64,000 nt of DNA from Candidatus Komeilibacteria bacterium (GCA_018656065.1 JABHZY010000024.1:160970-224969); one strand, 5' to 3'; shown: positions 1-64,000, counted from the stretch's first letter. The notes: a model not told the origin generated them from the sequence alone. Numbers and translations: made by a program.

Positions 1-941
1 CCATAAGGAGATCCTTCATTCAAACCACTACGATGAACTACAGTATAAACATCATAAGAACCAGCTCCTGTAGACAAATTAATATCCTCATAATCATAAG
101 CTGGTAAATTTTGTGAACCACAGTTTAAGCCCATTACTTCTAAATCTACTACAAATTCAGCATCAGCATCTTCGCAGCTTGGTTCTGGCTCTTCACAAGC
201 AAAATTAAGAGTTATTGCATTGCCTGGTTCATAATGACCACCGCTATCATATCTAGCTGTCATGGAAAAATGATAATCTGTATCACATAGATAATTATAA
301 GCATAATTATAAGATGTAACACCTGGATCAGGAATCCACTGTATTAATACATCGCCTGGATTTAGCGGATACTCAGGATTAGGATTTGTTTCAGAGAAAA
401 CTACTTTATAACCCTGTAGTCTTTCGTCTGTAATCTCATCCCAACTAATTAAAACATTTCCATAATCACCATTCCATTCTGCATCAACTACTGGTACTGG
501 ATATGGCAATTCTTGGTCATTATAACAAAAACTCACATGGCTAAGTCCATAAGGTAAACCATTTGAGTCATTTATCGGTGTTGATAAATCAAAACCGCTT
601 GTTGCAGATGGGTTGTAGCTGTAGACATTGGCATTTGGACCACCTTTAGCAATGACTGCGTCTATGCCAAAAGTTGAGCTCCAATCAAACATACCCTGAG
701 TACCATTTACAATGGTTACAGAACCATCGCTATTAGGATAAGTACCATCAACAGGAGGTTCAATTTTAAACTCATTATCATAGCCTAAGTCTGAACAACT
801 TGGATTTCCCTCTACAAATTCTGGATTTTCTACAGTAGCTTGTGCTATTGGTATAGAAAAATCAACACTCAAGGCTGAATTTCCTATTACCATAGTGAAT
901 GCTATGAAGTAAAAAAGTCCAGTTTTTAAGACATTTTTCAT
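1..941 (-). CDS. secreted hypothetical protein, N-terminal part only (ORF runs off the left edge)
   Basis: My own minus-strand translation from the ATG at 941 gives MKNVLKTGLFYFIAFTMVIGNSALS..., a signal-peptide-like start. The frame is open to position 1. It is absent from the ORF track because it has no stop in the window. Confidence 0.5.
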   Translation of the reverse strand, partial: MKNVLKTGLFYFIAFTMVIGNSALSVDFSIPIAQATVENPEFVEGNPSCSDLGYDNEFKIEPPVDGTYPNSDGSVTIVNGTQGMFDWSSTFGIDAVIAKGGPNANVYSYNPSATSGFDLSTPINDSNGLPYGLSHVSFCYNDQELPYPVPVVDAEWNGDYGNVLISWDEITDERLQGYKVVFSETNPNPEYPLNPGDVLIQWIPDPGVTSYNYAYNYLCDTDYHFSMTARYDSGGHYEPGNAITLNFACEEPEPSCEDADAEFVVDLEVMGLNCGSQNLPAYDYEDINLSTGAGSYDVYTVVHRSGLNEGSPY

Positions 942-1098
942 ATTTTATACTAATCAATTAGTTAAAGGTAATTGTAATATAATTACAATTTATATATTTA
1001 AATTATTATTTAATTTTAACAGATTATTATACCAATATATTCTAATTGTTGTCAACAACTAATAATCAACATCCTTCTACCCTCTAACTTACTCTCTT

Positions 1099-2928
1099 TT
1101 AAAAAATAGTCAAGAAGGTTAATAAAGCTATTAAACCTAAGGTTGAAGTTATAGTACCAAGATGCTGTTTCCTAACCTGTATAAAGACATTCATAACTAA
1201 AGCAATAAAGGCTAATATTAGCATAATTTGATAATAAACATTACCTATATTAAACAGAGGTTCTATAAATTCTGATTTACTTTGTTTTAAAAATGAATAT
1301 TGATTTATGGTAGAACCAGCCACTGGTTTAATATCTTCCCAATTGATGTCTTGAACCAAGACATTACCTGCTTTATCCACAGCTGTCAAAGAAGCTAAAA
1401 CTATTGGATTAAATAAAGAATCATAATCCACACCTGATATAATATGATGTCCAGTCCACTTACCTTCTTCACTATAATCTTTAATTAAATCTATTTTATT
1501 ATCAGCAAAATTTACAAAAGCTTCCATTGTATCATCACTCAAATAAGCAGTAGCTTTCAATACTATATCATCTCCTCCACTAGGTTTATTTACCAAAATA
1601 AAGGTCTGACTCTGATCTAGACTAGGAATTGTATTATCTATACTAAGTGTATAATAAATTGAATCAGCTGATTTTTGTCCTTGGTAGGCCATTAATTGCA
1701 GATTATGCTTACCTTCATTAAATTTAATAGCTATATCAAACTCTTCTTTATCCACAACCTTATTAGCAATTAACTCCCCATCTGAATAAACAGCTATTCT
1801 ATCAGCTCCCTGAGCTAAAACATTCAATATATTTATATTATCTTTAGAAATATATCCATCTACTGGACTAAGTAAAATTGGCTTCTTTAAAACTACTATT
1901 TCTTTTTCAGCTAAAACTAAATCATTTTGCGGTTCTGAAATAGGCAAATCTTCTTCTGCTGCTTCTTCAATAATCTCCTCTTCTTCATCTAAATCAATAA
2001 TTACTTGTTCTATTTTTGTATTATAATCTTGAGCTTTTTCAATATTTTCCTTTATTTCTGGGGCAATAGGTTCTTCTACTGGTTCAGGAATTTCAACAAC
2101 TGGAACAGCAACTGTATATGGATCAGCAAAATATTGAGCAGTTAAAGTAGTCTCATAACTATTATAATCACCACTAACTACACCAACACCTATTTGTGTA
2201 TAATCAGGGTCAATTAAATTACTATAGTGAGTTGAAGACTCTTTCCAAGCTGCCACTACATCATCAGCATCTGAAAAACCAATAGCCAGGTTTTCTCCAG
2301 CTACCCTAAAATTATAATTTAAATCATATAACCAATGTCTAAGAGCTCTATCATCAGGACTAACATGAGCAAAATATTGATCAATTAACATGTCATTAGC
2401 TTTATTTAAAGCTGCTTGATTCAATACTTGATTTTCTACAACCGGAGCTATACCTAATTCAGTTCTAATATTATTAGTTAATTGTATAATCTTTTGAGCT
2501 TGTTGATGTAAAATATCAGGAGATAGCCAGGCTTGAACTGGAAATGATAAAGCAAAAGCTACCATAATTACTTTTATGGTTATAGCTGAAATAGCATGAA
2601 AGGCTAATCTTTTTGGATGTAGAGCGTGAGGTTTAAAACTATTACATTGATTAGGAATAAAAAGATCCCTAAGGTTGCCTTTGCCTCTAGGATTTCGACC
2701 AGACTTTACCTCTTGACCATCTGACATATCATCAGAATCGGTGTCTGGATCAAGCGGGTCTGTCTTATAGACGTGTACCTCTTGATAATCTCCTAATTCA
2801 TCTTTATCAGTATCTGCATTGTGAGGATCTGTGCCCAAAGCTTCTTCCTCATGGTCTAATAAACCATCAGCATCAGAATCTAATATTTTTTTGTCTTTTT
2901 TGTCGTTTGACATAATTTTTACAGACAA
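1099..2928 (-). CDS. CAP/SCP (YkwD-like) domain protein with N-terminal Asp-rich Ca-binding-type repeats and a C-terminal membrane anchor
   Basis: 609-aa ORF. It has DxDxDG-type repeats (DSDADGLLD, DTDKDELGD, DPDTDSDDMSDG). The CAP-like core reads GENLAIGF...AAWKESSTHYSNLIDPDYTQIGVGV. The C-terminus is hydrophobic. Confidence 0.65.
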   Translation of the reverse strand: MSVKIMSNDKKDKKILDSDADGLLDHEEEALGTDPHNADTDKDELGDYQEVHVYKTDPLDPDTDSDDMSDGQEVKSGRNPRGKGNLRDLFIPNQCNSFKPHALHPKRLAFHAISAITIKVIMVAFALSFPVQAWLSPDILHQQAQKIIQLTNNIRTELGIAPVVENQVLNQAALNKANDMLIDQYFAHVSPDDRALRHWLYDLNYNFRVAGENLAIGFSDADDVVAAWKESSTHYSNLIDPDYTQIGVGVVSGDYNSYETTLTAQYFADPYTVAVPVVEIPEPVEEPIAPEIKENIEKAQDYNTKIEQVIIDLDEEEEIIEEAAEEDLPISEPQNDLVLAEKEIVVLKKPILLSPVDGYISKDNINILNVLAQGADRIAVYSDGELIANKVVDKEEFDIAIKFNEGKHNLQLMAYQGQKSADSIYYTLSIDNTIPSLDQSQTFILVNKPSGGDDIVLKATAYLSDDTMEAFVNFADNKIDLIKDYSEEGKWTGHHIISGVDYDSLFNPIVLASLTAVDKAGNVLVQDINWEDIKPVAGSTINQYSFLKQSKSEFIEPLFNIGNVYYQIMLILAFIALVMNVFIQVRKQHLGTITSTLGLIALLTFLTIF

Positions 2929-3248
2929 ATATTAATAGTTAATTAAATCATATATCTACAATTTTGTCAATAGAGACAAAAATCCCCTATTTTCATACCT
3001 TTATTATATCATAAAAACTAACAAAACAAATACCCAAGTCACTATAATTAAGAAGGTTTTTTTATTATAAATTAGCACTAAAATTACATTAAAAAAGAAC
3101 TCAAATATTACATTTATAAGATTAATTATAAACAAAGAAAAATAGAAAAATAACTAGCTATTTCCATAGTTATCCACAAACTAAAAGTTATCCACATTAT
3201 CATATTAAAGTATAGAATAGTCTATACTTTAATCTATATAGAACTATC

Positions 3249-3269
3249 AAAAAAACACCCCTAAGGATG
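3249..3269 (-). terminator. intrinsic terminator directly after the orphaned tRNA-Thr 3' half
   Basis: The minus strand reads CAUCC-UUA-GGGUG-like hairpin followed by a U-run (plus strand aaaaaaacacccctaaggatg). Confidence 0.4.
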
Positions 3270-3273
3270 AAAA

Positions 3274-3318
3274 TGGAGCCGTCACGCAGACTTGAACTGC
3301 GGACCCCTTCCTTACCAT
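3274..3318 (-). pseudogene. 3' half of a disrupted host tRNA-Thr(GGU) (attR side)
   Basis: The reverse complement reads ATGGTAA-GGAAG-GGGTC-CGCAG-TTCAAGT-CTGCG-TGACGGC-T-CCA. Its anticodon 3' stem and acceptor 3' strand are exactly complementary to the 5' half at 11332-11368. Confidence 0.8.
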
Positions 3319-3335
3319 CAATCAGCTCAAGTATG

Positions 3336-3377
3336 TTCTCTTATTATTTATCTAACCTTAGATAAATAATAAGAGAA
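3336..3377. repeat. perfect 19-bp inverted repeat with a 4-nt loop, just inside the attR end
   Basis: The arms are ttctcttattatttatcta and tagataaataataagagaa, separated by acct. No U-run follows on either strand, so it is not a classic terminator. Confidence 0.8.
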
Positions 3378-3445
3378 TTACTGAATATAATGATATTTTA
3401 CAGATGAGCGCTTTATCTCCTAAATACTGCCATTAAAATATATCA

Positions 3446-4402
3446 CTATTCTATCAAATCATCAACTCGAATTAGCTCACAATCCCCCTTCATAACTCCT
3501 GTAGGTAAGGATCTTGTATATTTAGCCGTCATACGTGGGTCTTTATGTCCTAATAACTGCTGTAATTTATAATAATTATATTTACTAACATTCAAATAAT
3601 TAACAGCAAAAGTATGCCTAAATTGATGAAGGTGAAATTTCACACCTGATTTTTTAACAATTTGGTCTTTTGTATGCTTCAAGCCATAATTTGTAAATTT
3701 ACTTCCTCTACCAGAAACCCATAGATATTCTGATTTATCTTCTATTATTTTTCTTTCCTTCAAATAATCCCGTAAAGCTACTTTTAATTTATTATTTATG
3801 GGCACCACTCTTAATCGTCTAGACTTAGAAGTCTCTGGGTTTATAGTCAATTCATTATTATTAAAATCTAGACTATCTAATTTTAGACCTAATAATTCTC
3901 CTGATCTTATACCAGTATATAGAAAAGTATTAATTATGGCGAAGTTTCTTTTTCTAATAAAACTATTACGCCAATCTATATGAAAATTAATAGATGACAT
4001 AATACGCTCCACTTCTTTTTTTCTTAAATACTTCCTATCTTCATATTGAACTACTGGATATTCTAGCTCTTCGCTATCGAATGGATTAGAATCAATATGA
4101 TTATGAGCTTTTAACCATTTGAAGAAACGACTTAATCCACTCCAATGTGTTGCAACTGTACTTTTCTTAATACTTTTTACTACCTTATCCCGCCCTATAG
4201 TTCTTTCTCTTTTATCTAACCAACGAAAAAAATGATTAATCATCTTAGAATCTATCATTACTAATGTAATATCGGGGAAACACTGTATTAGTAGCTTAAA
4301 AGTAGTCTCATAGCCTTTTATAGTTGTTGGCGCTAACTTTTCCATATAAGTTAATTGATCTATAAATTCTTTATGTAAATTTACTAGTTTATTATTATCC
4401 AT
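3446..4402 (-). CDS. tyrosine recombinase / phage-type integrase
   Basis: 318 aa. It has a SAM-like N-terminal domain. The catalytic signature is TGIRSGELLGL ... HQFRHTFAVNYL ... LLGHKDPRMTAKYT (R..HxxR..Y). Confidence 0.85.
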   Translation of the reverse strand: MDNNKLVNLHKEFIDQLTYMEKLAPTTIKGYETTFKLLIQCFPDITLVMIDSKMINHFFRWLDKRERTIGRDKVVKSIKKSTVATHWSGLSRFFKWLKAHNHIDSNPFDSEELEYPVVQYEDRKYLRKKEVERIMSSINFHIDWRNSFIRKRNFAIINTFLYTGIRSGELLGLKLDSLDFNNNELTINPETSKSRRLRVVPINNKLKVALRDYLKERKIIEDKSEYLWVSGRGSKFTNYGLKHTKDQIVKKSGVKFHLHQFRHTFAVNYLNVSKYNYYKLQQLLGHKDPRMTAKYTRSLPTGVMKGDCELIRVDDLIE

Positions 4403-5175
4403 AATTATTTATTATATTATTAAAACCATGCTTATATGCATAGTTTCTAAATAAAAATACCGATACAGGTAAATAGTATAAAACTACGCATATAGCGTAT
4501 TCTATACTCCCTGTTCGGTTTCATTCTAACTAATAATCTTTTCCCCTTTTGGGTACTCCCAATTTAATTAGTTCTAACAAATGGGGGCCTTTAATTCCAT
4601 ATATTATGGATGCAAGTGGCCAAAAATATCACGAACACCAAGAGTGTTTATTCAATTGTATTAATTATACCATACATAAACATCTTTATGCAATTATGTA
4701 AGCATTTCATATAATTAAATTAGTAATCAATATAGTGTGTTAAATGTAATTCTATAAGTGTTATTTTGAATGCCATCTATAATATATATACCCCTCTGTA
4801 CACAAAACACTATGTATTTCCGTACAGTGTGTGAAACACTGAGTGCATGGGAGAGACTAACCCTCTGCCTCACAGACATGAATACAATAATAACGAGAAA
4901 GCGAGAAAAGGTAGTGGGGGTATCTGAGAATCGTGAACGTTTTATTATGACTTCACCCTCTATCATAAAAGTTAATATAATTTGAAAATACGGGCATTAT
5001 TTGCTACAATTGAGATACAATTTAATGGGCCTAAACTCTATATTTATAGAGCATGGCTTAAAATCATAACGCATATTGACCCCGTCATTCAGGGCATGCG
5101 TTATGTTATGCAGGGAAACTTGTATATAGGCTTAGGCCTTCCTGGTGGCGGGTTTTGTGTTATTAATAAAAAAAT

Positions 5176-5805
5176 ATGCCAGTATTTGATGCATCAGTTT
5201 TGAATCCAAAAATTAGAGAAATGCAAACCTATTATGATCCAGAAAGTGGTTGTCAGGTATATAATGATAGGCAGGCTTTTGAATCTTGTAAACAGACTTA
5301 TTATCTAAAAATACAAACTGAACAAAATAAAGAATATAATAACCCAATTGATAATTATGAAGTTGAAACACCCCATCAAAACCTTGAAGATATTAATTAT
5401 GAATTATTATCTATTAAAAAAGAAATAAATGATATTAAAACCGATACCTATAATAAAGGATCCGATTACTTAAATTTAACTTACTTCTTTGCCGGTATTT
5501 TATTAGTATTAATAGTATTTATTTTTATAAAACTATTTAGAAAATATAAAGTTAGAAAAAAAGATCATTTAATTGATAAAATTATAAAGAAACAAGAAAA
5601 AAAATGGTGGCAACTCAAATATATGAGTAAAAATGATTATGGTAAAATAGCTATAATTGGATTAGTCCTAGCTTTTATAAAAACTGGCATCCCTGTACCT
5701 CTAAACCCATTATTAAATTTCTTAGTGAATGTAATAATAACCTTTGGATTATTTGCTGGAATTATGTGGATTATAGAAAAAAGTAAAAGAAACAAAAAAG
5801 AATAA
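5176..5805 (+). CDS. hypothetical membrane protein (island cargo)
   Basis: 209-aa ORF with about 3 hydrophobic helices (FFAGILLVLIVFIFI, IAIIGLVLAFI, VIITFGLFAGIMWII). I recognise no family. Confidence 0.5.
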   Translation: MPVFDASVLNPKIREMQTYYDPESGCQVYNDRQAFESCKQTYYLKIQTEQNKEYNNPIDNYEVETPHQNLEDINYELLSIKKEINDIKTDTYNKGSDYLNLTYFFAGILLVLIVFIFIKLFRKYKVRKKDHLIDKIIKKQEKKWWQLKYMSKNDYGKIAIIGLVLAFIKTGIPVPLNPLLNFLVNVIITFGLFAGIMWIIEKSKRNKKE

Positions 5806-5816
5806 ATTATGTCTAT

Positions 5817-6338
5817 ATGATTATAGAAAATCAATTTATCATTCCTTTTGTTAAAGAAGTTAAGCTTCTAATGAAAGATAAGGAAAATGAATATTACAAA
5901 GATATACCAAAAATAATTATACTAATGACACTTTGGGGTAAAATGGGCTTACATAAAACAGTTAGACGTGTTCATATCGATGATTTTAATAATGATTTCT
6001 ATAATATATGTTATGAACTTACAAGATATGGTTTAACTATCGGCATATGTTTAATGAAAAAAGTTGATAAAAAAAATATAAAAATTATACCAACATGCTA
6101 TGGTATATCATCTCATATTGGCGTAAAAGAATTACCTCACTTCCCATCTATGATTGATAAAATAATTAATCTTGAAGTAGATAAGGTCACTAAAAAATAC
6201 TTTGATGAAAGTCCCCACCGCTATAAAGATTTTACACAAAACCTTATAAAAGAAAATATATTTAGATATTATACTAATAGAGCTTTCCAAATAGCTATAA
6301 ATTCTAATCTTTATGTCACTCTCCCAAAAACTAATTAA
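5817..6338 (+). CDS. hypothetical protein (island cargo)
   Basis: 173-aa ORF, co-directional with and 11 nt after the previous gene. I recognise no family. Confidence 0.45.
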   Translation: MIIENQFIIPFVKEVKLLMKDKENEYYKDIPKIIILMTLWGKMGLHKTVRRVHIDDFNNDFYNICYELTRYGLTIGICLMKKVDKKNIKIIPTCYGISSHIGVKELPHFPSMIDKIINLEVDKVTKKYFDESPHRYKDFTQNLIKENIFRYYTNRAFQIAINSNLYVTLPKTN

Positions 6339-6471
6339 AAAATATCAAAAACTTCATAAAAGAAAATTTGGTGAAAATATAAGTGAAGAAGAATCTGAAG
6401 AAGCATTGAATAATTTAGCTGATTTTTTTCAACTTTTGCTTGATGTAGATAAAAAGAATAATACGAAATAA
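6313..6471 (+). CDS. possible small acidic protein (52 aa), below the ORF-track cutoff
   Basis: My own translation gives MSLSQKLIKKYQKLHKRKFGENISEEESEEALNNLADFFQLLLDVDKKNNTK with a stop at 6469-6471. It overlaps the end of the previous ORF. Confidence 0.3.
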   Translation: MSLSQKLIKKYQKLHKRKFGENISEEESEEALNNLADFFQLLLDVDKKNNTK

Positions 6472-6498
6472 TAATTTAGAAAAAACGACTACTTATGC

Positions 6499-6527
6499 TT
6501 GATTTTATTAGCTTTTTATAGTATACT
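6499..6527 (+). promoter_or_regulatory. sigma70-type promoter of the RT leader
   Basis: TTGATT (6499-6504), a 17-nt spacer, then TATACT (6522-6527). Confidence 0.55.
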
Positions 6528-6533
6528 AGACGT

Positions 6534-6827
6534 ACTTATGGAGAATTGTTCATAAGGAATTATGTTGATAAGGTTCGTCAACTTTATGGCTATCGCCAAT
6601 ACCTGTATATATTCAGGTATGAGAATTAGCAATAAAGTGACTAGATGAACTATTAGATGCCTCAAGAGCTCAAGGAGCTTGGCTGATAATAAGGACTTTA
6701 TACCTCTAAACATAATATAACATAAGTTATATTCCTCCTGGCCGCGTCTAAGCGGTAAGTTACGTTTGGACCTTAATACCACACGAGAAGCCAGGATTCT
6801 CGGTATTAAGGCGTGTATCACAATAAA
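6534..6827 (+). ncRNA. structured ~290-nt leader / candidate RT-associated ncRNA
   Basis: No plausible sense ORF. Hairpins lie at 6535-6556 (cttatg/cataag) and 6599-6620 (atacctg/caggtat). A compound hairpin at 6771-6811 pairs ccttaatacc with ggtattaagg around an inner gagaa/ttctc stem. The leader looks more GC-rich than its flanks by eye. Confidence 0.5.
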
Positions 6828-8228
6828 ATGAATCTACAAAAACTCAAAAGAGAATGGTTGAAATTAGAAAATGATAAAGTACAAGAAAAAAGAAAATACA
6901 AACAATTCAACTATAGAGTAAAAAATATAAGTGAAAAATTGGCTCAAAAAATATGGGAACCAGCATTTGTTGCTGGTTATTCTTTTTATCCATTTATTAA
7001 ATACTATGACATACAACGAAAGTGTAAAAGAGACCCAAAAACTTCAAAAATATATATATCTAAAAAAGAAAGACCTATTTGTCTAACTGGTCATAAGGAA
7101 TCAATTATAGTTTCTTGGTACGCCCACTTACTGAGTCATATATATGAAATATGGATGAAAAAATATAACTTAGAAAATGAGGTGATAGCTTATAGAAGTA
7201 TAGAGGGTAAATCAAGTTATAATTTTGCATCTGATGTTTTTAATTTCTGTAAAAAACAAAAAGAATCTGTAATATTAACTTATGATATAAAAGGCTTTTT
7301 TGATAATCTAGATCATAAAATAATAAAAAAACTCTGGGTAAAATTATTAAAAGAGGTGGATATTGAAAATTCACACAATGGATTACCAAAAGATCATTAT
7401 GCTGTTTATAAATATATGACCTCATACTCTTTTGTAAATATAAATGATGTTTACAGTGCCTTGGGTTTGAAAAAGAAAGATCTAAGAGCTATGTTAAGAT
7501 TATGTTCTGAAGATGACTTCCATCAAAAGATCCAAAGAAAAGGAAAAGATAAAAGTTTAATACAATCAAATAAACCATCTTTAGGAAAAAGGGGTTTTGG
7601 TATTCCACAAGGAGCTGCAATTAGTGCTGTATTGTCCAATATGTATATGATAGACTTTGATCGTTTAGTATCTACTAATGTCAAGAAAATAGGAGGTTTA
7701 TATCGCAGATATAGCGATGATATTGTTGTAGTCGTACCTACAGAACACTACAAAAAAACTAACCAGTCTATAAATAATATTATCTCAAAAATTCTTTTAG
7801 AGCTTGAGCCTACTAAAACTACTATCACTAAAGTAAAGCTGAATAAAGATAATAATTGTAGTTGTTATGACCTAAATGGTAAAAATGTATCTGTGCCTTA
7901 CCTTGGTGTAGAATGGGATGGTAAAAAAATACTACTGCGTGGTAAAACTCTAGCAAGGTACCACAGGAGAATGTCTAAAGCTGTATATACTGTAGCTAAG
8001 AATGCACAGCTTAGAGGACAAAAATATATTCCTAAACGTCGTCTGTATGAAGCATTTACTGGCTATGGAAAGAGTAACTTTCAATCCTATGTATTGAGAG
8101 CGGGAAAAGGGATAAAGTCAAAAGAACTAATAAGACAAATCTCTAAACATAAAGCTATGCAACACCTAAAGAAGAAAATTAAAAAAACTATATCTAAATT
8201 AAAAAACGAACCAAAAAAATCATCTTGA
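6828..8228 (+). CDS. standalone reverse transcriptase (retron / Abi / DRT-UG-like, clade not assignable by eye)
   Basis: RT motifs occur in order: DIKGFFDNLDH, GIPQGAAISAVLSNMYM, YRRYSDDIVVVV (YxDD), LELEPTKTTITKV, VPYLGVEWDG. The track start at 6813 is a GTG; the ATG at 6828 (MNLQKLK) is more likely. Confidence 0.85.
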   Translation: MNLQKLKREWLKLENDKVQEKRKYKQFNYRVKNISEKLAQKIWEPAFVAGYSFYPFIKYYDIQRKCKRDPKTSKIYISKKERPICLTGHKESIIVSWYAHLLSHIYEIWMKKYNLENEVIAYRSIEGKSSYNFASDVFNFCKKQKESVILTYDIKGFFDNLDHKIIKKLWVKLLKEVDIENSHNGLPKDHYAVYKYMTSYSFVNINDVYSALGLKKKDLRAMLRLCSEDDFHQKIQRKGKDKSLIQSNKPSLGKRGFGIPQGAAISAVLSNMYMIDFDRLVSTNVKKIGGLYRRYSDDIVVVVPTEHYKKTNQSINNIISKILLELEPTKTTITKVKLNKDNNCSCYDLNGKNVSVPYLGVEWDGKKILLRGKTLARYHRRMSKAVYTVAKNAQLRGQKYIPKRRLYEAFTGYGKSNFQSYVLRAGKGIKSKELIRQISKHKAMQHLKKKIKKTISKLKNEPKKSS

Positions 8229-8246
8229 ACTAGATGATTTTTTTAT

Positions 8247-9452
8247 TTATTCTCTATTATAATTACCATCGTCATCAAAATTCAAAGATCTACTAATTCC
8301 ACTAGCATTCCATATAATATCAAATACTGATTGAAATTTTTCTGCCGGATTGAAATCTTCTCTATCTATAATAACTGCTGGCAATCTTAAATCATTAGTA
8401 ATTATAGGTAAAGCATCTCTAAAAGGAAAAGGACCCGGTATAGAGACCTTAAAACCCTTAATACCAAATAATGTTAAATAAACATAAAATGGTGGCTTAA
8501 AAGATAACTCCACTAAAAGTTCTACCATACTAGCAACATACTTCATAACACTTGACTCTAACCAAACCATTGGTATTATTGGAGTTGGTTCTCCTTCTGT
8601 TTCTCTAGCCATTAAACCAGAGGCCTCTACGGCCTCTATTTTCCCATCTCTGTATAACTGAGTATATGTTCGTATTGTATCATTATCGTCATTAGAAGCT
8701 GAGTAAGCCGCTACTCCTTCCATATTAATTCTATGACTCCAGCCAGAATTATAGAATGGCCTGAATTTATCGTTACCACCCTCACTTAAAGATAAAATAG
8801 TTGCATTACTTAATTTATGCTCTGTAGTAAAAGCAGATAATGGTAATATATGTATACTGAGAAAATTAGAATTATTTGAAATTATCAATGGTGTGTCGCT
8901 AGCTTGTATATCAAAAACTCTTTTATTTACAAACCCTTTAACATTATCAATCAAATTGCTAGTTTTTATAAACGAAGTTCTCAATTCACCGACGTCCATG
9001 GGATATTTACCATTTGAATTTCTTCTATAGAATTTATCATGGCTCTCAAGAGTAACTCTATGAGGCGCGTCTAAACTTGGATCTATCCTTATGACTAAAA
9101 TAAATTTATTATTATTGGCTATCACTCCTATATCATAATTCATTCTTGGTGCTATAGCTTGTCTCAATAAATTTTCTAATCTTGATTTTTCTGAATCAAT
9201 ATCACCAACCTCAAAACCAATATCTTCTGAAACTATTTCCTGTCCAATACTGCTTTCATCAACTCCAAAAATAATATAACCACCCTCTGTATTAGCAAAT
9301 GATGATACATCAGCTAAAAATTCTCTCTTATTACTATGAGATGTGCCAGGTAGTATAGCCTTAAATTCTAAGGTCTTTTTTTCTGTAACATTAGATTCGA
9401 CAATGGCTTTTATATCAGCCACTTCTATTTGATCAATGTTTTTATCTATCAT
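8247..9452 (-). CDS. Schlafen/AlbA_2-like (divergent AAA) domain protein with an unknown C-terminal domain
   Basis: 401 aa. The N-terminus KTLEFKAILPG...FLADVSSFANTEGGYIIFGVDE matches the AlbA_2 signature as I remember it. Confidence 0.6.
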   Translation of the reverse strand: MIDKNIDQIEVADIKAIVESNVTEKKTLEFKAILPGTSHSNKREFLADVSSFANTEGGYIIFGVDESSIGQEIVSEDIGFEVGDIDSEKSRLENLLRQAIAPRMNYDIGVIANNNKFILVIRIDPSLDAPHRVTLESHDKFYRRNSNGKYPMDVGELRTSFIKTSNLIDNVKGFVNKRVFDIQASDTPLIISNNSNFLSIHILPLSAFTTEHKLSNATILSLSEGGNDKFRPFYNSGWSHRINMEGVAAYSASNDDNDTIRTYTQLYRDGKIEAVEASGLMARETEGEPTPIIPMVWLESSVMKYVASMVELLVELSFKPPFYVYLTLFGIKGFKVSIPGPFPFRDALPIITNDLRLPAVIIDREDFNPAEKFQSVFDIIWNASGISRSLNFDDDGNYNRE

Positions 9453-9461
9453 AAGATTTAA

Positions 9462-10181
9462 TTAGCTTATTGAATCTATAATTCTAAGAAGTTGATTTGA
9501 TGTATGAATTATGTCAGCAGCTTCTTTCGGGTCAAGAAGTTCAACATCTCTATGACTTGATGGATTCTTAAATGTACCTATTGCACCAGTAAACAATTCC
9601 ATTCTAGCTACTTTTTCACCGGGAGCAGCCTCTTGATCTGTTAATATACCATCAGTTGGACTAAATGCTTTCCTCATTAAAGATACTCCAATGTCACTAT
9701 TACTTAAATTAGTTTTATTACGTACTCTTATCTCTACCTCCTTGAATGCTTGAAATATAGCCGTATCATAATCACCTCTAATAAAAGCTTGTTTAACTTT
9801 TCTTACCAAAATTGGGTCTAAACCATCCGAAGGTAAAAGCTCGCCTTTTCTATAGGTTTCAAAATCCTGAGAATCTAATATCTCCTGCCCTCTTGGTGTA
9901 ATGAAAGTCCAATCTATATTTCCAGGTTGTGGAGCTATAAATAATTCTCTTTCAAGCCATCGCCACGCTACTATAAATCTTTTTAAGATTTTTTCCCTAA
10001 GAAGATTATCCTGCCCTGCCCAACTAACAAAATTCTGATCTGTGCCAATAGTAAAATTATGCATATTAAAATTTTGCATACCTGAAACACTTAGATGCTT
10101 CAAAATAACAGGAGCTAACTCCTCTGGTTCCATATCTAATATAGTTTCTATAGGAGGATATATTTCTTCATAAATTGACAT
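9462..10181 (-). CDS. TIGR02391 (Hypoth_Ymh)-like protein
   Basis: 239 aa. The C-terminal half reads GDYDTAIFQAFKEVEIRVRN...LMRKAFSP...GEKVARMELFTGAIGTFKNPSSHRDVELLDPKEAADIIHTSNQLLRIID. This fits the family pattern as I remember it. Confidence 0.6.
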   Translation of the reverse strand: MSIYEEIYPPIETILDMEPEELAPVILKHLSVSGMQNFNMHNFTIGTDQNFVSWAGQDNLLREKILKRFIVAWRWLERELFIAPQPGNIDWTFITPRGQEILDSQDFETYRKGELLPSDGLDPILVRKVKQAFIRGDYDTAIFQAFKEVEIRVRNKTNLSNSDIGVSLMRKAFSPTDGILTDQEAAPGEKVARMELFTGAIGTFKNPSSHRDVELLDPKEAADIIHTSNQLLRIIDSIS

Positions 10182-10236
10182 ACTTGCATTATACAGAAAT
10201 GCAAAACAAACGGCAAATATCCTATCAAAAGCAGTG

Positions 10237-11121
10237 TTATAGAGGATTTTTAATAATCTGCTGTCTTAAATGTTCGCTACTAGCTGCTAAATATATAGTA
10301 GTTGTCTTGATGTCGTTATGCCCCAAAATTCTAGATAAACTATAAATATCACATCCTCCTTCAAGCATAAGCGTAGCAAAAGTATGCCTAAGTCTATGAA
10401 CATTGAAACTAAGGCCCGAGACATCTTTTATCTTAGCAACCAAACGTCTCAGGCCTATTTCTTTGAAACCCATATTACGGTTAAGAGAAGTAAAAAATTC
10501 TGGACAAGTTTTATCTAATCTAGATCTTTCCTGGGAGTATTTTTGTAGTATTGAAACTAATTTATGATTAATTGGAATTATCCTATCTTTATTACCCTTG
10601 CCCTGTCTAACAAAAAGCGTTAAATTCTCTAAATCAATATCAGTATATTTAAGATTTAACAATTCTTTACGCCTAAGGCCCGTAAAAAGAAACGTGGCAA
10701 ATATAGCATGATTTCTATACCTAAGAAATTTGTACTTATATGGATAATTATAAACTACCTCTAATAACCTCTGAGATTCTTGTTTGGTTAATTTTGGTGG
10801 AAGTCTCTTCTCTATCTTAGGAGTCTCAATATCCTGAGCTAAATTAGCCTCCATATGCCCCTGCTCTACGCACCAACGGAAAAATACTACCAATGTCTTG
10901 TGATAGCATACAAACGTGTTAGACGACCAATTTTTAAGCGTACGACCATTAAAAAAGAAGCCCTTGGTATTCTCATCATTTATTTGATCTATATCCTCTA
11001 TCTCAGCATATTTAGTAAATAAAGATACTACGCGTCTATAGCGTTTAATAGTATCATCTGCATATCCTCTGATATATTGAGAATAATCACAAAACTCTTG
11101 AACAAGTAAGTTAATTTTCAT
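10237..11121 (-). CDS. tyrosine recombinase / integrase (XerC/D-like)
   Basis: 294 aa. The catalytic signature is TGLRRKELLNL ... HRLRHTFATLML ... LGHNDIKTTTIYL. It lies next to the island-borne tRNA and attL. Confidence 0.85.
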   Translation of the reverse strand: MKINLLVQEFCDYSQYIRGYADDTIKRYRRVVSLFTKYAEIEDIDQINDENTKGFFFNGRTLKNWSSNTFVCYHKTLVVFFRWCVEQGHMEANLAQDIETPKIEKRLPPKLTKQESQRLLEVVYNYPYKYKFLRYRNHAIFATFLFTGLRRKELLNLKYTDIDLENLTLFVRQGKGNKDRIIPINHKLVSILQKYSQERSRLDKTCPEFFTSLNRNMGFKEIGLRRLVAKIKDVSGLSFNVHRLRHTFATLMLEGGCDIYSLSRILGHNDIKTTTIYLAASSEHLRQQIIKNPL

Positions 11122-11155
11122 AAATAAAAAACACTGCTTAATTAATGCAGTATTC

Positions 11156-11231
11156 TGGAGCCGTCATGCGGACTCGAACCGCAGACCCCCACCTTACCAT
11201 GGTGGTGCTCTACCAACTGAGCTATAACGGC
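11156..11231 (-). tRNA. tRNA-Thr(GGU), island-borne intact copy
   Basis: The reverse complement folds by hand. Acceptor is GCCGUUA/UGACGGC. D arm is GCUC-AGUUGGUA-GAGC. Anticodon arm is CCACC-AUGGUAA-GGUGG. T arm is UGCGG-UUCGAGU-CCGCA. It ends UCCA. Confidence 0.85.
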
Positions 11232-11331
11232 GTGATTTACTCCGTGATCTGTTTAGGGAGAAAACAGACCGCTATTTTAACAAAGCTCCCAATTTTATTA
11301 ACTCAATTTAACTTTTACACAGACCTGTTTA

Positions 11332-11368
11332 TTACCATGGAAGTGCTCTACCGCTGAGCTATGACGGC
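11332..11368 (-). pseudogene. 5' half of the disrupted host tRNA-Thr(GGU) (attL side)
   Basis: The reverse complement reads GCCGTCA-TA-GCTC-AGCGGTA-GAGC-A-CTTCC-ATGGTAA and then diverges into TAAACAGG. It has no 3' half nearby. Confidence 0.8.
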
Positions 11369-11378
11369 TTATTTTGGA

Positions 11379-11642
11379 TTAATTTTTCTTTGCCAGTTCT
11401 TCTTTCTTCTCTTTCTTCCAACCCTTAATTTGGGCTTCACGTTTCATAGCTTTTGATATAGAATCGAATTCTTCTGAATACACAATCTTAACTGGTCGTC
11501 TTTGCCTAGTATACTTAGCTCCATCGCCAGAATTATGTTTGTTTTCACGTTGTTTTAAATCTGCACAATATCCAGCATACAAAGAATTATCTGAACACCT
11601 TGCAAGATAAAAATGATATTTTTTTACTTTGTCTTCTTTCAT
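11379..11642 (-). CDS. GIY-YIG nuclease superfamily protein (UPF0213-like)
   Basis: 87 aa. YHFYLARCSDNSLYAGYCADLKQRENKHN carries the GIY..YxG motif, followed by a conserved KREAQIKGW tail. Confidence 0.7.
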   Translation of the reverse strand: MKEDKVKKYHFYLARCSDNSLYAGYCADLKQRENKHNSGDGAKYTRQRRPVKIVYSEEFDSISKAMKREAQIKGWKKEKKEELAKKN

Positions 11643-11812
11643 AATAAATACCCTATACTAGAGCATAAGTGCCCTTCGATTGAATGCCTTTCGACTCACT
11701 TCGTTCGCTCAAGACACTCTCCTCGTCTTATTATATAAGAATGGTTGGCGTTCCGAACAAAGTGAGGAACAGAAACCACGAGCGAGGAGGAGTAAAACGA
11801 CGACGAGTCGAG

Positions 11813-11898
11813 TGGTGGGCCCGGAGGGATTCGAACCCCCGAAGGCGAAAGCCAGCAGGTTTACAGCCTGCCCCGTTTGACCGCTTCGGTACAGACCC
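11813..11898 (-). tRNA. tRNA-Tyr(GUA), long variable arm
   Basis: Hand fold. Acceptor is GGGUCUG/CGGGCCC with two G-U pairs. Anticodon arm is GCAGG-CUGUAAA-CCUGC. The variable arm is long. T arm is GGGGG-UUCGAAU-CCCUC. It ends ACCA. Confidence 0.8.
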
Positions 11899-11963
11899 AC
11901 GCTACAAAAACTATTTGGTCTGACCCTGAGCAACGCCGAAGGGTACAGACCCACAAAAAAATA

Positions 11964-12848
11964 TTATAAATTATCAATACGCTCTATAAAACTAACTATC
12001 TTTTGATTCTCTGGATTAACTTCTTTTAACTTGTCTAAATAGTCAGAAGCTAATTCTTTATCAGACATAATTATACTAATATTTATCAAAAAGTCAAGAA
12101 TCTTAGGATTGTTTGATGCTGAAAGTAAGGCCTTTTGAGCAGTCTCCAGAGCTTTTTCCTCTTCTTCCAAGTCCATATATACTTCAGCTAGCGATAATAA
12201 ATATAAATGGTTATCATCTGACAATGATATTGATTTTATATAATCCTCTTCTGCCTGCTTAAGATTCCCTCGCTCTTTAGCAATATCAGCTAAAGAATAA
12301 TAAACATCCGGATCTTCAGTATGAGTTAATTTCAATAAATACTCTAATGTTTCTTTAGCTTGAGTATATTCTTTTTTAAGTCGATATACTTCAGCTAATA
12401 ATTTATAAGCTTCTATATTATGCTGATCAATACCAATAGCATCTAATATCACTTCCTCGGCCTGGCTATATTCTTCTTGATTTGCATGCTGTTTAGCAGT
12501 GGTTAATATTTCATCTACAGCCTGGGATCTGTCCACTGAGGAATTAAGTTTCTCGAAACCACGTAGACGAATATCTTTTTCTATATCTGTTAATTTTTTA
12601 TAATACTGTTTCAAAGTGCCTTTTAATTTACCCTTAGCTGGGTTTAGTAATACTTTAAATTTATCAAAAACTCCTAACCAAAATCTCTCTAAACGACTTT
12701 TTAGTATGTACTCTTTCTGTCTCTGTATTTTTACTTCTGGTAAGTTATCCACATTAATATTTATCAAACGTGAAAATTTCCCTACTATCTTCCAGATAAT
12801 AAAGACTAAAGATAAAACTATTAAAATTGCTAAAGCTATATCAAACAT
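11964..12848 (-). CDS. membrane-anchored TPR-repeat protein
   Basis: 294 aa with an N-terminal TM helix. TPR-like repeats are visible (YSQAEEVILDAIGID, AYKLLAEVYRLKKEYTQA, YYSLADIAKERGNLKQAEEDY). Confidence 0.6.
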   Translation of the reverse strand: MFDIALAILIVLSLVFIIWKIVGKFSRLININVDNLPEVKIQRQKEYILKSRLERFWLGVFDKFKVLLNPAKGKLKGTLKQYYKKLTDIEKDIRLRGFEKLNSSVDRSQAVDEILTTAKQHANQEEYSQAEEVILDAIGIDQHNIEAYKLLAEVYRLKKEYTQAKETLEYLLKLTHTEDPDVYYSLADIAKERGNLKQAEEDYIKSISLSDDNHLYLLSLAEVYMDLEEEEKALETAQKALLSASNNPKILDFLINISIIMSDKELASDYLDKLKEVNPENQKIVSFIERIDNL

Positions 12849-12851
12849 ATA

Positions 12852-13721
12852 CTAAGCTTTATTGTTACTACCAAAAATTTTTATCGTCTTTTCTACTTCT
12901 ACCTGCATAGCCTCTGTAGAAGGATTAAGAATTTTTCTAGGGTCTATAATATTAGATTCTTTAGAAATAGTACTTTTAAGCGCTTTTCTAAAGGCTAAAC
13001 GTAAATTCGTATCAATATTTATTACACTAACTCCGTTCTTTATAGCTTTTCTAAAAGTCTGAGGACTAAGCCCAGAACCACCATGGAGAACAAGAGGTAT
13101 ATTAACTAATTCTCTTATTTTTTTCAAGCGTGGCTGATCAACTCTTTCAACGCCTTTGAAATGTCCATGAATAGTGCCAACTGAAATTGCTAAAGTATCT
13201 ACTTTAGTACGTTCTACAAAATCTCTAGCCTGAATTGGATCGGTCATTAGATCTTTCATATTTATCTCTCCTGTTTCCAGTTTAACCATACCCTCTTTGC
13301 CCAAAATTGAGCCTAATTCGGCTTGAATCCATATTTTCTTATTATGGGCTAACTTAGCCATTTGTTTTGATAGACGGACGTTAGTGGCGTAATCTTTTTC
13401 TGAGGCATCCATATGTACTGAATTATAACCAACATTAATACAATCCTTAACTATTTTAGTATGTTTGCCATGATCAAGATGAATAGCAATTGGCACAGAT
13501 TTGCCTATAGTATTACCTACATTAGTCATTATAGAAAATAAAGTCTGCAAATTAGAATAGCCGATGGCAGATTCTGAAGTCTGTATAATTACTGGCGATT
13601 TTTGTTTGACTGCCGCTCTAATAATAGCCATTGTAATCTCCAAATTTGAAGTATTGAAAGCTCCCACAGCATATTTACCTGCCTTAGCTTTTGTGATTAT
13701 TTGTTTAATTGGAACTATCAT
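12852..13721 (-). CDS. fba: class II fructose/ketose-bisphosphate aldolase
   Basis: 289 aa with PVIIQTSESAIGY, IAIHLDHG and LVLHGGSG motifs. It sits next to tpiA. Confidence 0.8.
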   Translation of the reverse strand: MIVPIKQIITKAKAGKYAVGAFNTSNLEITMAIIRAAVKQKSPVIIQTSESAIGYSNLQTLFSIMTNVGNTIGKSVPIAIHLDHGKHTKIVKDCINVGYNSVHMDASEKDYATNVRLSKQMAKLAHNKKIWIQAELGSILGKEGMVKLETGEINMKDLMTDPIQARDFVERTKVDTLAISVGTIHGHFKGVERVDQPRLKKIRELVNIPLVLHGGSGLSPQTFRKAIKNGVSVINIDTNLRLAFRKALKSTISKESNIIDPRKILNPSTEAMQVEVEKTIKIFGSNNKA

Positions 13722-13727
13722 ATATTT

Positions 13728-14468
13728 TTATGAATTTTTAATTAAATCAAAAAATGTTTGAGCTTTTAAACTAGCTCCACCAACCAAAGCACCTTTAAAA
13801 TCTTTACTGAAATCACCAACTGTATCTGGCTTAACACTACCTCCATAGACAATATCAAAATCTTTTAAACTAGCTGGAATGCTATCTTTTAATATCTTAA
13901 TCTGTTCTATGGCTTCAGCAGCTGTAATGGTCTTACCACTACCACTAGTACTAATTGCCCAGACTGGTTCATAGGCTAATATAAAATACTTATTATCTAA
14001 ATTCTCTAAAGTCTTTGATACTTGTCTAGCTAAAACTTCTTTAGCATTACCAGCTTCATATTCTTCTAAAGTTTCACCAACGCAGATAATAGGAATCATA
14101 TTATTAGCTAATACAGCTTGCGCTTTCTTGCCAACTAATTCATCTACTTCGCCCATAGCTCTTCTTTCTGAATGTCCAACAATAATATAATCACAGCCTA
14201 ATTCTTTAAGACTGGCTGGTGATACTTCGCCAGTAAAGGCACCTTCTTCTTCATAAAAAGCATCCTGAGCTCCCAAGCTAATCTCTGAATTTTTTAAAAT
14301 ATTTGCTACGTCATGCATAGCTAAAAAACTAGGACAAAGAACTACCTTTTTATCTGCCAGCGGCTCTTTAGCTAACATATCTTTAAGTTCAGCAGACAAA
14401 GCTGTTGCCTCATCAACATTGAGCTTCATTTTCCAATTAGCTACTATAATTTGTTTATATTTTTTCAT
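13728..14468 (-). CDS. tpiA: triosephosphate isomerase
   Basis: 246 aa with IVANWKM, IIVGHSERR and AYEPVWAI. Confidence 0.9.
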   Translation of the reverse strand: MKKYKQIIVANWKMKLNVDEATALSAELKDMLAKEPLADKKVVLCPSFLAMHDVANILKNSEISLGAQDAFYEEEGAFTGEVSPASLKELGCDYIIVGHSERRAMGEVDELVGKKAQAVLANNMIPIICVGETLEEYEAGNAKEVLARQVSKTLENLDNKYFILAYEPVWAISTSGSGKTITAAEAIEQIKILKDSIPASLKDFDIVYGGSVKPDTVGDFSKDFKGALVGGASLKAQTFFDLIKNS

Positions 14469-14944
14469 AATACAAAATCAAAAATTTTAAATACTGTTAC
14501 AACTATCACTCCTGCTAAAATACTTCCTAGAGCTATATATATTAATGATTGTTTCTTATCAAAATTGAACAACCAAGCCGCCAAAGATCCGGTCCATACT
14601 CCTGTACCTGGTAGTGGAGTAGCTACAAAAAACATTAAAGCTAATTTACCCTGAGCAGCATATTTTTTATCAAATTTAGATCTAGTCCTATCAAACAGCC
14701 ATATAAAAAACCTGTCAAAAATTTTCCATTTTCTAAACCATTTTGATACTGGACCAAGCCAATAAACAATAAATATTGCTGGAATAAAACTACCAATTAC
14801 TGAAACTGTAAATATTTGCCACAAAGCAAGATCAAAATTAGCAATAGCCAAAGGAATAGCACCTCTTAGCTCAATAATAGGCAACATGGATAATAAAAAT
14901 GTTGCCAAAACTGGATTAATGTTATAAAACCACGATATATCCAT
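14465..14944 (-). CDS. small membrane protein (COG2426 / small multidrug-export-like family)
   Basis: 159 aa and polytopic. LPIIELRGAIPLAI is typical of that family. Confidence 0.5.
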   Translation of the reverse strand: MDISWFYNINPVLATFLLSMLPIIELRGAIPLAIANFDLALWQIFTVSVIGSFIPAIFIVYWLGPVSKWFRKWKIFDRFFIWLFDRTRSKFDKKYAAQGKLALMFFVATPLPGTGVWTGSLAAWLFNFDKKQSLIYIALGSILAGVIVVTVFKIFDFVL

Positions 14945-14975
14945 AATTAATAATAATTATACAATAAAACACTTT

Positions 14976-15902
14976 TTAAGACCATGAAAAATTATCTAGG
15001 ACCCAAGCAGATAATATTTTTAGATCTTGAAAACGACCATCATGACTATCAGAACCCAAAACCACTGAAATAATATCTGACTCTCCTTCTCCAACAACCT
15101 CAGCTACTAAACAATAACCAGAGGCATTAACAAAACCTGTCTTACCAGCCTTAATATTTAAAAAACTATTAAAAAGTTTATTAGTACTAATTATCTTATG
15201 ATTAGCACCACTAATAGCTTGAAAATTATAAACTGCCTTAGATACAGCATCATTTATATATTGATTGTCAAAAGCTACCTTAGCTAAAGACAAAATATCT
15301 AAAGCAGTAGATTTGTTATTATCTTTTAACCCTGTAGGATCTACAAAATTAGTATTAGCTAAATTCAATTCTTTAGCTTTATTATTCATTTTTTGTATAA
15401 ATTCTTCTTCTAATACTCCCGTGCTACGCACTAAAGCTCTAGTAGCATTGTTATCTGAGGCAATAAGCGATGTATAGAAAATATCATGAACTGTCACCAC
15501 TTCACCTCTTAATATTCTATTAGTACCGCCATTTATTTCATCTTGTTTTTCTAAAGTAATTTCTGTATCCCAACCAGGGTTATTATCTAAAAATACTAAA
15601 GCAGTCATCAGTTTAGTAATACTAGCAATGGATCTGACCTGATCTGCATTTTTTTGCCATAATATTAAGCCAGTATTTTTATCCATAGTAGCTGCTGATT
15701 GAGCGGCAATCTTTACTCCTAAAGATTTATTATCTATTTTATGAGGTATAATTTCAGCAGCATCATCTAATTCTACAGCTTCAAAGCTAGCTGTTGTATT
15801 TTCTTCACTTTCAAAAATACTAATCAAAGGTAATTGATAAGCTGGATTGCTAGTTAGACCAAGGCCTAATATTATAGTAGATATTAATATCCAAAGATTC
15901 AT
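14976..15902 (-). CDS. D-alanyl-D-alanine carboxypeptidase (S11 serine peptidase)
   Basis: 308 aa with a signal/TM N-terminus. The active-site motifs are SITK (SxxK), SDN (SxN) and KTG. Confidence 0.8.
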   Translation of the reverse strand: MNLWILISTIILGLGLTSNPAYQLPLISIFESEENTTASFEAVELDDAAEIIPHKIDNKSLGVKIAAQSAATMDKNTGLILWQKNADQVRSIASITKLMTALVFLDNNPGWDTEITLEKQDEINGGTNRILRGEVVTVHDIFYTSLIASDNNATRALVRSTGVLEEEFIQKMNNKAKELNLANTNFVDPTGLKDNNKSTALDILSLAKVAFDNQYINDAVSKAVYNFQAISGANHKIISTNKLFNSFLNIKAGKTGFVNASGYCLVAEVVGEGESDIISVVLGSDSHDGRFQDLKILSAWVLDNFSWS

Positions 15903-15906
15903 AATT

Positions 15907-16674
15907 TTATTCCTCCAAAAAAGTCTTAGTAACGGTAGTTAATTCTGGATCATCTGCCATGCCTACATAAACAAAATTAATTTTTTGATTATTTTTAGCT
16001 AGCTCATCTTGACTGATCCAGGCTAAATAGCCACTATCTAAAGTCTTTTTTGAATATTCTATTGGTGGTACTTCAACACCAGGTAAATAAATACTAACTG
16101 ATTCAAAACCTTCTGCCATTGATAATGCCCTATCTAATAATTTTTCTTCGACTACCCTTTCCATAGACAAAGCATGCATAGCCCCAATACATTTTACACC
16201 GGTATCATTAATGAAGTTCTTGATATCTTCAAATGGAACATCTTCTACATCCCAATGCGCTTCCATATGTGTACCAGCTGGATATGGTACTGCCCATTCT
16301 TTTATAAAAGAATGTAAAATACATCTATGTAATCCTAAAGTATTAATAATTTCTTTAATCTTAGGTAAAGCTTTTCGGTGCTTGCAATCTAAAACTACAA
16401 TCACATCTTCCGCATCTTTTAACATTTCAATTGCATCATCTATATCCATATTGTTAGGCATTGGAATCTTTTTTTCAATTGTATAAAATTCTTTAGGATG
16501 TCCAACATAAATACTATCATTATCTTCATCATAGGCAATATCAAATTCTATACTAGTGCCTTTTTTAATTGCTTCTTCTACTGTTTCTTTATGTACTTCA
16601 CGCACATGCCAATAGATATAAGGTTTATTTAACTCTCTGGCTTTATCTAGCGGATGTTGTTTCTGAATATTCAT
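15907..16674 (-). CDS. hypothetical protein
   Basis: 255-aa ORF in an operon-like array (4-nt overlap with rluB). I recognise no family with confidence. Confidence 0.5.
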   Translation of the reverse strand: MNIQKQHPLDKARELNKPYIYWHVREVHKETVEEAIKKGTSIEFDIAYDEDNDSIYVGHPKEFYTIEKKIPMPNNMDIDDAIEMLKDAEDVIVVLDCKHRKALPKIKEIINTLGLHRCILHSFIKEWAVPYPAGTHMEAHWDVEDVPFEDIKNFINDTGVKCIGAMHALSMERVVEEKLLDRALSMAEGFESVSIYLPGVEVPPIEYSKKTLDSGYLAWISQDELAKNNQKINFVYVGMADDPELTTVTKTFLEE

Positions 16675-17384
16675 AATTTTATATCTGTTTTATTTAAAAT
16701 TTTATATTCACCACTTGGCAGATCATCTAATTTTAATTTACCTTCAGCTATACGGACTAATTCTGTTACTCGTAAACCTTCTGCACCTAACATACGTCTT
16801 ATCTGTCTATTCCAGCCCTGATGAATTACTATTTCTAGTCTATTTTTGTCTAAAATCTTAACTTTATCAGCTTTAGCTAAACCTTCTTCTAACATCACGC
16901 CTTTTTTTAGATTAGAGATAATACTTTTGTCTAAAGCATTATTAACTGTGGCAATATAGGTTTTACTTACTTCAAACTTAGGATGTGTTAATTGATGAGT
17001 TAATTCACCATCATTAGTCAATAAAAGCAAACCTGAAGAATCCATATCAAGTCGCCCCACAGGAACAACTCTTGGTTTCTCAGGTACTAAATCAACTACC
17101 AGTTTATCATTATGCGGATCACTAAGTGAAGAAATATATCCAACTGGTTTATTTAATAAATAATAGACTTTTGGCTCTATTATTACTTTTTTATTATCTA
17201 CACTAATATTATCCTGATCAGCCAAAACATTAGTTGCAACATTATCTACAACTTCACCAGCTATTTTAACTTGACCAGCTTTAATTAACTCTTCTGACTT
17301 ACGTCGTGAAGCAATGCCTGCTTCAGCTAAAAATTTGGCTAGGCGTATTGAATTTTTATTGTTCTGCTTCATTTTCAGAGCCAT
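16671..17384 (-). CDS. rluB: pseudouridine synthase, RsuA/RluB family
   Basis: 237 aa. It has an S4 domain (RLAKFLAEAGIASRR) and the catalytic GRLDMDSSGLLLLTNDG. Confidence 0.8.
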   Translation of the reverse strand: MALKMKQNNKNSIRLAKFLAEAGIASRRKSEELIKAGQVKIAGEVVDNVATNVLADQDNISVDNKKVIIEPKVYYLLNKPVGYISSLSDPHNDKLVVDLVPEKPRVVPVGRLDMDSSGLLLLTNDGELTHQLTHPKFEVSKTYIATVNNALDKSIISNLKKGVMLEEGLAKADKVKILDKNRLEIVIHQGWNRQIRRMLGAEGLRVTELVRIAEGKLKLDDLPSGEYKILNKTDIKL

Positions 17385-17916
17385 CCAAAAGTTTAATTAA
17401 ATTTTCATCACTGTTCAATTTTTCATAATCTGATAATTCATCTACTGAATTAATGCCCATATATTTTAGAAAATCCATAGTTACTGAATAATTTATACTC
17501 AAGCTCTCTTTATCTGTGCTTTCTTCAATCAAGCCTCTGATAAGTAAATTACGTATAATCATAGAGCAATTAACGCCCCTAATCTGCTCCAGCTCCTCTT
17601 TACTGACTGGCTGACGATAGGCAATAATAGTTAAAGTCTCAAGTGATGGTTTGCTAAGATCCCCACTAAGTTCATCGTTAAAATAATCTTTTAAGACCTT
17701 AATATTGTCTGGATGAGACACAAATTGGACTTTTTTATTGTTATCTAAAACATGAATACCGCTGTCTTCTTGATTATATTTCTCTTTTAGTTTAGACAAT
17801 AATTTTTTAAGATCATCATCTTTACATTCCAAAAGCTTATTAATTTCTTTATAGGCCAATGGCTTACCAATTGCCAAAAGTAATGATTCTAAAATGGATA
17901 AACTATTTTTTTTCAT
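17356..17916 (-). CDS. scpB: segregation and condensation protein B
   Basis: 186 aa with LESLLLAIGKPL and ETLTIIAYRQPVSKEELEQIRGV. It sits next to scpA. Confidence 0.8.
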   Translation of the reverse strand: MKKNSLSILESLLLAIGKPLAYKEINKLLECKDDDLKKLLSKLKEKYNQEDSGIHVLDNNKKVQFVSHPDNIKVLKDYFNDELSGDLSKPSLETLTIIAYRQPVSKEELEQIRGVNCSMIIRNLLIRGLIEESTDKESLSINYSVTMDFLKYMGINSVDELSDYEKLNSDENLIKLLDGSENEAEQ

Positions 17917-17965
17917 TTAACTCTTTATTATATATTTATAATTAAATCCTGAGCTTGCTGAAGGA

Positions 17966-18670
17966 TTATTTTTGATTTCTTAATATATTTAAATCACTAA
18001 ATAAATCTTCTTGTTCTACGAATATTTCTTTTTGTTTCATAAGTTCAAGCATAGCTAAAAAATTAACCACTGTCTCAGTCTTATCTTTCTTTTTAAACAT
18101 TTTATTAAAGCTTATTTTAGTATGTGTTTTTATAACTTCTTGCAAATCTTTTATTTTCTCACTAATAGAAACTGCCTTAGCTATAATTACTTTCGGTAAA
18201 TTAACTATTCTGGCTATTTTAGAAATTACTAAGGCAAAAATACTACTCATTCCATCCTTATCAGCATTAGTAGGAGGTGCAAATCCCTTTTCAGTAGGTA
18301 ATTTATAAGGATTGGCCCGAATATAAGAAAATTTATTGGGGTCAGAAAATTGTTTGTTTATCAACTTACTAGCTTCATAATATTGTCTATATATTTTAAG
18401 TTGATTTTCAAGAGAACCAGCATCTTCTTCATCTTCTATATTAAAGTCTGGTAATAAATACTTTGATTTCAAATATATAAGTTTAGAAGCTATTAACAAA
18501 AAATCAGCTACCTCGGTGGAAGCTATATTTTCTCCTTCTTCTATATATGATAGATATTGATCTGTTATCTTAGCTAGAGAAATCTCAGTGACTTGTAGCT
18601 TGTTTTTTTCTATCAATTTTAGTAAGAGATCCAGTGGACCTTCAAACTGTTCCAATTGAATTTTGTGCAT
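17966..18670 (-). CDS. scpA: segregation and condensation protein A
   Basis: 234 aa with an FEGPLDLLLKLIEKNKL N-terminus. Confidence 0.8.
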   Translation of the reverse strand: MHKIQLEQFEGPLDLLLKLIEKNKLQVTEISLAKITDQYLSYIEEGENIASTEVADFLLIASKLIYLKSKYLLPDFNIEDEEDAGSLENQLKIYRQYYEASKLINKQFSDPNKFSYIRANPYKLPTEKGFAPPTNADKDGMSSIFALVISKIARIVNLPKVIIAKAVSISEKIKDLQEVIKTHTKISFNKMFKKKDKTETVVNFLAMLELMKQKEIFVEQEDLFSDLNILRNQK

Positions 18671-18732
18671 TTATAGAATAAAAATAATAAAAAACGCGTC
18701 TTTATTATAACATTTCGATCTATTTTTTTCAA

Positions 18733-18946
18733 TAAAAAAACCCCGCGCTTTCATTGGCGACGGGGCTGCTACAAGCTACCAGGCATTTCTAGTCTCACCT
18801 CGACCATTGGTCCATATAGGTCCATATAGGAAGTGTACATTCAGAAAAGTCTTCTGAGCAGCTTGCCCGCAAAGGATTAATGGCAACTGGCGTTGCGATA
18901 CGTCTGAGACGTATACTTTTCCCTTGCTAAAAATAATACAAACGAA
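18733..18946 (-). ncRNA. unidentified promoter-to-terminator RNA unit 2 (~200 nt)
   Basis: The minus-strand promoter is TTGACA (18976-18981), 17 nt, TATAGT (18953-18958). The terminator hairpin ccccg...cgggg (18741-18765) is followed by a U-run. There is no SD-led ORF. Confidence 0.45.
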
Positions 18947-18995
18947 TAACACACTATAGCACAGACATGTATACTTGTCAATACCAAAATTAAAG

Positions 18996-19148
18996 TAAAA
19001 AAACAGAGAGGGCCCATGGGTAGCCCTCTCTAACCGCCAGAAACAAGCGCAACGAACCAGGTGGAACGCATTTGCTCTGACGGAAATCTCCATCAATATT
19101 GTCCTGTTGGACTTAGAAATGAGAATCGATATGGATGAACTCTTTTAC
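18996..19148 (-). ncRNA. unidentified promoter-to-terminator RNA unit 1 (~150 nt)
   Basis: The minus-strand promoter is TTGACC (19178-19183), 17 nt, TATACT (19155-19160). The terminator agagagggc/gccctctct (19005-19031) is followed by a U-run. There is no credible ORF. Confidence 0.45.
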
Positions 19149-19222
19149 TTTTTTAGTATACCCCAAATAAAAGCCAAGGTCAAAAAAACACCCCTGAAAA
19201 AAGAGGTGTTTTTATAAAATTA

Positions 19223-20638
19223 TTATTTTTTAATGCTCAAGCCTAATTCATCCAATTGTTCTTTGCCAACATCAGCTGGAGAATCTAGCATTGGATCTCT
19301 ACCATCTGAAGTCAAAGGAAAAGCAGTTACTTCTTTAAGATTTTTTTCTCCTAATATTACCATCAACAATCTATCTAAGCCTGGAGCTATACCGCCGTGA
19401 GGTGGCACACCATACTTAAAAGCTTCGTAATAGTGCTGAAACTGCTTCTTCTGTTCATCAGAAAATCCAATCAAATCCCAAACTTTTTCCTGAATCTTCA
19501 TATCATGAATACGAACAGCTCCACCACCGACTTCAAAACCATTAAGAGCTAGATCATGTTGATATGATCTAACTTTACCCGGATCACTATCTAGTAGTGG
19601 GATATCTTCTTCTTTGGGAGCGGTAAACATATTGTGACTTGGTCCCCAAGTATCTCCAGCACCCACAAACCTATCTTCATCAGTCTGCTCAGCAAATAAT
19701 GGAAAATTGACTATCCAAGCAAAGGCTAATTCATTTAGATCATTTTTGTCTTTTCTAAGATCTGGCTTATCATTACCATATTTTTTCATGGATTCGTCAT
19801 GGTCAATGCGTGGCCATGGTTTTTGAGTAATTTTTTTCTCTGGGAATAAAGTCTCTACCATTTCAGTGAACATACGTTCAGTTAAATCAAGAATCTCTTC
19901 TTGAGTCATAAAACTCATTTCCATATCTAATTGATAGAATTCACCTGGACTTCTATCTGCTCGAGCGTCCTCATCTCTAAAACAAGGCGCCACTTGAAAA
20001 TATCTATCCACACCAGCTACCATTAACAACTGCTTATATTGCTGCGGAGCTTGCGGTAAGGCAAAAAATTGCCCCTTATGAAGTCTAGAAGGCACTAGGT
20101 AATCTCTAGCTCCTTCTGGAGTAGATTTAGACAAAATCGGCGTTTGTATTTCTATGAAATCATTTTTGTGTAACCATTCTCTAAAAAAACTAATTACATT
20201 ATCACGAGCCACGATATTTCTGGTCATACGCTCATGACGAAGATCAAGATATCTATATTTAAGACGTAGTTCTTCATTAGCTTGACGTTCTTCATTATCT
20301 ATTTCAAATGGTGGAGTCTCAGACTCAGATAATACAATAATTTTCTTGGCTAGTATTTCTACAGTACCAGTAGCTAAATCTTTGTTGATTTGTTTAGCGC
20401 CACGATCTTGAACTACACCTTCAATTGCTAAAACAAATTCTGGACGAATATTTCCTAATATTTCTTGACTTGCTTCATCTAGTTCAGCTGGCACTGCTAC
20501 TACTTGTAGTATACCCCAACGGTCACGCAAGTCCAAAAAGGCAATCTTACCCATATTGCGACGGACATTAACCCAGCCTTTGACGAGTACTGTCTCGCTC
20601 GTTTTTCCGACTGTTTCTGTTGTTTTTATTCTATTCAT
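19223..20638 (-). CDS. aspS: aspartyl-tRNA synthetase, short form without the GAD insertion
   Basis: 471 aa with an OB fold (GWVNVRRNMGKIAFLDLRD), motif 2 (FRDEDARADRSPGEFYQLDMEMSF) and motif 3 (GIAPGLDRL). Confidence 0.85.
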   Translation of the reverse strand: MNRIKTTETVGKTSETVLVKGWVNVRRNMGKIAFLDLRDRWGILQVVAVPAELDEASQEILGNIRPEFVLAIEGVVQDRGAKQINKDLATGTVEILAKKIIVLSESETPPFEIDNEERQANEELRLKYRYLDLRHERMTRNIVARDNVISFFREWLHKNDFIEIQTPILSKSTPEGARDYLVPSRLHKGQFFALPQAPQQYKQLLMVAGVDRYFQVAPCFRDEDARADRSPGEFYQLDMEMSFMTQEEILDLTERMFTEMVETLFPEKKITQKPWPRIDHDESMKKYGNDKPDLRKDKNDLNELAFAWIVNFPLFAEQTDEDRFVGAGDTWGPSHNMFTAPKEEDIPLLDSDPGKVRSYQHDLALNGFEVGGGAVRIHDMKIQEKVWDLIGFSDEQKKQFQHYYEAFKYGVPPHGGIAPGLDRLLMVILGEKNLKEVTAFPLTSDGRDPMLDSPADVGKEQLDELGLSIKK

Positions 20639-20649
20639 ATTATAAAAAT

Positions 20650-20967
20650 TTAATCTATTGATTTTAAGATGTTATCAACTTCTTGATCGCTTACAAAAGT
20701 TTTGGTAATTACATTCTTTTCATCTTCTGAAAAATCTTTTACTAAAACAAAAGTTCCTTCTGTTTTATTATTGCCGATAGTATACTCTGTGACTACTACC
20801 CTAGCTAAAAAATTCCAATCATTATCTTTCAAATCCATAGGTACGTTGATCTGATATAATCTATGATTTTCTTTTTTGAAAGAATATTTTTTACCAAATT
20901 CTAAGACTTTTGGAATCTGATCATTATCTAATTTTAAACAAGCTTGTACTAAAAATGGATTACCCAT
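20650..20967 (-). CDS. hypothetical protein
   Basis: 105-aa ORF packed tightly between aspS and asnS. No family recognised. Confidence 0.45.
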   Translation of the reverse strand: MGNPFLVQACLKLDNDQIPKVLEFGKKYSFKKENHRLYQINVPMDLKDNDWNFLARVVVTEYTIGNNKTEGTFVLVKDFSEDEKNVITKTFVSDQEVDNILKSID

Positions 20968-20970
20968 ATT

Positions 20971-22260
20971 TTATGGTTTTAATCTATTTATTGTACGTGG
21001 AAATGGAATTGTCTCTCTGACATGTTGAATTCCACATACCCAAGCTACTATACGCTCCAGGCCAAAGCCAAAACCTCCGTGCGGTACTGATCCATATTTA
21101 CGAAGGTCTAAATACCATTGAAAATCTTCTTGGGAAAGTTTTTCTTCTTTGAGACGCTGGAGCAATGTATCGTGATCATCTTCACGCTGAGATCCACCAA
21201 TAATTTCTCCATATCCCTCTGGAGCAAGCAAATCACTGCATTCTGCTAGTTCATGATTGTTGACATTCCTCTCCATATAAAAAGATTTTATCTTAGCTGG
21301 ATAATGAGTAACAAATATTGGATTGTCAAATTTTTTAGTAAGCATAGTTTCATCGTCTGCTCCTAGATCTTCTCCGTCTTTGATGTCACTGCCCATATCT
21401 TGTAGCATCTTCACAGCCTCAGTATGTGTAATTTTATGAAATGGCTTTACGGTATTTTCTAGTGCTTTGATATCTCTTTCTAAAATTTCAAGTTCGGCTT
21501 TATTATTTTCTAAAACTGCGCTGACCATATGACGGATAAGTTCTTCCTGAACATTCATATTATCATCAAGATTTATAAAAGCCATTTCAGCATCCATCAT
21601 CCAAAATTCTGTCAGATGACGACGTGTTTTTGATTTTTCTGCTCTAAAGACTGGTCCAAAATCAAATACTTTGTTGTGAGCAAAAATCGCTGATTCAATA
21701 TATAGCTGACCACTTTGAGAAAGATAAGCCTTGTCATCAAAATAATCAATTTCAAAAAGCTCTGTAGTGCCTTCGCAAGCATTGGGAGTCAGTATTGGCG
21801 CGTCAATCTTCACAAAATCATTTTTAGCCATATAATCATAGTTGGCTTGAATAAGAGTATTGCGAATTTTCTGTATTGCAATCTGTTTAGCTGACCTAAG
21901 CCACAGGTGCCTATTATCCATTAAAAAATCAACACCATGCTCTTTTTTAGAAATAGGATACTCTTCGGCTATTTGATAATAATTAAAATCTATCACATGA
22001 AGCTCGTATTCATCTTTTTTGGGATGTTTGGCTACCTTGGCCATCACTTTAACCGAAGTCTCTTGCGTCACTTCTTGAGCTTTAGCCCATACACCTTCTG
22101 ACAAATCAGCTGAAGACAGTATAGCTTGGGCTATTCCACTACCATCCCTAAGCTGCCAAAAGGCAATTTTGCCAGATGAACGAAAATTAGCCACCCATCC
22201 ATTGATGACTACTTCTTTGTCTACGAAATCTTTTAAATCTTTAATAAAAATATTTTCCAT
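20971..22260 (-). CDS. asnS: asparaginyl-tRNA synthetase (class IIb)
   Basis: 429 aa with FRAEKSKTRRHLTEFWMMDAEMAF and GGFGFGLERIVAWV. An archaeal-type AspRS cannot be fully excluded by eye. Confidence 0.7.
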   Translation of the reverse strand: MENIFIKDLKDFVDKEVVINGWVANFRSSGKIAFWQLRDGSGIAQAILSSADLSEGVWAKAQEVTQETSVKVMAKVAKHPKKDEYELHVIDFNYYQIAEEYPISKKEHGVDFLMDNRHLWLRSAKQIAIQKIRNTLIQANYDYMAKNDFVKIDAPILTPNACEGTTELFEIDYFDDKAYLSQSGQLYIESAIFAHNKVFDFGPVFRAEKSKTRRHLTEFWMMDAEMAFINLDDNMNVQEELIRHMVSAVLENNKAELEILERDIKALENTVKPFHKITHTEAVKMLQDMGSDIKDGEDLGADDETMLTKKFDNPIFVTHYPAKIKSFYMERNVNNHELAECSDLLAPEGYGEIIGGSQREDDHDTLLQRLKEEKLSQEDFQWYLDLRKYGSVPHGGFGFGLERIVAWVCGIQHVRETIPFPRTINRLKP

Positions 22261-22398
22261 AATTGTATATTAACTAGCTTAAATATTACCTAAAATATCA
22301 ATATCTGACAAGTTTAATAAATTGACAAACAAGTGGTTATATTCTACAAATAATATAGTTCCCTCTCAAATACTCTAACTCCAACTTGGAGGTTTCCA

Positions 22399-22647
22399 AT
22401 GAAAAAGCCCGTTCCCCTACGAAAAACCATCAACTTGAAGTTGATTGGCAAGAAAGCTCAACTGATGAGGAACAAGTTTGATCCTCAAGGAAATCTTGTC
22501 TTTGCAAAAGGCCTCAAAGGTCTGATCACGATGGTATGCTTCTACACTATTGGAGACAAAGATATATTTAGAGTAAAAATGAAGCTTGACGACAAACCGC
22601 TTCATGAAATCACCTTTGATGGTTTCGATCTGGAACTCATCTATTGA
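22399..22647 (+). CDS. orphan 82-aa protein in a compositionally distinct cassette
   Basis: A GGAGG SD lies 8 nt upstream. The terminator is at 22649-22688. A weak promoter is TTGACA (22322-22327), 17 nt, TACAAA. Confidence 0.5.
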   Translation: MKKPVPLRKTINLKLIGKKAQLMRNKFDPQGNLVFAKGLKGLITMVCFYTIGDKDIFRVKMKLDDKPLHEITFDGFDLELIY

Positions 22648-22648
22648 A

Positions 22649-22688
22649 AAACGGCCTTGTCCAAGGAAGAATAGGCCGTTTTAAATTT
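22649..22688 (+). terminator. intrinsic terminator of the 82-aa ORF
   Basis: An aacggcct ... aggccgtt hairpin followed by tt-aaattt. Confidence 0.5.
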
Positions 22689-22698
22689 ATATAATTTT

Positions 22699-23211
22699 CT
22701 AAATTTTTTTTATACCCTTAAGGAATGCGTAAGCTAATAATCCACCTATTAAAGCAGTAGCTAGTTGTGGCCAGCTCATCATAGCTGACACTTTAGTAGC
22801 GAGCTCCTGTTTTAGAAGTAAATTAATTACCACAAAACTTGTAGACCAAAGGAAAATAAATTTTAATAAACTACCAACTACTATGCCTAACCAAAAATTC
22901 TTATCTCTTAAAAGATGAAAGCCTAATATTAAAATCACATTGGAAATAATAATAAAAGGAATCATTGGCGCTAATACAGCTGGTAATAAACCAACTCCTA
23001 AAGCAATAGTACTAGGAAGTAATGCTAATATAATCGCATTTTGACTACCTAATAATACTACAGCTATTAAAAACATGGCATTGACTATCGGACCAGTTAC
23101 CCATTGTTGATGAAATAAAGGTGCGATCGTAGCTATGCTGAGTAAAGACACAAATTGAACAGTAGCCGCTGTCTTTGCTCTATCCCAAGTTAAAGTTTGT
23201 GTTAAAGCCAT
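22699..23211 (-). CDS. polytopic membrane protein (ECF S-component-like?)
   Basis: 170 aa with about 5 TM helices. The QQWVTGPIVNAMFLIAVVLLG motif is reminiscent of ECF substrate-capture subunits. This is a weak call. Confidence 0.35.
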   Translation of the reverse strand: MALTQTLTWDRAKTAATVQFVSLLSIATIAPLFHQQWVTGPIVNAMFLIAVVLLGSQNAIILALLPSTIALGVGLLPAVLAPMIPFIIISNVILILGFHLLRDKNFWLGIVVGSLLKFIFLWSTSFVVINLLLKQELATKVSAMMSWPQLATALIGGLLAYAFLKGIKKI

Positions 23212-23226
23212 ATATTTATATATTAA

Positions 23227-24951
23227 TTACTTAGATGGAAAAACTTCTTTTTTCTTTTTACGATAACTAGTGTGACAAACACTATGTCTATTTTTGTCAT
23301 CGTTAAAGAAGTCTTTGTACATTTTTTTAATGATTGGATTTTCATCTGCGCTACGAGCAACTTTTTTAGTATCTAAATTGTATAGTGCTGCTGAACGTTT
23401 TTTCCTAATCTCATCATTAACTGGTACTGGTTGTCCTCCACCGCCAATACATCCACCAAAACAAGCCATTACTTCTACATAATCATAAGCTTGAGGATCT
23501 TTCTCTAATTCTTCTAAAAGTTTTTTAGCATTAGCAATACCATTTACCACTCCTACCTTAAGAGTTTTATCAGCTATTTTAATCTCCGCTTTTTTAAAGC
23601 CATGAATACCTCGTACTTCTTTTAAATTTAATTTAGGCATTCGCTTATTTGTCATCTTTTTATAAGCTGCTCTCAAAGCTGATTCCATTACCCCGCCCGA
23701 AGACCCATAAATTACACCAGCTCCACTAGGCTTGAGTAATGGTGATTTGGCACTATCTGGCTTGATGGTAGCTAAATCAATTTTCTTTTTGCGTAGTAAA
23801 TGGGCTAATTCTCTAGTAGTTAAAATTTGATCTACTGATTTAAATTTACCTACGTTATTTTGTGATCTTTCTATTTCATATTTTTTGGCTACACAAGGCA
23901 TTATTCCTACTACTATTATATCTTTAGGATTGATATTCATTTTCTGAGCCCAATAGGTCTTGATAAGGCCCCCCATAATAACTTGTGGAGATTTTACAGT
24001 TGTTAAACTTGGTATCAAATCTGGACGATAAAATTCTACATATTTTACCCAAGCTGGGCAACAAGAAGTGAACATTGGTAATGGCCTATCATCTTCAAAT
24101 CTTTCAATTAATTCTGTAGCCTCTTCCATAGTAGTCATATCAGCTCCTACACAAACGTCAAAAACATGTTCAATCCCCAAGGCCTTAATAGCAGCAATAA
24201 GCTTGCCAGTCACTACTGATCCAACTGGCATGCCAAATTCCTCGCCAATTGAACTACGAATAGATGGTGCAAATTGAAATACAACTGTCTTACCTTTGGC
24301 GTCTATATATTTATCTACATCTTCAAATTCTCCCACACCTTCAAAAGCTCCCACCGGACAATGAGTCAGACATTGCCCACAATAAATACAATCTTTATCT
24401 TTTTTAGAAGAAGGGCAAACTTCATAAAATTTACCTTTTTTCTTATATTCTAAAAAATCTACTCCTTCTTTTTTACAAACATCTACACAAAGTCCACAAT
24501 CAATACATTTAGATGTATCAAATTCTAATGCTGGGCCAAATTTATGAACCGGATAAGCTTTTTTACGATCTTCGTATTTTGTAATTTTTACATCATATTT
24601 TTTAGCAAAATCTAGAATAGTACAATCTTGACTATAAATACAATCTCCACATTCTTCACAATGTTCAGAGAATATAAGCTCTAAATTAGTTTGTTTAGCT
24701 CTAGAAATATTTTTAGATTCTGTAGAAATCCTCATGCCATTTTCAGCCTGAGTATTACAAGAGGTAAATAAGCCTTTCCTGCCTTTTATTTCTACTAAAC
24801 ATAATCTACAAGAACCTTGAACTTTTATATCTGGATGATGACATAAAGTAGTAATATAGATATTATTTTTCTTAGCCACATCCAAAACACTCTGTCCTAT
24901 TTCAGCACTATATTTTTTATTATTTATAAAAATTGAAATATTTTTAGGCAT
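23227..24951 (-). CDS. hydA: [FeFe]-hydrogenase catalytic subunit with N-terminal 2Fe-2S/4Fe-4S domains
   Basis: 574 aa. H-cluster motifs are FTSCCPAWV, MPCVAKKYE and EVMACFGGCIGGGGQP. Ferredoxin-type Cys clusters are present. Confidence 0.85.
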   Translation of the reverse strand: MPKNISIFINNKKYSAEIGQSVLDVAKKNNIYITTLCHHPDIKVQGSCRLCLVEIKGRKGLFTSCNTQAENGMRISTESKNISRAKQTNLELIFSEHCEECGDCIYSQDCTILDFAKKYDVKITKYEDRKKAYPVHKFGPALEFDTSKCIDCGLCVDVCKKEGVDFLEYKKKGKFYEVCPSSKKDKDCIYCGQCLTHCPVGAFEGVGEFEDVDKYIDAKGKTVVFQFAPSIRSSIGEEFGMPVGSVVTGKLIAAIKALGIEHVFDVCVGADMTTMEEATELIERFEDDRPLPMFTSCCPAWVKYVEFYRPDLIPSLTTVKSPQVIMGGLIKTYWAQKMNINPKDIIVVGIMPCVAKKYEIERSQNNVGKFKSVDQILTTRELAHLLRKKKIDLATIKPDSAKSPLLKPSGAGVIYGSSGGVMESALRAAYKKMTNKRMPKLNLKEVRGIHGFKKAEIKIADKTLKVGVVNGIANAKKLLEELEKDPQAYDYVEVMACFGGCIGGGGQPVPVNDEIRKKRSAALYNLDTKKVARSADENPIIKKMYKDFFNDDKNRHSVCHTSYRKKKKEVFPSK

Positions 24952-24953
24952 AA

Positions 24954-25949
24954 TTAATTTCTAGTATGTGGTAATATTTTTTTAATGAGAGATCTAAATG
25001 GTAAAGGAATTGATCTTCCTAAGGCACAATAACTGGTATTTTCTAAAACGAAAAATAAATCATCCAAACGCTTTTCGTCAAATTGCCTATCTTTTATCAT
25101 TTCTAATATTCTATAACTACCTTCTCGACAAGGAGTACATTTATCACAATTTTCCTGCATAAAAAAATCGATCCAAGTACGCATCAATACCCAAGCATCG
25201 GTCTGATCCCTATCATAAATAACAATAGCACCTGATCCAGATACTTTTTGCGTAGTTTCAGAAGCTAATAATATATCGCCGCTAGCTCCACCACCTACTT
25301 GCACAAAATATTTAAATTCAGGCTTATTCTTTGTTTTAGTTAAAATCTTTTTAATAGCCCAGTCTACTGGTAATTCAAACACTCCTTTATATGACGCCTT
25401 GCCTGTAATACTATATAGTCTAGTTTTTTTATATTTACCTTGAGCAATTTTGGCTATCTGATAAAAAGTTTCTATATTATTAATCAAAGTTGGCAATCCA
25501 TTTATACCTGCTTGTCCAGGAAAAGGTGGTTTAGTTCTAGGACGAGCTGGTAAGTTTTTTTCAATCTCTTCGCAAAGCACAGTCTCTTCTCCTGATAAAT
25601 AGCCGCCATGCTCTCTAAAAACAGTAATTGGTAAATCACCAATTAATTTTTCTAGTTTCTTTTTATATTTTTTGAAATAATCTCTTCTTAAAAAAATAAA
25701 AGCCTCAGACCCTTTAAAGGTATCTAAAGCGATTTTTAATCCCTCAATCAATACTTCTGGATGGTTTTTTAATATATAACCATCTTTTAATACATTTGGC
25801 TCCCCTTCACTACCATTAGCTACTATATACTTCTTTTTTGAATTAGCGTCGGCAAACATTTGCCATTTTGCGTGTGTCGGAAAATTAGCACCCCCTCTGC
25901 CACGTAAATTAGATATTTTTAATTTAGCTATTATATTTTTATTTTTCAT
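24954..25949 (-). CDS. NuoF/HndC-like NADH-binding flavoprotein subunit
   Basis: Motifs are GRGGANFPTHAKW, GSEGEPNVLKDG, GGYLSGEETVL and CDKCTPCREG. The internal ATG at 25949 is the likely start; the track ORF extends to 26018 through AT-rich upstream sequence. Confidence 0.75.
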   Translation of the reverse strand: MKNKNIIAKLKISNLRGRGGANFPTHAKWQMFADANSKKKYIVANGSEGEPNVLKDGYILKNHPEVLIEGLKIALDTFKGSEAFIFLRRDYFKKYKKKLEKLIGDLPITVFREHGGYLSGEETVLCEEIEKNLPARPRTKPPFPGQAGINGLPTLINNIETFYQIAKIAQGKYKKTRLYSITGKASYKGVFELPVDWAIKKILTKTKNKPEFKYFVQVGGGASGDILLASETTQKVSGSGAIVIYDRDQTDAWVLMRTWIDFFMQENCDKCTPCREGSYRILEMIKDRQFDEKRLDDLFFVLENTSYCALGRSIPLPFRSLIKKILPHTRN

Positions 25950-26088
25950 CGCAACTATATTATACAATATTTTAATAAAAACCGCCACAAAATAAAAAGG
26001 GTAGAAATTTCTTCCCACCCTCCTACTTTTTTATAAAAAACCCCACCTATAACTTAACAATATGAGAGTTTTGTTATTTATTAAACAA

Positions 26089-27228
26089 CTAATATTGAAT
26101 TTGAGTAAACTCAGTTGATCTTTCGCATTCACTTTTCTCACTTGAATCTTTAATATTAGCACAAACAGCTACATCCTTTGTCTTCACTGCTACATTATTA
26201 AAACACTTATCGCGAGTGCCTTTCTTCTCTATATTTTCACAAAATGAAGCATCTCTAGCGGCCAAAGCAGCTCCGTAACTACATTCATATCTATCGTCAT
26301 TATCATCTAAATAAATACATGCTTCTGAATTTTTAGCGTTTTTAGCCATATTTATAAAACAATATTTTTTTTTGGAATCATTTTCAATTTGTTTACAAAG
26401 CTCAATATCAAATTTTTCAACAGCTATATCTGAATAACAGCTATCTTTATCCCTGCCGCCAACTATTTTATCACAAAGATCTGTGTCGGACTTTTCAATC
26501 GCAATCCCTAAAAAACAATTATCCTTAATTGATTGACTAGCTATTTTATCACAAATAGCAAGATCTATTTTTTTTATACCAATATCAGATAAACAATTAT
26601 CGCGATATGAACCCTCTTCTATTTTCTCACAAATTGATTCATCCTCCATTTCTTCAGCTACTGCGGCAATGCACTTACTTAAAACGGAAGCCCTACCCTC
26701 AACTTTATCACAAATTGAAATGTCTTTTTTATTTATTGCAATTTCTGTATAACAATTAGAAGTTTTGAATGATTCTTCTACTCTGACGCAAATACTTTCA
26801 TCATTTTTATCAATTGCTATATCATTAAAACAACTAGCTCGAGTAGATTTACTAGATATTTTATCACAAAGATTTTCGTTTTTAGATTCTTTGGCTATTG
26901 TATTATAACAACTCCCCTTAGTATTATCTTTTGAAATATCAGCACAAATATCAGAGTCTTTCTTTAAAATAGCCACGCTAGAAAAACAAGAATCTTTACT
27001 GGATTCCTTATCTATTAAATCACAAACTGACTTATCTTCTTTAGCTTCGGCTACTGCAATTAAACACCTTTCCTGTCTAGACTGATCTTCTTTCATTTTA
27101 AGACAGATTTTTGGGTCTTTCTTATTAATAGCCTTATTCATATCTGCATCCAAAGAATCAAAAATTCCACAACCACTTAAGAAAAATATCCCGAAAGTCA
27201 AAAGTAAAAGGAATTTAATTTTTTTCAT
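26089..27228 (-). CDS. lipoprotein made of about 12 tandem 26-aa two-cysteine repeats
   Basis: The lipobox-like start is LLLTFGIFFLSGC. The repeat unit runs C-x2-I-x8-C-x3-(I/V)A-x3-D-x3, for example CDKISSKSTRASCFNDIAIDKNDESI. Confidence 0.7.
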   Translation of the reverse strand: MKKIKFLLLLTFGIFFLSGCGIFDSLDADMNKAINKKDPKICLKMKEDQSRQERCLIAVAEAKEDKSVCDLIDKESSKDSCFSSVAILKKDSDICADISKDNTKGSCYNTIAKESKNENLCDKISSKSTRASCFNDIAIDKNDESICVRVEESFKTSNCYTEIAINKKDISICDKVEGRASVLSKCIAAVAEEMEDESICEKIEEGSYRDNCLSDIGIKKIDLAICDKIASQSIKDNCFLGIAIEKSDTDLCDKIVGGRDKDSCYSDIAVEKFDIELCKQIENDSKKKYCFINMAKNAKNSEACIYLDDNDDRYECSYGAALAARDASFCENIEKKGTRDKCFNNVAVKTKDVAVCANIKDSSEKSECERSTEFTQIQY

Positions 27229-27303
27229 AATTTTAGTTAATTTTAATATTAAAATATTAACATAAAAACTTCTAAGCTAGCAAATATTTATATACTAAAA
27301 AAT

Positions 27304-27603
27304 TTATTTAAGTAATCTAACCTTAAATACACCTTGCCCTCCTTGAGTAAATTTCCCTTCTTTAAAGTCCTTAACTAAAGGATGACTTCTAAGTAAATCT
27401 TCAATAAGTGGTTTTATAACTGGCCCATTTTTAGAATGTATCCCTACTCCAGTAATAATAGATATTAAACTATAACCATCATTTAAAGATTCTTTAATAA
27501 ATTCATCAGCTAAATCTAAGATTTGTTGATGAATCATCGGTCCTCTATTATGAAAATCTAGCTCCACTTCAGCCTGATTAAATTGTTTATATTTATTAAC
27601 CAT
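27304..27603 (-). CDS. Smr domain protein
   Basis: The Smr core is ELDFHN...ISIITGVGIHSKNGPVIKPLIEDLL. The ATG at 27603 follows the ABC gene stop (27605-27607) by 1 nt. The track start at 27669 overlaps that gene. Confidence 0.65.
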   Translation of the reverse strand: MVNKYKQFNQAEVELDFHNRGPMIHQQILDLADEFIKESLNDGYSLISIITGVGIHSKNGPVIKPLIEDLLRSHPLVKDFKEGKFTQGGQGVFKVRLLK

Positions 27604-27604
27604 C

Positions 27605-29365
27605 TTAAGCAATGAATCCACCGACTTGTTTTTTCCAAAGTCTATTATAGAGACCCTGTTTTTTAGCAATTAATTCTTTATGAGTGCCTTGTTCAATTAT
27701 TTTTCCTTTATCCAAAACTACAATTCTATCCATCTTCATGATAGTAGATAGTCTATGAGCAATTACTATCACTGTCTTATCTTTCATTAGATTAGCTAAT
27801 GCATCTTGAATAAGCTCCTCTGATTCAGAATCTAGACTAGAAGTAGCTTCGTCCAACACCAAGATTGGTGCGTTCTTTAATATTGCTCGGGCGATAGCTA
27901 CACGTTGTCTCTCGCCACCAGATAATTTCACGCCTCGCTCACCGACATAGGTTTCATATTTTTCAGGAAAATCATTTATAAAATTACTAGCATGAGCTAA
28001 TTTAGCAGCTTTGATAATTTCTTTATCGCTGGCCTGCGGTCGGCCATAACGAATATTTTCTCTCAATGTCCTGTGAAATAAAATTGGATCTTGATTAACT
28101 AAAGATATATTTTTCCACAAAGAATCTTGACTTACACTAATTACTTTTTGATTATCTACCAAAATTTTACCTCTATCTATATCATAGTTTCTTAAAAGTA
28201 GATTTACCAAAGTAGATTTACCAGAGCCAGATGGTCCAATCAAAGCTATTTTTTCTTTAGCTTTAATATTTAAACTAAAATCAGAAATAATTTCTCTAGT
28301 TTGATTATAAGCAAAATCAACTTCCTTAAACTCTATTTGACCACCGTTCATTTTAAGTGTCTTAGCACTTTTAACATCCTTTATTTCATGAGGGGCTTCT
28401 AATATTTCAGTCATTTCTTCAGCCTCAGCCATAGCTTCATAATATTTTCGAATAATACGGCCAAAATTCCACAACCTCATCATAATAGTAATTAAATAGG
28501 TTTGGATTAAAACAAATTCACCAACGCTAATAATATCTTTTTGCCACAAAGAAATAGCATAATACATAATGCCAATTTCTAAAATCATCATCAATAAAGT
28601 CTGACCAGCTTCAAAATAATTATATAAATTCCAAGTAAACTGATGCATTTTTTGATATTGACTATTCACACCTTTAAATCTTTTTCTTTCTCTAATATAA
28701 CCTGTAAATAATTTTAAATTCAAATGATTAGTAATTGTATCTGCTAATACTCCAGTTACTTTTGAATTTAATTCGGCTCGCTGCACATCATATTTTAATT
28801 TATATAAAGAAAAATAATAATTAACTAACATATAAACCACGGTCCATGCAAAAATTCCTAAACCAAGCCATATGTTTCGCCTGCCCAGGGTTATAATAAT
28901 AAAAGTTAGATTTAAAAATATTGGTAAAAAATCCCAAAAAATTAAATCTGTCACAACCTCAAAAGCTCTAGAAAACCTATTTACTTTTTTAACAAGTGAT
29001 CCTACAAAATTATTATTAAAAAAAGAAATAGAATGCTTATGTAAATAAGCAAAAGAAAAATTAGACATCCCTGCCATAGCATTGGTCTGAAAATATGAAG
29101 TAGCAAAAGTAGCTATTCTCCAAAAAATCCAAGATACTAAGTAAACAGCTAATACTTTCATAAGTGTCCACTGCAAATCTCCAATTTTATCTGCACTATC
29201 ACCTGCCTTAGTTAAAATATCAAAAAAATCTTTATAGAAAAGAGGTGCTACAACATGTCCAGCTGAAGCAATGATTATAGAAATTATTATAAGCCAAGGA
29301 GCCCACTTGTATTGTCTCAAATGTTTCCAGAAAATTTTGAATGTCTGTTTGGTTAAATACTGCAT
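27605..29365 (-). CDS. ABC exporter, fused permease-ATPase (MsbA-like)
   Basis: 586 aa with a 6-TM N-terminal half. Walker A is GPSGSGKST, the signature is LSGGERQRVAIARA, and Walker B is ILVLDEATS. Confidence 0.85.
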   Translation of the reverse strand: MQYLTKQTFKIFWKHLRQYKWAPWLIIISIIIASAGHVVAPLFYKDFFDILTKAGDSADKIGDLQWTLMKVLAVYLVSWIFWRIATFATSYFQTNAMAGMSNFSFAYLHKHSISFFNNNFVGSLVKKVNRFSRAFEVVTDLIFWDFLPIFLNLTFIIITLGRRNIWLGLGIFAWTVVYMLVNYYFSLYKLKYDVQRAELNSKVTGVLADTITNHLNLKLFTGYIRERKRFKGVNSQYQKMHQFTWNLYNYFEAGQTLLMMILEIGIMYYAISLWQKDIISVGEFVLIQTYLITIMMRLWNFGRIIRKYYEAMAEAEEMTEILEAPHEIKDVKSAKTLKMNGGQIEFKEVDFAYNQTREIISDFSLNIKAKEKIALIGPSGSGKSTLVNLLLRNYDIDRGKILVDNQKVISVSQDSLWKNISLVNQDPILFHRTLRENIRYGRPQASDKEIIKAAKLAHASNFINDFPEKYETYVGERGVKLSGGERQRVAIARAILKNAPILVLDEATSSLDSESEELIQDALANLMKDKTVIVIAHRLSTIMKMDRIVVLDKGKIIEQGTHKELIAKKQGLYNRLWKKQVGGFIA

Positions 29366-29397
29366 AAGTTTGGTAATTATAGCATACTTATTTTAAT

Positions 29398-29472
29398 TGG
29401 CTCCCCCAGTAGGACTCGAACCTACAACCTCTGCATTAACAGTGCAGCGTTCTACCATTGAACTACAGGGGA
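29398..29472 (-). tRNA. tRNA-Asn(GUU)
   Basis: Hand fold. Acceptor is UCCCCUG/UGGGGGA. Anticodon arm is CUGCA-CUGUUAA-UGCAG. T arm is GUAGG-UUCGAGU-CCUAC. It ends GCCA. It resembles E. coli tRNA-Asn. Confidence 0.85.
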
Positions 29473-29660
29473 TTAAAAAACAAATAAAAAATCGGTCTAT
29501 TTTGACCGATAACTTCCTAAAAAAATTTTATTTATATATAAAAAGTCACCGGCTGGTTAATCCGTTATTGTTATTATCGGCTGAATTTGTAACTTTTCTC
29601 ATCATCATAGAATAAAATTACTTAATTTGTTCTCTAATACTAGCAATATTAGCTTTTTTT

Positions 29661-29698
29661 GTCAAAATTTTACCCCGGGCCGCTTGGCGACCCAGGGT
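29661..29698 (-). terminator. terminator-like 12-bp GC hairpin after the multi-HTH gene
   Basis: On the minus strand ACCCUGGGUCGC-CAA-GCGGCCCGGGGU is followed by AAAAUUUU. Confidence 0.5.
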
Positions 29699-29704
29699 AC
29701 AGTG

Positions 29705-30706
29705 TCAGCTCTGGGAAGTGTCCCGGAACTTGACCTTGCAAACAACGAGCTCTGCGGAGCCCTTCTCAATGGTCTTGACGACCCCTCTCCTCATCAGCTC
29801 GCTGATAGCTCGACGACATGTCGTATTGCTGATACCAGCTTTTTTAGCGGCCTTGAAGACCTTGCGCTTCAGATTAAGAACCCTGACTTTCTTGAGGGAT
29901 TTCGGATAATCCTCATCCTCAACGACTCCCATCAGGAGATCTACAGCCGCCTGCTGCTTGACCGGCAGAAGCGGCTGATGGCTCCAGAAACGATGTCCAC
30001 GCAGCTGCTTGGCAGTACGCTTCCTCCGTTTCTGCTTATCAACCTCTGACTCGGAAACAAGACCGTAACGCTGCTTGACCTCGGACAGCTCACCATCGGG
30101 ATCAAGTACGATCTCCATGACGTCCTGGATATCACGCTGGGTAATTTCCAGATTAATGTCATCACAGAGAACGTGGATCTTGCCCACTGAATGAATCAAC
30201 GCTTCATGATCCTTGATCTCATTGTTCAGGACACCCCAAAGCCACTCCTGAGTCCATCCCAGCCTACGAGCAGCCGCCCGAAAACTGATGTCTTTACTCA
30301 GAATATGCTTCCTGAGGCGAAAGAAGACGTTTGGCATATTGTCGAGCTCCTGGGTATAAAAACCCTTGGCGCGCAACCAGTACTGCCACATCAGCCAGTC
30401 GGCTCGCTGCGGGATAGCCTCGCCATACAACCAGCGACGAATAGCCCGCTCGCTACGACCAGTAAAGTGCATTAGCTCCTTCACCGCCCGCCCGACGAAG
30501 CCACTTCTCTTCAGATCAGCCAGACAGGCATCACGACAGGCATCGGTATCAAAACCGACGTAAATAATCTCTTCCGGCGAATTCCGGAAAGCATACATGA
30601 AGAGCGGCAGCTCTTCAGACATGACTTCTGCAATCTCCCTATCATCGACTTCATGATCTGCCTGATCCAGGACTGCCTGAACTATTGTCTTGTGTTTGTT
30701 ACTCAT
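29705..30706 (-). CDS. orphan GC-rich protein with three helix-turn-helix-like segments
   Basis: The likely start is the ATG at 30706 (MSNKHKT), with GGAGG 8-9 nt upstream. HTH-like stretches are RSERAIRRWLYGEAIP, ISFRAAARRLGWTQEWL and GISNTTCRRAISELMRRGVV. Confidence 0.6.
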   Translation of the reverse strand: MSNKHKTIVQAVLDQADHEVDDREIAEVMSEELPLFMYAFRNSPEEIIYVGFDTDACRDACLADLKRSGFVGRAVKELMHFTGRSERAIRRWLYGEAIPQRADWLMWQYWLRAKGFYTQELDNMPNVFFRLRKHILSKDISFRAAARRLGWTQEWLWGVLNNEIKDHEALIHSVGKIHVLCDDINLEITQRDIQDVMEIVLDPDGELSEVKQRYGLVSESEVDKQKRRKRTAKQLRGHRFWSHQPLLPVKQQAAVDLLMGVVEDEDYPKSLKKVRVLNLKRKVFKAAKKAGISNTTCRRAISELMRRGVVKTIEKGSAELVVCKVKFRDTSQS

Positions 30707-30787
30707 GGGGTAGACCTCCATGTCTTTCTTATTGTGGTGAACAACCTTCCATGGACTAAATACCCATGAATTACGAATGGGACTTCT

Positions 30788-30817
30788 ATTTTTAACATAA
30801 AAAGCCACTTTTGTCAA
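30788..30817 (-). promoter_or_regulatory. promoter of the multi-HTH gene
   Basis: On the minus strand TTGACA (30812-30817), 17 nt, TAAAAAT. It directly follows the terminator of the upstream hydrolase gene (agaccgcg...cgcggtct). Confidence 0.5.
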
Positions 30818-30870
30818 TAATAGCAATTAAAAAAGACCGCGTAGAGCGCGGTCTATATAAATATAATTTT

Positions 30871-31653
30871 TTAATTTTTTAGCTTATTATCTATCCAATC
30901 TTGCAAAATTTGCTTCATCTTAGCCAAATGTTCAGGTTTTTCAAAAGTATGAGGAGCTCCTTTAACTACGTGAATTTCCTTATCTTCTGGCATACCATCA
31001 TAAAGTTTCATCTGATCTTCTAAAGGTGTTCCCATATCCTCTTCTCCTACCATCATCAGTATTGGCATGGTAAATTTATCAGCCTCAGGCACTATATCAT
31101 ATTTTAAGATATCTTCTTTAAATGGCTCCCAATCTAATTTTTTTATAACTTCCTTGCCATTTTCTATTTTTATAGCTGGCAAATCATCTCTACCAAATTT
31201 AGCTATAGTCTGATGACCGCCTATTACAGTTGCGAATGGCACTATACCAGATACTCGGGCTAAATAATCTGCTGCGTAACGTAAAATACAACCACCTCCC
31301 ATACTGTGCCCCGCCAAAACAAATGGTTCTTGATACCAATCTTGAGTCTTAGCCCAATCTATAACATCAGCTAAATCATTATAATAACCCGTGAAGCTTG
31401 CTTGACTATAATCCCCATCGCTCTGACCTACTCCATTTGTTACATCAAATATTACTACTGTAAAATTTTTATCTGCAAAACTATCTACAAAATTTTGCAT
31501 ATGAATAGCACTTTTTGTTTGACCTAAGCCTGGCATTACAAAAACCAGACCTTTTTGTGGTTTAATTTTTGTAAGATTTAAAGCAATCTTGTTTCCCTCT
31601 CTATTTTTGATAAATAGATTCTCCATAAGTACTTTTATAAATATATTTTTCAT
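30871..31653 (-). CDS. alpha/beta hydrolase
   Basis: 260 aa with the GHSMGG nucleophile elbow. Its start lies 2 nt after the ATPase stop. Confidence 0.7.
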   Translation of the reverse strand: MKNIFIKVLMENLFIKNREGNKIALNLTKIKPQKGLVFVMPGLGQTKSAIHMQNFVDSFADKNFTVVIFDVTNGVGQSDGDYSQASFTGYYNDLADVIDWAKTQDWYQEPFVLAGHSMGGGCILRYAADYLARVSGIVPFATVIGGHQTIAKFGRDDLPAIKIENGKEVIKKLDWEPFKEDILKYDIVPEADKFTMPILMMVGEEDMGTPLEDQMKLYDGMPEDKEIHVVKGAPHTFEKPEHLAKMKQILQDWIDNKLKN

Positions 31654-31655
31654 GA

Positions 31656-34325
31656 TTATTTCTTAGTTTTTTGATAATGAATAAATACTGCCTTTATTAT
31701 TTCTATCAAAATTATCACCAAAAGTATAGCCGCTAAAATAACTTGCCACTCTTTCCAAGTCAAAGGCACTGTTCTTAATACTCTGTTAAAAAATGGCATG
31801 TAGACTGCAATAAGTTGCATGGACAAACCAATTAACACAGCCCCATTTAAATATTTATTTTTGAAAGGATTAGCTTTGAAAATATTATGATCAAGACTTT
31901 TAATGCTATAGACATAAAACAAAGTGATAATAGCCAAAGATGTAAAGGTTACTGTTCTGGCTAAATCTTCATTACCAGTCTCTTTCCAAAAATACCAAAA
32001 TAACAATAAGCTACTAAAGCCAGTTAGCATGCTAACTATTAGAATCATAAACTTACTCTCAAAATCTAACAAACTATTAACCTTTTTTGGTTTTTGGTTC
32101 ATTATCTTTTCATCTTCAGGCTCCATGGTCAAAGCTAAGGCTGGAAATCCATCGTCTACTAGATTGACCCACAATATCTGTGCAGCCAAAATAGGCAAAG
32201 GTATTTGGAGTATTAAACTACCGACAATAATAATAATTTCTGAAAAACTATCTGACAATAAATACAATATCACTTTGCGCAGATTAGCAAATATAACTCT
32301 ACCCTGTTTGATTGCCATCACTATAGTATCAAAATTATTGTCGAGTAAAACCAAGTCGGCTGTTTCTTTGGCAACATCAGAGCCACTAGAAACTGCCACT
32401 CCAATATCAGCTGCCTTTAAAGCCGGCGCGTCATTAACGCCATCACCAGTCATAGATACTATTTCTCCTTTATTTTGCCAAGCTTTGATAATTCTAAGTT
32501 TATCAGCTGGAGAAACTCTAGCATAAACCTTAATATTTCTAACTCGCTTACTTAGCTCTTCATCAGTCATTTTGAGCAACTCATCTCCTGTTACTACACT
32601 GTCATCTTTAAAAGCTAATCCTAATTCTTTGGCGATGCTCTTGGCAGTAAATTTGTTATCACCTGTGATAATAACTGTGTTTATACCTGCTGCTAATGTT
32701 TTTTTCAAAGTAGCTTTTGTTTCTTTACGCAGAGGATCGGATAAGCCCCAAATACCTGCAAAAATAAAATCATGTGGATTGTCTTTGAAGTCAGAAAAAT
32801 TTTCATACTTTTTTGGCACAAGCTGATAAGCTCCAGCTAAAACTCTAAGGCCCTGCTTACTTAACTCCTGCCATTTTTTATCAAAATAATCAAAACGCTC
32901 TTTACTCATCTTGGATACTTTAGATGAGTTTTGATATTTATTAGAAAATTTTAATATCTTTTCTGGAGCACCTTTGATAAATACAATATCATACTTATCA
33001 TCATAATGATGCCTAGTGACCATAAATTTTCTCTGATGATCAAAGGGAATCTCCTCCACTCTTTTTAATTTTTTCTGATCTTCTTCTATATGACTATCAT
33101 TAGCCCCAAAAATCATTAAAGCTTTTTCAGTAGGACTACCTAAAACTACCCAATCTTCTGCGGAAGATTCTGGATTTTGTACTACTGCGTCATTACAAAA
33201 AAATGCAGTCTGAGCTATTAAATCTAATTCTTTATTAACTTCTAAATCACGAAATGATTGAGCGGCTAAGTCAATATGAAACTTATAACTTACCACACTA
33301 GTCACTCGCATCTCACCTTCTGTTAATGTACCTGTCTTATCAGTACATATCACAGTGGTAGAACCCAATGTCTCAGCTGAAACTAAACGCCTAACCAAAC
33401 CATTATGTTTTAATATTCGCTGCATACCAACAGTCAGTATCATCGTCATACTAATTACCAAACCTTCTGGGATAGCTGATACAGCGACTGCCACCGCTAA
33501 AGTAAACATCTCCACCATATCATGATCTTTGAAGACACCGAAGGCAAAAACAAATAAAGCTAATATAGCTATAATTTTTGTTATAGATTTAGCAAAATCA
33601 TCCAATTTTTGTTGAAGCGGTGTTTTGGCCTCTTTAGTTTCTTTGAGCATTACTGTAATCCTGCCCATCTCTGTATCAAAGCCAGTATTTACAACCAAGG
33701 CTTGGGCTCGACCTTCGACTACTAAGGTACCCATGAATACCATGTTCTTTCTTTCTGCTAAAACAGTACCTACATCTAGATTTGTCAATTCTTTTTTAAC
33801 CGGCCAAGATTCTCCAGTCAGCGTTGCTTCATTTACTTCAAAATCATTTACCTGGATAAGTCGCGCGTCAGCTGGCACCCTACTACCTGACTCCAAAACC
33901 ACTACGTCTCCTGGCACTAGCTTTTTTGATTCTATTTTCTTTTCAACTCCACCCCTAAAAACAAGTGTTTCTTTTTTAACTATTTTGTTTAACTTTTCCA
34001 AAGACTTATTAGCTTTGAATTCTTGAATAAAACCAACTACCACATTAATCATCACAGCTGCAAATATCACATAAGCATCTACATACTCACCAAAAAATAA
34101 TGATATAAAACCAGCCACAATCAAAACTATAACCAAAACACTACGAAATTGAGCTAAAAATAAATTAAACGCTGAAAACTTATTTGCTTGAGCTAAAACA
34201 TTAAAACCAGACTTATTTAATCTTTTCTTAGCTTCGGAATGACTAAGTCCTTCTTTAGAAGAATCTACTGTTTTGAAAATTTTCGCTATTGGCAAATTGT
34301 GCCAAGCAATATCCTTTTTTGACAT
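31656..34325 (-). CDS. P-type cation-transporting ATPase (type II, Ca2+/Mg2+-like)
   Basis: Motifs are ICTDKTGTLT, TGES and TGDGVNDAPALK, with 10 TM helices. The likely start is the ATG at 34325 (MSKKDIAWH); the track starts at 34352. Confidence 0.85.
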   Translation of the reverse strand: MSKKDIAWHNLPIAKIFKTVDSSKEGLSHSEAKKRLNKSGFNVLAQANKFSAFNLFLAQFRSVLVIVLIVAGFISLFFGEYVDAYVIFAAVMINVVVGFIQEFKANKSLEKLNKIVKKETLVFRGGVEKKIESKKLVPGDVVVLESGSRVPADARLIQVNDFEVNEATLTGESWPVKKELTNLDVGTVLAERKNMVFMGTLVVEGRAQALVVNTGFDTEMGRITVMLKETKEAKTPLQQKLDDFAKSITKIIAILALFVFAFGVFKDHDMVEMFTLAVAVAVSAIPEGLVISMTMILTVGMQRILKHNGLVRRLVSAETLGSTTVICTDKTGTLTEGEMRVTSVVSYKFHIDLAAQSFRDLEVNKELDLIAQTAFFCNDAVVQNPESSAEDWVVLGSPTEKALMIFGANDSHIEEDQKKLKRVEEIPFDHQRKFMVTRHHYDDKYDIVFIKGAPEKILKFSNKYQNSSKVSKMSKERFDYFDKKWQELSKQGLRVLAGAYQLVPKKYENFSDFKDNPHDFIFAGIWGLSDPLRKETKATLKKTLAAGINTVIITGDNKFTAKSIAKELGLAFKDDSVVTGDELLKMTDEELSKRVRNIKVYARVSPADKLRIIKAWQNKGEIVSMTGDGVNDAPALKAADIGVAVSSGSDVAKETADLVLLDNNFDTIVMAIKQGRVIFANLRKVILYLLSDSFSEIIIIVGSLILQIPLPILAAQILWVNLVDDGFPALALTMEPEDEKIMNQKPKKVNSLLDFESKFMILIVSMLTGFSSLLLFWYFWKETGNEDLARTVTFTSLAIITLFYVYSIKSLDHNIFKANPFKNKYLNGAVLIGLSMQLIAVYMPFFNRVLRTVPLTWKEWQVILAAILLVIILIEIIKAVFIHYQKTKK

Positions 34326-34397
34326 ATTTATATTATAACATAAAAGATTCAAATTTCTAAGCTTGAATTTTATTGAAATTAAGGTAAAATTAAGCCT

Positions 34398-36209
34398 ATG
34401 GATACAATAGCTAAAATCAAAGAAGATATTAAATTAAATATCAAATCAGTCTATAAAGAAGAAATAGATGATTTTGATTTAGATTTACCTCCCCAAGAAA
34501 AATTAGGAGACTATGCCTTTCCTTGTTTTGATCTAGCTAAAAAGCTTGGTAAAAATCCTGTTGAATTAGCTAAGGAATTAGCTGATAAATACCAAACTGG
34601 TGATTTGATAAATAATGCTAAAAATATTGGCCCTTATTTAAATATCTTTGTAAATAATGATTTTATTAAAGAATCTATTAATGAAATCGCAAAAAATAAA
34701 AAATTCGGTCAAAGCAAATATGGCCAAAATCAAAAAGTACTTATAGAATTTTCTGGGCCAAATACCAATAAACCTCAACATATTGGACATGTTAGAAATG
34801 ATTGTCTTGGTCAGGCCTTGGTAAATATTTATAAAGCGAGTGGTTATAAAACTACAGCTGTTAATATTATTAATGATCGCGGTATTCATATTGTTAAAAG
34901 TATGCTGGCCTGGCAAAAATTTGCTGATGGTGAAACTCCAGAATCATCCGGCATGAAAGGTGATCACTTAGTTGGCAAATACTATGTAAAATTTGGCCAA
35001 TTATTAAAAGAAGAAGAAAAAAAATATTGTGAAGCTAAAAATATTGATTTAATTAAATTATCTAATCTGGAACGTAGAAAAGTTGAAAATAAATTTTTAG
35101 CACAATCTCCTTTAATGAAAGAAGCTCGGACCATGCTAGTAGCCTGGGAAAACAATCATCCTGAAATCAGAAAACTATGGAAAATGATGAATGATTGGGT
35201 TTATCAAGGCTATGATAAAACCTATAGAGACCTTGGCATTGAATTTGATCATTTGGATTTTGAAAGTGATACTTATTTACTAGGCAAAAATATTATCGAG
35301 CTAGGACTAAAGAGAAAGGTCTTCCTTAAAAAAGAAGATGGTTCAGTTTGGATGGACTTAAGTAAAGATGATTTAGATGATAAAATTGTCTTGCGGGCTG
35401 ACGGCACTTCTGTTTATTTAACTCAGGACTTAGGCACTGCTGTTAGAAGATTTGAAAAATTCAAATTCGATAAATCGATCTATGTTGTGGCTAACGAACA
35501 AGATCATCATTTTAAAATATTATTCTTAGCTCTAGCCAGACTAGGCTTTGACTGGGCTAAAAATTTGCATCATTTATCATATGGCATGATGTCTTTGCCG
35601 GGTGGTAAAATAAAATCCCGCGAAGGCAAAACTGCTGATGCTGATGATCTGATTGCTGGTATGAAAAACAAAGCTAAAGAAGTCATGGCCAAGGCTGAAA
35701 AAAAAGTCGATACTTCTGAAGCTGACACTGAACAAATTGCTGAGCAAGTTGGTCTAGGTGCTTTGAAGTTTTTCATTCTGGGCACTAATCCGCAAAAAAA
35801 TATTGTCTTTAATCCTGAAGAATCAATTTCCTTTGATGGCTATACTGGCACTTTTATCCAATATACTCATGCTAGGATTTCTACTATGCTTAGCAAGGCT
35901 GACAAGGTAGCTAATATTTCTAAAATAAAAGATTTTGATTTTAATAAAGAAGAAAAAAAATTAGTTAAAACATTATTAATGTTTACTGAAACTATTCAAA
36001 AATCAGCTATAAATCAAAACCCTTCTCTACTTACTCAATATTTGTTTGATTTAGCTAAAACTTATAATAATTTTTATCAACAACATAGCGTATTAAAAGC
36101 CGAAAGTGAAAACGTCAAACAAATCAGGTTAAACATTTCTAAACTAACAAAACAAGTACTAAAAGATGGTTTAGCACTACTAGGCATCAAAGCCCCAGAT
36201 ATGATGTGA
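34398..36209 (+). CDS. argS: arginyl-tRNA synthetase
   Basis: 603 aa. The HIGH motif is PQHIGHVRN. Class I core and DALR-like anticodon-binding C-terminus ending in M. Confidence 0.85.
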   Translation: MDTIAKIKEDIKLNIKSVYKEEIDDFDLDLPPQEKLGDYAFPCFDLAKKLGKNPVELAKELADKYQTGDLINNAKNIGPYLNIFVNNDFIKESINEIAKNKKFGQSKYGQNQKVLIEFSGPNTNKPQHIGHVRNDCLGQALVNIYKASGYKTTAVNIINDRGIHIVKSMLAWQKFADGETPESSGMKGDHLVGKYYVKFGQLLKEEEKKYCEAKNIDLIKLSNLERRKVENKFLAQSPLMKEARTMLVAWENNHPEIRKLWKMMNDWVYQGYDKTYRDLGIEFDHLDFESDTYLLGKNIIELGLKRKVFLKKEDGSVWMDLSKDDLDDKIVLRADGTSVYLTQDLGTAVRRFEKFKFDKSIYVVANEQDHHFKILFLALARLGFDWAKNLHHLSYGMMSLPGGKIKSREGKTADADDLIAGMKNKAKEVMAKAEKKVDTSEADTEQIAEQVGLGALKFFILGTNPQKNIVFNPEESISFDGYTGTFIQYTHARISTMLSKADKVANISKIKDFDFNKEEKKLVKTLLMFTETIQKSAINQNPSLLTQYLFDLAKTYNNFYQQHSVLKAESENVKQIRLNISKLTKQVLKDGLALLGIKAPDMM

Positions 36210-36211
36210 TA

Positions 36212-36276
36212 TTGACCCGTTCGACTCGTTACACTCGCTCAGGGTCAATCCTGAGCGAAGTCGAACGGATTGACAA
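36212..36276 (+). repeat. 65-bp GC-rich palindromic intergenic repeat, copy A
   Basis: The sequence is ttgacccgttcgactcgttacactcgctcagggtcaatcctgagcgaagtcgaacggattgacaa. It is 61/65 identical to the reverse complement of 39469-39533. Confidence 0.85.
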
Positions 36277-36298
36277 TATATACGAAATTGTATATACT
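36270..36298 (+). promoter_or_regulatory. promoter of tRNA-Lys
   Basis: TTGACA (the last bases of repeat copy A), 17 nt, TATACT. Confidence 0.55.
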
Positions 36299-36332
36299 AA
36301 TCTCCGTATTTTACATTTTACTTATTCAATAT

Positions 36333-36409
36333 GCGCCTATAGCTCAGCCTGGTAGAGCAGCTGCCTTTTAAGCAGACGGTCGGGGGTTCGAATCCCTCTG
36401 GGCGCACCA
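36333..36409 (+). tRNA. tRNA-Lys(UUU)
   Basis: Hand fold. Acceptor is GCGCCUA/UGGGCGC. The anticodon loop is CUUUUAA. T arm is GGGGG-UUCGAAU-CCCUC. It ends ACCA. Confidence 0.85.
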
Positions 36410-36611
36410 GCTTTCGACAAGCTCAAGCTGGCGAAAGCTGTCCTGAGCGAAATCCTGAATTTATCGAAAGATGAGCCGAAGGGCATTTGTACTAATAACT
36501 ATAATATATCAGCCGTTCGGCTGTTTTTTATTTGGGTATAAACTGTCCATAATAAAGGCTTGAAAAATAAGGCCAAATGAGTTAAGCTAATTCTACGAAT
36601 TAATAACAGGC

Positions 36612-38069
36612 ATGAGTAAAATACCTCCTCAAAATTTAGAAGCAGAAAGCTCACTCTTAGGCGCTCTCCTACTTGATAAGGAAACAATTATCAAGGTTGG
36701 TGATGTTTTGCGTCCTAGTGATTTCTATAAAGAAGGTAATGGTTTGATCTATCAAGCCATTTTAGATTTATTTGAAAAACATGAACCAGCTGATATTTTA
36801 TCTGTTGGTAATAGATTAGCTGAAAAAAAACAATTAGAAAGTGTTGGCGGCAAAGCTTATTTGGCTGAACTAACTGCTTCTGTACCTAATTCTTCTCATG
36901 CAGTATCATACGCTGATATTATTCACAAAAAAGCAACTTTAAGAAAATTAGAACGAGCTGCTAGCGAAATATCCGAATTTTCTTTTTCCGAAGACAAAGA
37001 TGTCTCTAGCTTATTAGATCAAGCTGAACAAAAACTTTTTGCTATTTCTCAAGAATCTCTCAAGAAAAACTTTATTCCTATTAAAAATGTTTTAACAGAA
37101 ACTTTTAATCGTATTGATGAATTACATAAATCAGGTGGCCAAGGTACTCGTGGTATTCCAAGTGGCTTTACTGATTTAGATAATAAACTATCTGGTTTTC
37201 AAAATTCTGATTTAATTATCTTAGCCGCTCGTCCATCTCTAGGTAAAACAACTCTAGCTCTAGATATCGCTAGAAATATTGCTGTTAAAGCTAATACAGC
37301 AGTTGGTATATTTTCTCTGGAAATGAGTAAAGAACAATTAGTAGATAGACTACTAGCTTCTGAAGCTGAAGTTGATCTTTGGAAAATGAGAACTGGTAAA
37401 CTTTCTGATAAAGAAGAAGATGATGATTTTCCTCGTATTGGTCGGGCTATGGGTGTCTTATCAGAAGCTCCAATATTTATTGATGATAGCGCCAATGCCA
37501 ATGTAATGGAAATTCGTACTAAAGCTCGTCGTTTAAAAATGGAACATAATCTTGGCTTTTTAGTAATCGATTATTTACAATTAATGGAAGGTGATTCTGG
37601 CGGCAGCGAAAATAGAGTTCAGGAAATATCCAAAATTTCTCGTGCTCTTAAGCAAATCGCTCGTGAGCTTGATATTCCAGTTTTAGCTCTATCTCAACTT
37701 TCTCGTGCCGTAGAAGCTAGATCGCCGGCTATTCCAAAACTAGCTGACCTTCGTGAATCTGGATCCATTGAGCAAGATGCTGATATTGTAATGTTTATCT
37801 ATAGAAAGGCTAAAGATAAATCACGTGAGTGTCCTGATGAAGAAAGAAATATAGCTGAAATACATATTGATAAACACAGAAATGGTCCAACTGGTATTTG
37901 TAGATTCATTTTCGATGAATCTAAGGTATCATTTAAAAACCTAAGTAAAGATTATCAAAATATACTTCCGCCACCTGAAGCTGAGGCTGATGAAATGCCT
38001 ATTCCAAGTAATGGAAATTTCAAAAATAATAAACCACAAGCAGAAACAGCTTGGCAAAACATACCTTAA
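36612..38069 (+). CDS. dnaB: replicative DNA helicase
   Basis: 485 aa with IPPQNLEAESSLLGALLLD. Walker A is ARPSLGKTT. It has a RecA-like C-terminal domain. Confidence 0.9.
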   Translation: MSKIPPQNLEAESSLLGALLLDKETIIKVGDVLRPSDFYKEGNGLIYQAILDLFEKHEPADILSVGNRLAEKKQLESVGGKAYLAELTASVPNSSHAVSYADIIHKKATLRKLERAASEISEFSFSEDKDVSSLLDQAEQKLFAISQESLKKNFIPIKNVLTETFNRIDELHKSGGQGTRGIPSGFTDLDNKLSGFQNSDLIILAARPSLGKTTLALDIARNIAVKANTAVGIFSLEMSKEQLVDRLLASEAEVDLWKMRTGKLSDKEEDDDFPRIGRAMGVLSEAPIFIDDSANANVMEIRTKARRLKMEHNLGFLVIDYLQLMEGDSGGSENRVQEISKISRALKQIARELDIPVLALSQLSRAVEARSPAIPKLADLRESGSIEQDADIVMFIYRKAKDKSRECPDEERNIAEIHIDKHRNGPTGICRFIFDESKVSFKNLSKDYQNILPPPEAEADEMPIPSNGNFKNNKPQAETAWQNIP

Positions 38070-38091
38070 AATAATTAACTAAAAACAAAAT

Positions 38092-38382
38092 ATGTTTAAC
38101 AAACTAAAACAATACAACGACCTTAGAAAACAAGCCAACACTATTAAGAGCGCCATGTCTGAAGAAAGCGTTGAGGTTAGTAATAAGGCTGTTACAATAA
38201 TCATGGACGGTAACCAAGAAATTACCAGCTTGGATATAAATGAAGACTTTTTGTCAAAAGACAAAAAGAAAGAATTAGAAAAAGAAATTACCAATGGCAT
38301 TGCTAATGCTATCAAAAAGGTACAACGTAAGATGGCTATGAAAATGCAACAAATGGGTGGTCTAGACAACCTAATGAAATAG
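38092..38382 (+). CDS. ybaB: YbaB/EbfC family nucleoid-associated protein
   Basis: 96 aa in the conserved position upstream of recR, with a typical basic/coiled pattern. Confidence 0.75.
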   Translation: MFNKLKQYNDLRKQANTIKSAMSEESVEVSNKAVTIIMDGNQEITSLDINEDFLSKDKKKELEKEITNGIANAIKKVQRKMAMKMQQMGGLDNLMK

Positions 38383-38466
38383 AGACATTACAAACTATAA
38401 CTTATCTGCTCCGCTGTTTCACAGAGTTGCATCTAAGCTATAGTTTTTGCAAATAATCAAAACCAG

Positions 38467-39063
38467 ATGAAACATCTACCAGACTTTATACAAAGACTGA
38501 TAAACGAATTTGATAAACTACCTGGAATTGGGCCAAAGACTGCCTCCAGGTTAGTTTTTAATTTGCTTCATAGAAAAGAAGATATCAAAGAATTGTCTGA
38601 AGCTTTGGCTGATGCCTATAAAAATATTCATCTTTGCCCACAATGCTACAATTTAACAGATGATGGCTTATGTAGCATCTGTCGTAATCCGCAAAGAGAC
38701 AAAAGTACTATTTGTATAGTAGCTAATAATCAAGATGTAGAAGCTGTAGAAAAAACCGCTGAATTCAACGGTGTTTATCATTTACTGAACGGATTACTTA
38801 GTCCACTAGAAGGTATTACTCCTGATAAATTAAAAATAAAAGAATTAGCTGATAGAATAAAAAATAACGGCGTCACTGAAATAATCTTAGCCCTTGACCA
38901 AAGTATGGAAGGTGAGGCTACTACTATCTACTTATCAAAATTTCTCCAAGACTATCCTGTGATAATTAGCCAATTAGCCCGAGGCATACCAATGGGTGCT
39001 AATATAGAATACACTGATGAAATTACATTAACCTCGGCACTCAAGAATAGAAAAAAGATATAA
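38467..39063 (+). CDS. recR: recombination protein RecR
   Basis: 198 aa with HhH (LPGIGPKTASRL), a C4 zinc finger (CPQC...CSIC) and a Toprim domain. Confidence 0.9.
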   Translation: MKHLPDFIQRLINEFDKLPGIGPKTASRLVFNLLHRKEDIKELSEALADAYKNIHLCPQCYNLTDDGLCSICRNPQRDKSTICIVANNQDVEAVEKTAEFNGVYHLLNGLLSPLEGITPDKLKIKELADRIKNNGVTEIILALDQSMEGEATTIYLSKFLQDYPVIISQLARGIPMGANIEYTDEITLTSALKNRKKI

Positions 39064-39064
39064 A

Positions 39065-39094
39065 CAAAAAATCCCGCTAGAGGCGGGATTTTAT
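39065..39094. terminator. bidirectional terminator between recR and rplU
   Basis: An aatcccgc-tagag-gcgggatt hairpin flanked by an A-run and a T-run. Confidence 0.6.
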
Positions 39095-39107
39095 ATTTGA
39101 TATTATT

Positions 39108-39422
39108 TTAGGCTACAATAGAAGTAATCTTTACTTCAGCTAACTGTTGACGATGACCATAATGTTTTCTATATCTGGTCTTATTTTTATATTTTAAGAT
39201 ATCAATTTTCTTATCTTTAAAATTTCTTACCAAAGTACCTTCGACTTTAGCCTTAGCTACAGTTGGATTACCAACAGTTACTTTATCTTTATCCATTAAA
39301 AGTAAAACTGTATCAAAGACTACTTTCTTGCCTTCTTCGGCTTCTGGTAGCTTTTCAATCTTAATAGTATCGCCTTTAGCAACTTGATATTGTTTTCCAC
39401 CTGTTTTAATTACTGCTTTCAT
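39108..39422 (-). CDS. rplU: 50S ribosomal protein L21
   Basis: 104 aa, starting MKAVIKTGGKQYQVAKGDTIKIEKL. Confidence 0.9.
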   Translation of the reverse strand: MKAVIKTGGKQYQVAKGDTIKIEKLPEAEEGKKVVFDTVLLLMDKDKVTVGNPTVAKAKVEGTLVRNFKDKKIDILKYKNKTRYRKHYGHRQQLAEVKITSIVA

Positions 39423-39446
39423 AGTTTTGTTATTATAACGAGGTAA

Positions 39447-39475
39447 ATATTAACAGAAATATTAAATATTGTCAA
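39447..39475 (-). promoter_or_regulatory. promoter of rplU
   Basis: On the minus strand TTGACA (the end of repeat copy B), 17 nt, TAATAT. Confidence 0.5.
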
Positions 39476-39533
39476 TCCGTTCGACTTCGCTCAGGATTGA
39501 CTCTGAGCGAGTATAACAAGTCGAATGGGTCAA
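39469..39533 (-). repeat. 65-bp GC-rich palindromic intergenic repeat, copy B (inverted relative to A)
   Basis: The sequence is ttgtcaatccgttcgacttcgctcaggattgactctgagcgagtataacaagtcgaatgggtcaa. It has 4 mismatches against the reverse complement of copy A. Confidence 0.85.
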
Positions 39534-39568
39534 TAATATAGCTTTTATAATACAAAGCTTTGTTTATA

Positions 39569-39597
39569 TTGACAAAAAGGCTAAAATATGCTATACT
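39569..39597 (+). promoter_or_regulatory. promoter of a GC-rich cassette
   Basis: TTGACA (39569-39574), 17 nt, TATACT (39592-39597). Confidence 0.55.
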
Positions 39598-39701
39598 TTG
39601 ACAATGCTTCGGCATGCCTGTCCTCTGTCAAAAATAGGAAATCATCCTGATTTCCTCAGTAGTTCCAAGGAAGGAACTTGTCTCAAAAAGGGAGTTTCCC
39701 A

Positions 39702-40145
39702 ATGAAGAAGCTGATTACTCTAATCGTTCTGGTTCTGATCATCGCTGGTCTCGTTTCTTTGGCTGTCAGCCAAAACAATAACGACCCGCGGGTCAGTGAA
39801 CTGGTAGCTGTTGCCTATCACTGCGAGGCAGTCGATAAGGATGTACCAGATATGGAGAGGTTTTACAACTCCCCTATCGAATATATTTCTGTCGATCAAC
39901 TCGACGCCTATATCGCATTCTTGGTCCAGCAAGACCAAGAAGAATCTGCCTCGTTTGACGAGATGCCAGATCATTGGCACTACATCGATCGCCGTCTTGT
40001 CCGGATTCGCGTGGCACCAGCCACAATGACACCAGATCTTGAATCTGGAATCCCCACCCTTCAAGGAGAACACCTCGGCTGGGAAGCTATCTGGACATAC
40101 CAGGAAGACGCCCTGCCGCTGGAGACCGACGACTCGGACTCCTGA
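39702..40145 (+). CDS. orphan GC-rich secreted/anchored protein (147 aa) with an acidic C-terminus
   Basis: The ATG at 39702 (MKKLITLIVLVLIIAGLVSLAVSQ) has a GGGAG SD. A 5' UTR of about 100 nt holds hairpins (AUGC-UUCG-GCAU, ggaaatc/gatttcc, agttcc/ggaact). Confidence 0.6.
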   Translation: MKKLITLIVLVLIIAGLVSLAVSQNNNDPRVSELVAVAYHCEAVDKDVPDMERFYNSPIEYISVDQLDAYIAFLVQQDQEESASFDEMPDHWHYIDRRLVRIRVAPATMTPDLESGIPTLQGEHLGWEAIWTYQEDALPLETDDSDS

Positions 40146-40169
40146 CATACAACCCCTTCCTCGGAATAT

Positions 40170-40203
40170 GGACCCGCACCATGTGTGGGTCCTATTCTTT
40201 TTG
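40170..40203 (+). terminator. intrinsic terminator of the cassette
   Basis: GGACCCGCAC-CAU-GUGUGGGUCC, then tattcttttt. Confidence 0.7.
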
Positions 40204-40271
40204 TCAAAAAAACACGTCCTATATAAAACGTGTTTAAATATTTTTTAGTAGAGAATCCTGATCTTAACACC

Positions 40272-40958
40272 CTATAACGTATACTCCACACAATCTTCTA
40301 TATATTGATCTTTGCATGATATAAGCTCATTATTTTCATCTCTACAGCTAGCCATACAATTAGTATTATCAATCGGCGATTTACATATTTCATAACATAA
40401 ATTTACATTACTAGTAGCTTTAGCAAAACGCTGAAAACAGTGTGCTTGTGACATATCATTACTTATCTTGTCTTTTGAATTGCAATATTTTATTAATTCA
40501 GCTGAATCAACTTTTCTATCTAAAAGTACTCTAAAATCTTCACAAATCTCTAAATTTGGATACTCATAAGCTTTACAATTATCATCAAATATATCATGAC
40601 AAAATTCTTTCTCACCGTCACTTATACTCTCACAAACCTCTTCATCATTTAATAATATTGCTACTGAAAGCAAAGTACTATTTGTTGGCTTTGGAACAAA
40701 ATAAGTATCCTTCACAATATCAAATACTAGCGCAGTATTTTCGTTCCTCCACTTAGTTTGCTCTAATACATCTTTGGTATCGTCTAATACTTTGGTTTGT
40801 GCTCTATAGCTACTTATAGCTTCGTCTCTTTCGTTTATAATTAGTGCCTTTTCTTCCTCAAACTTTATTTCCAATTTTTCTATATTTAAATCCTGCCAAT
40901 AATAAATACCACCACCAAAAACTACAGCTGAAATTAAGATAGATAGAATAATTTTCAT
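40272..40958 (-). CDS. secreted/anchored Cys-rich protein
   Basis: 228 aa with an N-terminal TM helix and a coiled region. The C-terminal half has about 14 Cys in C-x-I/F...C spacing, reminiscent of the 26089-27228 repeats. Confidence 0.55.
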   Translation of the reverse strand: MKIILSILISAVVFGGGIYYWQDLNIEKLEIKFEEEKALIINERDEAISSYRAQTKVLDDTKDVLEQTKWRNENTALVFDIVKDTYFVPKPTNSTLLSVAILLNDEEVCESISDGEKEFCHDIFDDNCKAYEYPNLEICEDFRVLLDRKVDSAELIKYCNSKDKISNDMSQAHCFQRFAKATSNVNLCYEICKSPIDNTNCMASCRDENNELISCKDQYIEDCVEYTL

Positions 40959-41040
40959 ACATTTAGTTTAATAATTGTTTTTAGTATATCAAAAAACTCG
41001 CTGCAAAGCGAGATGGTTGTAAATCATGAGCAAAGTCGAA

Positions 41041-41115
41041 TGGTGACCCCACAGGGAATCGAACCCTGATTACCAGGTTGAGAACCTGGCGTCCTAACCG
41101 TTAGACGATGGGGCC
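41041..41115 (-). tRNA. tRNA-Glu(CUC)
   Basis: Hand fold. Acceptor is GGCCCCA/UGGGGUC. Anticodon arm is CCAGG-UUCUCAA-CCUGG. T arm is CAGGG-UUCGAUU-CCCUG. It ends ACCA. Confidence 0.85.
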
Positions 41116-41160
41116 ATAAAAACAAGTATATTTCTAACAAATATTTAACTTATAGTCAAG

Positions 41161-42426
41161 TTATTTATCTATCTGCCCCACTAATAAATCTTTAGCGCGC
41201 CAAGGCTTAGCCATTATTTCATAAACAATTTGTTCCATCTTAGCACCGCGAGAACCTTTAACTAAAATAATGTCATTTTCTTTTAATCTTTCTTGTAAAA
41301 ATACTCCCGCCTCTTTAGTAAAAGGAAAGTGATAAATATTATCTTGATCCATACCAGCTGCTTTAGCTCCTCTAGCAATATCACGAGACTTCTCCCCTAC
41401 TACAAATAAATAATCAATTCCTAACCTAATTAGCTCTCTGCCGACTTCTTGATGAGCTTCTTCGGTCAAAGCACCTAATTCTAACATATCGCCTAATACT
41501 GCAATCTTACGTCCTTCTGATGGCATATTAGATAAAAGATCCAAGGCCGCTTTAGCAGATTGAGGGGAAGCATTATATGAATCATCAATAATCCAAGTAT
41601 TCTTAATGCCTCTGATTAAATTAGTTCTACCTCTAGCTGGTTTATATTCTAATAATTGCTTAGCGATATCCACTAAATTCATGTCCAGATATAAAGCTAC
41701 TAGCGCTGCGCTAGCCGCTGCGTAAGCATGTTGCCAACCTAACACATAAGGTAAAAACATAGGTACTTCGGAACCGCTATGAGTTAATTTAAAACTAGTG
41801 CCATAAGTATTATCTTTGTTAGTTATATTTATTTCTGAAATTCTAACATTAGAGCCTTCTTTTTTACCAAAAGTAAAAATTTTTCTTTTATAATCTTTAA
41901 TTACCTTAACTAAATTAACATCATCGTTATTTAAGATTGCTAAACCATTTTTATTTAATCTATCTAAGATAGTACTTTTTTCTTTAACAATATTATCTAT
42001 AGTTCTAAAAAACTCTATATGACTAGATCCAATAGCTGTGATAATAGATATATCTGGGCTAGCAATAGCGGTAAGATATTTAATATCTCCTGGTTTATCA
42101 GCACCCATTTCTAACACTAAAACTTCTGGATAATTTTTGTCTTTAATTAATACAAGTTTAATAGCTAAAATAAAAATCCAAAGCCAAGCTAATATATTTT
42201 TACCTGGAGAATTTTCTTGTCCTAAAATAGTTAAGGGCGTGCCAATTTCATTATTAAAATTCTTACTAGGAGTCCTAGTATTAAATTTAGCTCGTAAAAC
42301 CACTGCTATCGCCTCTTTAGCAGAAGTTTTACCTACTGAACCAGTAATAGCTATCACCTTAGGTTGGTATTTATTTATTACCGCCTTAGCTAATATTTTT
42401 AAAATAAAATGTAATATTTTCTTCAT
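41161..42426 (-). CDS. murF: UDP-N-acetylmuramoyl-tripeptide--D-alanyl-D-alanine ligase
   Basis: 421 aa. The P-loop is ITGSVGKTS. It has the Mur ligase middle and C-terminal domains and sits in the dcw cluster. Confidence 0.8.
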   Translation of the reverse strand: MKKILHFILKILAKAVINKYQPKVIAITGSVGKTSAKEAIAVVLRAKFNTRTPSKNFNNEIGTPLTILGQENSPGKNILAWLWIFILAIKLVLIKDKNYPEVLVLEMGADKPGDIKYLTAIASPDISIITAIGSSHIEFFRTIDNIVKEKSTILDRLNKNGLAILNNDDVNLVKVIKDYKRKIFTFGKKEGSNVRISEINITNKDNTYGTSFKLTHSGSEVPMFLPYVLGWQHAYAAASAALVALYLDMNLVDIAKQLLEYKPARGRTNLIRGIKNTWIIDDSYNASPQSAKAALDLLSNMPSEGRKIAVLGDMLELGALTEEAHQEVGRELIRLGIDYLFVVGEKSRDIARGAKAAGMDQDNIYHFPFTKEAGVFLQERLKENDIILVKGSRGAKMEQIVYEIMAKPWRAKDLLVGQIDK

Positions 42427-42438
42427 ATTCTATATAAC

Positions 42439-44262
42439 TTATCTATTTGGTGCTATCTGATAGTATTCTAACAAAAATTTGGCAATTTCACCAAATAATG
42501 GAGCGGCTGTATCAGATGAAAATCGAGCTGCAGTTGGATAATCAAGTTTAGTAATCATAGTAAATTTTGGCTCATCATTAGGAGCAAAACCTACAAAATT
42601 ATGGATTGTCTTATCAAGATGATATTTACCAGTCTTTGGATCAGCCACTTGAGCTGTGCCTGTTTTCCCAGCCACATAATATCCATCTACTGCCGCTTTA
42701 CCAGCGTGACCGCTATCCACAACGTGAACCATCATAGCTGAAAGTTGAGAAGCTGTACTAACATCTATCACTTGCCTATCTTTAACTGAACTATAAATCT
42801 CTTGACGTCCATCTGGATAATCAATCCTACTAATAATATAGGGCTTCATCAATTCTCCTTGATTAGCAATAACATTAATAGCTGTTACCATTTGCAAAGG
42901 TGTAACCGTAATACCCTGTCCATAAGATGCTGTAGCTTTAAATATATCTCCTGTCTTGGCCAATGAAGAAATATCTCCAGAATTATCCTGACTAATAGCT
43001 ATACCAGACTTATTTCCAAAACCAAACTTCTTCATGTAATCTTCAAATATTTTATTATTTACTTCTGAAGTAGAAAAAATAATACCTGTGTTTAAAGATG
43101 ATGCCAACACCTCTTTCATATCAACCATACCATGGGCTTTGAGATCAGAATTTCTAATAGTATAACCACCTCCAAATTTTATTTCTCCCTCATCATTATA
43201 AAGGGTATTTGGTGTAACTTTAGATTGATCAATAGCAACTGCCATGGCAATAGATTTCATTACCGAACCAGGCTCATATGAATGATAAACCGCTAAATTA
43301 TTATACACATCACCACTCTCTACTTGACTATATTCATTAGGATCAAAACTAGGATAATTGCACATTGCCTTAATAGCTCCAGTAGATGTTTCTAAAATAA
43401 TGACTGTGCCAGACTCAGCATCATATTGAGCCACGGCTTTTTCTAAAGCTTTGCAAGTGGCATATTGTACTGTTCGATCAATAGTCAAAATAATATCTGC
43501 CCCATTTTCTACTGCCTTGCCGTCATTTCCTGTTAATAATCTACCAGCCACATCAGTCTCTCCAACCACCTGACCTTCTAAACCAGCTAAATCATTCTCA
43601 AAATAAGACTCCAGACCATACTTACCCTCTCTGGCGATTCCTTGATTTCCATAACCTAAAAATCCAAGGATATGAGAACCAATTTCTTTATCGGGATAAT
43701 AACGTAAAACATTTTTTACAAAATTGACCCCCAGAGCTGTGAGATCAAACAACTGTTCTTCTTCTGACTTACCTTTATTGATATCAAAACGAATCTCTTC
43801 AAGTCTCTCTTGTAAAATTTCTACTTTTTCTCTGGGTACATCCTTAGCAATTAATTCATAAAATCTATTTTCTTTTTTGATCTTGGCCAAAATTTTATCT
43901 TTTTCTTCCTGATCTTCAATGCCTAATACTTCAATAAAAATATCAGTCATATTCTGCGGTCTGCTAATTTTGCTAGGGTCTACACTAATTTCATAATAAA
44001 CCTTATTCACTGCTAAAGGATATAATTGATCATCTTGATTATCACCTACTATAGCAAAAATACGTCCTCTTTCAGGCTTGATATCTCGGACAATTGATCT
44101 TTGGTTTAAACCTAACTTAAAATAATATTCATTATTTAAAATTTGAACATAAAATAATCTAACCACAATAATCAACATCAAGAAAAAAATACCCCACCAG
44201 AGGGCATTTATTCTAAAACCAGATATTTGCACATTCTGAGATCTAAAAAAATTCATAGACAA
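42439..44262 (-). CDS. ftsI: penicillin-binding protein (class B transpeptidase, FtsI/PBP2-like)
   Basis: 607 aa with an N-terminal TM helix. The active-site motifs are SVMK (SxxK), SLN (SxN) and KTGT. Confidence 0.8.
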   Translation of the reverse strand: MSMNFFRSQNVQISGFRINALWWGIFFLMLIIVVRLFYVQILNNEYYFKLGLNQRSIVRDIKPERGRIFAIVGDNQDDQLYPLAVNKVYYEISVDPSKISRPQNMTDIFIEVLGIEDQEEKDKILAKIKKENRFYELIAKDVPREKVEILQERLEEIRFDINKGKSEEEQLFDLTALGVNFVKNVLRYYPDKEIGSHILGFLGYGNQGIAREGKYGLESYFENDLAGLEGQVVGETDVAGRLLTGNDGKAVENGADIILTIDRTVQYATCKALEKAVAQYDAESGTVIILETSTGAIKAMCNYPSFDPNEYSQVESGDVYNNLAVYHSYEPGSVMKSIAMAVAIDQSKVTPNTLYNDEGEIKFGGGYTIRNSDLKAHGMVDMKEVLASSLNTGIIFSTSEVNNKIFEDYMKKFGFGNKSGIAISQDNSGDISSLAKTGDIFKATASYGQGITVTPLQMVTAINVIANQGELMKPYIISRIDYPDGRQEIYSSVKDRQVIDVSTASQLSAMMVHVVDSGHAGKAAVDGYYVAGKTGTAQVADPKTGKYHLDKTIHNFVGFAPNDEPKFTMITKLDYPTAARFSSDTAAPLFGEIAKFLLEYYQIAPNR

Positions 44263-44289
44263 TTATTTGCTCTTAGGTTTTACTAAGCT

Positions 44290-44613
44290 TTATTTTAAGG
44301 CGACTAGATCATAATCTCCATCTAAATAATAGATGTTTTCAGCTTGAATCTTTACCAAATCGAGCCTTTGACTCTCTTGCTCAATTCTTTCTGTAGTTTG
44401 TAATTCACTGACATTAGTATTATACAATCTAAGATCATCTTCAATTATCTTAATTTGTTGGCCCAAGTCATTTCTTTCTAGACTTTGACTATTAGCGTAA
44501 TTAGTTGAAACTAGCATTGTCATCAGTAACATAACCAATGTAATTACCATAAAAGTGTTTCCTTTTTTGATAATTTGCCAGGCACTAATTAATTTTGTTT
44601 TTGTTTTTGACAT
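44290..44613 (-). CDS. ftsL: FtsL-like cell division protein
   Basis: 107 aa with a single TM helix plus a coiled coil. It lies between rsmH and ftsI. Confidence 0.55.
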   Translation of the reverse strand: MSKTKTKLISAWQIIKKGNTFMVITLVMLLMTMLVSTNYANSQSLERNDLGQQIKIIEDDLRLYNTNVSELQTTERIEQESQRLDLVKIQAENIYYLDGDYDLVALK

Positions 44614-44621
44614 GTTATATA

Positions 44622-45590
44622 TTATATTTTTTCTATTACTCTTAATATTGCACTACGACTACGATAATTTTTAGCTATTTCATCATCGCTAGGCTTGATA
44701 GCCTTTTTAGTGATTAGCTTAACCTTTGGCTTATTATCGCATCGACAAACAGGAGTCTCTGGCGGGCAAATACATCCTTTGCTTAAATCCTTGAAATAAT
44801 GTTTTACAATACGGTCTTCAAGACTATGAAAGCTGATTACTGCCAGGCGCCCGCCTGGAGATAGTATATTATAAGCTTGTGGCAAAACTTTTTGTAAATT
44901 ACCCAACTCATCGTTAACTGCAATACGAAGTGCTTGAAATACTTGAGTAGCTGGATGAATGCGAAATCGCTTTAAACTCTCTTCTTTTATATTTAATATT
45001 CGGAGTATGATGCCGACAAGCATGGAAGTTTTTATAGATTTTTGTTTTTGTTTACCTAAATCTTTTCGCCAAGAGACAAGTCCCCTAGCCAGGCGTCGTG
45101 CCTGTTTTACTTCACCATACTCCTGAAATATTTTTAAAATTTGCGCTTCAGTCCAATTCATTATTATATCTGAAGCGGTAAGCGTCTGACCACTTGGATC
45201 AAACCTCATGTCCAGTGACCCATGATCCTTGAATGAAAAGCCTCTATCAGCTTTATCCAATTGGTCAGACGATAAACCTAAATCTGCAACAATGCCAGAA
45301 ATATTTTCGATCTTATATTTTTTTACTTGTGATTCTAAATGTACGTAAGAATTATTTGTAACTACTAATCTATCTTTATATTCTTTTAAATTATCTTTAG
45401 CAGCCTTAATAGCACGAGAATCCATCTCAAAAGCTAATACTTTTCCTTGCGGTCCGGTCTTTTCCAGAATAGCACCGCTATGTCCTCCACCTCCCAAAGT
45501 AAGATCAAGATAATTCTGATTCTTTTGGGGAGCTAAAAATTTAATCACCTCATCAACAAGCACGCTGATGTGCTTATAATCTTGATTCAT
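44622..45590 (-). CDS. rsmH: 16S rRNA (cytosine1402-N4)-methyltransferase
   Basis: 322 aa with HISVLVDEV, DLTLGGGGHS and SFHSLEDRIVK. Confidence 0.9.
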   Translation of the reverse strand: MNQDYKHISVLVDEVIKFLAPQKNQNYLDLTLGGGGHSGAILEKTGPQGKVLAFEMDSRAIKAAKDNLKEYKDRLVVTNNSYVHLESQVKKYKIENISGIVADLGLSSDQLDKADRGFSFKDHGSLDMRFDPSGQTLTASDIIMNWTEAQILKIFQEYGEVKQARRLARGLVSWRKDLGKQKQKSIKTSMLVGIILRILNIKEESLKRFRIHPATQVFQALRIAVNDELGNLQKVLPQAYNILSPGGRLAVISFHSLEDRIVKHYFKDLSKGCICPPETPVCRCDNKPKVKLITKKAIKPSDDEIAKNYRSRSAILRVIEKI

Positions 45591-45591
45591 A

Positions 45592-46023
45592 TTAAATTCC
45601 TAAATCTACTAAACCTTCAGCAATTTCATTGGAGTCTTTTTCAGATGTACGTTGATATTTAGACCACATCTTTTCATCCCAGACTTCAAGACGATTATAT
45701 AAACCTGCAATAACTACTTTTTTATTCAAACCACCAAAATCTTTTAGATAATCCGGTAAAATAATTCTGCCTTGCTTGTCTAAATTAACATCCATAGCTC
45801 CGGCTAACATCATACGTGAGAAAGCACGAGATTTTGCTTGTGAAAAAGGTAAATTAGCTAACTTATCAGCCAACTTTTTCCACTCTTTATCTGTATATAT
45901 GAATAAACAATTATCTAATCCTTTAGTAATAACTGCGCCAGACGTAAAAAGCTTCCTAAACTTACTAGGTAGCGCTAAACGGTTCTTATCATCTAAATTA
46001 TACTTGTATTCCCCAATAAACAT
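45592..46023 (-). CDS. mraZ: transcriptional regulator MraZ
   Basis: 143 aa with two DxxxR repeats (LDDKNRLALPSKFR, LDKQGRIILPDYL). Confidence 0.9.
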   Translation of the reverse strand: MFIGEYKYNLDDKNRLALPSKFRKLFTSGAVITKGLDNCLFIYTDKEWKKLADKLANLPFSQAKSRAFSRMMLAGAMDVNLDKQGRIILPDYLKDFGGLNKKVVIAGLYNRLEVWDEKMWSKYQRTSEKDSNEIAEGLVDLGI

Positions 46024-46094
46024 ATATAGAATACTTATCCACAGTTATTTTTATAAATTCCCCACTTTTTTCCACTTAAGTGGTCGTTAGATAC

Positions 46095-46124
46095 ATTATA
46101 CCCCACCACTAGCTAAATAGTCAA
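46095..46124 (-). promoter_or_regulatory. dcw (mraZ) promoter with downstream GTGG repeats
   Basis: On the minus strand TTGACT, 18 nt, TATAAT. This is followed by AGTGGAAAAAAGTGGGG, two GTGG motifs 10 nt apart, a candidate MraZ operator. Confidence 0.5.
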
Positions 46125-46208
46125 CACAATTCAACACCGTATTTATCCACAGATATGTGTATAACTACAACATAAAACACTACTTGATTTCAAGTAGTGT
46201 TACTCTAT

Positions 46209-46279
46209 TGTCATTTCGACTAAGCGTAGCGAATGGAGAAATCTGTTTTACAGATCTCTCGACTACGCTCGAGATGACA
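46209..46279. repeat. GC-rich palindromic intergenic element
   Basis: The arms tgtcatttcgactaagcgtagcgaatggagaaatctg and cagatctctcgactacgctcgagatgaca form an imperfect long hairpin between two minus-strand genes. Confidence 0.7.
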
Positions 46280-46283
46280 TAAA

Positions 46284-46712
46284 TTATTTAGCTATTTTGT
46301 ATTTTGGCTGTTTTTTAGAAATACTAATGTCTGCCTCCCGACTATAGGCTGGACTAATAGCTGTAAACTTTTTTAATTTAGCTAATTTTTTAAGTACTTT
46401 GGCTAGCATTTTTTCACTATCTTCCTGAAAATAATAATCAGCTACTAACGGCCAATCAAATTGCCAAGCCAAGGTATTAATAATAGTAGTAAATATTTTG
46501 ACCTGCGTCATACTAGCATCTTTAACCAGTAACACGCAGCCCTTAAAATTTACTAGCTTTAAATTATTATTATCTAACAGTTTCTGAAGATGTAATAAAC
46601 TTTTATCCTCTCCTCTGACAATATTAAAATTATGTGAAAAAATAATTTGACCATTAGCTAAAACTTGCCAAGCTCCTTTTTCAATACTCAATATATTAAA
46701 AACTAAAGTCAT
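46284..46712 (-). CDS. hypothetical protein
   Basis: 142-aa ORF. It has a faint resemblance to TsaB-like N-terminal domains but no diagnostic motif. Confidence 0.4.
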   Translation of the reverse strand: MTLVFNILSIEKGAWQVLANGQIIFSHNFNIVRGEDKSLLHLQKLLDNNNLKLVNFKGCVLLVKDASMTQVKIFTTIINTLAWQFDWPLVADYYFQEDSEKMLAKVLKKLAKLKKFTAISPAYSREADISISKKQPKYKIAK

Positions 46713-47081
46713 CTATTGTTCTAAATTATTTTGTTTATTTTTAAAACCAGTTAGAAATCCTATAAACTTCACTATCAAGAAAGATAATATAGAATAAAAA
46801 ATAACTAACATCATATTTCCTATAAATCCCCTAGCTGAAGGATAATCGCCTAAAGAAAATAGCTTCTCTATTGTTGGATAAAACAGCTCTAATACTGGAA
46901 AGGTTAATGAAAAAATACCAACTGCAATCATATACTGAGCCGCTAAAACCACAAATAAAGAATGGTAAGGGTACCAATTTAAATTACTAAATATTATTGT
47001 TATTAATAATGGTAATACAAAAATCAATAAAAGTAATGTGAATATTAACTTTTCAACTCCCTTCATTTTAAAATATTTCAT
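46713..47081 (-). CDS. hypothetical membrane protein
   Basis: 122 aa with about 4 TM helices. It abuts the next ORF with no gap. Confidence 0.5.
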   Translation of the reverse strand: MKYFKMKGVEKLIFTLLLLIFVLPLLITIIFSNLNWYPYHSLFVVLAAQYMIAVGIFSLTFPVLELFYPTIEKLFSLGDYPSARGFIGNMMLVIFYSILSFLIVKFIGFLTGFKNKQNNLEQ

Positions 47082-47087
47082 ACTACT

Positions 47088-47708
47088 TTATTTCTTGTCT
47101 TCTTCTTTAAAATGCTTAAACTGATAATCCTCTAATCTCCTCTGGGCTACACTTTCTGATATTTTATCTACTACTATTACATAGGGATTAGCCCAAACAT
47201 CATAGATAAACTTGTCAGTAATATCAAGCCTGTATAAATATTCTTTGAGTGGCAAAAATGTATAACGTAAATCCTCTGGTAAACCTTCTGCAATTTTTTT
47301 AAGATACTTATCAAATTTAGATTTATTAACCTTGCCAACTATAAGTACATCCGTAACAGCTGGGGATTCAGTTAAAACACCTGTAAATAATAAAAGTTTT
47401 AAACCAGGAACTTTTGACATCTTACCAGCGATATCCATTTCTTCTAAAGCTAATGATTTGAAAACCAAATTTTTAATTTCATTAAATAAAGAAAATTCCA
47501 AATTGGTATAATAATATTTTTTACCTGCCTTTTCTTCAGATTTAAGAAAACCAAATTTTTCTAAATTAGCCAATTCACGTCTAATAGAATTGAGCTGCAA
47601 ATTTAAACGCCTAGCCAATTCACGAACAAAAAACTTCTCTTGAGCGTGTACACAAAAAAACTTTAATATTTTGGTTCTAGCAACTGACGAAAGTATTTGT
47701 TCAAGCAT
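47088..47708 (-). CDS. winged-helix (ArsR-like) transcriptional regulator
   Basis: 206 aa. The wHTH reads FFVRELARRLNLQLNSIRRELANLEKFGFL. Confidence 0.6.
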   Translation of the reverse strand: MLEQILSSVARTKILKFFCVHAQEKFFVRELARRLNLQLNSIRRELANLEKFGFLKSEEKAGKKYYYTNLEFSLFNEIKNLVFKSLALEEMDIAGKMSKVPGLKLLLFTGVLTESPAVTDVLIVGKVNKSKFDKYLKKIAEGLPEDLRYTFLPLKEYLYRLDITDKFIYDVWANPYVIVVDKISESVAQRRLEDYQFKHFKEEDKK

Positions 47709-47781
47709 AATATTTTAGGTAAATTTTATTTACTAAAATAGTTAAATATAGTATAATATTAATTGCTATAAAAGTAAAATC

Positions 47782-49890
47782 ATGGGCCTAAAATACCACA
47801 AAATATTTACTCACGACCATATTAATGCTCGAGAGCTCTCTGAAGTATACATGAGTGACTCTTCTGATCATGGTCGTTTGTTTATTATGCTTGAATTACC
47901 TAAACAAAAGATAAATCAACAAGCCTATATTGATCAATTAATCAACGAAATAGCTACTTATTTTGATACTAGCGGTCAAGATGATCCTGAAACTTTACTA
48001 GAAGAAATTCTTCAGCAAATTAATCAACTCCTACCTGAAATGGGAGCTTCTATCAAAATTCGCAATTGGATAAACACTTTAGATTTAGCAGTGGGCATTA
48101 TTTACAATAATAATACCTATATGGCTAGTATCGGTAATATCAATGGTCTCTTAATAAACAATAAGCAGATCACTACTATAATGAATGAAAATACTAAACT
48201 TAATCCTAGCAAGGCTTTTTCAGATATTATTTCTGGTGAATTAGATGATGGAGATGGTTTAATTATTTCTACCAACTCTTTATTCGACTATATTTCTAAA
48301 GAAAAAATAAAACAAATAATTAAACGATATGCCCCTTCTGCAGCAGCTATTAAAATAAATGAACTATTAGAAACGGTGCCTGATTTTGTAACATTCAATT
48401 CATTAATTATCAAAAAACCAGGTATGAGAGACCGAGAAATTAATCCGGACGAACTTAAAAAACCAATTGATTTTGATGAAGAGGAAATAACGGACACTAT
48501 AAAAACCGAAACAGATCACTCACCCACTTCTCCACGCACTAAAACAGTTATAGATATGGGCGGATTAAAAAATGTGGACTTAGTAAAAAAAAGTGGCTCA
48601 TTATTTTCTTTATTTCCTCTATATTTTAAAACTATTGGCTCTATATTTACTTTTGTAGGTCGTAAAATAAAAAATAGTTTGCTATTTTTATTCTCGCCAA
48701 AATTTAGAGAGAAGAAAGAAGACGAAACTATAGATGGTATTAAAGAAATAACCCATAAAAAATATTATTGGTTCCAAAATTTAAATCTGAGTAAAAAAAT
48801 ATCGGTTGTCGTGCTGTTTGTGATTATTTTAATATTTTTACAAAGCCTAGTATTCTTAACTCAGGAAAAAGCTTATGACGCTAAAAATGAATATTATAAT
48901 AATGCTTTGATAACTATTGATGCAAAATATAAAGAAGTGGATGCCAAGTTAATATATGATGATGAAGAAGCTGCCGAAAAATTACTATTAGAAATTCAGA
49001 CTTTAATTTTAGAATTAACACCAAACTCTCCAGATCAACAAGAACGAATTGCTAAAATGTCTGAAACAGTCTTTCATAAAATAAATGACATACGCCATAT
49101 ACGCGTCGTACTTTCGCCCGTAGAGTTATTTGATATGAGCGATTCTTTATCAAATACTCAGGATATTGTACAAAAAGACGGTATATTCTATATTTTTGGT
49201 GATAATAAGCTTTATCAAATAAAAGATAATCTATTTGAAGAAATATTTAATTTTACTGATGGGCAAATAATTCAATCAATGACCGATTGGCCAGATAAAA
49301 ATAAAGTAGTGCTAAGTAGCCTAGACGCCAATAGTGAAATAAATTATATTATCTTTGATTTAGACAAAAAAGAAATAACTGGAGATTTAAAACAAGCTAC
49401 TAACAATACCTCAGTTAAAGATTTAACTGTTTATGGAAATAATTTATATGTTTTAGATAATCAAAACAATCAAATATTCAAATATCCTGAAAGTGGCGGC
49501 AGTTTTGCTAACGGGCAACCATGGATAAAAGAAGAATTAAACACCTCTCAAACTTCCAGTCTTACTATAGACGGTAGTATATATATTGTAACTAATGACG
49601 GTAGTATAAAAAATCTATTAAAAGGTGGTTTAGAAAAATTTGATTATCATGCCCCTCACCCAAATATAGGCACAGGTGCTATTATAAAAACATTCCGAGA
49701 TTCTGATTATCTATATATTATAGATCCAGCTAACAATCGTGTGATAATACTAGATAAAGAAGGTAATATTAAAGATCAATACACTAGCCAAAAATTTGAT
49801 GACTTAAAAGATTTAGCTGTTGATCCAGATGAAAAAACTATTTATCTATTAAACAATCAACATCTATATATATTAGCTATAAACGAATAA
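47782..49890 (+). CDS. large membrane protein with a PP2C-like N-terminal region and a beta-propeller (NHL-like) C-terminal region
   Basis: 702 aa with central TM helices. The C-terminal repeats are NQIFKYPESGG, NRVIILDKEGN and KTIYLLNNQ. The domain calls are tentative. Confidence 0.45.
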   Translation: MGLKYHKIFTHDHINARELSEVYMSDSSDHGRLFIMLELPKQKINQQAYIDQLINEIATYFDTSGQDDPETLLEEILQQINQLLPEMGASIKIRNWINTLDLAVGIIYNNNTYMASIGNINGLLINNKQITTIMNENTKLNPSKAFSDIISGELDDGDGLIISTNSLFDYISKEKIKQIIKRYAPSAAAIKINELLETVPDFVTFNSLIIKKPGMRDREINPDELKKPIDFDEEEITDTIKTETDHSPTSPRTKTVIDMGGLKNVDLVKKSGSLFSLFPLYFKTIGSIFTFVGRKIKNSLLFLFSPKFREKKEDETIDGIKEITHKKYYWFQNLNLSKKISVVVLFVIILIFLQSLVFLTQEKAYDAKNEYYNNALITIDAKYKEVDAKLIYDDEEAAEKLLLEIQTLILELTPNSPDQQERIAKMSETVFHKINDIRHIRVVLSPVELFDMSDSLSNTQDIVQKDGIFYIFGDNKLYQIKDNLFEEIFNFTDGQIIQSMTDWPDKNKVVLSSLDANSEINYIIFDLDKKEITGDLKQATNNTSVKDLTVYGNNLYVLDNQNNQIFKYPESGGSFANGQPWIKEELNTSQTSSLTIDGSIYIVTNDGSIKNLLKGGLEKFDYHAPHPNIGTGAIIKTFRDSDYLYIIDPANNRVIILDKEGNIKDQYTSQKFDDLKDLAVDPDEKTIYLLNNQHLYILAINE

Positions 49891-49944
49891 AAAATTTATA
49901 CAAAAAAAGACCCTCGCTAGAGAGTCTTTTTTAATTTTGAGTTC

Positions 49945-50361
49945 TTATTTCAAAGTTGCAGTACCGCCACCTTCTTCAATCTTTTTCTTCATTTCTTCAG
50001 CCTCTTCTTTAGCTACTCCTTCTTTTACATTTACTGGAGCGCCGTCAACCATATCTTTGGCTTCTTTAAGACCAACTTGAGTAATCTCACGAACTGCTTT
50101 AATAACACCAATTTTGTTATCACCAGCAGCTGTAAGCTCAACATTAAATGAAGATTTTTCTTCAGCAGCTTCTTCACCACCAGCTGGAGCAGCAGCCATT
50201 GCTACTGGAGCAGCAGCGCTAACACCAAATTTATCTTCTAAGATACCTACTAACTCTGAAAGATCTAAAACAGACATTTTCTCAATTTCCTCTACAATGC
50301 TTTTAAACTTTGCAGGAACTACAACGTCTTTTTTTTCTTCAGTCTTTTTTTCTTCTGACAT
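49945..50361 (-). CDS. rplL: 50S ribosomal protein L7/L12
   Basis: 138 aa with an Ala-rich hinge. The C-terminal domain reads [27 protein letters not shown]. Confidence 0.9.
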
Positions 50362-50403
50362 ATTATTTTTCCTTTCTTAATTTTTTTATATAAAATTTAT
50401 TAA

Positions 50404-50925
50404 TTATTCTTTTGTGTCTTTGATTGCGCTCAATACACCAACAAAGTTTCTTGTAGTACCAGATAGTACTCCTACTAAACCACTAAGTGGACTATTAATT
50501 GATCCAACCAATTTAGCAAGTAATTCTTCTCTTGAAGGTATAGTAGCTAATCTCTGAACCATCTCCGGCATAATGAAAGCATTTTCCAAAATACCACCAC
50601 CAAGATTTAAAACTTCACTTTTCTTAGCATACTTGTTTAAAATTTTAGCACCACTAACTTCATCATTATATGAAAGTGTAAGTGCTACAGATCCAGCTAG
50701 TTCATCTAATTGATCTGTTTCGCCCATATCTTTAATAGCTTTTCTAAGAAGGGTTTTCTTAACTACTAAATATTCGGCGTCATTTTGCTTTAATTCATTT
50801 CTTAGCTCTTGAATTGTTTTTACATTTGAGCCAGTATCTGAACTAAAAACGACTGATTTACTATCTTTAAGCTTATCTTGAACTGTTTTCAAAGCTTCTT
50901 TCTTTTGTTCTTTCGTTTTAGCCAT
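50404..50925 (-). CDS. rplJ: 50S ribosomal protein L10
   Basis: 173 aa, upstream of rplL, with a typical L10 N-terminus. Confidence 0.85.
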   Translation of the reverse strand: MAKTKEQKKEALKTVQDKLKDSKSVVFSSDTGSNVKTIQELRNELKQNDAEYLVVKKTLLRKAIKDMGETDQLDELAGSVALTLSYNDEVSGAKILNKYAKKSEVLNLGGGILENAFIMPEMVQRLATIPSREELLAKLVGSINSPLSGLVGVLSGTTRNFVGVLSAIKDTKE

Positions 50926-51129
50926 ATTATTACTGTTTACTTATAGTCCCGAGCGAAGTCGAGGGATTAAAAAAATCTGCGTAAAATAGCGCAGACAGTT
51001 AAAAAACTTAGTTTTTCCACCTCGGTAGGATATTTAATTCTTGGCTAAAATTAGCTAGAAACCCACTGTCTTTGGCTATTTATATTTAATTTATGTGATT
51101 ATTATATAGCAAAAATTCAATATTGTCAA
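50926..51129 (-). promoter_or_regulatory. rplJL promoter plus a ~170-nt leader (possible L10-leader autoregulatory RNA)
   Basis: On the minus strand TTGACA (51124-51129), 17 nt, TATAAT (51101-51106). The long untranslated leader holds hairpins. Assignment to the L10 leader rests on position only. Confidence 0.45.
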
Positions 51130-51161
51130 TTCCGTCCCATCATAGAAGGTGAAAATACTTA

Positions 51162-51722
51162 TTATTTCATAGTAAACACCTTTTTAAATAAATCGTGTCT
51201 AGCCTTAATTTTCTTTTTAGCAAAAGGAAAACAAATCTTCACATTATAATTTCTATCTAATTTTTCTAACACCCATTCTTTATAACCCTTTAGACTCCTT
51301 TGACCTGTTACTGCTATCTGTAGATAAAAATCATTATGATAGTGAGCCATGGCATCAGCCGTAGCTAAAATTTTTCCCTCTACAGTTTTTGGTTTTTGAT
51401 CATTAAAACAAGAGTGAGACAGTATAATCTTCTGAACTTTATCTATAGTCAATTTATTATACCCAAACTGCTTCATTACTTTTTCAGCTTCACGAGCCCC
51501 TATCTTTTGATGATCACCTTTTAATCCTCGTATCCTTTGCAAATCATGAAGCCATACACCAAGCATAACAATTTCTTTATTTGCTTTGGGTAGTTTAGAA
51601 AGTAACCATTTGGCAAATTTTTCTACTCCCAATAAATGAACTGAAAAAAACCAATCAGCTATTAGACCCTTTGAGCACTCTTTTTTAATTAAACTTTTTA
51701 TTTGTTGTATATTTTTACTCAT
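51162..51722 (-). CDS. HD-domain phosphohydrolase
   Basis: 186 aa with H...HD metal motifs (SVHLLGV, VWLHDLQR). Confidence 0.65.
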   Translation of the reverse strand: MSKNIQQIKSLIKKECSKGLIADWFFSVHLLGVEKFAKWLLSKLPKANKEIVMLGVWLHDLQRIRGLKGDHQKIGAREAEKVMKQFGYNKLTIDKVQKIILSHSCFNDQKPKTVEGKILATADAMAHYHNDFYLQIAVTGQRSLKGYKEWVLEKLDRNYNVKICFPFAKKKIKARHDLFKKVFTMK

Positions 51723-51764
51723 AAAACTATTATATCAAAAAACCATCCATTTTGGAATGATTTT

Positions 51765-51804
51765 AGACAAAAAGAAAGACCCGCCACGTACTACGTAGCG
51801 GGTC
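51765..51804 (-). terminator. intrinsic terminator of the GC-rich 232-aa gene
   Basis: On the minus strand gacccgc-tacgtagtacgt-ggcgggtc, then tttcttttt. Confidence 0.65.
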
Positions 51805-51827
51805 TATCAGTCCACTTGGTGGACCAA

Positions 51828-52526
51828 TCAATGTCTCCTCCTTGAGCGAGTGTGCTCGTCCGGCTTCGGTGTGAAGACGAATCTGACAACCGCTTGTGGT
51901 TTCCACTCGCCACCGAGCTCACGATACTGGATCGCGGCCTCAACTCGAAGTTTCGAGTCCTTCTTGCCCCAGCGCTGGTGCGCATGGAGGTTGAAAGCCA
52001 TGTTGAGACCAACGCCATTGCTGATCATATCATCGTCTAGGTCACCCCAGCCCTCTACTTCAGCCCCGCATTCAATGAACGGACTGAGATGAAGCTCGGC
52101 CTGAGCTAAGTAGTAGAAGGATTTGGTTTCGAGTTGGTACTCCAGATTGGAATAAGCATGCCAAGTTTCCCATTTAGGATAGAGTCGTAGGCCAGTGACC
52201 CACTCCTCATCTCGGAAGCTGTAGCCTACTACAGATTCGAGGTCTCCAAACTGAAGACCAAGATACACATAGAAGGGCTTATCTTCCTTTTCCAGAACAT
52301 CGTAACAGACGCCCTGGAGACGAGACTTTACTTGATCGGACAACTGGCCCATCCAATCGAGTCTGAATTCACCACGCGGCGGATGAGTTGACTTGTCCCA
52401 AATGGGAATGTTTCCACCACGGGACAAGCCCTTGGCATCAACTTCCACCACAACAGCCATGAGAACCACGGCCGCCAACAAGATAACAAGCATCCTCTGC
52501 GAGGTAAGGCTTTTGTTAGAGAACAT
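51828..52526 (-). CDS. orphan GC-rich secreted, beta-strand-rich protein
   Basis: 232 aa. The SD is GAAGGAGG. The signal peptide is MLVILLAAVVLMAVVVEVDA. An alternating-hydrophobic pattern is visible (FYVYLGLQF, VGYSFRD, GLNMAFNLH, VVRFVFT). Confidence 0.6.
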   Translation of the reverse strand: MFSNKSLTSQRMLVILLAAVVLMAVVVEVDAKGLSRGGNIPIWDKSTHPPRGEFRLDWMGQLSDQVKSRLQGVCYDVLEKEDKPFYVYLGLQFGDLESVVGYSFRDEEWVTGLRLYPKWETWHAYSNLEYQLETKSFYYLAQAELHLSPFIECGAEVEGWGDLDDDMISNGVGLNMAFNLHAHQRWGKKDSKLRVEAAIQYRELGGEWKPQAVVRFVFTPKPDEHTRSRRRH

Positions 52527-52640
52527 GGTTCTCCTCCTTCTGTATTAAATCTTGGTTAGCTTACTAACCTGTTTTGAATGACCGATACTAAGGTATACGG
52601 TCAAAAGACACGTTTTGCACACCTTAGTAATGAATATAGT

Positions 52641-52669
52641 ATTATATCACAAATTACAAAAATTGTCAA
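52641..52669 (-). promoter_or_regulatory. promoter of the 232-aa gene
   Basis: On the minus strand TTGACA (52664-52669), 17 nt, TATAAT (52641-52646). Confidence 0.6.
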
Positions 52670-52700
52670 TTATAGTTTATTATTATGATTAAAGTTATAA

Positions 52701-52729
52701 TTGACAAAATATATAAAATATGGTATGAT
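52701..52729 (+). promoter_or_regulatory. promoter of the 454-aa gene (divergent)
   Basis: TTGACA (52701-52706), 17 nt, TGgTATGAT (an extended -10, 52721-52729). Confidence 0.6.
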
Positions 52730-52766
52730 TGTATATTCCGTAATGCCCTTTTTACAAACTAATATT

Positions 52767-52880
52767 CGCTTCTCCCCTAAGTATCTATAGGGTATTTTGG
52801 GGAGGAGCGGAAAACATTAACGAAAGGTAGTCCTAATCCTCCCAGTTACAGACTTCTGTAACTGAAATGTTTCTTTTTTC
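52767..52880 (+). promoter_or_regulatory. structured 5' UTR with a terminator-like element (candidate attenuator)
   Basis: An 11-bp hairpin cgcttctcccc/ggggaggagcg lies at 52767-52809. A 9-bp hairpin cagttacag-actt-ctgtaactg at 52843-52864 is followed by aaatgtttcttttttc, just before the SD. Confidence 0.4.
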
Positions 52881-52895
52881 TATGGAGGTAGCGCG

Positions 52896-54260
52896 ATGCT
52901 ACGGACTCTATTCTGCGTCATGTTGTTGGTGGCGACAGTCAGCATCTGCGGTGCTCAGGTTCCGGAAGGTGGGCTTTACCGGCTCGCTGACGGCACTCAC
53001 GAGTACATCGTGGATGATGCTGATGATGTTGGTCTCTGGCAAGTGGCGTTCGGGCAGAAAAGCCTGTGGGCCGAGTTGGTCAAGGTCAATCCGCAACTAG
53101 TGGATCCAAACTTGATTATGCCCGGTGACAAGCTAATCATTCCCGAGGCACTGGTTCGCCTGTTCGAATTCAGGCGAGCTCCTCTGGATACTACATCAGA
53201 GGAAACCCATCTGAACGGCACCGAAGCCGACACTGAGGCCACTGTGGTCTCAATTGAAAGCGAAGATAAGAAGAGCTGGAACCTACCCTGGTGGGCCTGG
53301 ATCTTCATCGCTTGTCTCGTTGGCCTTATAGCCAGATGGTGGGGCTCAACTGGAGAGAATCAGAAACTCTCCGAAGCCCGCAGGCAAGAACATCAAGAAG
53401 AGGCCAAAAGGGAAAAGCAGCGAGAGCACGCCGATCCCTACCATGGACCTCCTGTGGTCCCGGGTGGCCTACCGACCCCTGAGCTAGCGGCTCGTCACTT
53501 CGCTGGTGAATACCAGAATCGGCGTGGTGCAACCACCGTGGACGAGTCTGCCCAACAACCCGAACGCGTAACCATCGACCGTATCGTACCGGTCGAGATC
53601 CGCGGTCAGTGGTGTGTGGCTGACGCCAACTCCAAGGAACCGGTCGAGAAGAACATCCCCGACTGGGAGCCTGCCTGGCAGTGCTTCCTCTCCGACGACA
53701 GTTGGTCTGTCACGCTCATGATGTGCGGGAACGACGTGTGGATGGGTACGCGAACCACTCCCATGGAGAACGGCGAGATCCAACCCCGGCAGGATATGGA
53801 AGCAATCGAGATGAACCAGCAGGTCTGGCCGATCGTCACCAACGAAGAGCCCGATGAGCTGGAACTGCCCGATGAGCTGAACAACCTCCGGGAAGTTCGC
53901 TTCAAGTCCAATCGACAGGTGGTCGTACTGTTCCACGGCGATCGCGAACAGGAAAACTGGGAAATCCCAGCTGCCCTGTCCGAGCTGGTCACGCTTTCGC
54001 TGAGCGAAGGTCAACTGATTGCTACAACGATCGACGGAACTCAACGAGTGCTCGGCGTCATCACGGATCAACCGGAAGCTGATCTGCAGGCAAGTCTCGA
54101 CAACGAGGCAGAAAGCCTGATGGGTCCTACTGATCCGGAAGCTGAGATCCTCGCTGCTGATGAGCAGGATGGAACTACTCGTCGCTACCAAGATCACTCC
54201 AGTCCACCTCAAGGTGGACAAGCCGCCGATCAACCAGGAGAAGATCAGCCGGAGGCCTAG
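52896..54260 (+). CDS. orphan GC-rich membrane protein with an N-terminal YgaU-type LysM-like domain
   Basis: 454 aa. The SD is GGAGG. The signal peptide is MLRTLFCVMLLVATVSICGAQ. The LysM-like stretch is GLWQVAFGQKSLWAELVKVNPQLVDPNLIMPGDKLIIP. The TM helix is WWAWIFIACLVGLIARWW. The tail is charged and acidic. Confidence 0.6.
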   Translation: MLRTLFCVMLLVATVSICGAQVPEGGLYRLADGTHEYIVDDADDVGLWQVAFGQKSLWAELVKVNPQLVDPNLIMPGDKLIIPEALVRLFEFRRAPLDTTSEETHLNGTEADTEATVVSIESEDKKSWNLPWWAWIFIACLVGLIARWWGSTGENQKLSEARRQEHQEEAKREKQREHADPYHGPPVVPGGLPTPELAARHFAGEYQNRRGATTVDESAQQPERVTIDRIVPVEIRGQWCVADANSKEPVEKNIPDWEPAWQCFLSDDSWSVTLMMCGNDVWMGTRTTPMENGEIQPRQDMEAIEMNQQVWPIVTNEEPDELELPDELNNLREVRFKSNRQVVVLFHGDREQENWEIPAALSELVTLSLSEGQLIATTIDGTQRVLGVITDQPEADLQASLDNEAESLMGPTDPEAEILAADEQDGTTRRYQDHSSPPQGGQAADQPGEDQPEA

Positions 54261-54288
54261 CCTCCACACGCGATCACAGATCGCAAAC

Positions 54289-54326
54289 GGCGGGCGCCCC
54301 TCACAGGGTGCCCGCTTTTCCTTTTG
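54289..54326 (+). terminator. intrinsic terminator of the 454-aa gene
   Basis: gcgggcgcccct-cac-agggtgcccgc, then ttttcctttt. Confidence 0.7.
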
Positions 54327-54366
54327 CCTAAAAACAAAAAACCCCTTAAAAAGGGGCTTTTATAGA

Positions 54367-55359
54367 TTAATCTAGATATTTAGCTTTATTCATCAAATGT
54401 TCATCATAATCAATGCTATATATCGCTTCTCCTTCGTGAGTAGTCAGAAAATAATAATAATCATTGCTAGTCGGATAAACTACAGCTTTAATACTATCTA
54501 TGCCTGGATTAGATATTGGCCCAGGTGGCAATCCTCTATACTTGTAAGTATTATATGGTGAATCAATTTCTAAATCAGCATAACTAGGTTGAGCTAAGCC
54601 TTTGCCAGTTACATAATTTACCGTAGCATCTGATTGTAAGCCAATACTAGCTTCAAGTCTTTTCAAAAATACATCCGCTATCATTTTTTTATCCTCATAT
54701 TGAGGCACTTCTCTTTCTATAATAGAAGCTAAATTAACTACTTCAAAGATTGTTTTATCTTGTTTGGCAATTTCGTCTCTAATATCTTGAGTTAATTTTT
54801 TATCAAAATTATTTAAAACTTTTCTAATTAAATCTTCTTCAGTGGTTAATTGATCTACAAAATATGTATCAGGAAAAATATAACCTTCTAGACTAGCGCT
54901 ACCAGGAGCATCAGCTAAGAAATCATAATCCCCTTTCCAACTATTTGCCTTAGAGCTTAGAATCATAAATTTATCACTATCCAACTCTGCCGCTTCTAAA
55001 GTATCAGTCATTAAAGCCCTGGTCCAACCTTCTAACAAAGTAATTGCATATTGAGATTGTCCTGGTCCTAAAACTAAAAGATTGGTCAAATGTCTCACAG
55101 AAATATTTTTTGGTATTTCATAAACACCAGCGATAACTTTACCTTCTGATTTTCTGAGCCATAGCCAAGTTTCAAAAACAAATTTGTTTTTTATTAAATT
55201 GGCGTCATGAAGTTCCTCACTAATGGCATTCACTCCTTGCCCATCTCTAATCACAAAAGTTTTATTATCAGTGCCATTGCCAGACACAATAGATATTAGA
55301 AACCAAATACTAGCTACTATACCAAAAAATACAATTAATTTTATTACAAACTTTGTCAT
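54367..55359 (-). CDS. mltG: endolytic murein transglycosylase (YceG family)
   Basis: 330 aa with an N-terminal TM helix. Motifs are ASIIEREV and SPYNTYKYRGLPPGPISNPG. Confidence 0.85.
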   Translation of the reverse strand: MTKFVIKLIVFFGIVASIWFLISIVSGNGTDNKTFVIRDGQGVNAISEELHDANLIKNKFVFETWLWLRKSEGKVIAGVYEIPKNISVRHLTNLLVLGPGQSQYAITLLEGWTRALMTDTLEAAELDSDKFMILSSKANSWKGDYDFLADAPGSASLEGYIFPDTYFVDQLTTEEDLIRKVLNNFDKKLTQDIRDEIAKQDKTIFEVVNLASIIEREVPQYEDKKMIADVFLKRLEASIGLQSDATVNYVTGKGLAQPSYADLEIDSPYNTYKYRGLPPGPISNPGIDSIKAVVYPTSNDYYYFLTTHEGEAIYSIDYDEHLMNKAKYLD

Positions 55360-56405
55360 AAGTATTTATCTAAATTTTCTTTTTTAATCTCTTTAAGTAA
55401 CTCTTTCACATCTTGAGCTCTGTTGGCTGGACACAAAAGTATAGCATCCTCTGTTTCTACTAATATCATGTCCTCTACTCCAACTGTAGCAATTAATTTT
55501 TTATCGTTGAAACTATATAATAAATTATTTTTACTATCAAGTGTTACTAATTGTTTCGTATTTGAAACATTATTATTACCATCGCTCAAAACATCTTTAA
55601 GGCTTTTCCAGTGCCCAATGTCTGCCCAAGTTAATTCTGCTGGCATAACTAATTTATTTGGCATTTTTTCTAAAAGACCAACATCGATAGAAACTTTATC
55701 TACTTTAGCATATTCTGCCTCTATTAATGACTCATCTTTCTCAATATTTAATAAAGCTTGATAATGCTCGGGCAAATACTCTTTATACCATTTTAATAAT
55801 TCCTTAGCTTTAAATACAAAATACGCTGCATTCCATAAATAATTACCAGATTCTATGAATTGTTTAGCTGTAGATATACCTGGTTTTTCCTTAAAAGATT
55901 GTACTTTGTGTATATTTTTCTTTACTTCTTCTCCTAGCTCAATATAACCAAAACCAGTTTCTGGATATTGAGGTTTTATACCTATAAGCAACATTTGATC
56001 TGATTGGGCTTCAATAATTTGTCCTGCCTCTTTTATTATATCTAAATATTTTTCTTCCTCCTTGATATAATGATCGCTATTAACAGTAGCTATAATTGCC
56101 TCCTCATCTATATTTTTTAATTTCATAGCTGCATAGCCAATAGCCATGGCTGTACCTTTCCCAATTGGTTCTCTAAAAATTTGTCTATCTTCTATATTAA
56201 TTTGCGCCTTAGTGTCATCTGCCATACTAGCGCCAGTTACTACGAAAATATTCTCCTTAGCAAAACCTTTTAAAATACGATCATAAGTATTTTGAATCAA
56301 AGTCTTATCGTTAAGTAATTTTTGAAACTGCTTTGGATTTTTTTTACTAGATAGTGGCCAAAGCCTCTTACCTATTCCACCTGATAATATTAATGGATAA
56401 ATCAT
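55356..56405 (-). CDS. mannose-1-phosphate guanylyltransferase-like nucleotidyltransferase
   Basis: 349 aa with ILSGGIGKRLWPLS at the N-terminus. Confidence 0.7.
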   Translation of the reverse strand: MIYPLILSGGIGKRLWPLSSKKNPKQFQKLLNDKTLIQNTYDRILKGFAKENIFVVTGASMADDTKAQINIEDRQIFREPIGKGTAMAIGYAAMKLKNIDEEAIIATVNSDHYIKEEEKYLDIIKEAGQIIEAQSDQMLLIGIKPQYPETGFGYIELGEEVKKNIHKVQSFKEKPGISTAKQFIESGNYLWNAAYFVFKAKELLKWYKEYLPEHYQALLNIEKDESLIEAEYAKVDKVSIDVGLLEKMPNKLVMPAELTWADIGHWKSLKDVLSDGNNNVSNTKQLVTLDSKNNLLYSFNDKKLIATVGVEDMILVETEDAILLCPANRAQDVKELLKEIKKENLDKYL

Positions 56406-57152
56406 TTAAGTTAATTTTATAATTAAAGATAAAATAAGTGTGTATACAAAAAATAAATAAAAATAATCTCGCTTCATAATAAGCTTGAGTAGAATTAAAG
56501 ATAGATAGCCTATTATAAAAGTAAGTACAAAAGCTAAAATATAAATTGGCTCAAAAACAAATCCACGAGCAGTTAATAAAAATGATCCCAACATAGCTGG
56601 AATAGCCACTATAAATCCATAATCAAAAGCTTGAGTCTTTTTTATTTTCATAGCTAAAGCCAAAACTATAACTACTCCACTTCTAGATAAACCAGGCAGA
56701 ACAGCAAAACCTTGTACTATACCTAAAACCACGGCGTGTTTCCAGGTTAAGGATTGACCTCCTTTAGTAAATTTACTAGCCAAGAGTAAAATAGCAGTAA
56801 TCAAAAGCCAATTAGCAACAGAATCAACCGTACGGAAAGACTCTATATTTTGATATAAATGATAGCCAATAATCGCTGTAAATATATTAGAAATAATTAC
56901 GTACCACCACCAATTTTCTTTTTTGTTTTTTTTGGGATCAAAAGGAGCTTTAATAATTTCAATAATTTGTTTTTTAAAAAACAATAAAATAACAGCCAAG
57001 GAAGCAATGTGTAAAAATATATCAAAAGACAAGCTAGCTTCTTTAATATCAAGCCATTTCTCAAACAAAACTAAATGGCCAGAACTAGAAATAGGTAACC
57101 ATTCAGCTATACCTTGTACAATGCTTAAAATTAACGCTTCTGTGAATTCCAT
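56406..57152 (-). CDS. uppP: undecaprenyl-diphosphate phosphatase
   Basis: 248 aa with EWLPISSSGHL and PGLSRSG. Confidence 0.85.
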   Translation of the reverse strand: MEFTEALILSIVQGIAEWLPISSSGHLVLFEKWLDIKEASLSFDIFLHIASLAVILLFFKKQIIEIIKAPFDPKKNKKENWWWYVIISNIFTAIIGYHLYQNIESFRTVDSVANWLLITAILLLASKFTKGGQSLTWKHAVVLGIVQGFAVLPGLSRSGVVIVLALAMKIKKTQAFDYGFIVAIPAMLGSFLLTARGFVFEPIYILAFVLTFIIGYLSLILLKLIMKRDYFYLFFVYTLILSLIIKLT

Positions 57153-57212
57153 TTTAATTACTTTATTTTTCTGTTATAATGACTTTATAATAATATATAT
57201 AATAAATCAAAT

Positions 57213-57647
57213 ATGAATGAATACAAGTTTTTCCTAATCCCCCTACTCGCCTTAGTGATCAACCAAATTATCAAATTAATCATTTTCCTAATAAAAGGTA
57301 GGTTTTCTTGGTCTCAAATATTTTCTTATGGTGGCATGCCATCTTCTCATACTGCCCTCTCTACTTCATTAGTGATTACCATGGGATATCTTAGGGGCTT
57401 AAATTCACCAGAATTTGCTATATCTTTGATTGTGGCTATTGTAATAGTTAAAGACGCTGCTGGTATTAGACGAAAATTAGGCAAACAAGCTTCAATAATC
57501 AATCACTTGATTAAAAAACTACCAGCTAAAGAAGGTTATAAATTTCCTGTGCTAAATGAACGATTTGGTCATACCAATGCTGAAATATTAGTTGGCTTTC
57601 TACTTGGTATTTTCACTACATATCTATTGATAAAACTAATAGTATAA
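57213..57647 (+). CDS. divergent PAP2 family membrane protein
   Basis: 144 aa with GGMPSSHTA and GHTNAEILVG. Confidence 0.7.
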   Translation: MNEYKFFLIPLLALVINQIIKLIIFLIKGRFSWSQIFSYGGMPSSHTALSTSLVITMGYLRGLNSPEFAISLIVAIVIVKDAAGIRRKLGKQASIINHLIKKLPAKEGYKFPVLNERFGHTNAEILVGFLLGIFTTYLLIKLIV

Positions 57648-57649
57648 AT

Positions 57650-59227
57650 TTAGATTAAAGAGCTGCCGGTCATTTCCGGTGGTTTTTTGATACCCATAAT
57701 TTTTAATACTGTAGGTGGCACGTCAGCTAAAACTCCTACTGGAGTGACATGACTAAGGTCTGTGCCAACATTACCAGCTAAAACACTTTTTCCCGCAAAA
57801 TCATCACCAACGATAAATAATGGTACTGGGTTGTTGGAATGTAATTTGCTGATTTCACCACTTTGAAGATCATAAAGTTTTTCTGCATTACCATGATCAG
57901 CAGTTATTAAAGTTAAACCTCCATAGGACAAAACAGTATCTACCAATTCTCCAATTAATTGATCTATAATTTCTATAGCTTCTATAGTTGCTTGCATATT
58001 TCCCGTATGCCCAACCATATCTGGATTAGCATAATTAACTACAATAAAATCATATTGCCCTTCTTTAATGGCTTGAGTAATTTTTGAAGTAAGTTCTCGA
58101 GCTGACATAGCTGGCTTCTCAGCATAGGAAGTAACTTGAGGGGAAGGAACTAAAACTCTATCCTCTCCTTCGTAAATAGTTTCCTGTCCACCATTAAAAA
58201 AATAAGTAACGTGAGCATATTTTTCAGTTTCAGCAATATGAAGTTGTTTAAGCCCTGCCTCAGATAAAACTTTAGCTAAAGGCACATCTATAACCAAGGG
58301 TGGAAAAGCCACTTGGACAGGTAAATCTTTTTCATATTCTGCCATAGTAACCATAAAAAGATTTTTAAAATATGGTCTTTTGAATTTTTCAAAACCTGGC
58401 AGAGTTAAAGCCTGTGTTAATTGCCTAGCTCTATCTGATCTAAAATTAAAAAATATTACACTATCACCATCTTTGATGGTACCTTTTGGTTTGCCAAGAT
58501 CATCTAATATTACAGTTGGTACAAACTCTTCATCGTAGACTTCTTTATCATATGATGCTTGAATAGCCTCCAAAGCATCTTCATATTTTTCATCTGATTC
58601 GCCATCTACTATAGCTCGCCAACTTTTTTCTATTCTATCCCAACGATTATCTCGATCCATAGCATAAAAACGGCCACTCAAACTAGCCACCACTCCAATA
58701 CCAACCTTTTTTAATTTTTCTTGTAATTTACTAACAAAATTAATACCACTATTACGAGGAGTATCACGACCATCTAAAAAAGCATGCACATAAACTCTAG
58801 ACACTTTTTGTTGATGAGCTAATTCTAATAAAGCATACAAATGTTCATTATAACTATGAATACCTCCTGAACTTACTAAACCTATAAGGTGTAAAGCCTT
58901 TTCATTCTTATTAGCATTTTCACAAGCCTTAATAAAAGTTTCATTATTATAAAACTCTCCATCTGTGATAGCTTTAGTAATCCTAGGTAAATTTTGATAA
59001 GGAATTACTCCTGAACCTAAAGAAAGATGACCTACTTGGGAATTGCCCATTTCACCCCAAGAAAGCCCCACTGCTTCACCGCTAGCTGCCAAAGGCATAA
59101 TAGGATAGTTCTGTGAATATTTATCAAAATTTGGTGTTTTAGCTAATGAAATAGCATTAGATCTAGAAGGCGGAGCAATGCCAAATCCATCTAATATTAC
59201 GAGTACTACTGGTCTAGGTCTTTTCAT
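57650..59227 (-). CDS. gpmI: 2,3-bisphosphoglycerate-independent phosphoglycerate mutase, copy 1
   Basis: 525 aa with ILDGFG, GNSQVGH (catalytic Ser), DMVGHTG and TADHGNAE. Confidence 0.85.
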   Translation of the reverse strand: MKRPRPVVLVILDGFGIAPPSRSNAISLAKTPNFDKYSQNYPIMPLAASGEAVGLSWGEMGNSQVGHLSLGSGVIPYQNLPRITKAITDGEFYNNETFIKACENANKNEKALHLIGLVSSGGIHSYNEHLYALLELAHQQKVSRVYVHAFLDGRDTPRNSGINFVSKLQEKLKKVGIGVVASLSGRFYAMDRDNRWDRIEKSWRAIVDGESDEKYEDALEAIQASYDKEVYDEEFVPTVILDDLGKPKGTIKDGDSVIFFNFRSDRARQLTQALTLPGFEKFKRPYFKNLFMVTMAEYEKDLPVQVAFPPLVIDVPLAKVLSEAGLKQLHIAETEKYAHVTYFFNGGQETIYEGEDRVLVPSPQVTSYAEKPAMSARELTSKITQAIKEGQYDFIVVNYANPDMVGHTGNMQATIEAIEIIDQLIGELVDTVLSYGGLTLITADHGNAEKLYDLQSGEISKLHSNNPVPLFIVGDDFAGKSVLAGNVGTDLSHVTPVGVLADVPPTVLKIMGIKKPPEMTGSSLI

Positions 59228-59228
59228 T

Positions 59229-60794
59229 TTATTTAATAATTAAAGATTTTTCACTTATTAATTTTGGTTTCTTTATATTTAATATATCTAAAACAGTTGG
59301 TGCTATACTAGCTAATTTACCATTAGCTCTTAATTTAAAATCATGATGATTAACAATAATAAAAGGCACTGGATTAATAGAATGCTCAGTATCAATTTCC
59401 CTAGTCTTTAAATTAATCATCTCTTCTACATTACCATGATCAGCAGTAATAATAACTGTGCCTTGTTTTGCTAAAGTTGCTTTAATAATCTGGCCAACAG
59501 ATTTATCTACTAATTCTACTGCCTTGATGCCAGCTTCTAAATTACCAGTATGCCCGACCATATCTGGAGCTGCAAAATTAGCTAAGACAAAATCATATTT
59601 ATCAACTTTAAGATCTTTAATAACTCGCTTAGTTAATTCAACAGTACTCATAGCTGGATCTTCGGCATAAGAATTAACATCTTTAGAAGGAATAACTATC
59701 CAATCTTCTCCAGCCACCGGATGAGCATATCCGCCGTTGAAAAAATAAGTGACGTGGGCATATTTTTCTGTTTCAGCAATGTAACATTGACGAATATCCT
59801 TAAGAGCCATTGGTAAAGTATCTGGAATATCAATACCAGGATAAGCTGTTAGTACACCTTCTAAGTCAGGTCCGAAATCTGTTAAAGCCACGAACAATAA
59901 ATTTTCAATTTTTTTACCGGGTTTAAAAGCTCCTGGATTTTTTTTAGTAAAATTTGGCTGAGCAAAAGTTTTGCTCAGTTGTCGAGCTCTATCTGATCTC
60001 AAATTAAAAAATATAACTGAATCATTACTATTAATAGCGCCAATTGGCTTGCCATTTTTATCAACCACAACAGAGGGCTCGATAAATTCATCGCTTTCTC
60101 CTCTATTATAGCCTTGATTTACTGCTTCTACAGCGCTAGTAACTTGATGCCCCTTACCCCTAACTAAAGCATCAAAAGCCTTTTTAGTTCTTGGCCAAGA
60201 TTTTTTTCTATCCATAGCATAAAAACGACCCATAACACTAGCAATCTTGACTCTATCGCTATTAAATATTGATGTATATTGACTAAGAATTTTAAGTGCT
60301 GCAAATGGTGGAGAATCACGACCATCACTGAAAAGATGAAGATATATATTTTGCTTAGTACGGCTAATAAAAAAACTGATTAAGGACAAAATATGATCAT
60401 CATTAGAATGAGGACTAGAACCATCTGATAAAAGTCCCATTAAATGAACGTCTGAATTATGTTCTGTTACATGATGGGCCGCTTGCAAGAAAGCGGGATT
60501 TTTAAAAAAGGTACCATTATTAATACTCTTAGAAATAATCACCGCATCTTGCTCAACTACTCTGCCTGCCCCGATATTCATATGACCAGCTTCTGAATTA
60601 CCGGGTTGCTTGTTCGACAAACCAACGTCTTTAGCAGAAGCCTGCAATAAAGTATTAGGATATTTTTTGTAAAGCTCGTCTATAACTGGAGTTTTAGCCA
60701 AAGCAATAGCATTACCTTCTTTTTTATCCCAAACACCCCAACCATCTAATATTAAAAGCAATAAAGGCGTATTAATTTTCTCTATATCTGACAT
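59229..60794 (-). CDS. gpmI: 2,3-bisphosphoglycerate-independent phosphoglycerate mutase, copy 2 (divergent tandem paralog)
   Basis: 521 aa with ILDGWG, GNSEAGH, DMVGHTG and TADHGNVE. Confidence 0.8.
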   Translation of the reverse strand: MSDIEKINTPLLLLILDGWGVWDKKEGNAIALAKTPVIDELYKKYPNTLLQASAKDVGLSNKQPGNSEAGHMNIGAGRVVEQDAVIISKSINNGTFFKNPAFLQAAHHVTEHNSDVHLMGLLSDGSSPHSNDDHILSLISFFISRTKQNIYLHLFSDGRDSPPFAALKILSQYTSIFNSDRVKIASVMGRFYAMDRKKSWPRTKKAFDALVRGKGHQVTSAVEAVNQGYNRGESDEFIEPSVVVDKNGKPIGAINSNDSVIFFNLRSDRARQLSKTFAQPNFTKKNPGAFKPGKKIENLLFVALTDFGPDLEGVLTAYPGIDIPDTLPMALKDIRQCYIAETEKYAHVTYFFNGGYAHPVAGEDWIVIPSKDVNSYAEDPAMSTVELTKRVIKDLKVDKYDFVLANFAAPDMVGHTGNLEAGIKAVELVDKSVGQIIKATLAKQGTVIITADHGNVEEMINLKTREIDTEHSINPVPFIIVNHHDFKLRANGKLASIAPTVLDILNIKKPKLISEKSLIIK

Positions 60795-60797
60795 ATA

Positions 60798-62069
60798 TTA
60801 TTTTAATTTTTGTTCAATTTTTAATAATCTATTGTATTTAACAGTTCTTTCTCCTCTAGCAGTAGAGCCGGTTTTTATATAATCAGCATTTACAGCTACT
60901 GCTAAATCAGCAATGGTAGTATCTGAAGTTTCGCCACTTCTATGGGAAACTATTACCTTATAATCATTATCTCTAGCCTCTCTAATAACTTCTAAAGTCT
61001 CTGTTAAAGTGCCAATCTGATTAAATTTAATAAGAATTGTATTGGCCACTCCCATTTTTATACCTTTTTTGAAACGTTCAATATTAGTTACAAAAAGATC
61101 ATCACCAATTATTTTAATATTATTAGTTTTTATGAATTCGTCTTTACTAATGTCGGCCCAAGCTCCCCAATCTTCTTGATCCAGAGGGTCTTCTACTAAA
61201 GTCAGCGGATAAAGTTCCATTAAGTCAAAATAAAAATCTATCAATTCATCATCTGTAAAAACTTTACCCTCTAGATCTAAATTATAAACTTTTTTCTTTT
61301 CATCATAAAATTCTGAAGCCCCAGCATCAATTCCTAAAAATATATCCTTCCCTGGCTTATAACCACTAGATTCTATGGCATGAATTATAAACTCAAAGAC
61401 TTGTTTGTGTGATTTTACATTTGGCGCATAGCCCCCTTCATTGCCTAAATCAGTATCGTGCCCAGCCACTTCTAAAAGATCACCCAGTTTATGAAAAACC
61501 TCACTAGCCTGTCTTAACTTTTCGGAAAAAGTTTTGGCTTTTTCAGGAGCCAACCAAAATTCCTGAATATTAATATTAGTAGAAGCATGTGCTCCGCCAT
61601 TTATAACATTAACTACTGGCGTGGGCAGATTATATTTTTTCAATTTTGGATTATACAAACTACGTAAATGTTCATATAATTCTATATTATTAAATTTAGC
61701 AGCAGTATGAGCTACAGCTAAAGAAACTGACAAAATAGCATTGGCCCCTAATTTGCTTTTATTATTTGTACCATCTAGCTTGATCATCAAACTATCAATT
61801 TTAACTTGCTGAGTGACAGATAAACCACTTAGCTCTTGATTCAAAACATCATTAACATTAGCGATAGCCTTAAGCACTCCCTTACCTTCATATCTGCTTT
61901 TATCACCATCTCTAAGCTCGTGAGCCTCAAACTTACCAGTAGAGGCTCCTGAGGGTACTGCGGCACTGGCAGATATTCCATTAGACAACTCCACTGTGGT
62001 TTCGATAGTCGGATTACCTCGGGAATCAAGAATTTCTATAGCACTAATTTTCTTTATTTTATCTGGCAT
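60798..62069 (-). CDS. eno: enolase
   Basis: 423 aa with SAIEILDSRGNPT and SHRSGETSDTTIADLAV. Confidence 0.9.
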   Translation of the reverse strand: MPDKIKKISAIEILDSRGNPTIETTVELSNGISASAAVPSGASTGKFEAHELRDGDKSRYEGKGVLKAIANVNDVLNQELSGLSVTQQVKIDSLMIKLDGTNNKSKLGANAILSVSLAVAHTAAKFNNIELYEHLRSLYNPKLKKYNLPTPVVNVINGGAHASTNINIQEFWLAPEKAKTFSEKLRQASEVFHKLGDLLEVAGHDTDLGNEGGYAPNVKSHKQVFEFIIHAIESSGYKPGKDIFLGIDAGASEFYDEKKKVYNLDLEGKVFTDDELIDFYFDLMELYPLTLVEDPLDQEDWGAWADISKDEFIKTNNIKIIGDDLFVTNIERFKKGIKMGVANTILIKFNQIGTLTETLEVIREARDNDYKVIVSHRSGETSDTTIADLAVAVNADYIKTGSTARGERTVKYNRLLKIEQKLK

Positions 62070-62072
62070 ATT

Positions 62073-63236
62073 TTATTTTATTAATTTGTCTAAAGATGGC
62101 ATCTTGCCGCCGCCTAAAAAAGTTAACATAGCTCCACCACCTGTAGATATAAAATGAAATTGTTTATCTAATTTTAATTTTTGAGCTAGTTCTACTGTTT
62201 CTCCGCCACCTAATATTACTTTGGCCTTTGTTTTAGTTAAAATCTGCATTATTTGTTTTGATCCTTTAATATAAATTGGATTTTCAAAATATCCAAAAGG
62301 ACCATTCCAAATTACCAATTTAGCCTTAGCTAAAATATCAGTAAATTGATCTAAAGTTTCAGGGCCAATATCTAAAATCATCTCATTTTTAACTACATCA
62401 GCTACTGTAACAATCTTTCTTTTCTTAGCTTTAAATCCACTAGCTACAGCTGCATCTAAAGGCATTTCTACTATACCACCTAATAATTCCTTGGCTAGCT
62501 TCATAGAATCTTTATCAAACAAAGACTTACCAATATTATAACCGCTAGCTTTCAACATGGTATTAGCTAAAGCTCCACCTACTAAAACATTATCCGCTTT
62601 TTTACTAAGTTTTTTGATCAATTTCATTTTAGTGGCTGCTTTAGCTCCACCAAATATAATTACTAAACCTTTTTTAATATTAAGAATTTGTGACAAATGC
62701 TCTATTTCATCTCTGATTAAAAATCCAGCGTAAGCAGGTAAATAATGAGTAATGGCTTCCATAGAAGAATCAGCCCGATGTAAATTACCAAAAGCATCAT
62801 TAACATAAACATCGCCCAATTTAGCAATAGCTTTGGCTAGACGTTTACAATTTAATTTTTCACGAGGCTCAAAACGAATGTTCTCAAGCATGGCCACTGA
62901 TCCATTAGACATCTCCTGACTATCTTCTTCGTAATCTCTAAAATCATCAGCCCAAAATTCTATATCTTGTCCTAACTTTTTACTCAAAGCTTGAGCTACT
63001 GGTAAAAGAGATAATTTTGGATCTACCTTGCCTTTAGGTCTACCCAAATGAGCTATAATAATAACTTTAGCTTTTTGCTTAAGTAAATACTTTATCGTGG
63101 GAACAGCTCTATCTAACCTCCAATCGCCGTGCTGCTCTACTTTGCCCTGGTCATCAAGTGGTACATTAAGATCTAGACGTAGTAGTACTCGTTGACCAGA
63201 TATTTTTTTTATTTGATCTATTATTTTTAATTTCAT
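62073..63236 (-). CDS. pgk: phosphoglycerate kinase
   Basis: 387 aa with VLLRLDLNVP and NGPFGYFE. Confidence 0.9.
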   Translation of the reverse strand: MKLKIIDQIKKISGQRVLLRLDLNVPLDDQGKVEQHGDWRLDRAVPTIKYLLKQKAKVIIIAHLGRPKGKVDPKLSLLPVAQALSKKLGQDIEFWADDFRDYEEDSQEMSNGSVAMLENIRFEPREKLNCKRLAKAIAKLGDVYVNDAFGNLHRADSSMEAITHYLPAYAGFLIRDEIEHLSQILNIKKGLVIIFGGAKAATKMKLIKKLSKKADNVLVGGALANTMLKASGYNIGKSLFDKDSMKLAKELLGGIVEMPLDAAVASGFKAKKRKIVTVADVVKNEMILDIGPETLDQFTDILAKAKLVIWNGPFGYFENPIYIKGSKQIMQILTKTKAKVILGGGETVELAQKLKLDKQFHFISTGGGAMLTFLGGGKMPSLDKLIK

Positions 63237-63245
63237 AATAAACTA

Positions 63246-63611
63246 CTATTCTTTTGGTATAAAAATACTTGTTACAAAATCATGTTCGGCCAACTCACAA
63301 AGTACATCAGTCGGAATCTGAGCTAAACCATGATCAAATATCCAAGAATCTTTTCTCATACTAACGCCTAATTTATTTAATTCTGTAGTCACTTCTTCAC
63401 TAATTGGCACTTCTTTAAAGCTAATAAAAGCTCCAATTAGACTAGTATCACCCCTCAGACTATAAACTGAAGCATCTATTTTATCAGAAGCACAGCCAGC
63501 AGTATATTGTAAAATATTTTCTTCTACTGGTTGCTCATTAGTAGAATAAAAAATAAAGCCTAAAACTACGGCAATTACTAATAAAATAATCATTATATAT
63601 TCTTTTTTCAT
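63246..63611 (-). CDS. hypothetical membrane-anchored protein
   Basis: 121 aa with an N-terminal TM helix. It lies upstream of pgk. Confidence 0.45.
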   Translation of the reverse strand: MKKEYIMIILLVIAVVLGFIFYSTNEQPVEENILQYTAGCASDKIDASVYSLRGDTSLIGAFISFKEVPISEEVTTELNKLGVSMRKDSWIFDHGLAQIPTDVLCELAEHDFVTSIFIPKE

Positions 63612-63698
63612 ACAATAAATAAAGAAATTTAATATTAAACTGTAAGAGTATTATAACATTTTTGAAAGATTTTTGAAACTAAAATTTAACTGTTATTA

Positions 63699-63727
63699 TT
63701 GACAAATACAAAGATCAATGTTATGAT
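63699..63727 (+). promoter_or_regulatory. promoter of the small GC-rich cassette
   Basis: TTGACA (63699-63704), 17 nt, TATGAT (63722-63727). The track ORF start at 63699 is this -35 box read as a TTG codon. Confidence 0.55.
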
Positions 63728-63797
63728 AATTGTTCGTTCATTTTCGCCGCCCTATCATAGGGCACTTACTCGATGTTTCCGTCAGGAAAGGATGTCT

Positions 63798-63917
63798 ATG
63801 ACGCGCGAACAAAAACAAGCATTCGGTTACGGATTCGGCAGGTTCGCCCTGCAGTACAAGCTCTGGAAGTTCATCTTCCTCTTCTCGTTAATCATCGGCC
63901 TAGCCGCCAGGAGCTGA
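63798..63917 (+). CDS. 39-aa small membrane peptide
   Basis: MTREQKQAFGYGFGRFALQYKLWKFIFLFSLIIGLAARS. A GGAAAGG SD lies 6 nt upstream and can be sequestered by the hairpin tttcc-gtca-ggaaa. Confidence 0.45.
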   Translation: MTREQKQAFGYGFGRFALQYKLWKFIFLFSLIIGLAARS

Positions 63918-63949
63918 CATCATGACTGCTGAGCAGTCTTTCACATATG

Positions 63950-63992
63950 ACCATTCTTTTAAGCTTCGGCTTGATTGAATGGTTTTCTTTTT
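63950..63992 (+). terminator. intrinsic terminator of the small cassette
   Basis: An accattc...gaatggt stem with an inner aagc-ttcg-gctt tetraloop hairpin, then tttcttttt. Confidence 0.6.
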
Positions 63993-64000
63993 AGACTCAT

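Follow-up and report, generated by a model that had tools for sequence, protein, structure and literature searches.

GC-rich single-gene transcription units in an AT-rich Komeilibacteria chromosome appear long-resident and may be held GC-rich by selection on transcript structure

Why do compact GC-rich transcription units stand between the housekeeping genes of an otherwise AT-rich chromosome? The question is posed by a stretch of 64,000 nucleotides (here called the window) from Candidatus Komeilibacteria (Patescibacteria/CPR), an ultra-small bacterium with a backbone GC of 32% and GC3 of ~0.20 in this window. A sequence-only reading had described six promoter-to-terminator cassettes and had suggested their repeated acquisition as foreign units from a GC-richer donor such as a host, or else a cassette mobility mechanism.

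The composition of each block was compared with equal-length windows drawn from the 0.32 GC backbone. Block 3 (29661-30817; GC 0.507, z 7.5), block 4 (39569-40203; GC 0.485, z 5.3) and block 5 (51765-54326; GC 0.519, z 9.8) each had 0 background windows as high, and block 1 (GC 0.426, z 3.0) and block 6 (GC 0.442, z 2.9) showed a moderate rise only, within the top 0.4-0.6% of background windows. The bulk GC of block 2 (0.381, z 1.6) was not significant because 6% of background windows equal or exceed it, despite a GC3 of 0.47 in its ORF. The claim that all six blocks are GC-richer than their surroundings is therefore upheld strongly for blocks 3, 4 and 5 and moderately for blocks 1 and 6, but fails for block 2 in bulk; the hand counts behind it (36/60, 34/60 and 21/60) were exact on recount. 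The anomaly is genuine for four protein-coding transcription units in blocks 3, 4 and 5 (29.7-30.8 kb, 39.6-40.2 kb and a divergent pair at 51.8-54.3 kb; GC 49-57%, GC3 0.54-0.62), and the GC3 distribution is bimodal, with nearly all native ORFs at 0.15-0.27 versus block ORFs at 0.47-0.62. Composition-normalised tetranucleotide signatures correlated weakly between blocks and backbone (r 0.12-0.38) compared with backbone pieces among themselves (0.87-0.89), the blocks being closer to one another than to the backbone. Across GC, tetranucleotide and codon-usage tests, the deviation was strong in blocks 3, 4 and 5 and weak in blocks 1, 2 and 6. The composition edges coincide with transcript ends, flanking genes are unaffected, and the non-coding spacers are the most AT-rich sequence of all (GC 0.20-0.30). 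The earlier observation that the shift begins near the predicted transcription start and not upstream of the promoter, and so goes with the transcript and not with an inserted piece of DNA, turned out to be the key clue.

The proposed layout of promoter, structured leader and terminator was confirmed with two departures, a weak promoter in block 2 and a hairpin without a clean U-run in block 3. Promoters of the form TTGACA-17-TAxxxT, mostly with an extended -10 TG, were located at 30817, 39569, 52669, 52701, 63699, 19183 and 18981, and intrinsic terminators in blocks 1, 4, 5a, 5b and 6. From promoter and terminator scans and from reading the sequence, the units carry their own promoter and terminator around a single gene, and their flanks are housekeeping chromosome genes, with neither residence nor relatives in a prophage or mobile element. 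The six discrete cassettes are accordingly single-gene units between housekeeping genes, except that block 5 comprises two divergent units and an AT-rich spacer. The products of this GC-rich class are mostly exported or membrane-anchored and lineage-restricted, one being a multi-HTH protein; they had been called orphans, and domain searches assigned no family firmly, the exceptions being a probable LysM domain and weak HTH matches. Block 1 has no credible ORF; the earlier reading had likewise described one block without an ORF.

In block 5, the two units (GC 0.51 and 0.57) are parted by a spacer of 0.33 GC (52641-52729) with back-to-back consensus promoters, both with extended -10, at 52669-52641 on the minus strand (12/12 matches) and 52701-52729 on the plus strand (11/12); these promoters in the AT-rich spacer are conserved in the relatives L009 and L011. 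Unit 5a, on the minus strand, has a leader (52527-52634) with a predicted hairpin enclosing Shine-Dalgarno and AUG (z -3.9), a coding sequence (51828-52526; 232 aa, GC 0.51, GC3 0.57) for a protein with a signal peptide and a beta-rich domain bearing a GxExEGWG motif, and a terminator (51777-51805; 13-bp stem, T-run). The YceG/L10 site also holds its orthologues in L009 and L011 (identity 55-58%) and in L111 and L112 (26-27%), and all of them are GC-rich (GC3 0.67-0.75). Unit 5b, on the plus strand, starts with a leader (52736-52895; predicted fold, z -3.4) that would form a long hairpin and pair a CCUCC anti-Shine-Dalgarno with the GGAGG Shine-Dalgarno around a second hairpin; this predicted pairing is kept in three species, with one compensatory pair among only three sequences, and the leader is more conserved than the coding sequence. 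The latter (52896-54260; 454 aa, GC 0.57, GC3 0.62) encodes a signal peptide, a probable LysM domain, a TM helix, a conserved alpha/beta domain and an acidic tail, and is followed by a terminator (54289-54326; 11-bp stem with 9 GC pairs, T-run). The LysM assignment combines a Pfam LysM score of 18.2 bits, below the 20.9 cut-off, an NCBIfam SafA-type LysM match of E 2.3e-8, below that model's full-length cut-off, and a motif conserved in 5/5 homologues of 5b. Orthologues with 47-48% identity occupy the same site in L009, L011 and L013, and homologues in L014 and L012 lie in different gene contexts, also above their genomes' GC. With gene/backbone GC percentages of 57/32, 59/36, ~60/46 and ~65/56, the 5b family gene is GC-richer than every host genome examined. 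Long ORFs are present on both strands of the islands, for example at 53484-54269 on the minus strand.

Block 3 is read from the minus strand, from a promoter found by scanning (30788-30817; TTGACA, 17 nt, TG-n-TAAAAT) directly after the terminator of a hydrolase gene (30834-30854). The coding sequence (29705-30706; 333 aa, ATG at 30706-30704 with GGAGG Shine-Dalgarno upstream, GC 0.50, GC3 0.58) specifies a multi-HTH cytoplasmic protein, judging by weak HTH matches, and the 3' GC hairpin read from the sequence (29672-29698, minus strand) abuts a TTGACA promoter at 29665 that faces tRNA-Asn. Orthologues with 50-54% identity and GC 0.52-0.56 stand at the same site in L015, L016 and L017, the window copy having ~100 additional C-terminal residues (wHTH), and the GC4 of this gene (0.55-0.72) is maintained in three mutually saturated lineages. 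Block 6 (63699-63994, plus strand; GC 0.44) consists of a promoter (63699-63727), an ORF for a 41-aa membrane peptide (63792-63917) and a terminator hairpin (63950-63983); in L009 and L011 this site has the promoter and a small TM-peptide ORF conserved.

Other slots have more changeable contents. Block 4, on the plus strand, has a promoter (39569-39597; TTGACA-17-TATACT with TG, 11/12 matches), a coding sequence (39702-40145; 147 aa, predicted signal peptide or membrane anchor, GC3 0.54) and a terminator (40170-40202; 10-bp stem with 7 GC pairs, T-run). It is a species-specific orphan, with no homologue but itself among 5.8 billion proteins, and in L015 the syntenic slot is occupied instead by GC-rich genes unrelated to it. 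Block 2 (22322-22688, plus strand) joins its promoter to an 82-aa orphan ORF (22399-22647) and a terminator hairpin (22651-22679); the slot contains two different orphans in L087 and L029 (aaRS 94% identical) and an unrelated 89-aa GC-rich ORF in L016. Block 1 comprises two minus-strand units. Unit 1a (19004-19183; promoter 19155-19183, terminator 19004-19032) is a probable small non-coding RNA of ~140 nt, alignable with L032, with no conserved ORF in relatives and no Rfam match, and other relatives carry a unit at the same position. Unit 1b (18734-18981; promoter 18953-18981, hairpin 18741-18765 and U-run) is a probable small RNA of ~210 nt specific to the species of the window. The weak blocks are best read as smaller forms of the same layout, block 1 holding small RNAs, and blocks 2 and 6 genes for small peptides. 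Presence here with absence in relatives was found only for block 4, block 2 and unit 1b, whereas blocks 3, 5a, 5b and 6 are shared at their sites. Together with an extra GC-rich PHA_gran_rgn gene in L011, these cases show that unrelated GC-rich orphans come and go in a minority of slots. Blocks 4 and 2 lack orthologues, and their slots in relatives are taken by unrelated GC-rich genes, so new GC-rich genes do arrive from somewhere; slot turnover is part of the picture, but it does not explain the composition.

This turnover, with the other contexts of the 5b family in L012 and L014 and the oligonucleotide signature that the blocks share, is what one would expect if units were repeatedly imported, moron-like, into intergenic hot spots out of a GC-richer pool (host, phage, plasmid or GC-rich Patescibacteria) and had not yet ameliorated; their anatomy also fits the definition of phage morons (PMC3594210), and the GC-rich class of L109 includes recognisable domain families (VWA, GGDEF), which likewise fits import from a GC-richer gene pool. 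Nevertheless, relatives carry orthologues of 3, 5a, 5b and 6 in the same positions, with protein identity as low as 26%, and these are equally GC-rich (GC3 0.64-0.75 for the strong units), a finding that the earlier reading itself had named as refuting its proposal. Their divergence tracks that of the flanking housekeeping genes: identities of GC-rich versus housekeeping genes were 80-82% versus 85-96% between L009 and L011, 47-58% versus mostly 75-88% between the window and these two, and 26-27% versus 57-83% between the window and L111/L112, the GC-gene proteins evolving 2-3x faster. At housekeeping four-fold sites, the window differs from L009/L011 by 0.52, with a strong/weak class difference of 0.32-0.33 against a saturation level of 0.36 (kT ~2.2-2.5), yet the GC genes keep a GC4 of 0.58-0.64 in every lineage. 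Because synonymous sites are saturated while GC is kept high, an un-ameliorated relic is ruled out; a relic of a single ancestral transfer would have decayed, and would require an initial GC4 >1 in an amelioration estimate based on a stationary two-state model in which branches are equally long and mutation works alike in the two gene classes. Homology searches gave no donor lineage for the units and no viral, phage or plasmid relatives, all named homologues being Patescibacteria; the blocks share no boundary repeat, and the Pfam and context tables of the window list no integrase. The promoters are native in style and conserved along with the leaders. Furthermore, the one clear presence/absence gene of the block 5 locus, an HD gene (51162-51722) missing in L009, L011, L111 and L112, is AT-rich, the opposite of a model in which acquired means GC-rich; composition therefore does not track novelty. 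Import also leaves unexplained an excess of mRNA structure, described below, over composition-preserving shuffles. We regard it as unlikely; for the strong units neither foreign acquisition nor cassette mobility is supported, and same-site conservation argues that they are long-resident native single-gene units, vertically inherited and not recent imports.

The very sharp composition boundaries might also arise from chimeric assembly of an AT-rich genome with GC-rich fragments. Support across the boundaries was checked: the block 5 arrangement is identical in 13 contigs and that of block 4 in 24, from many samples, the same junctions were independently assembled in at least 8-10 samples with different assemblers, and four other species have the same layout. 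As far as the assemblies show, this explanation is rejected, and we give it next to no weight.

Conservation at the protein level bears on a further alternative, in which the islands are large structured non-coding RNAs and their ORFs by-products of high GC. Structured RNAs are known to show up in AT-rich genomes as GC-rich islands between genes; the islands here have strong predicted structure, block 1 is apparently non-coding, and ORFs on both strands would follow. However, the proteins of the sense frame show conservation down to 26-37% identity and carry signal peptides, a probable LysM domain and TM helices, and third-codon-position changes dominate the substitutions; Rfam covariance models gave no match to the blocks at the gathering threshold, nor at E up to 1, where only sub-threshold terminator-like matches appeared. 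The comparison of sequences thus indicates that the GC-rich units are coding, and that their ORFs are by-products of high GC in RNA genes seems highly improbable.

The mRNAs were then compared with synonymous shuffles that keep protein and codon composition. In predicted folds, whole-gene shuffles gave z -2.5 to -4.9 for the GC genes of the window and -2.1 to -5.6 for same-site orthologues; by local shuffles, GC-gene mRNAs were 6-20% more stable (z -1.6 to -6.0), versus z +0.9 to -1.6 for native genes and for 50-56% GC housekeeping genes of other Patescibacteria (Mann-Whitney p 1.6e-4). Block 3 alone scored a predicted z -4.5 (whole-gene) and -5.2 (local). At equal GC, the mean MFE per 120 nt was -39 to -43 kcal/mol for GC genes versus -33 to -34.5. 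The excess was absent in the L109 homologue (z -0.2), and it was seen in DsbA of L012, an ordinary secreted-protein gene (z -3.8). By this modelling, the strong blocks behave as coding regions selected for mRNA secondary structure do under synonymous shuffling. Start regions (-30..+30) of GC genes are also predicted to fold tightly, at -7.2 to -10.3 kcal/mol versus a native mean of -3.6 (sd 2.5, n=51), with the Shine-Dalgarno or AUG inside a predicted hairpin; the universal trend at gene starts is reportedly reduced mRNA structure (PMC2816680), the opposite of the GC units. Four-fold divergence between L009 and L011 was 0.193 for GC genes versus 0.285 for housekeeping genes (Fisher p 0.002), in one unsaturated pair with 249 sites, and in saturated genome pairs synonymous divergence was equal between the two classes. 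In the GC genes, non-synonymous change is high relative to synonymous change.

Two processes acting on composition were weighed against these data. In GC-biased gene conversion, fast-evolving surface-protein genes would be recombination hot spots in which biased repair raises GC. The rapid evolution of the GC-gene proteins suits this, and contig L021, a mosaic that matches the window at 99.9% identity in the block 4 region but at 87-91% outside it, hints at recombination or a strain chimera. In bacteria the effect of such conversion is a few percent, which the GC3 shift of +0.35-0.5 far exceeds; edges at transcript ends beside unaffected genes do not fit either, and a process that alters composition only cannot account for structure beyond composition-keeping shuffles. 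We therefore consider it improbable. Relaxed selection, in which streamlining holds the backbone AT-rich and orphans under weak constraint move by drift toward a GC-richer mutational equilibrium, would agree with lineage restriction and with the high non-synonymous/synonymous ratio. Yet the spacers are the most AT-rich sequence, the synonymous sites of GC genes are the more conserved ones in the unsaturated pair, the HD gene is a recent gain and AT-rich, and mutation is AT-biased in every bacterium examined so far; this account is very improbable.

We favour, with a probability of roughly 0.55, a conserved class of envelope- and secreted-protein genes that are native, vertically inherited and endowed with selected, highly structured transcripts. 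The units are kept GC-rich in relatives apparently because their mRNAs are selected for unusual structure; GC-richness, an offset of 20-25 GC points above the genome and 35-50 at third codon positions, would then be a property of the transcript, maintained by nucleotide- or RNA-level selection. Each unit would start at a near-consensus sigma-70 promoter and continue into a hairpin-rich leader that hides the Shine-Dalgarno and start codon, followed by a coding region whose synonymous codons are ordered for far more structure than chance, and would close at an intrinsic terminator. Such mRNAs might be long-lived and nuclease-resistant, with gated or low translation initiation, which could suit ribosome-poor ultra-small cells that make or time envelope proteins from few transcripts; these particular products would presumably need such structure. 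A bolder proposal, which we put forward tentatively and would not bet on, is that ultra-small CPR possess a composition-defined post-transcriptional class of hyper-structured, nuclease-resistant and gated 'stored' mRNAs of envelope/secreted-protein genes, for that reason kept GC-rich through deep evolutionary time and perhaps unlocked by a signal such as host contact. If that were true, GC-rich islands might serve as a sequence-only marker of the regulon across Patescibacteria.

[quoted passage not shown] The units resemble morons and acquired islets as single genes with a sigma-70-type promoter and intrinsic terminator, placed between conserved genes and deviant in GC; they differ by residing in a housekeeping chromosome backbone rather than a prophage, by mostly keeping the same site in species whose synonymous divergence is saturated, and by a deviation toward high GC, without decay, for which searches found no donor. 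Integron cassettes have an attC-like recombination site and a nearby integrase, and usually lack promoters, whereas the units here each have a promoter, and boundary repeat and integrase were not found. With GC-rich intergenic structured RNAs such as LOOT RNA they share the form of GC-rich islands amid AT-rich genes; the two units of block 1 are probably of this type, in contrast to blocks 3-5, which are protein-coding. A LOOT RNA also lies at 5028-5140 in the window. Sequestration of the Shine-Dalgarno sequence in the leader is known from RNA thermometers of the ROSE/fourU kind and from translational riboregulators. In 5a, 5b and block 3, too, Shine-Dalgarno and/or AUG are paired in predicted leader hairpins, but these leaders match no Rfam leader or thermometer, and the predicted structure spans the whole coding sequence.

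Katz and Burge reportedly described how bacterial coding regions are selected for local mRNA secondary structure, and in the GC genes, too, the native codon order is predicted to fold more stably than synonymous shuffles; here, in contrast, the effect defines a discrete gene class, amounts to 6-20% of folding energy, and comes with a 20-25 point GC rise and occluded starts. No regulated tRNA emerged for the units, and a tRNA-Glu(CUC) gene at 41041-41115 is so far a coincidence only. In Streptomyces, bldA and the TTA codon make up a codon-class regulon, and the class described here is likewise defined by codons, with CTG at 0.35 of Leu codons versus 0.04 and AAG at 0.72 of Lys codons versus 0.22. 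It is, however, the mirror image of that system, with GC codons in an AT genome, and involves all codons and the UTRs rather than one codon.

Block composition was tested against background windows of equal length, the backbone having a GC content of 0.32 outside the blocks and its native ORFs a third-position GC (GC3) of 0.15-0.27. Three blocks proved extreme, with no background window as high: block 3 (29661-30817; GC 0.507, z 7.5), block 4 (39569-40203; 0.485, z 5.3) and block 5 (51765-54326; 0.519, z 9.8). Blocks 1 (18733-19183) and 6 (63699-63992) were moderate (GC 0.43 and 0.44; z ~3), and block 2 (22322-22688; bulk GC 0.38, z 1.6) was not significant, and the claim of six GC-richer blocks made in the sequence-only reading is not borne out for the bulk GC of block 2; its hand counts of G+C were exact on recount. 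Block 5, described there as a single cassette, is indeed GC-rich but comprises two divergent genes, 5a (51828-52526, minus strand) and 5b (52896-54260, plus strand), which flank an AT-rich spacer and have GC contents of 0.51 and 0.57. The distinct composition was borne out both by composition-normalised tetranucleotide signatures, which set the blocks apart from the backbone, and by codon usage, which was radically different between native genes and the four strong genes (5a, 5b and the coding sequences at 29705-30706, minus strand, in block 3 and 39702-40145, plus strand, in block 4). Among Leu codons, TTA accounted for 0.01 in the strong genes versus 0.51 in native genes and CTG for 0.35 versus 0.04. 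The corresponding fractions were 0.04 versus 0.38 for ATA and, among Lys codons, 0.72 versus 0.22 for AAG. All three codon positions were shifted (GC3 > GC1 > GC2), and A and T were depleted symmetrically, on which ground transcription-coupled or DGR-type mutagenesis was rejected. A tRNA-Glu gene at 41041-41115 (minus strand; anticodon CTC) reads only GAG, a codon making up 23% of Glu codons in native genes and 54% in the GC class; its retention may bear on how the GC-rich class is decoded.

The strong units share one layout. A TTGACA-17-TAnnnT promoter, in most cases with an extended -10 TG, is followed by a leader 80-160 nt long and a Shine-Dalgarno sequence of the GGAGG type, and a GC-rich terminator hairpin lies past the stop codon. 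Their promoters score as high as that of the L10 operon, and the block 5 spacer carries two consensus promoters back to back. Block 6 encodes a 41-aa membrane peptide (63792-63917) in the same layout, and block 2 an 82-aa orphan behind a weak promoter. The promoter-to-terminator anatomy earlier ascribed to every block thus stands for the strong units, except that the 3' hairpin of block 3 lacks a clean U-run, and falls short at the block 2 promoter. Just past the right end of the window, the unit next after block 6 (21123-21365 in locus L001) has a TTGACA-17-TATAAT promoter and leads into an alpha/beta-hydrolase gene with elevated GC (0.46) and a GTG start. Block 1 holds two promoter-to-terminator units on the minus strand, 1a (19004-19183) and 1b (18734-18981), with no credible ORF, in line with the earlier remark that one block has none; both are probably small RNAs. 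Rfam reported five tRNAs, one L10 leader and one LOOT RNA over the window, and no family within any block at a permissive threshold. The LOOT RNA (RF03000; 5028-5140, plus strand) scores 71.7 bits, well over the gathering score of this structured-RNA family. A reading of the islands as non-coding RNA fails on their coding signatures; antisense ORFs inside them were taken as by-products of high GC.

In the 5b product (454 aa), a signal peptide, a LysM-like domain and a TM helix are joined by an acidic tail and a conserved alpha/beta domain that contains invariant Cys and Trp residues. The 5a product (232 aa) pairs a signal peptide with a beta-rich domain bearing a GxExEGWG motif; in distant 5a relatives the C-terminus is hydrophobic and reads RxHLFL. 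At its N-terminus the block 4 product (147 aa) bears an anchor or a signal peptide, and the protein search returned no homologue for it. The block 3 product (333 aa from the ATG at 30706-30704) shows several weak HTH matches and carries an additional C-terminal winged-helix part relative to its homologues of 235-242 aa. The description of the products as orphans, mostly with signal peptides or TM helices, suits 5a, 5b, block 4 and the block 6 peptide as regards export or membrane features; the LysM-like domain of 5b and the weak HTH matches of block 3 are the family links seen. Family searches (PHROGs and NCBIfam) returned LysM only, and none of the four strong products matched a phage family or a solved fold. 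Structure prediction was unusable for 5a from a single sequence (pLDDT 39) and reached pLDDT 58 for 5b from five sequences, the 5b model matching no PDB fold with E < 0.1.

Chimeric assembly, which would make the block boundaries artefacts, was excluded for blocks 4 and 5 by independent assemblies; the window itself belongs to a metagenome contig of 448 kb. The 5b protein is encoded on 13 contigs and the block 4 protein on 24, from many samples and assemblers, always with identical neighbours; their DNA is 99.9-100% identical to the window, with too few SNPs for an analysis of population polymorphism. One contig, L021 (ERZ508549 NODE_7640), is a mosaic relative to 36824-43692, being 99.9% identical over 36824-41130, block 4 included, and 87-91% over murC/PBP; this reflects either strain recombination or a low-coverage, strain-level assembly chimera.

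The decisive evidence came from comparison with relatives. The 5b family comprises only five 90%-identity clusters among 5.8 billion proteins, the named ones all from Patescibacteria. The divergent 5a/5b pair occupies the same interval between the L10 operon and yceG in the related metagenome loci L009/L013 and L011, with GC 0.55-0.59 and GC3 0.65-0.72 in a backbone of GC 0.36. Identity of the GC genes follows the divergence of the genomes, standing at 80-82% for L009 versus L011 (housekeeping proteins 85-96%) and at 47-58% for the window versus these relatives (housekeeping mostly 75-88%). A full HMMER scan yielded 27 representatives of 5a, two of which (26-27% identical) lie again in the yceG-L10 interval of the more distant L111 and L112 (housekeeping identity 57-83%), with GC 0.55-0.57 and GC3 0.67-0.75 against a backbone of 35-36% GC. 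Likewise, the block 3 gene is syntenic, directly 3' of a hydrolase gene, in L015/L016 and L017 (GC 0.52-0.56, GC3 ~0.7). The block 6 promoter and small TM-peptide ORF are kept in L009 and L011; unit 1a aligns with L032, and other relatives carry a unit at that position. Homologues of 5b in L014, a genome of 46% GC, and L012, a contig of 56% GC, are 10-15 points GC-richer than their surroundings. Repeated foreign acquisition, the origin first proposed, is thus not supported for the main units, since relatives carry orthologues of equal GC-richness in the same places, an outcome that the sequence-only reading had itself named as refuting; the strong units are old genes native to the lineage, and they are protein-coding and monocistronic. 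No viral contig turned up in scans using the proteins of 5b, block 3 and block 4, and a blastn search of plasmids and phages with block 5 gave no match. The alternative suggestion of cassette mobility gained no support from the boundaries, which share no common motif, the lone similarity (19179-19216 and 40203-40240) being a terminator followed by TTGAC.

Turnover also exists among the GC-rich units: relatives keep the main units in place and vary at the slots of blocks 4 and 2. Block 4 is a species-specific orphan, and its slot by rplU in L015 holds two unrelated GC-rich genes, one encoding a 166-aa exported protein (GC3 0.67, structure z -5.6); in the closest relatives, different orphans occupy the slot of block 2, and L011 has an extra GC-rich PHA_gran_rgn gene. 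A moron-like flux of single-gene units would account for the unit anatomy and these variable slots, but leaves unexplained why orthologues are syntenic, why the composition has not decayed and why structure is in excess. At the block 5 locus the only real presence/absence gene is an AT-rich HD-domain gene of native composition (51162-51722, minus strand), which is bounded by the L10 leader/promoter on one side and the terminator of 5a on the other, occurs in the window's species only and is absent from L009, L011, L111 and L112, a true indel. In L109 (1076-8573), a contig with an AT-rich backbone (rubrerythrin, dnaG, rpoD; GC3 0.24-0.29) carries a GC-rich cluster (GC3 0.51-0.87) encoding YARHG, GGDEF and VWA proteins, a 649-aa protein and a 5a-family homologue, suggesting that the two-class composition extends past the Komeilibacteria-like clade.

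The high GC of the strong units is actively maintained, as judged from four-fold degenerate sites at conserved residues under a two-state model. Housekeeping genes of the window differ from those of L009/L011 at 0.52 of these sites, with a strong/weak class difference of 0.32-0.33 (saturation value 0.36), corresponding to kT ~2.2-2.5 and to retention of ~30% of any initial excess per lineage. Because the GC genes have GC4 values of 0.58-0.64, a single ancestral import would need an initial GC4 above 1; an un-ameliorated relic of transfer is rejected on this ground and on the lack of decay at saturated synonymous divergence. The block 3 gene has GC4 0.55-0.72 in three mutually saturated lineages. 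In the sole unsaturated pair, L009-L011, four-fold divergence was 0.193 in GC genes (n 249) and thus lower than the 0.285 of housekeeping genes (n 1332; Fisher P=0.002), although the GC-gene proteins change faster. Polarised strong-to-weak and weak-to-strong counts for this pair, with the window as a saturated outgroup, gave ratios equal to the random-outgroup expectation and were set aside as uninformative.

When synonymous codons were shuffled within genes, keeping protein and codon composition, the four strong genes were predicted to fold more stably than their own shuffles (z -4.5, -2.5, -3.2 and -4.9), as were same-site orthologues in relatives (z -2.1 to -5.6); six native genes gave z +0.3 to -2.3 and housekeeping genes of 50-56% GC Patescibacteria z -0.2 to -1.5. 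At equal GC, GC-class genes folded at -39 to -43 kcal/mol per 120 nt, versus -33 to -34.5 for the latter housekeeping genes. With shuffling restricted to 150-nt windows, which keeps local composition, the GC-class excess was 6-20% (z -1.6 to -6.0) versus -5 to +6% in controls (z +0.9 to -1.6; Mann-Whitney P=1.6e-4). Folding of the sense strand was more favourable than that of the antisense by ~8-10 kcal/mol per 120 nt in two genes. Start regions (-30 to +30) of GC units reached -7.2 to -10.3 kcal/mol versus -3.6 ± 2.5 over 51 native starts, with the Shine-Dalgarno sequence and/or AUG within a predicted hairpin. Significant structure is also predicted in the leaders of 5a (z -3.9) and 5b (z -3.4). 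Conservation of the 5b leader and both block 5 promoters exceeds that of the coding sequence, and the 5b leader and promoter region has a long hairpin, with anti-SD/SD pairing kept in three species and one compensatory pair. Folding models thus predict strong-unit transcripts to be unusually structured beyond composition, with occluded start sites. A set of 80 metagenome loci around the aaRS locus yielded only one more clear ORF of the GC class (L037 3848-4450; z -4.3), too few to gauge how general the class is there.

As to mechanism, we infer that selection acts on the transcript of the strong units, which would explain why the edges of the anomaly lie near the transcription start and the terminator; the sequence-only reading had rightly remarked that the shift begins near the start. 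Such selection may favour nuclease stability and/or gated, low-rate initiation. CPR cells reportedly have a very low ribosome content, which could be a plausible rationale for structured transcripts. Two other accounts, in which biased gene conversion raises GC or selection is relaxed, fail because the edges are sharp and coincide with transcript ends, the spacers are AT-rich, synonymous sites are constrained and the shuffle tests show an excess of structure.

Several further elements were observed. An element of 73 nt, internally palindromic and with TTGAC at either end, is found at 36210-36282 and, inverted and 93% complementary, at 39463-39535; the copies flank tRNA-Lys-dnaB-ybaB-recR-rplU, one lying between the rplU and block 4 promoters, and the core recurs at a different site in a relative (L039 ~7828-7845). 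It resembles either a regulatory hairpin shared between sites or a small palindromic mobile element of the MITE/REP-like kind. A 0.48 GC island (11649-11994, minus strand) surrounds tRNA-Tyr (11813-11898), with GC-rich hairpin-like sequence on either side; its upstream motif gctcagggtca resembles the core of the 73-nt element. A 379-aa ORF (26089-27228, minus strand) consists of 78-nt (26-aa) tandem repeat units, and two tandem paralogous iPGM (metalloenzyme/iPGM_N) genes (57650-60794, minus strand) are kept as a pair in relatives.

Taken together, neither of the usual shortcuts, that outlier composition means horizontal transfer or that GC-rich islands of AT-rich genomes are structured RNAs, holds here: the outliers are old, syntenic protein-coding genes whose composition seems to be kept by selection on the transcript. 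If confirmed, nucleotide composition may mark a functional gene class and not gene origin, which calls for caution when CPR genomes are screened for HGT, or their bins decontaminated, by composition, and offers a sequence-only entry to post-transcriptional control and to the host-facing envelope proteins of these uncultured, ribosome-poor bacteria. No description of such a gene class was found in the full-text literature searched, the coverage of which is incomplete. Single-gene units of deviant composition (morons) and selection for mRNA structure in coding regions are already known; new here are a discrete gene class that exceeds its own genome by ~20-25 GC points (by 35-50 at third codon positions) and its synteny within an AT-rich CPR lineage across divergence that has reached saturation, together with structure and start-site signatures.
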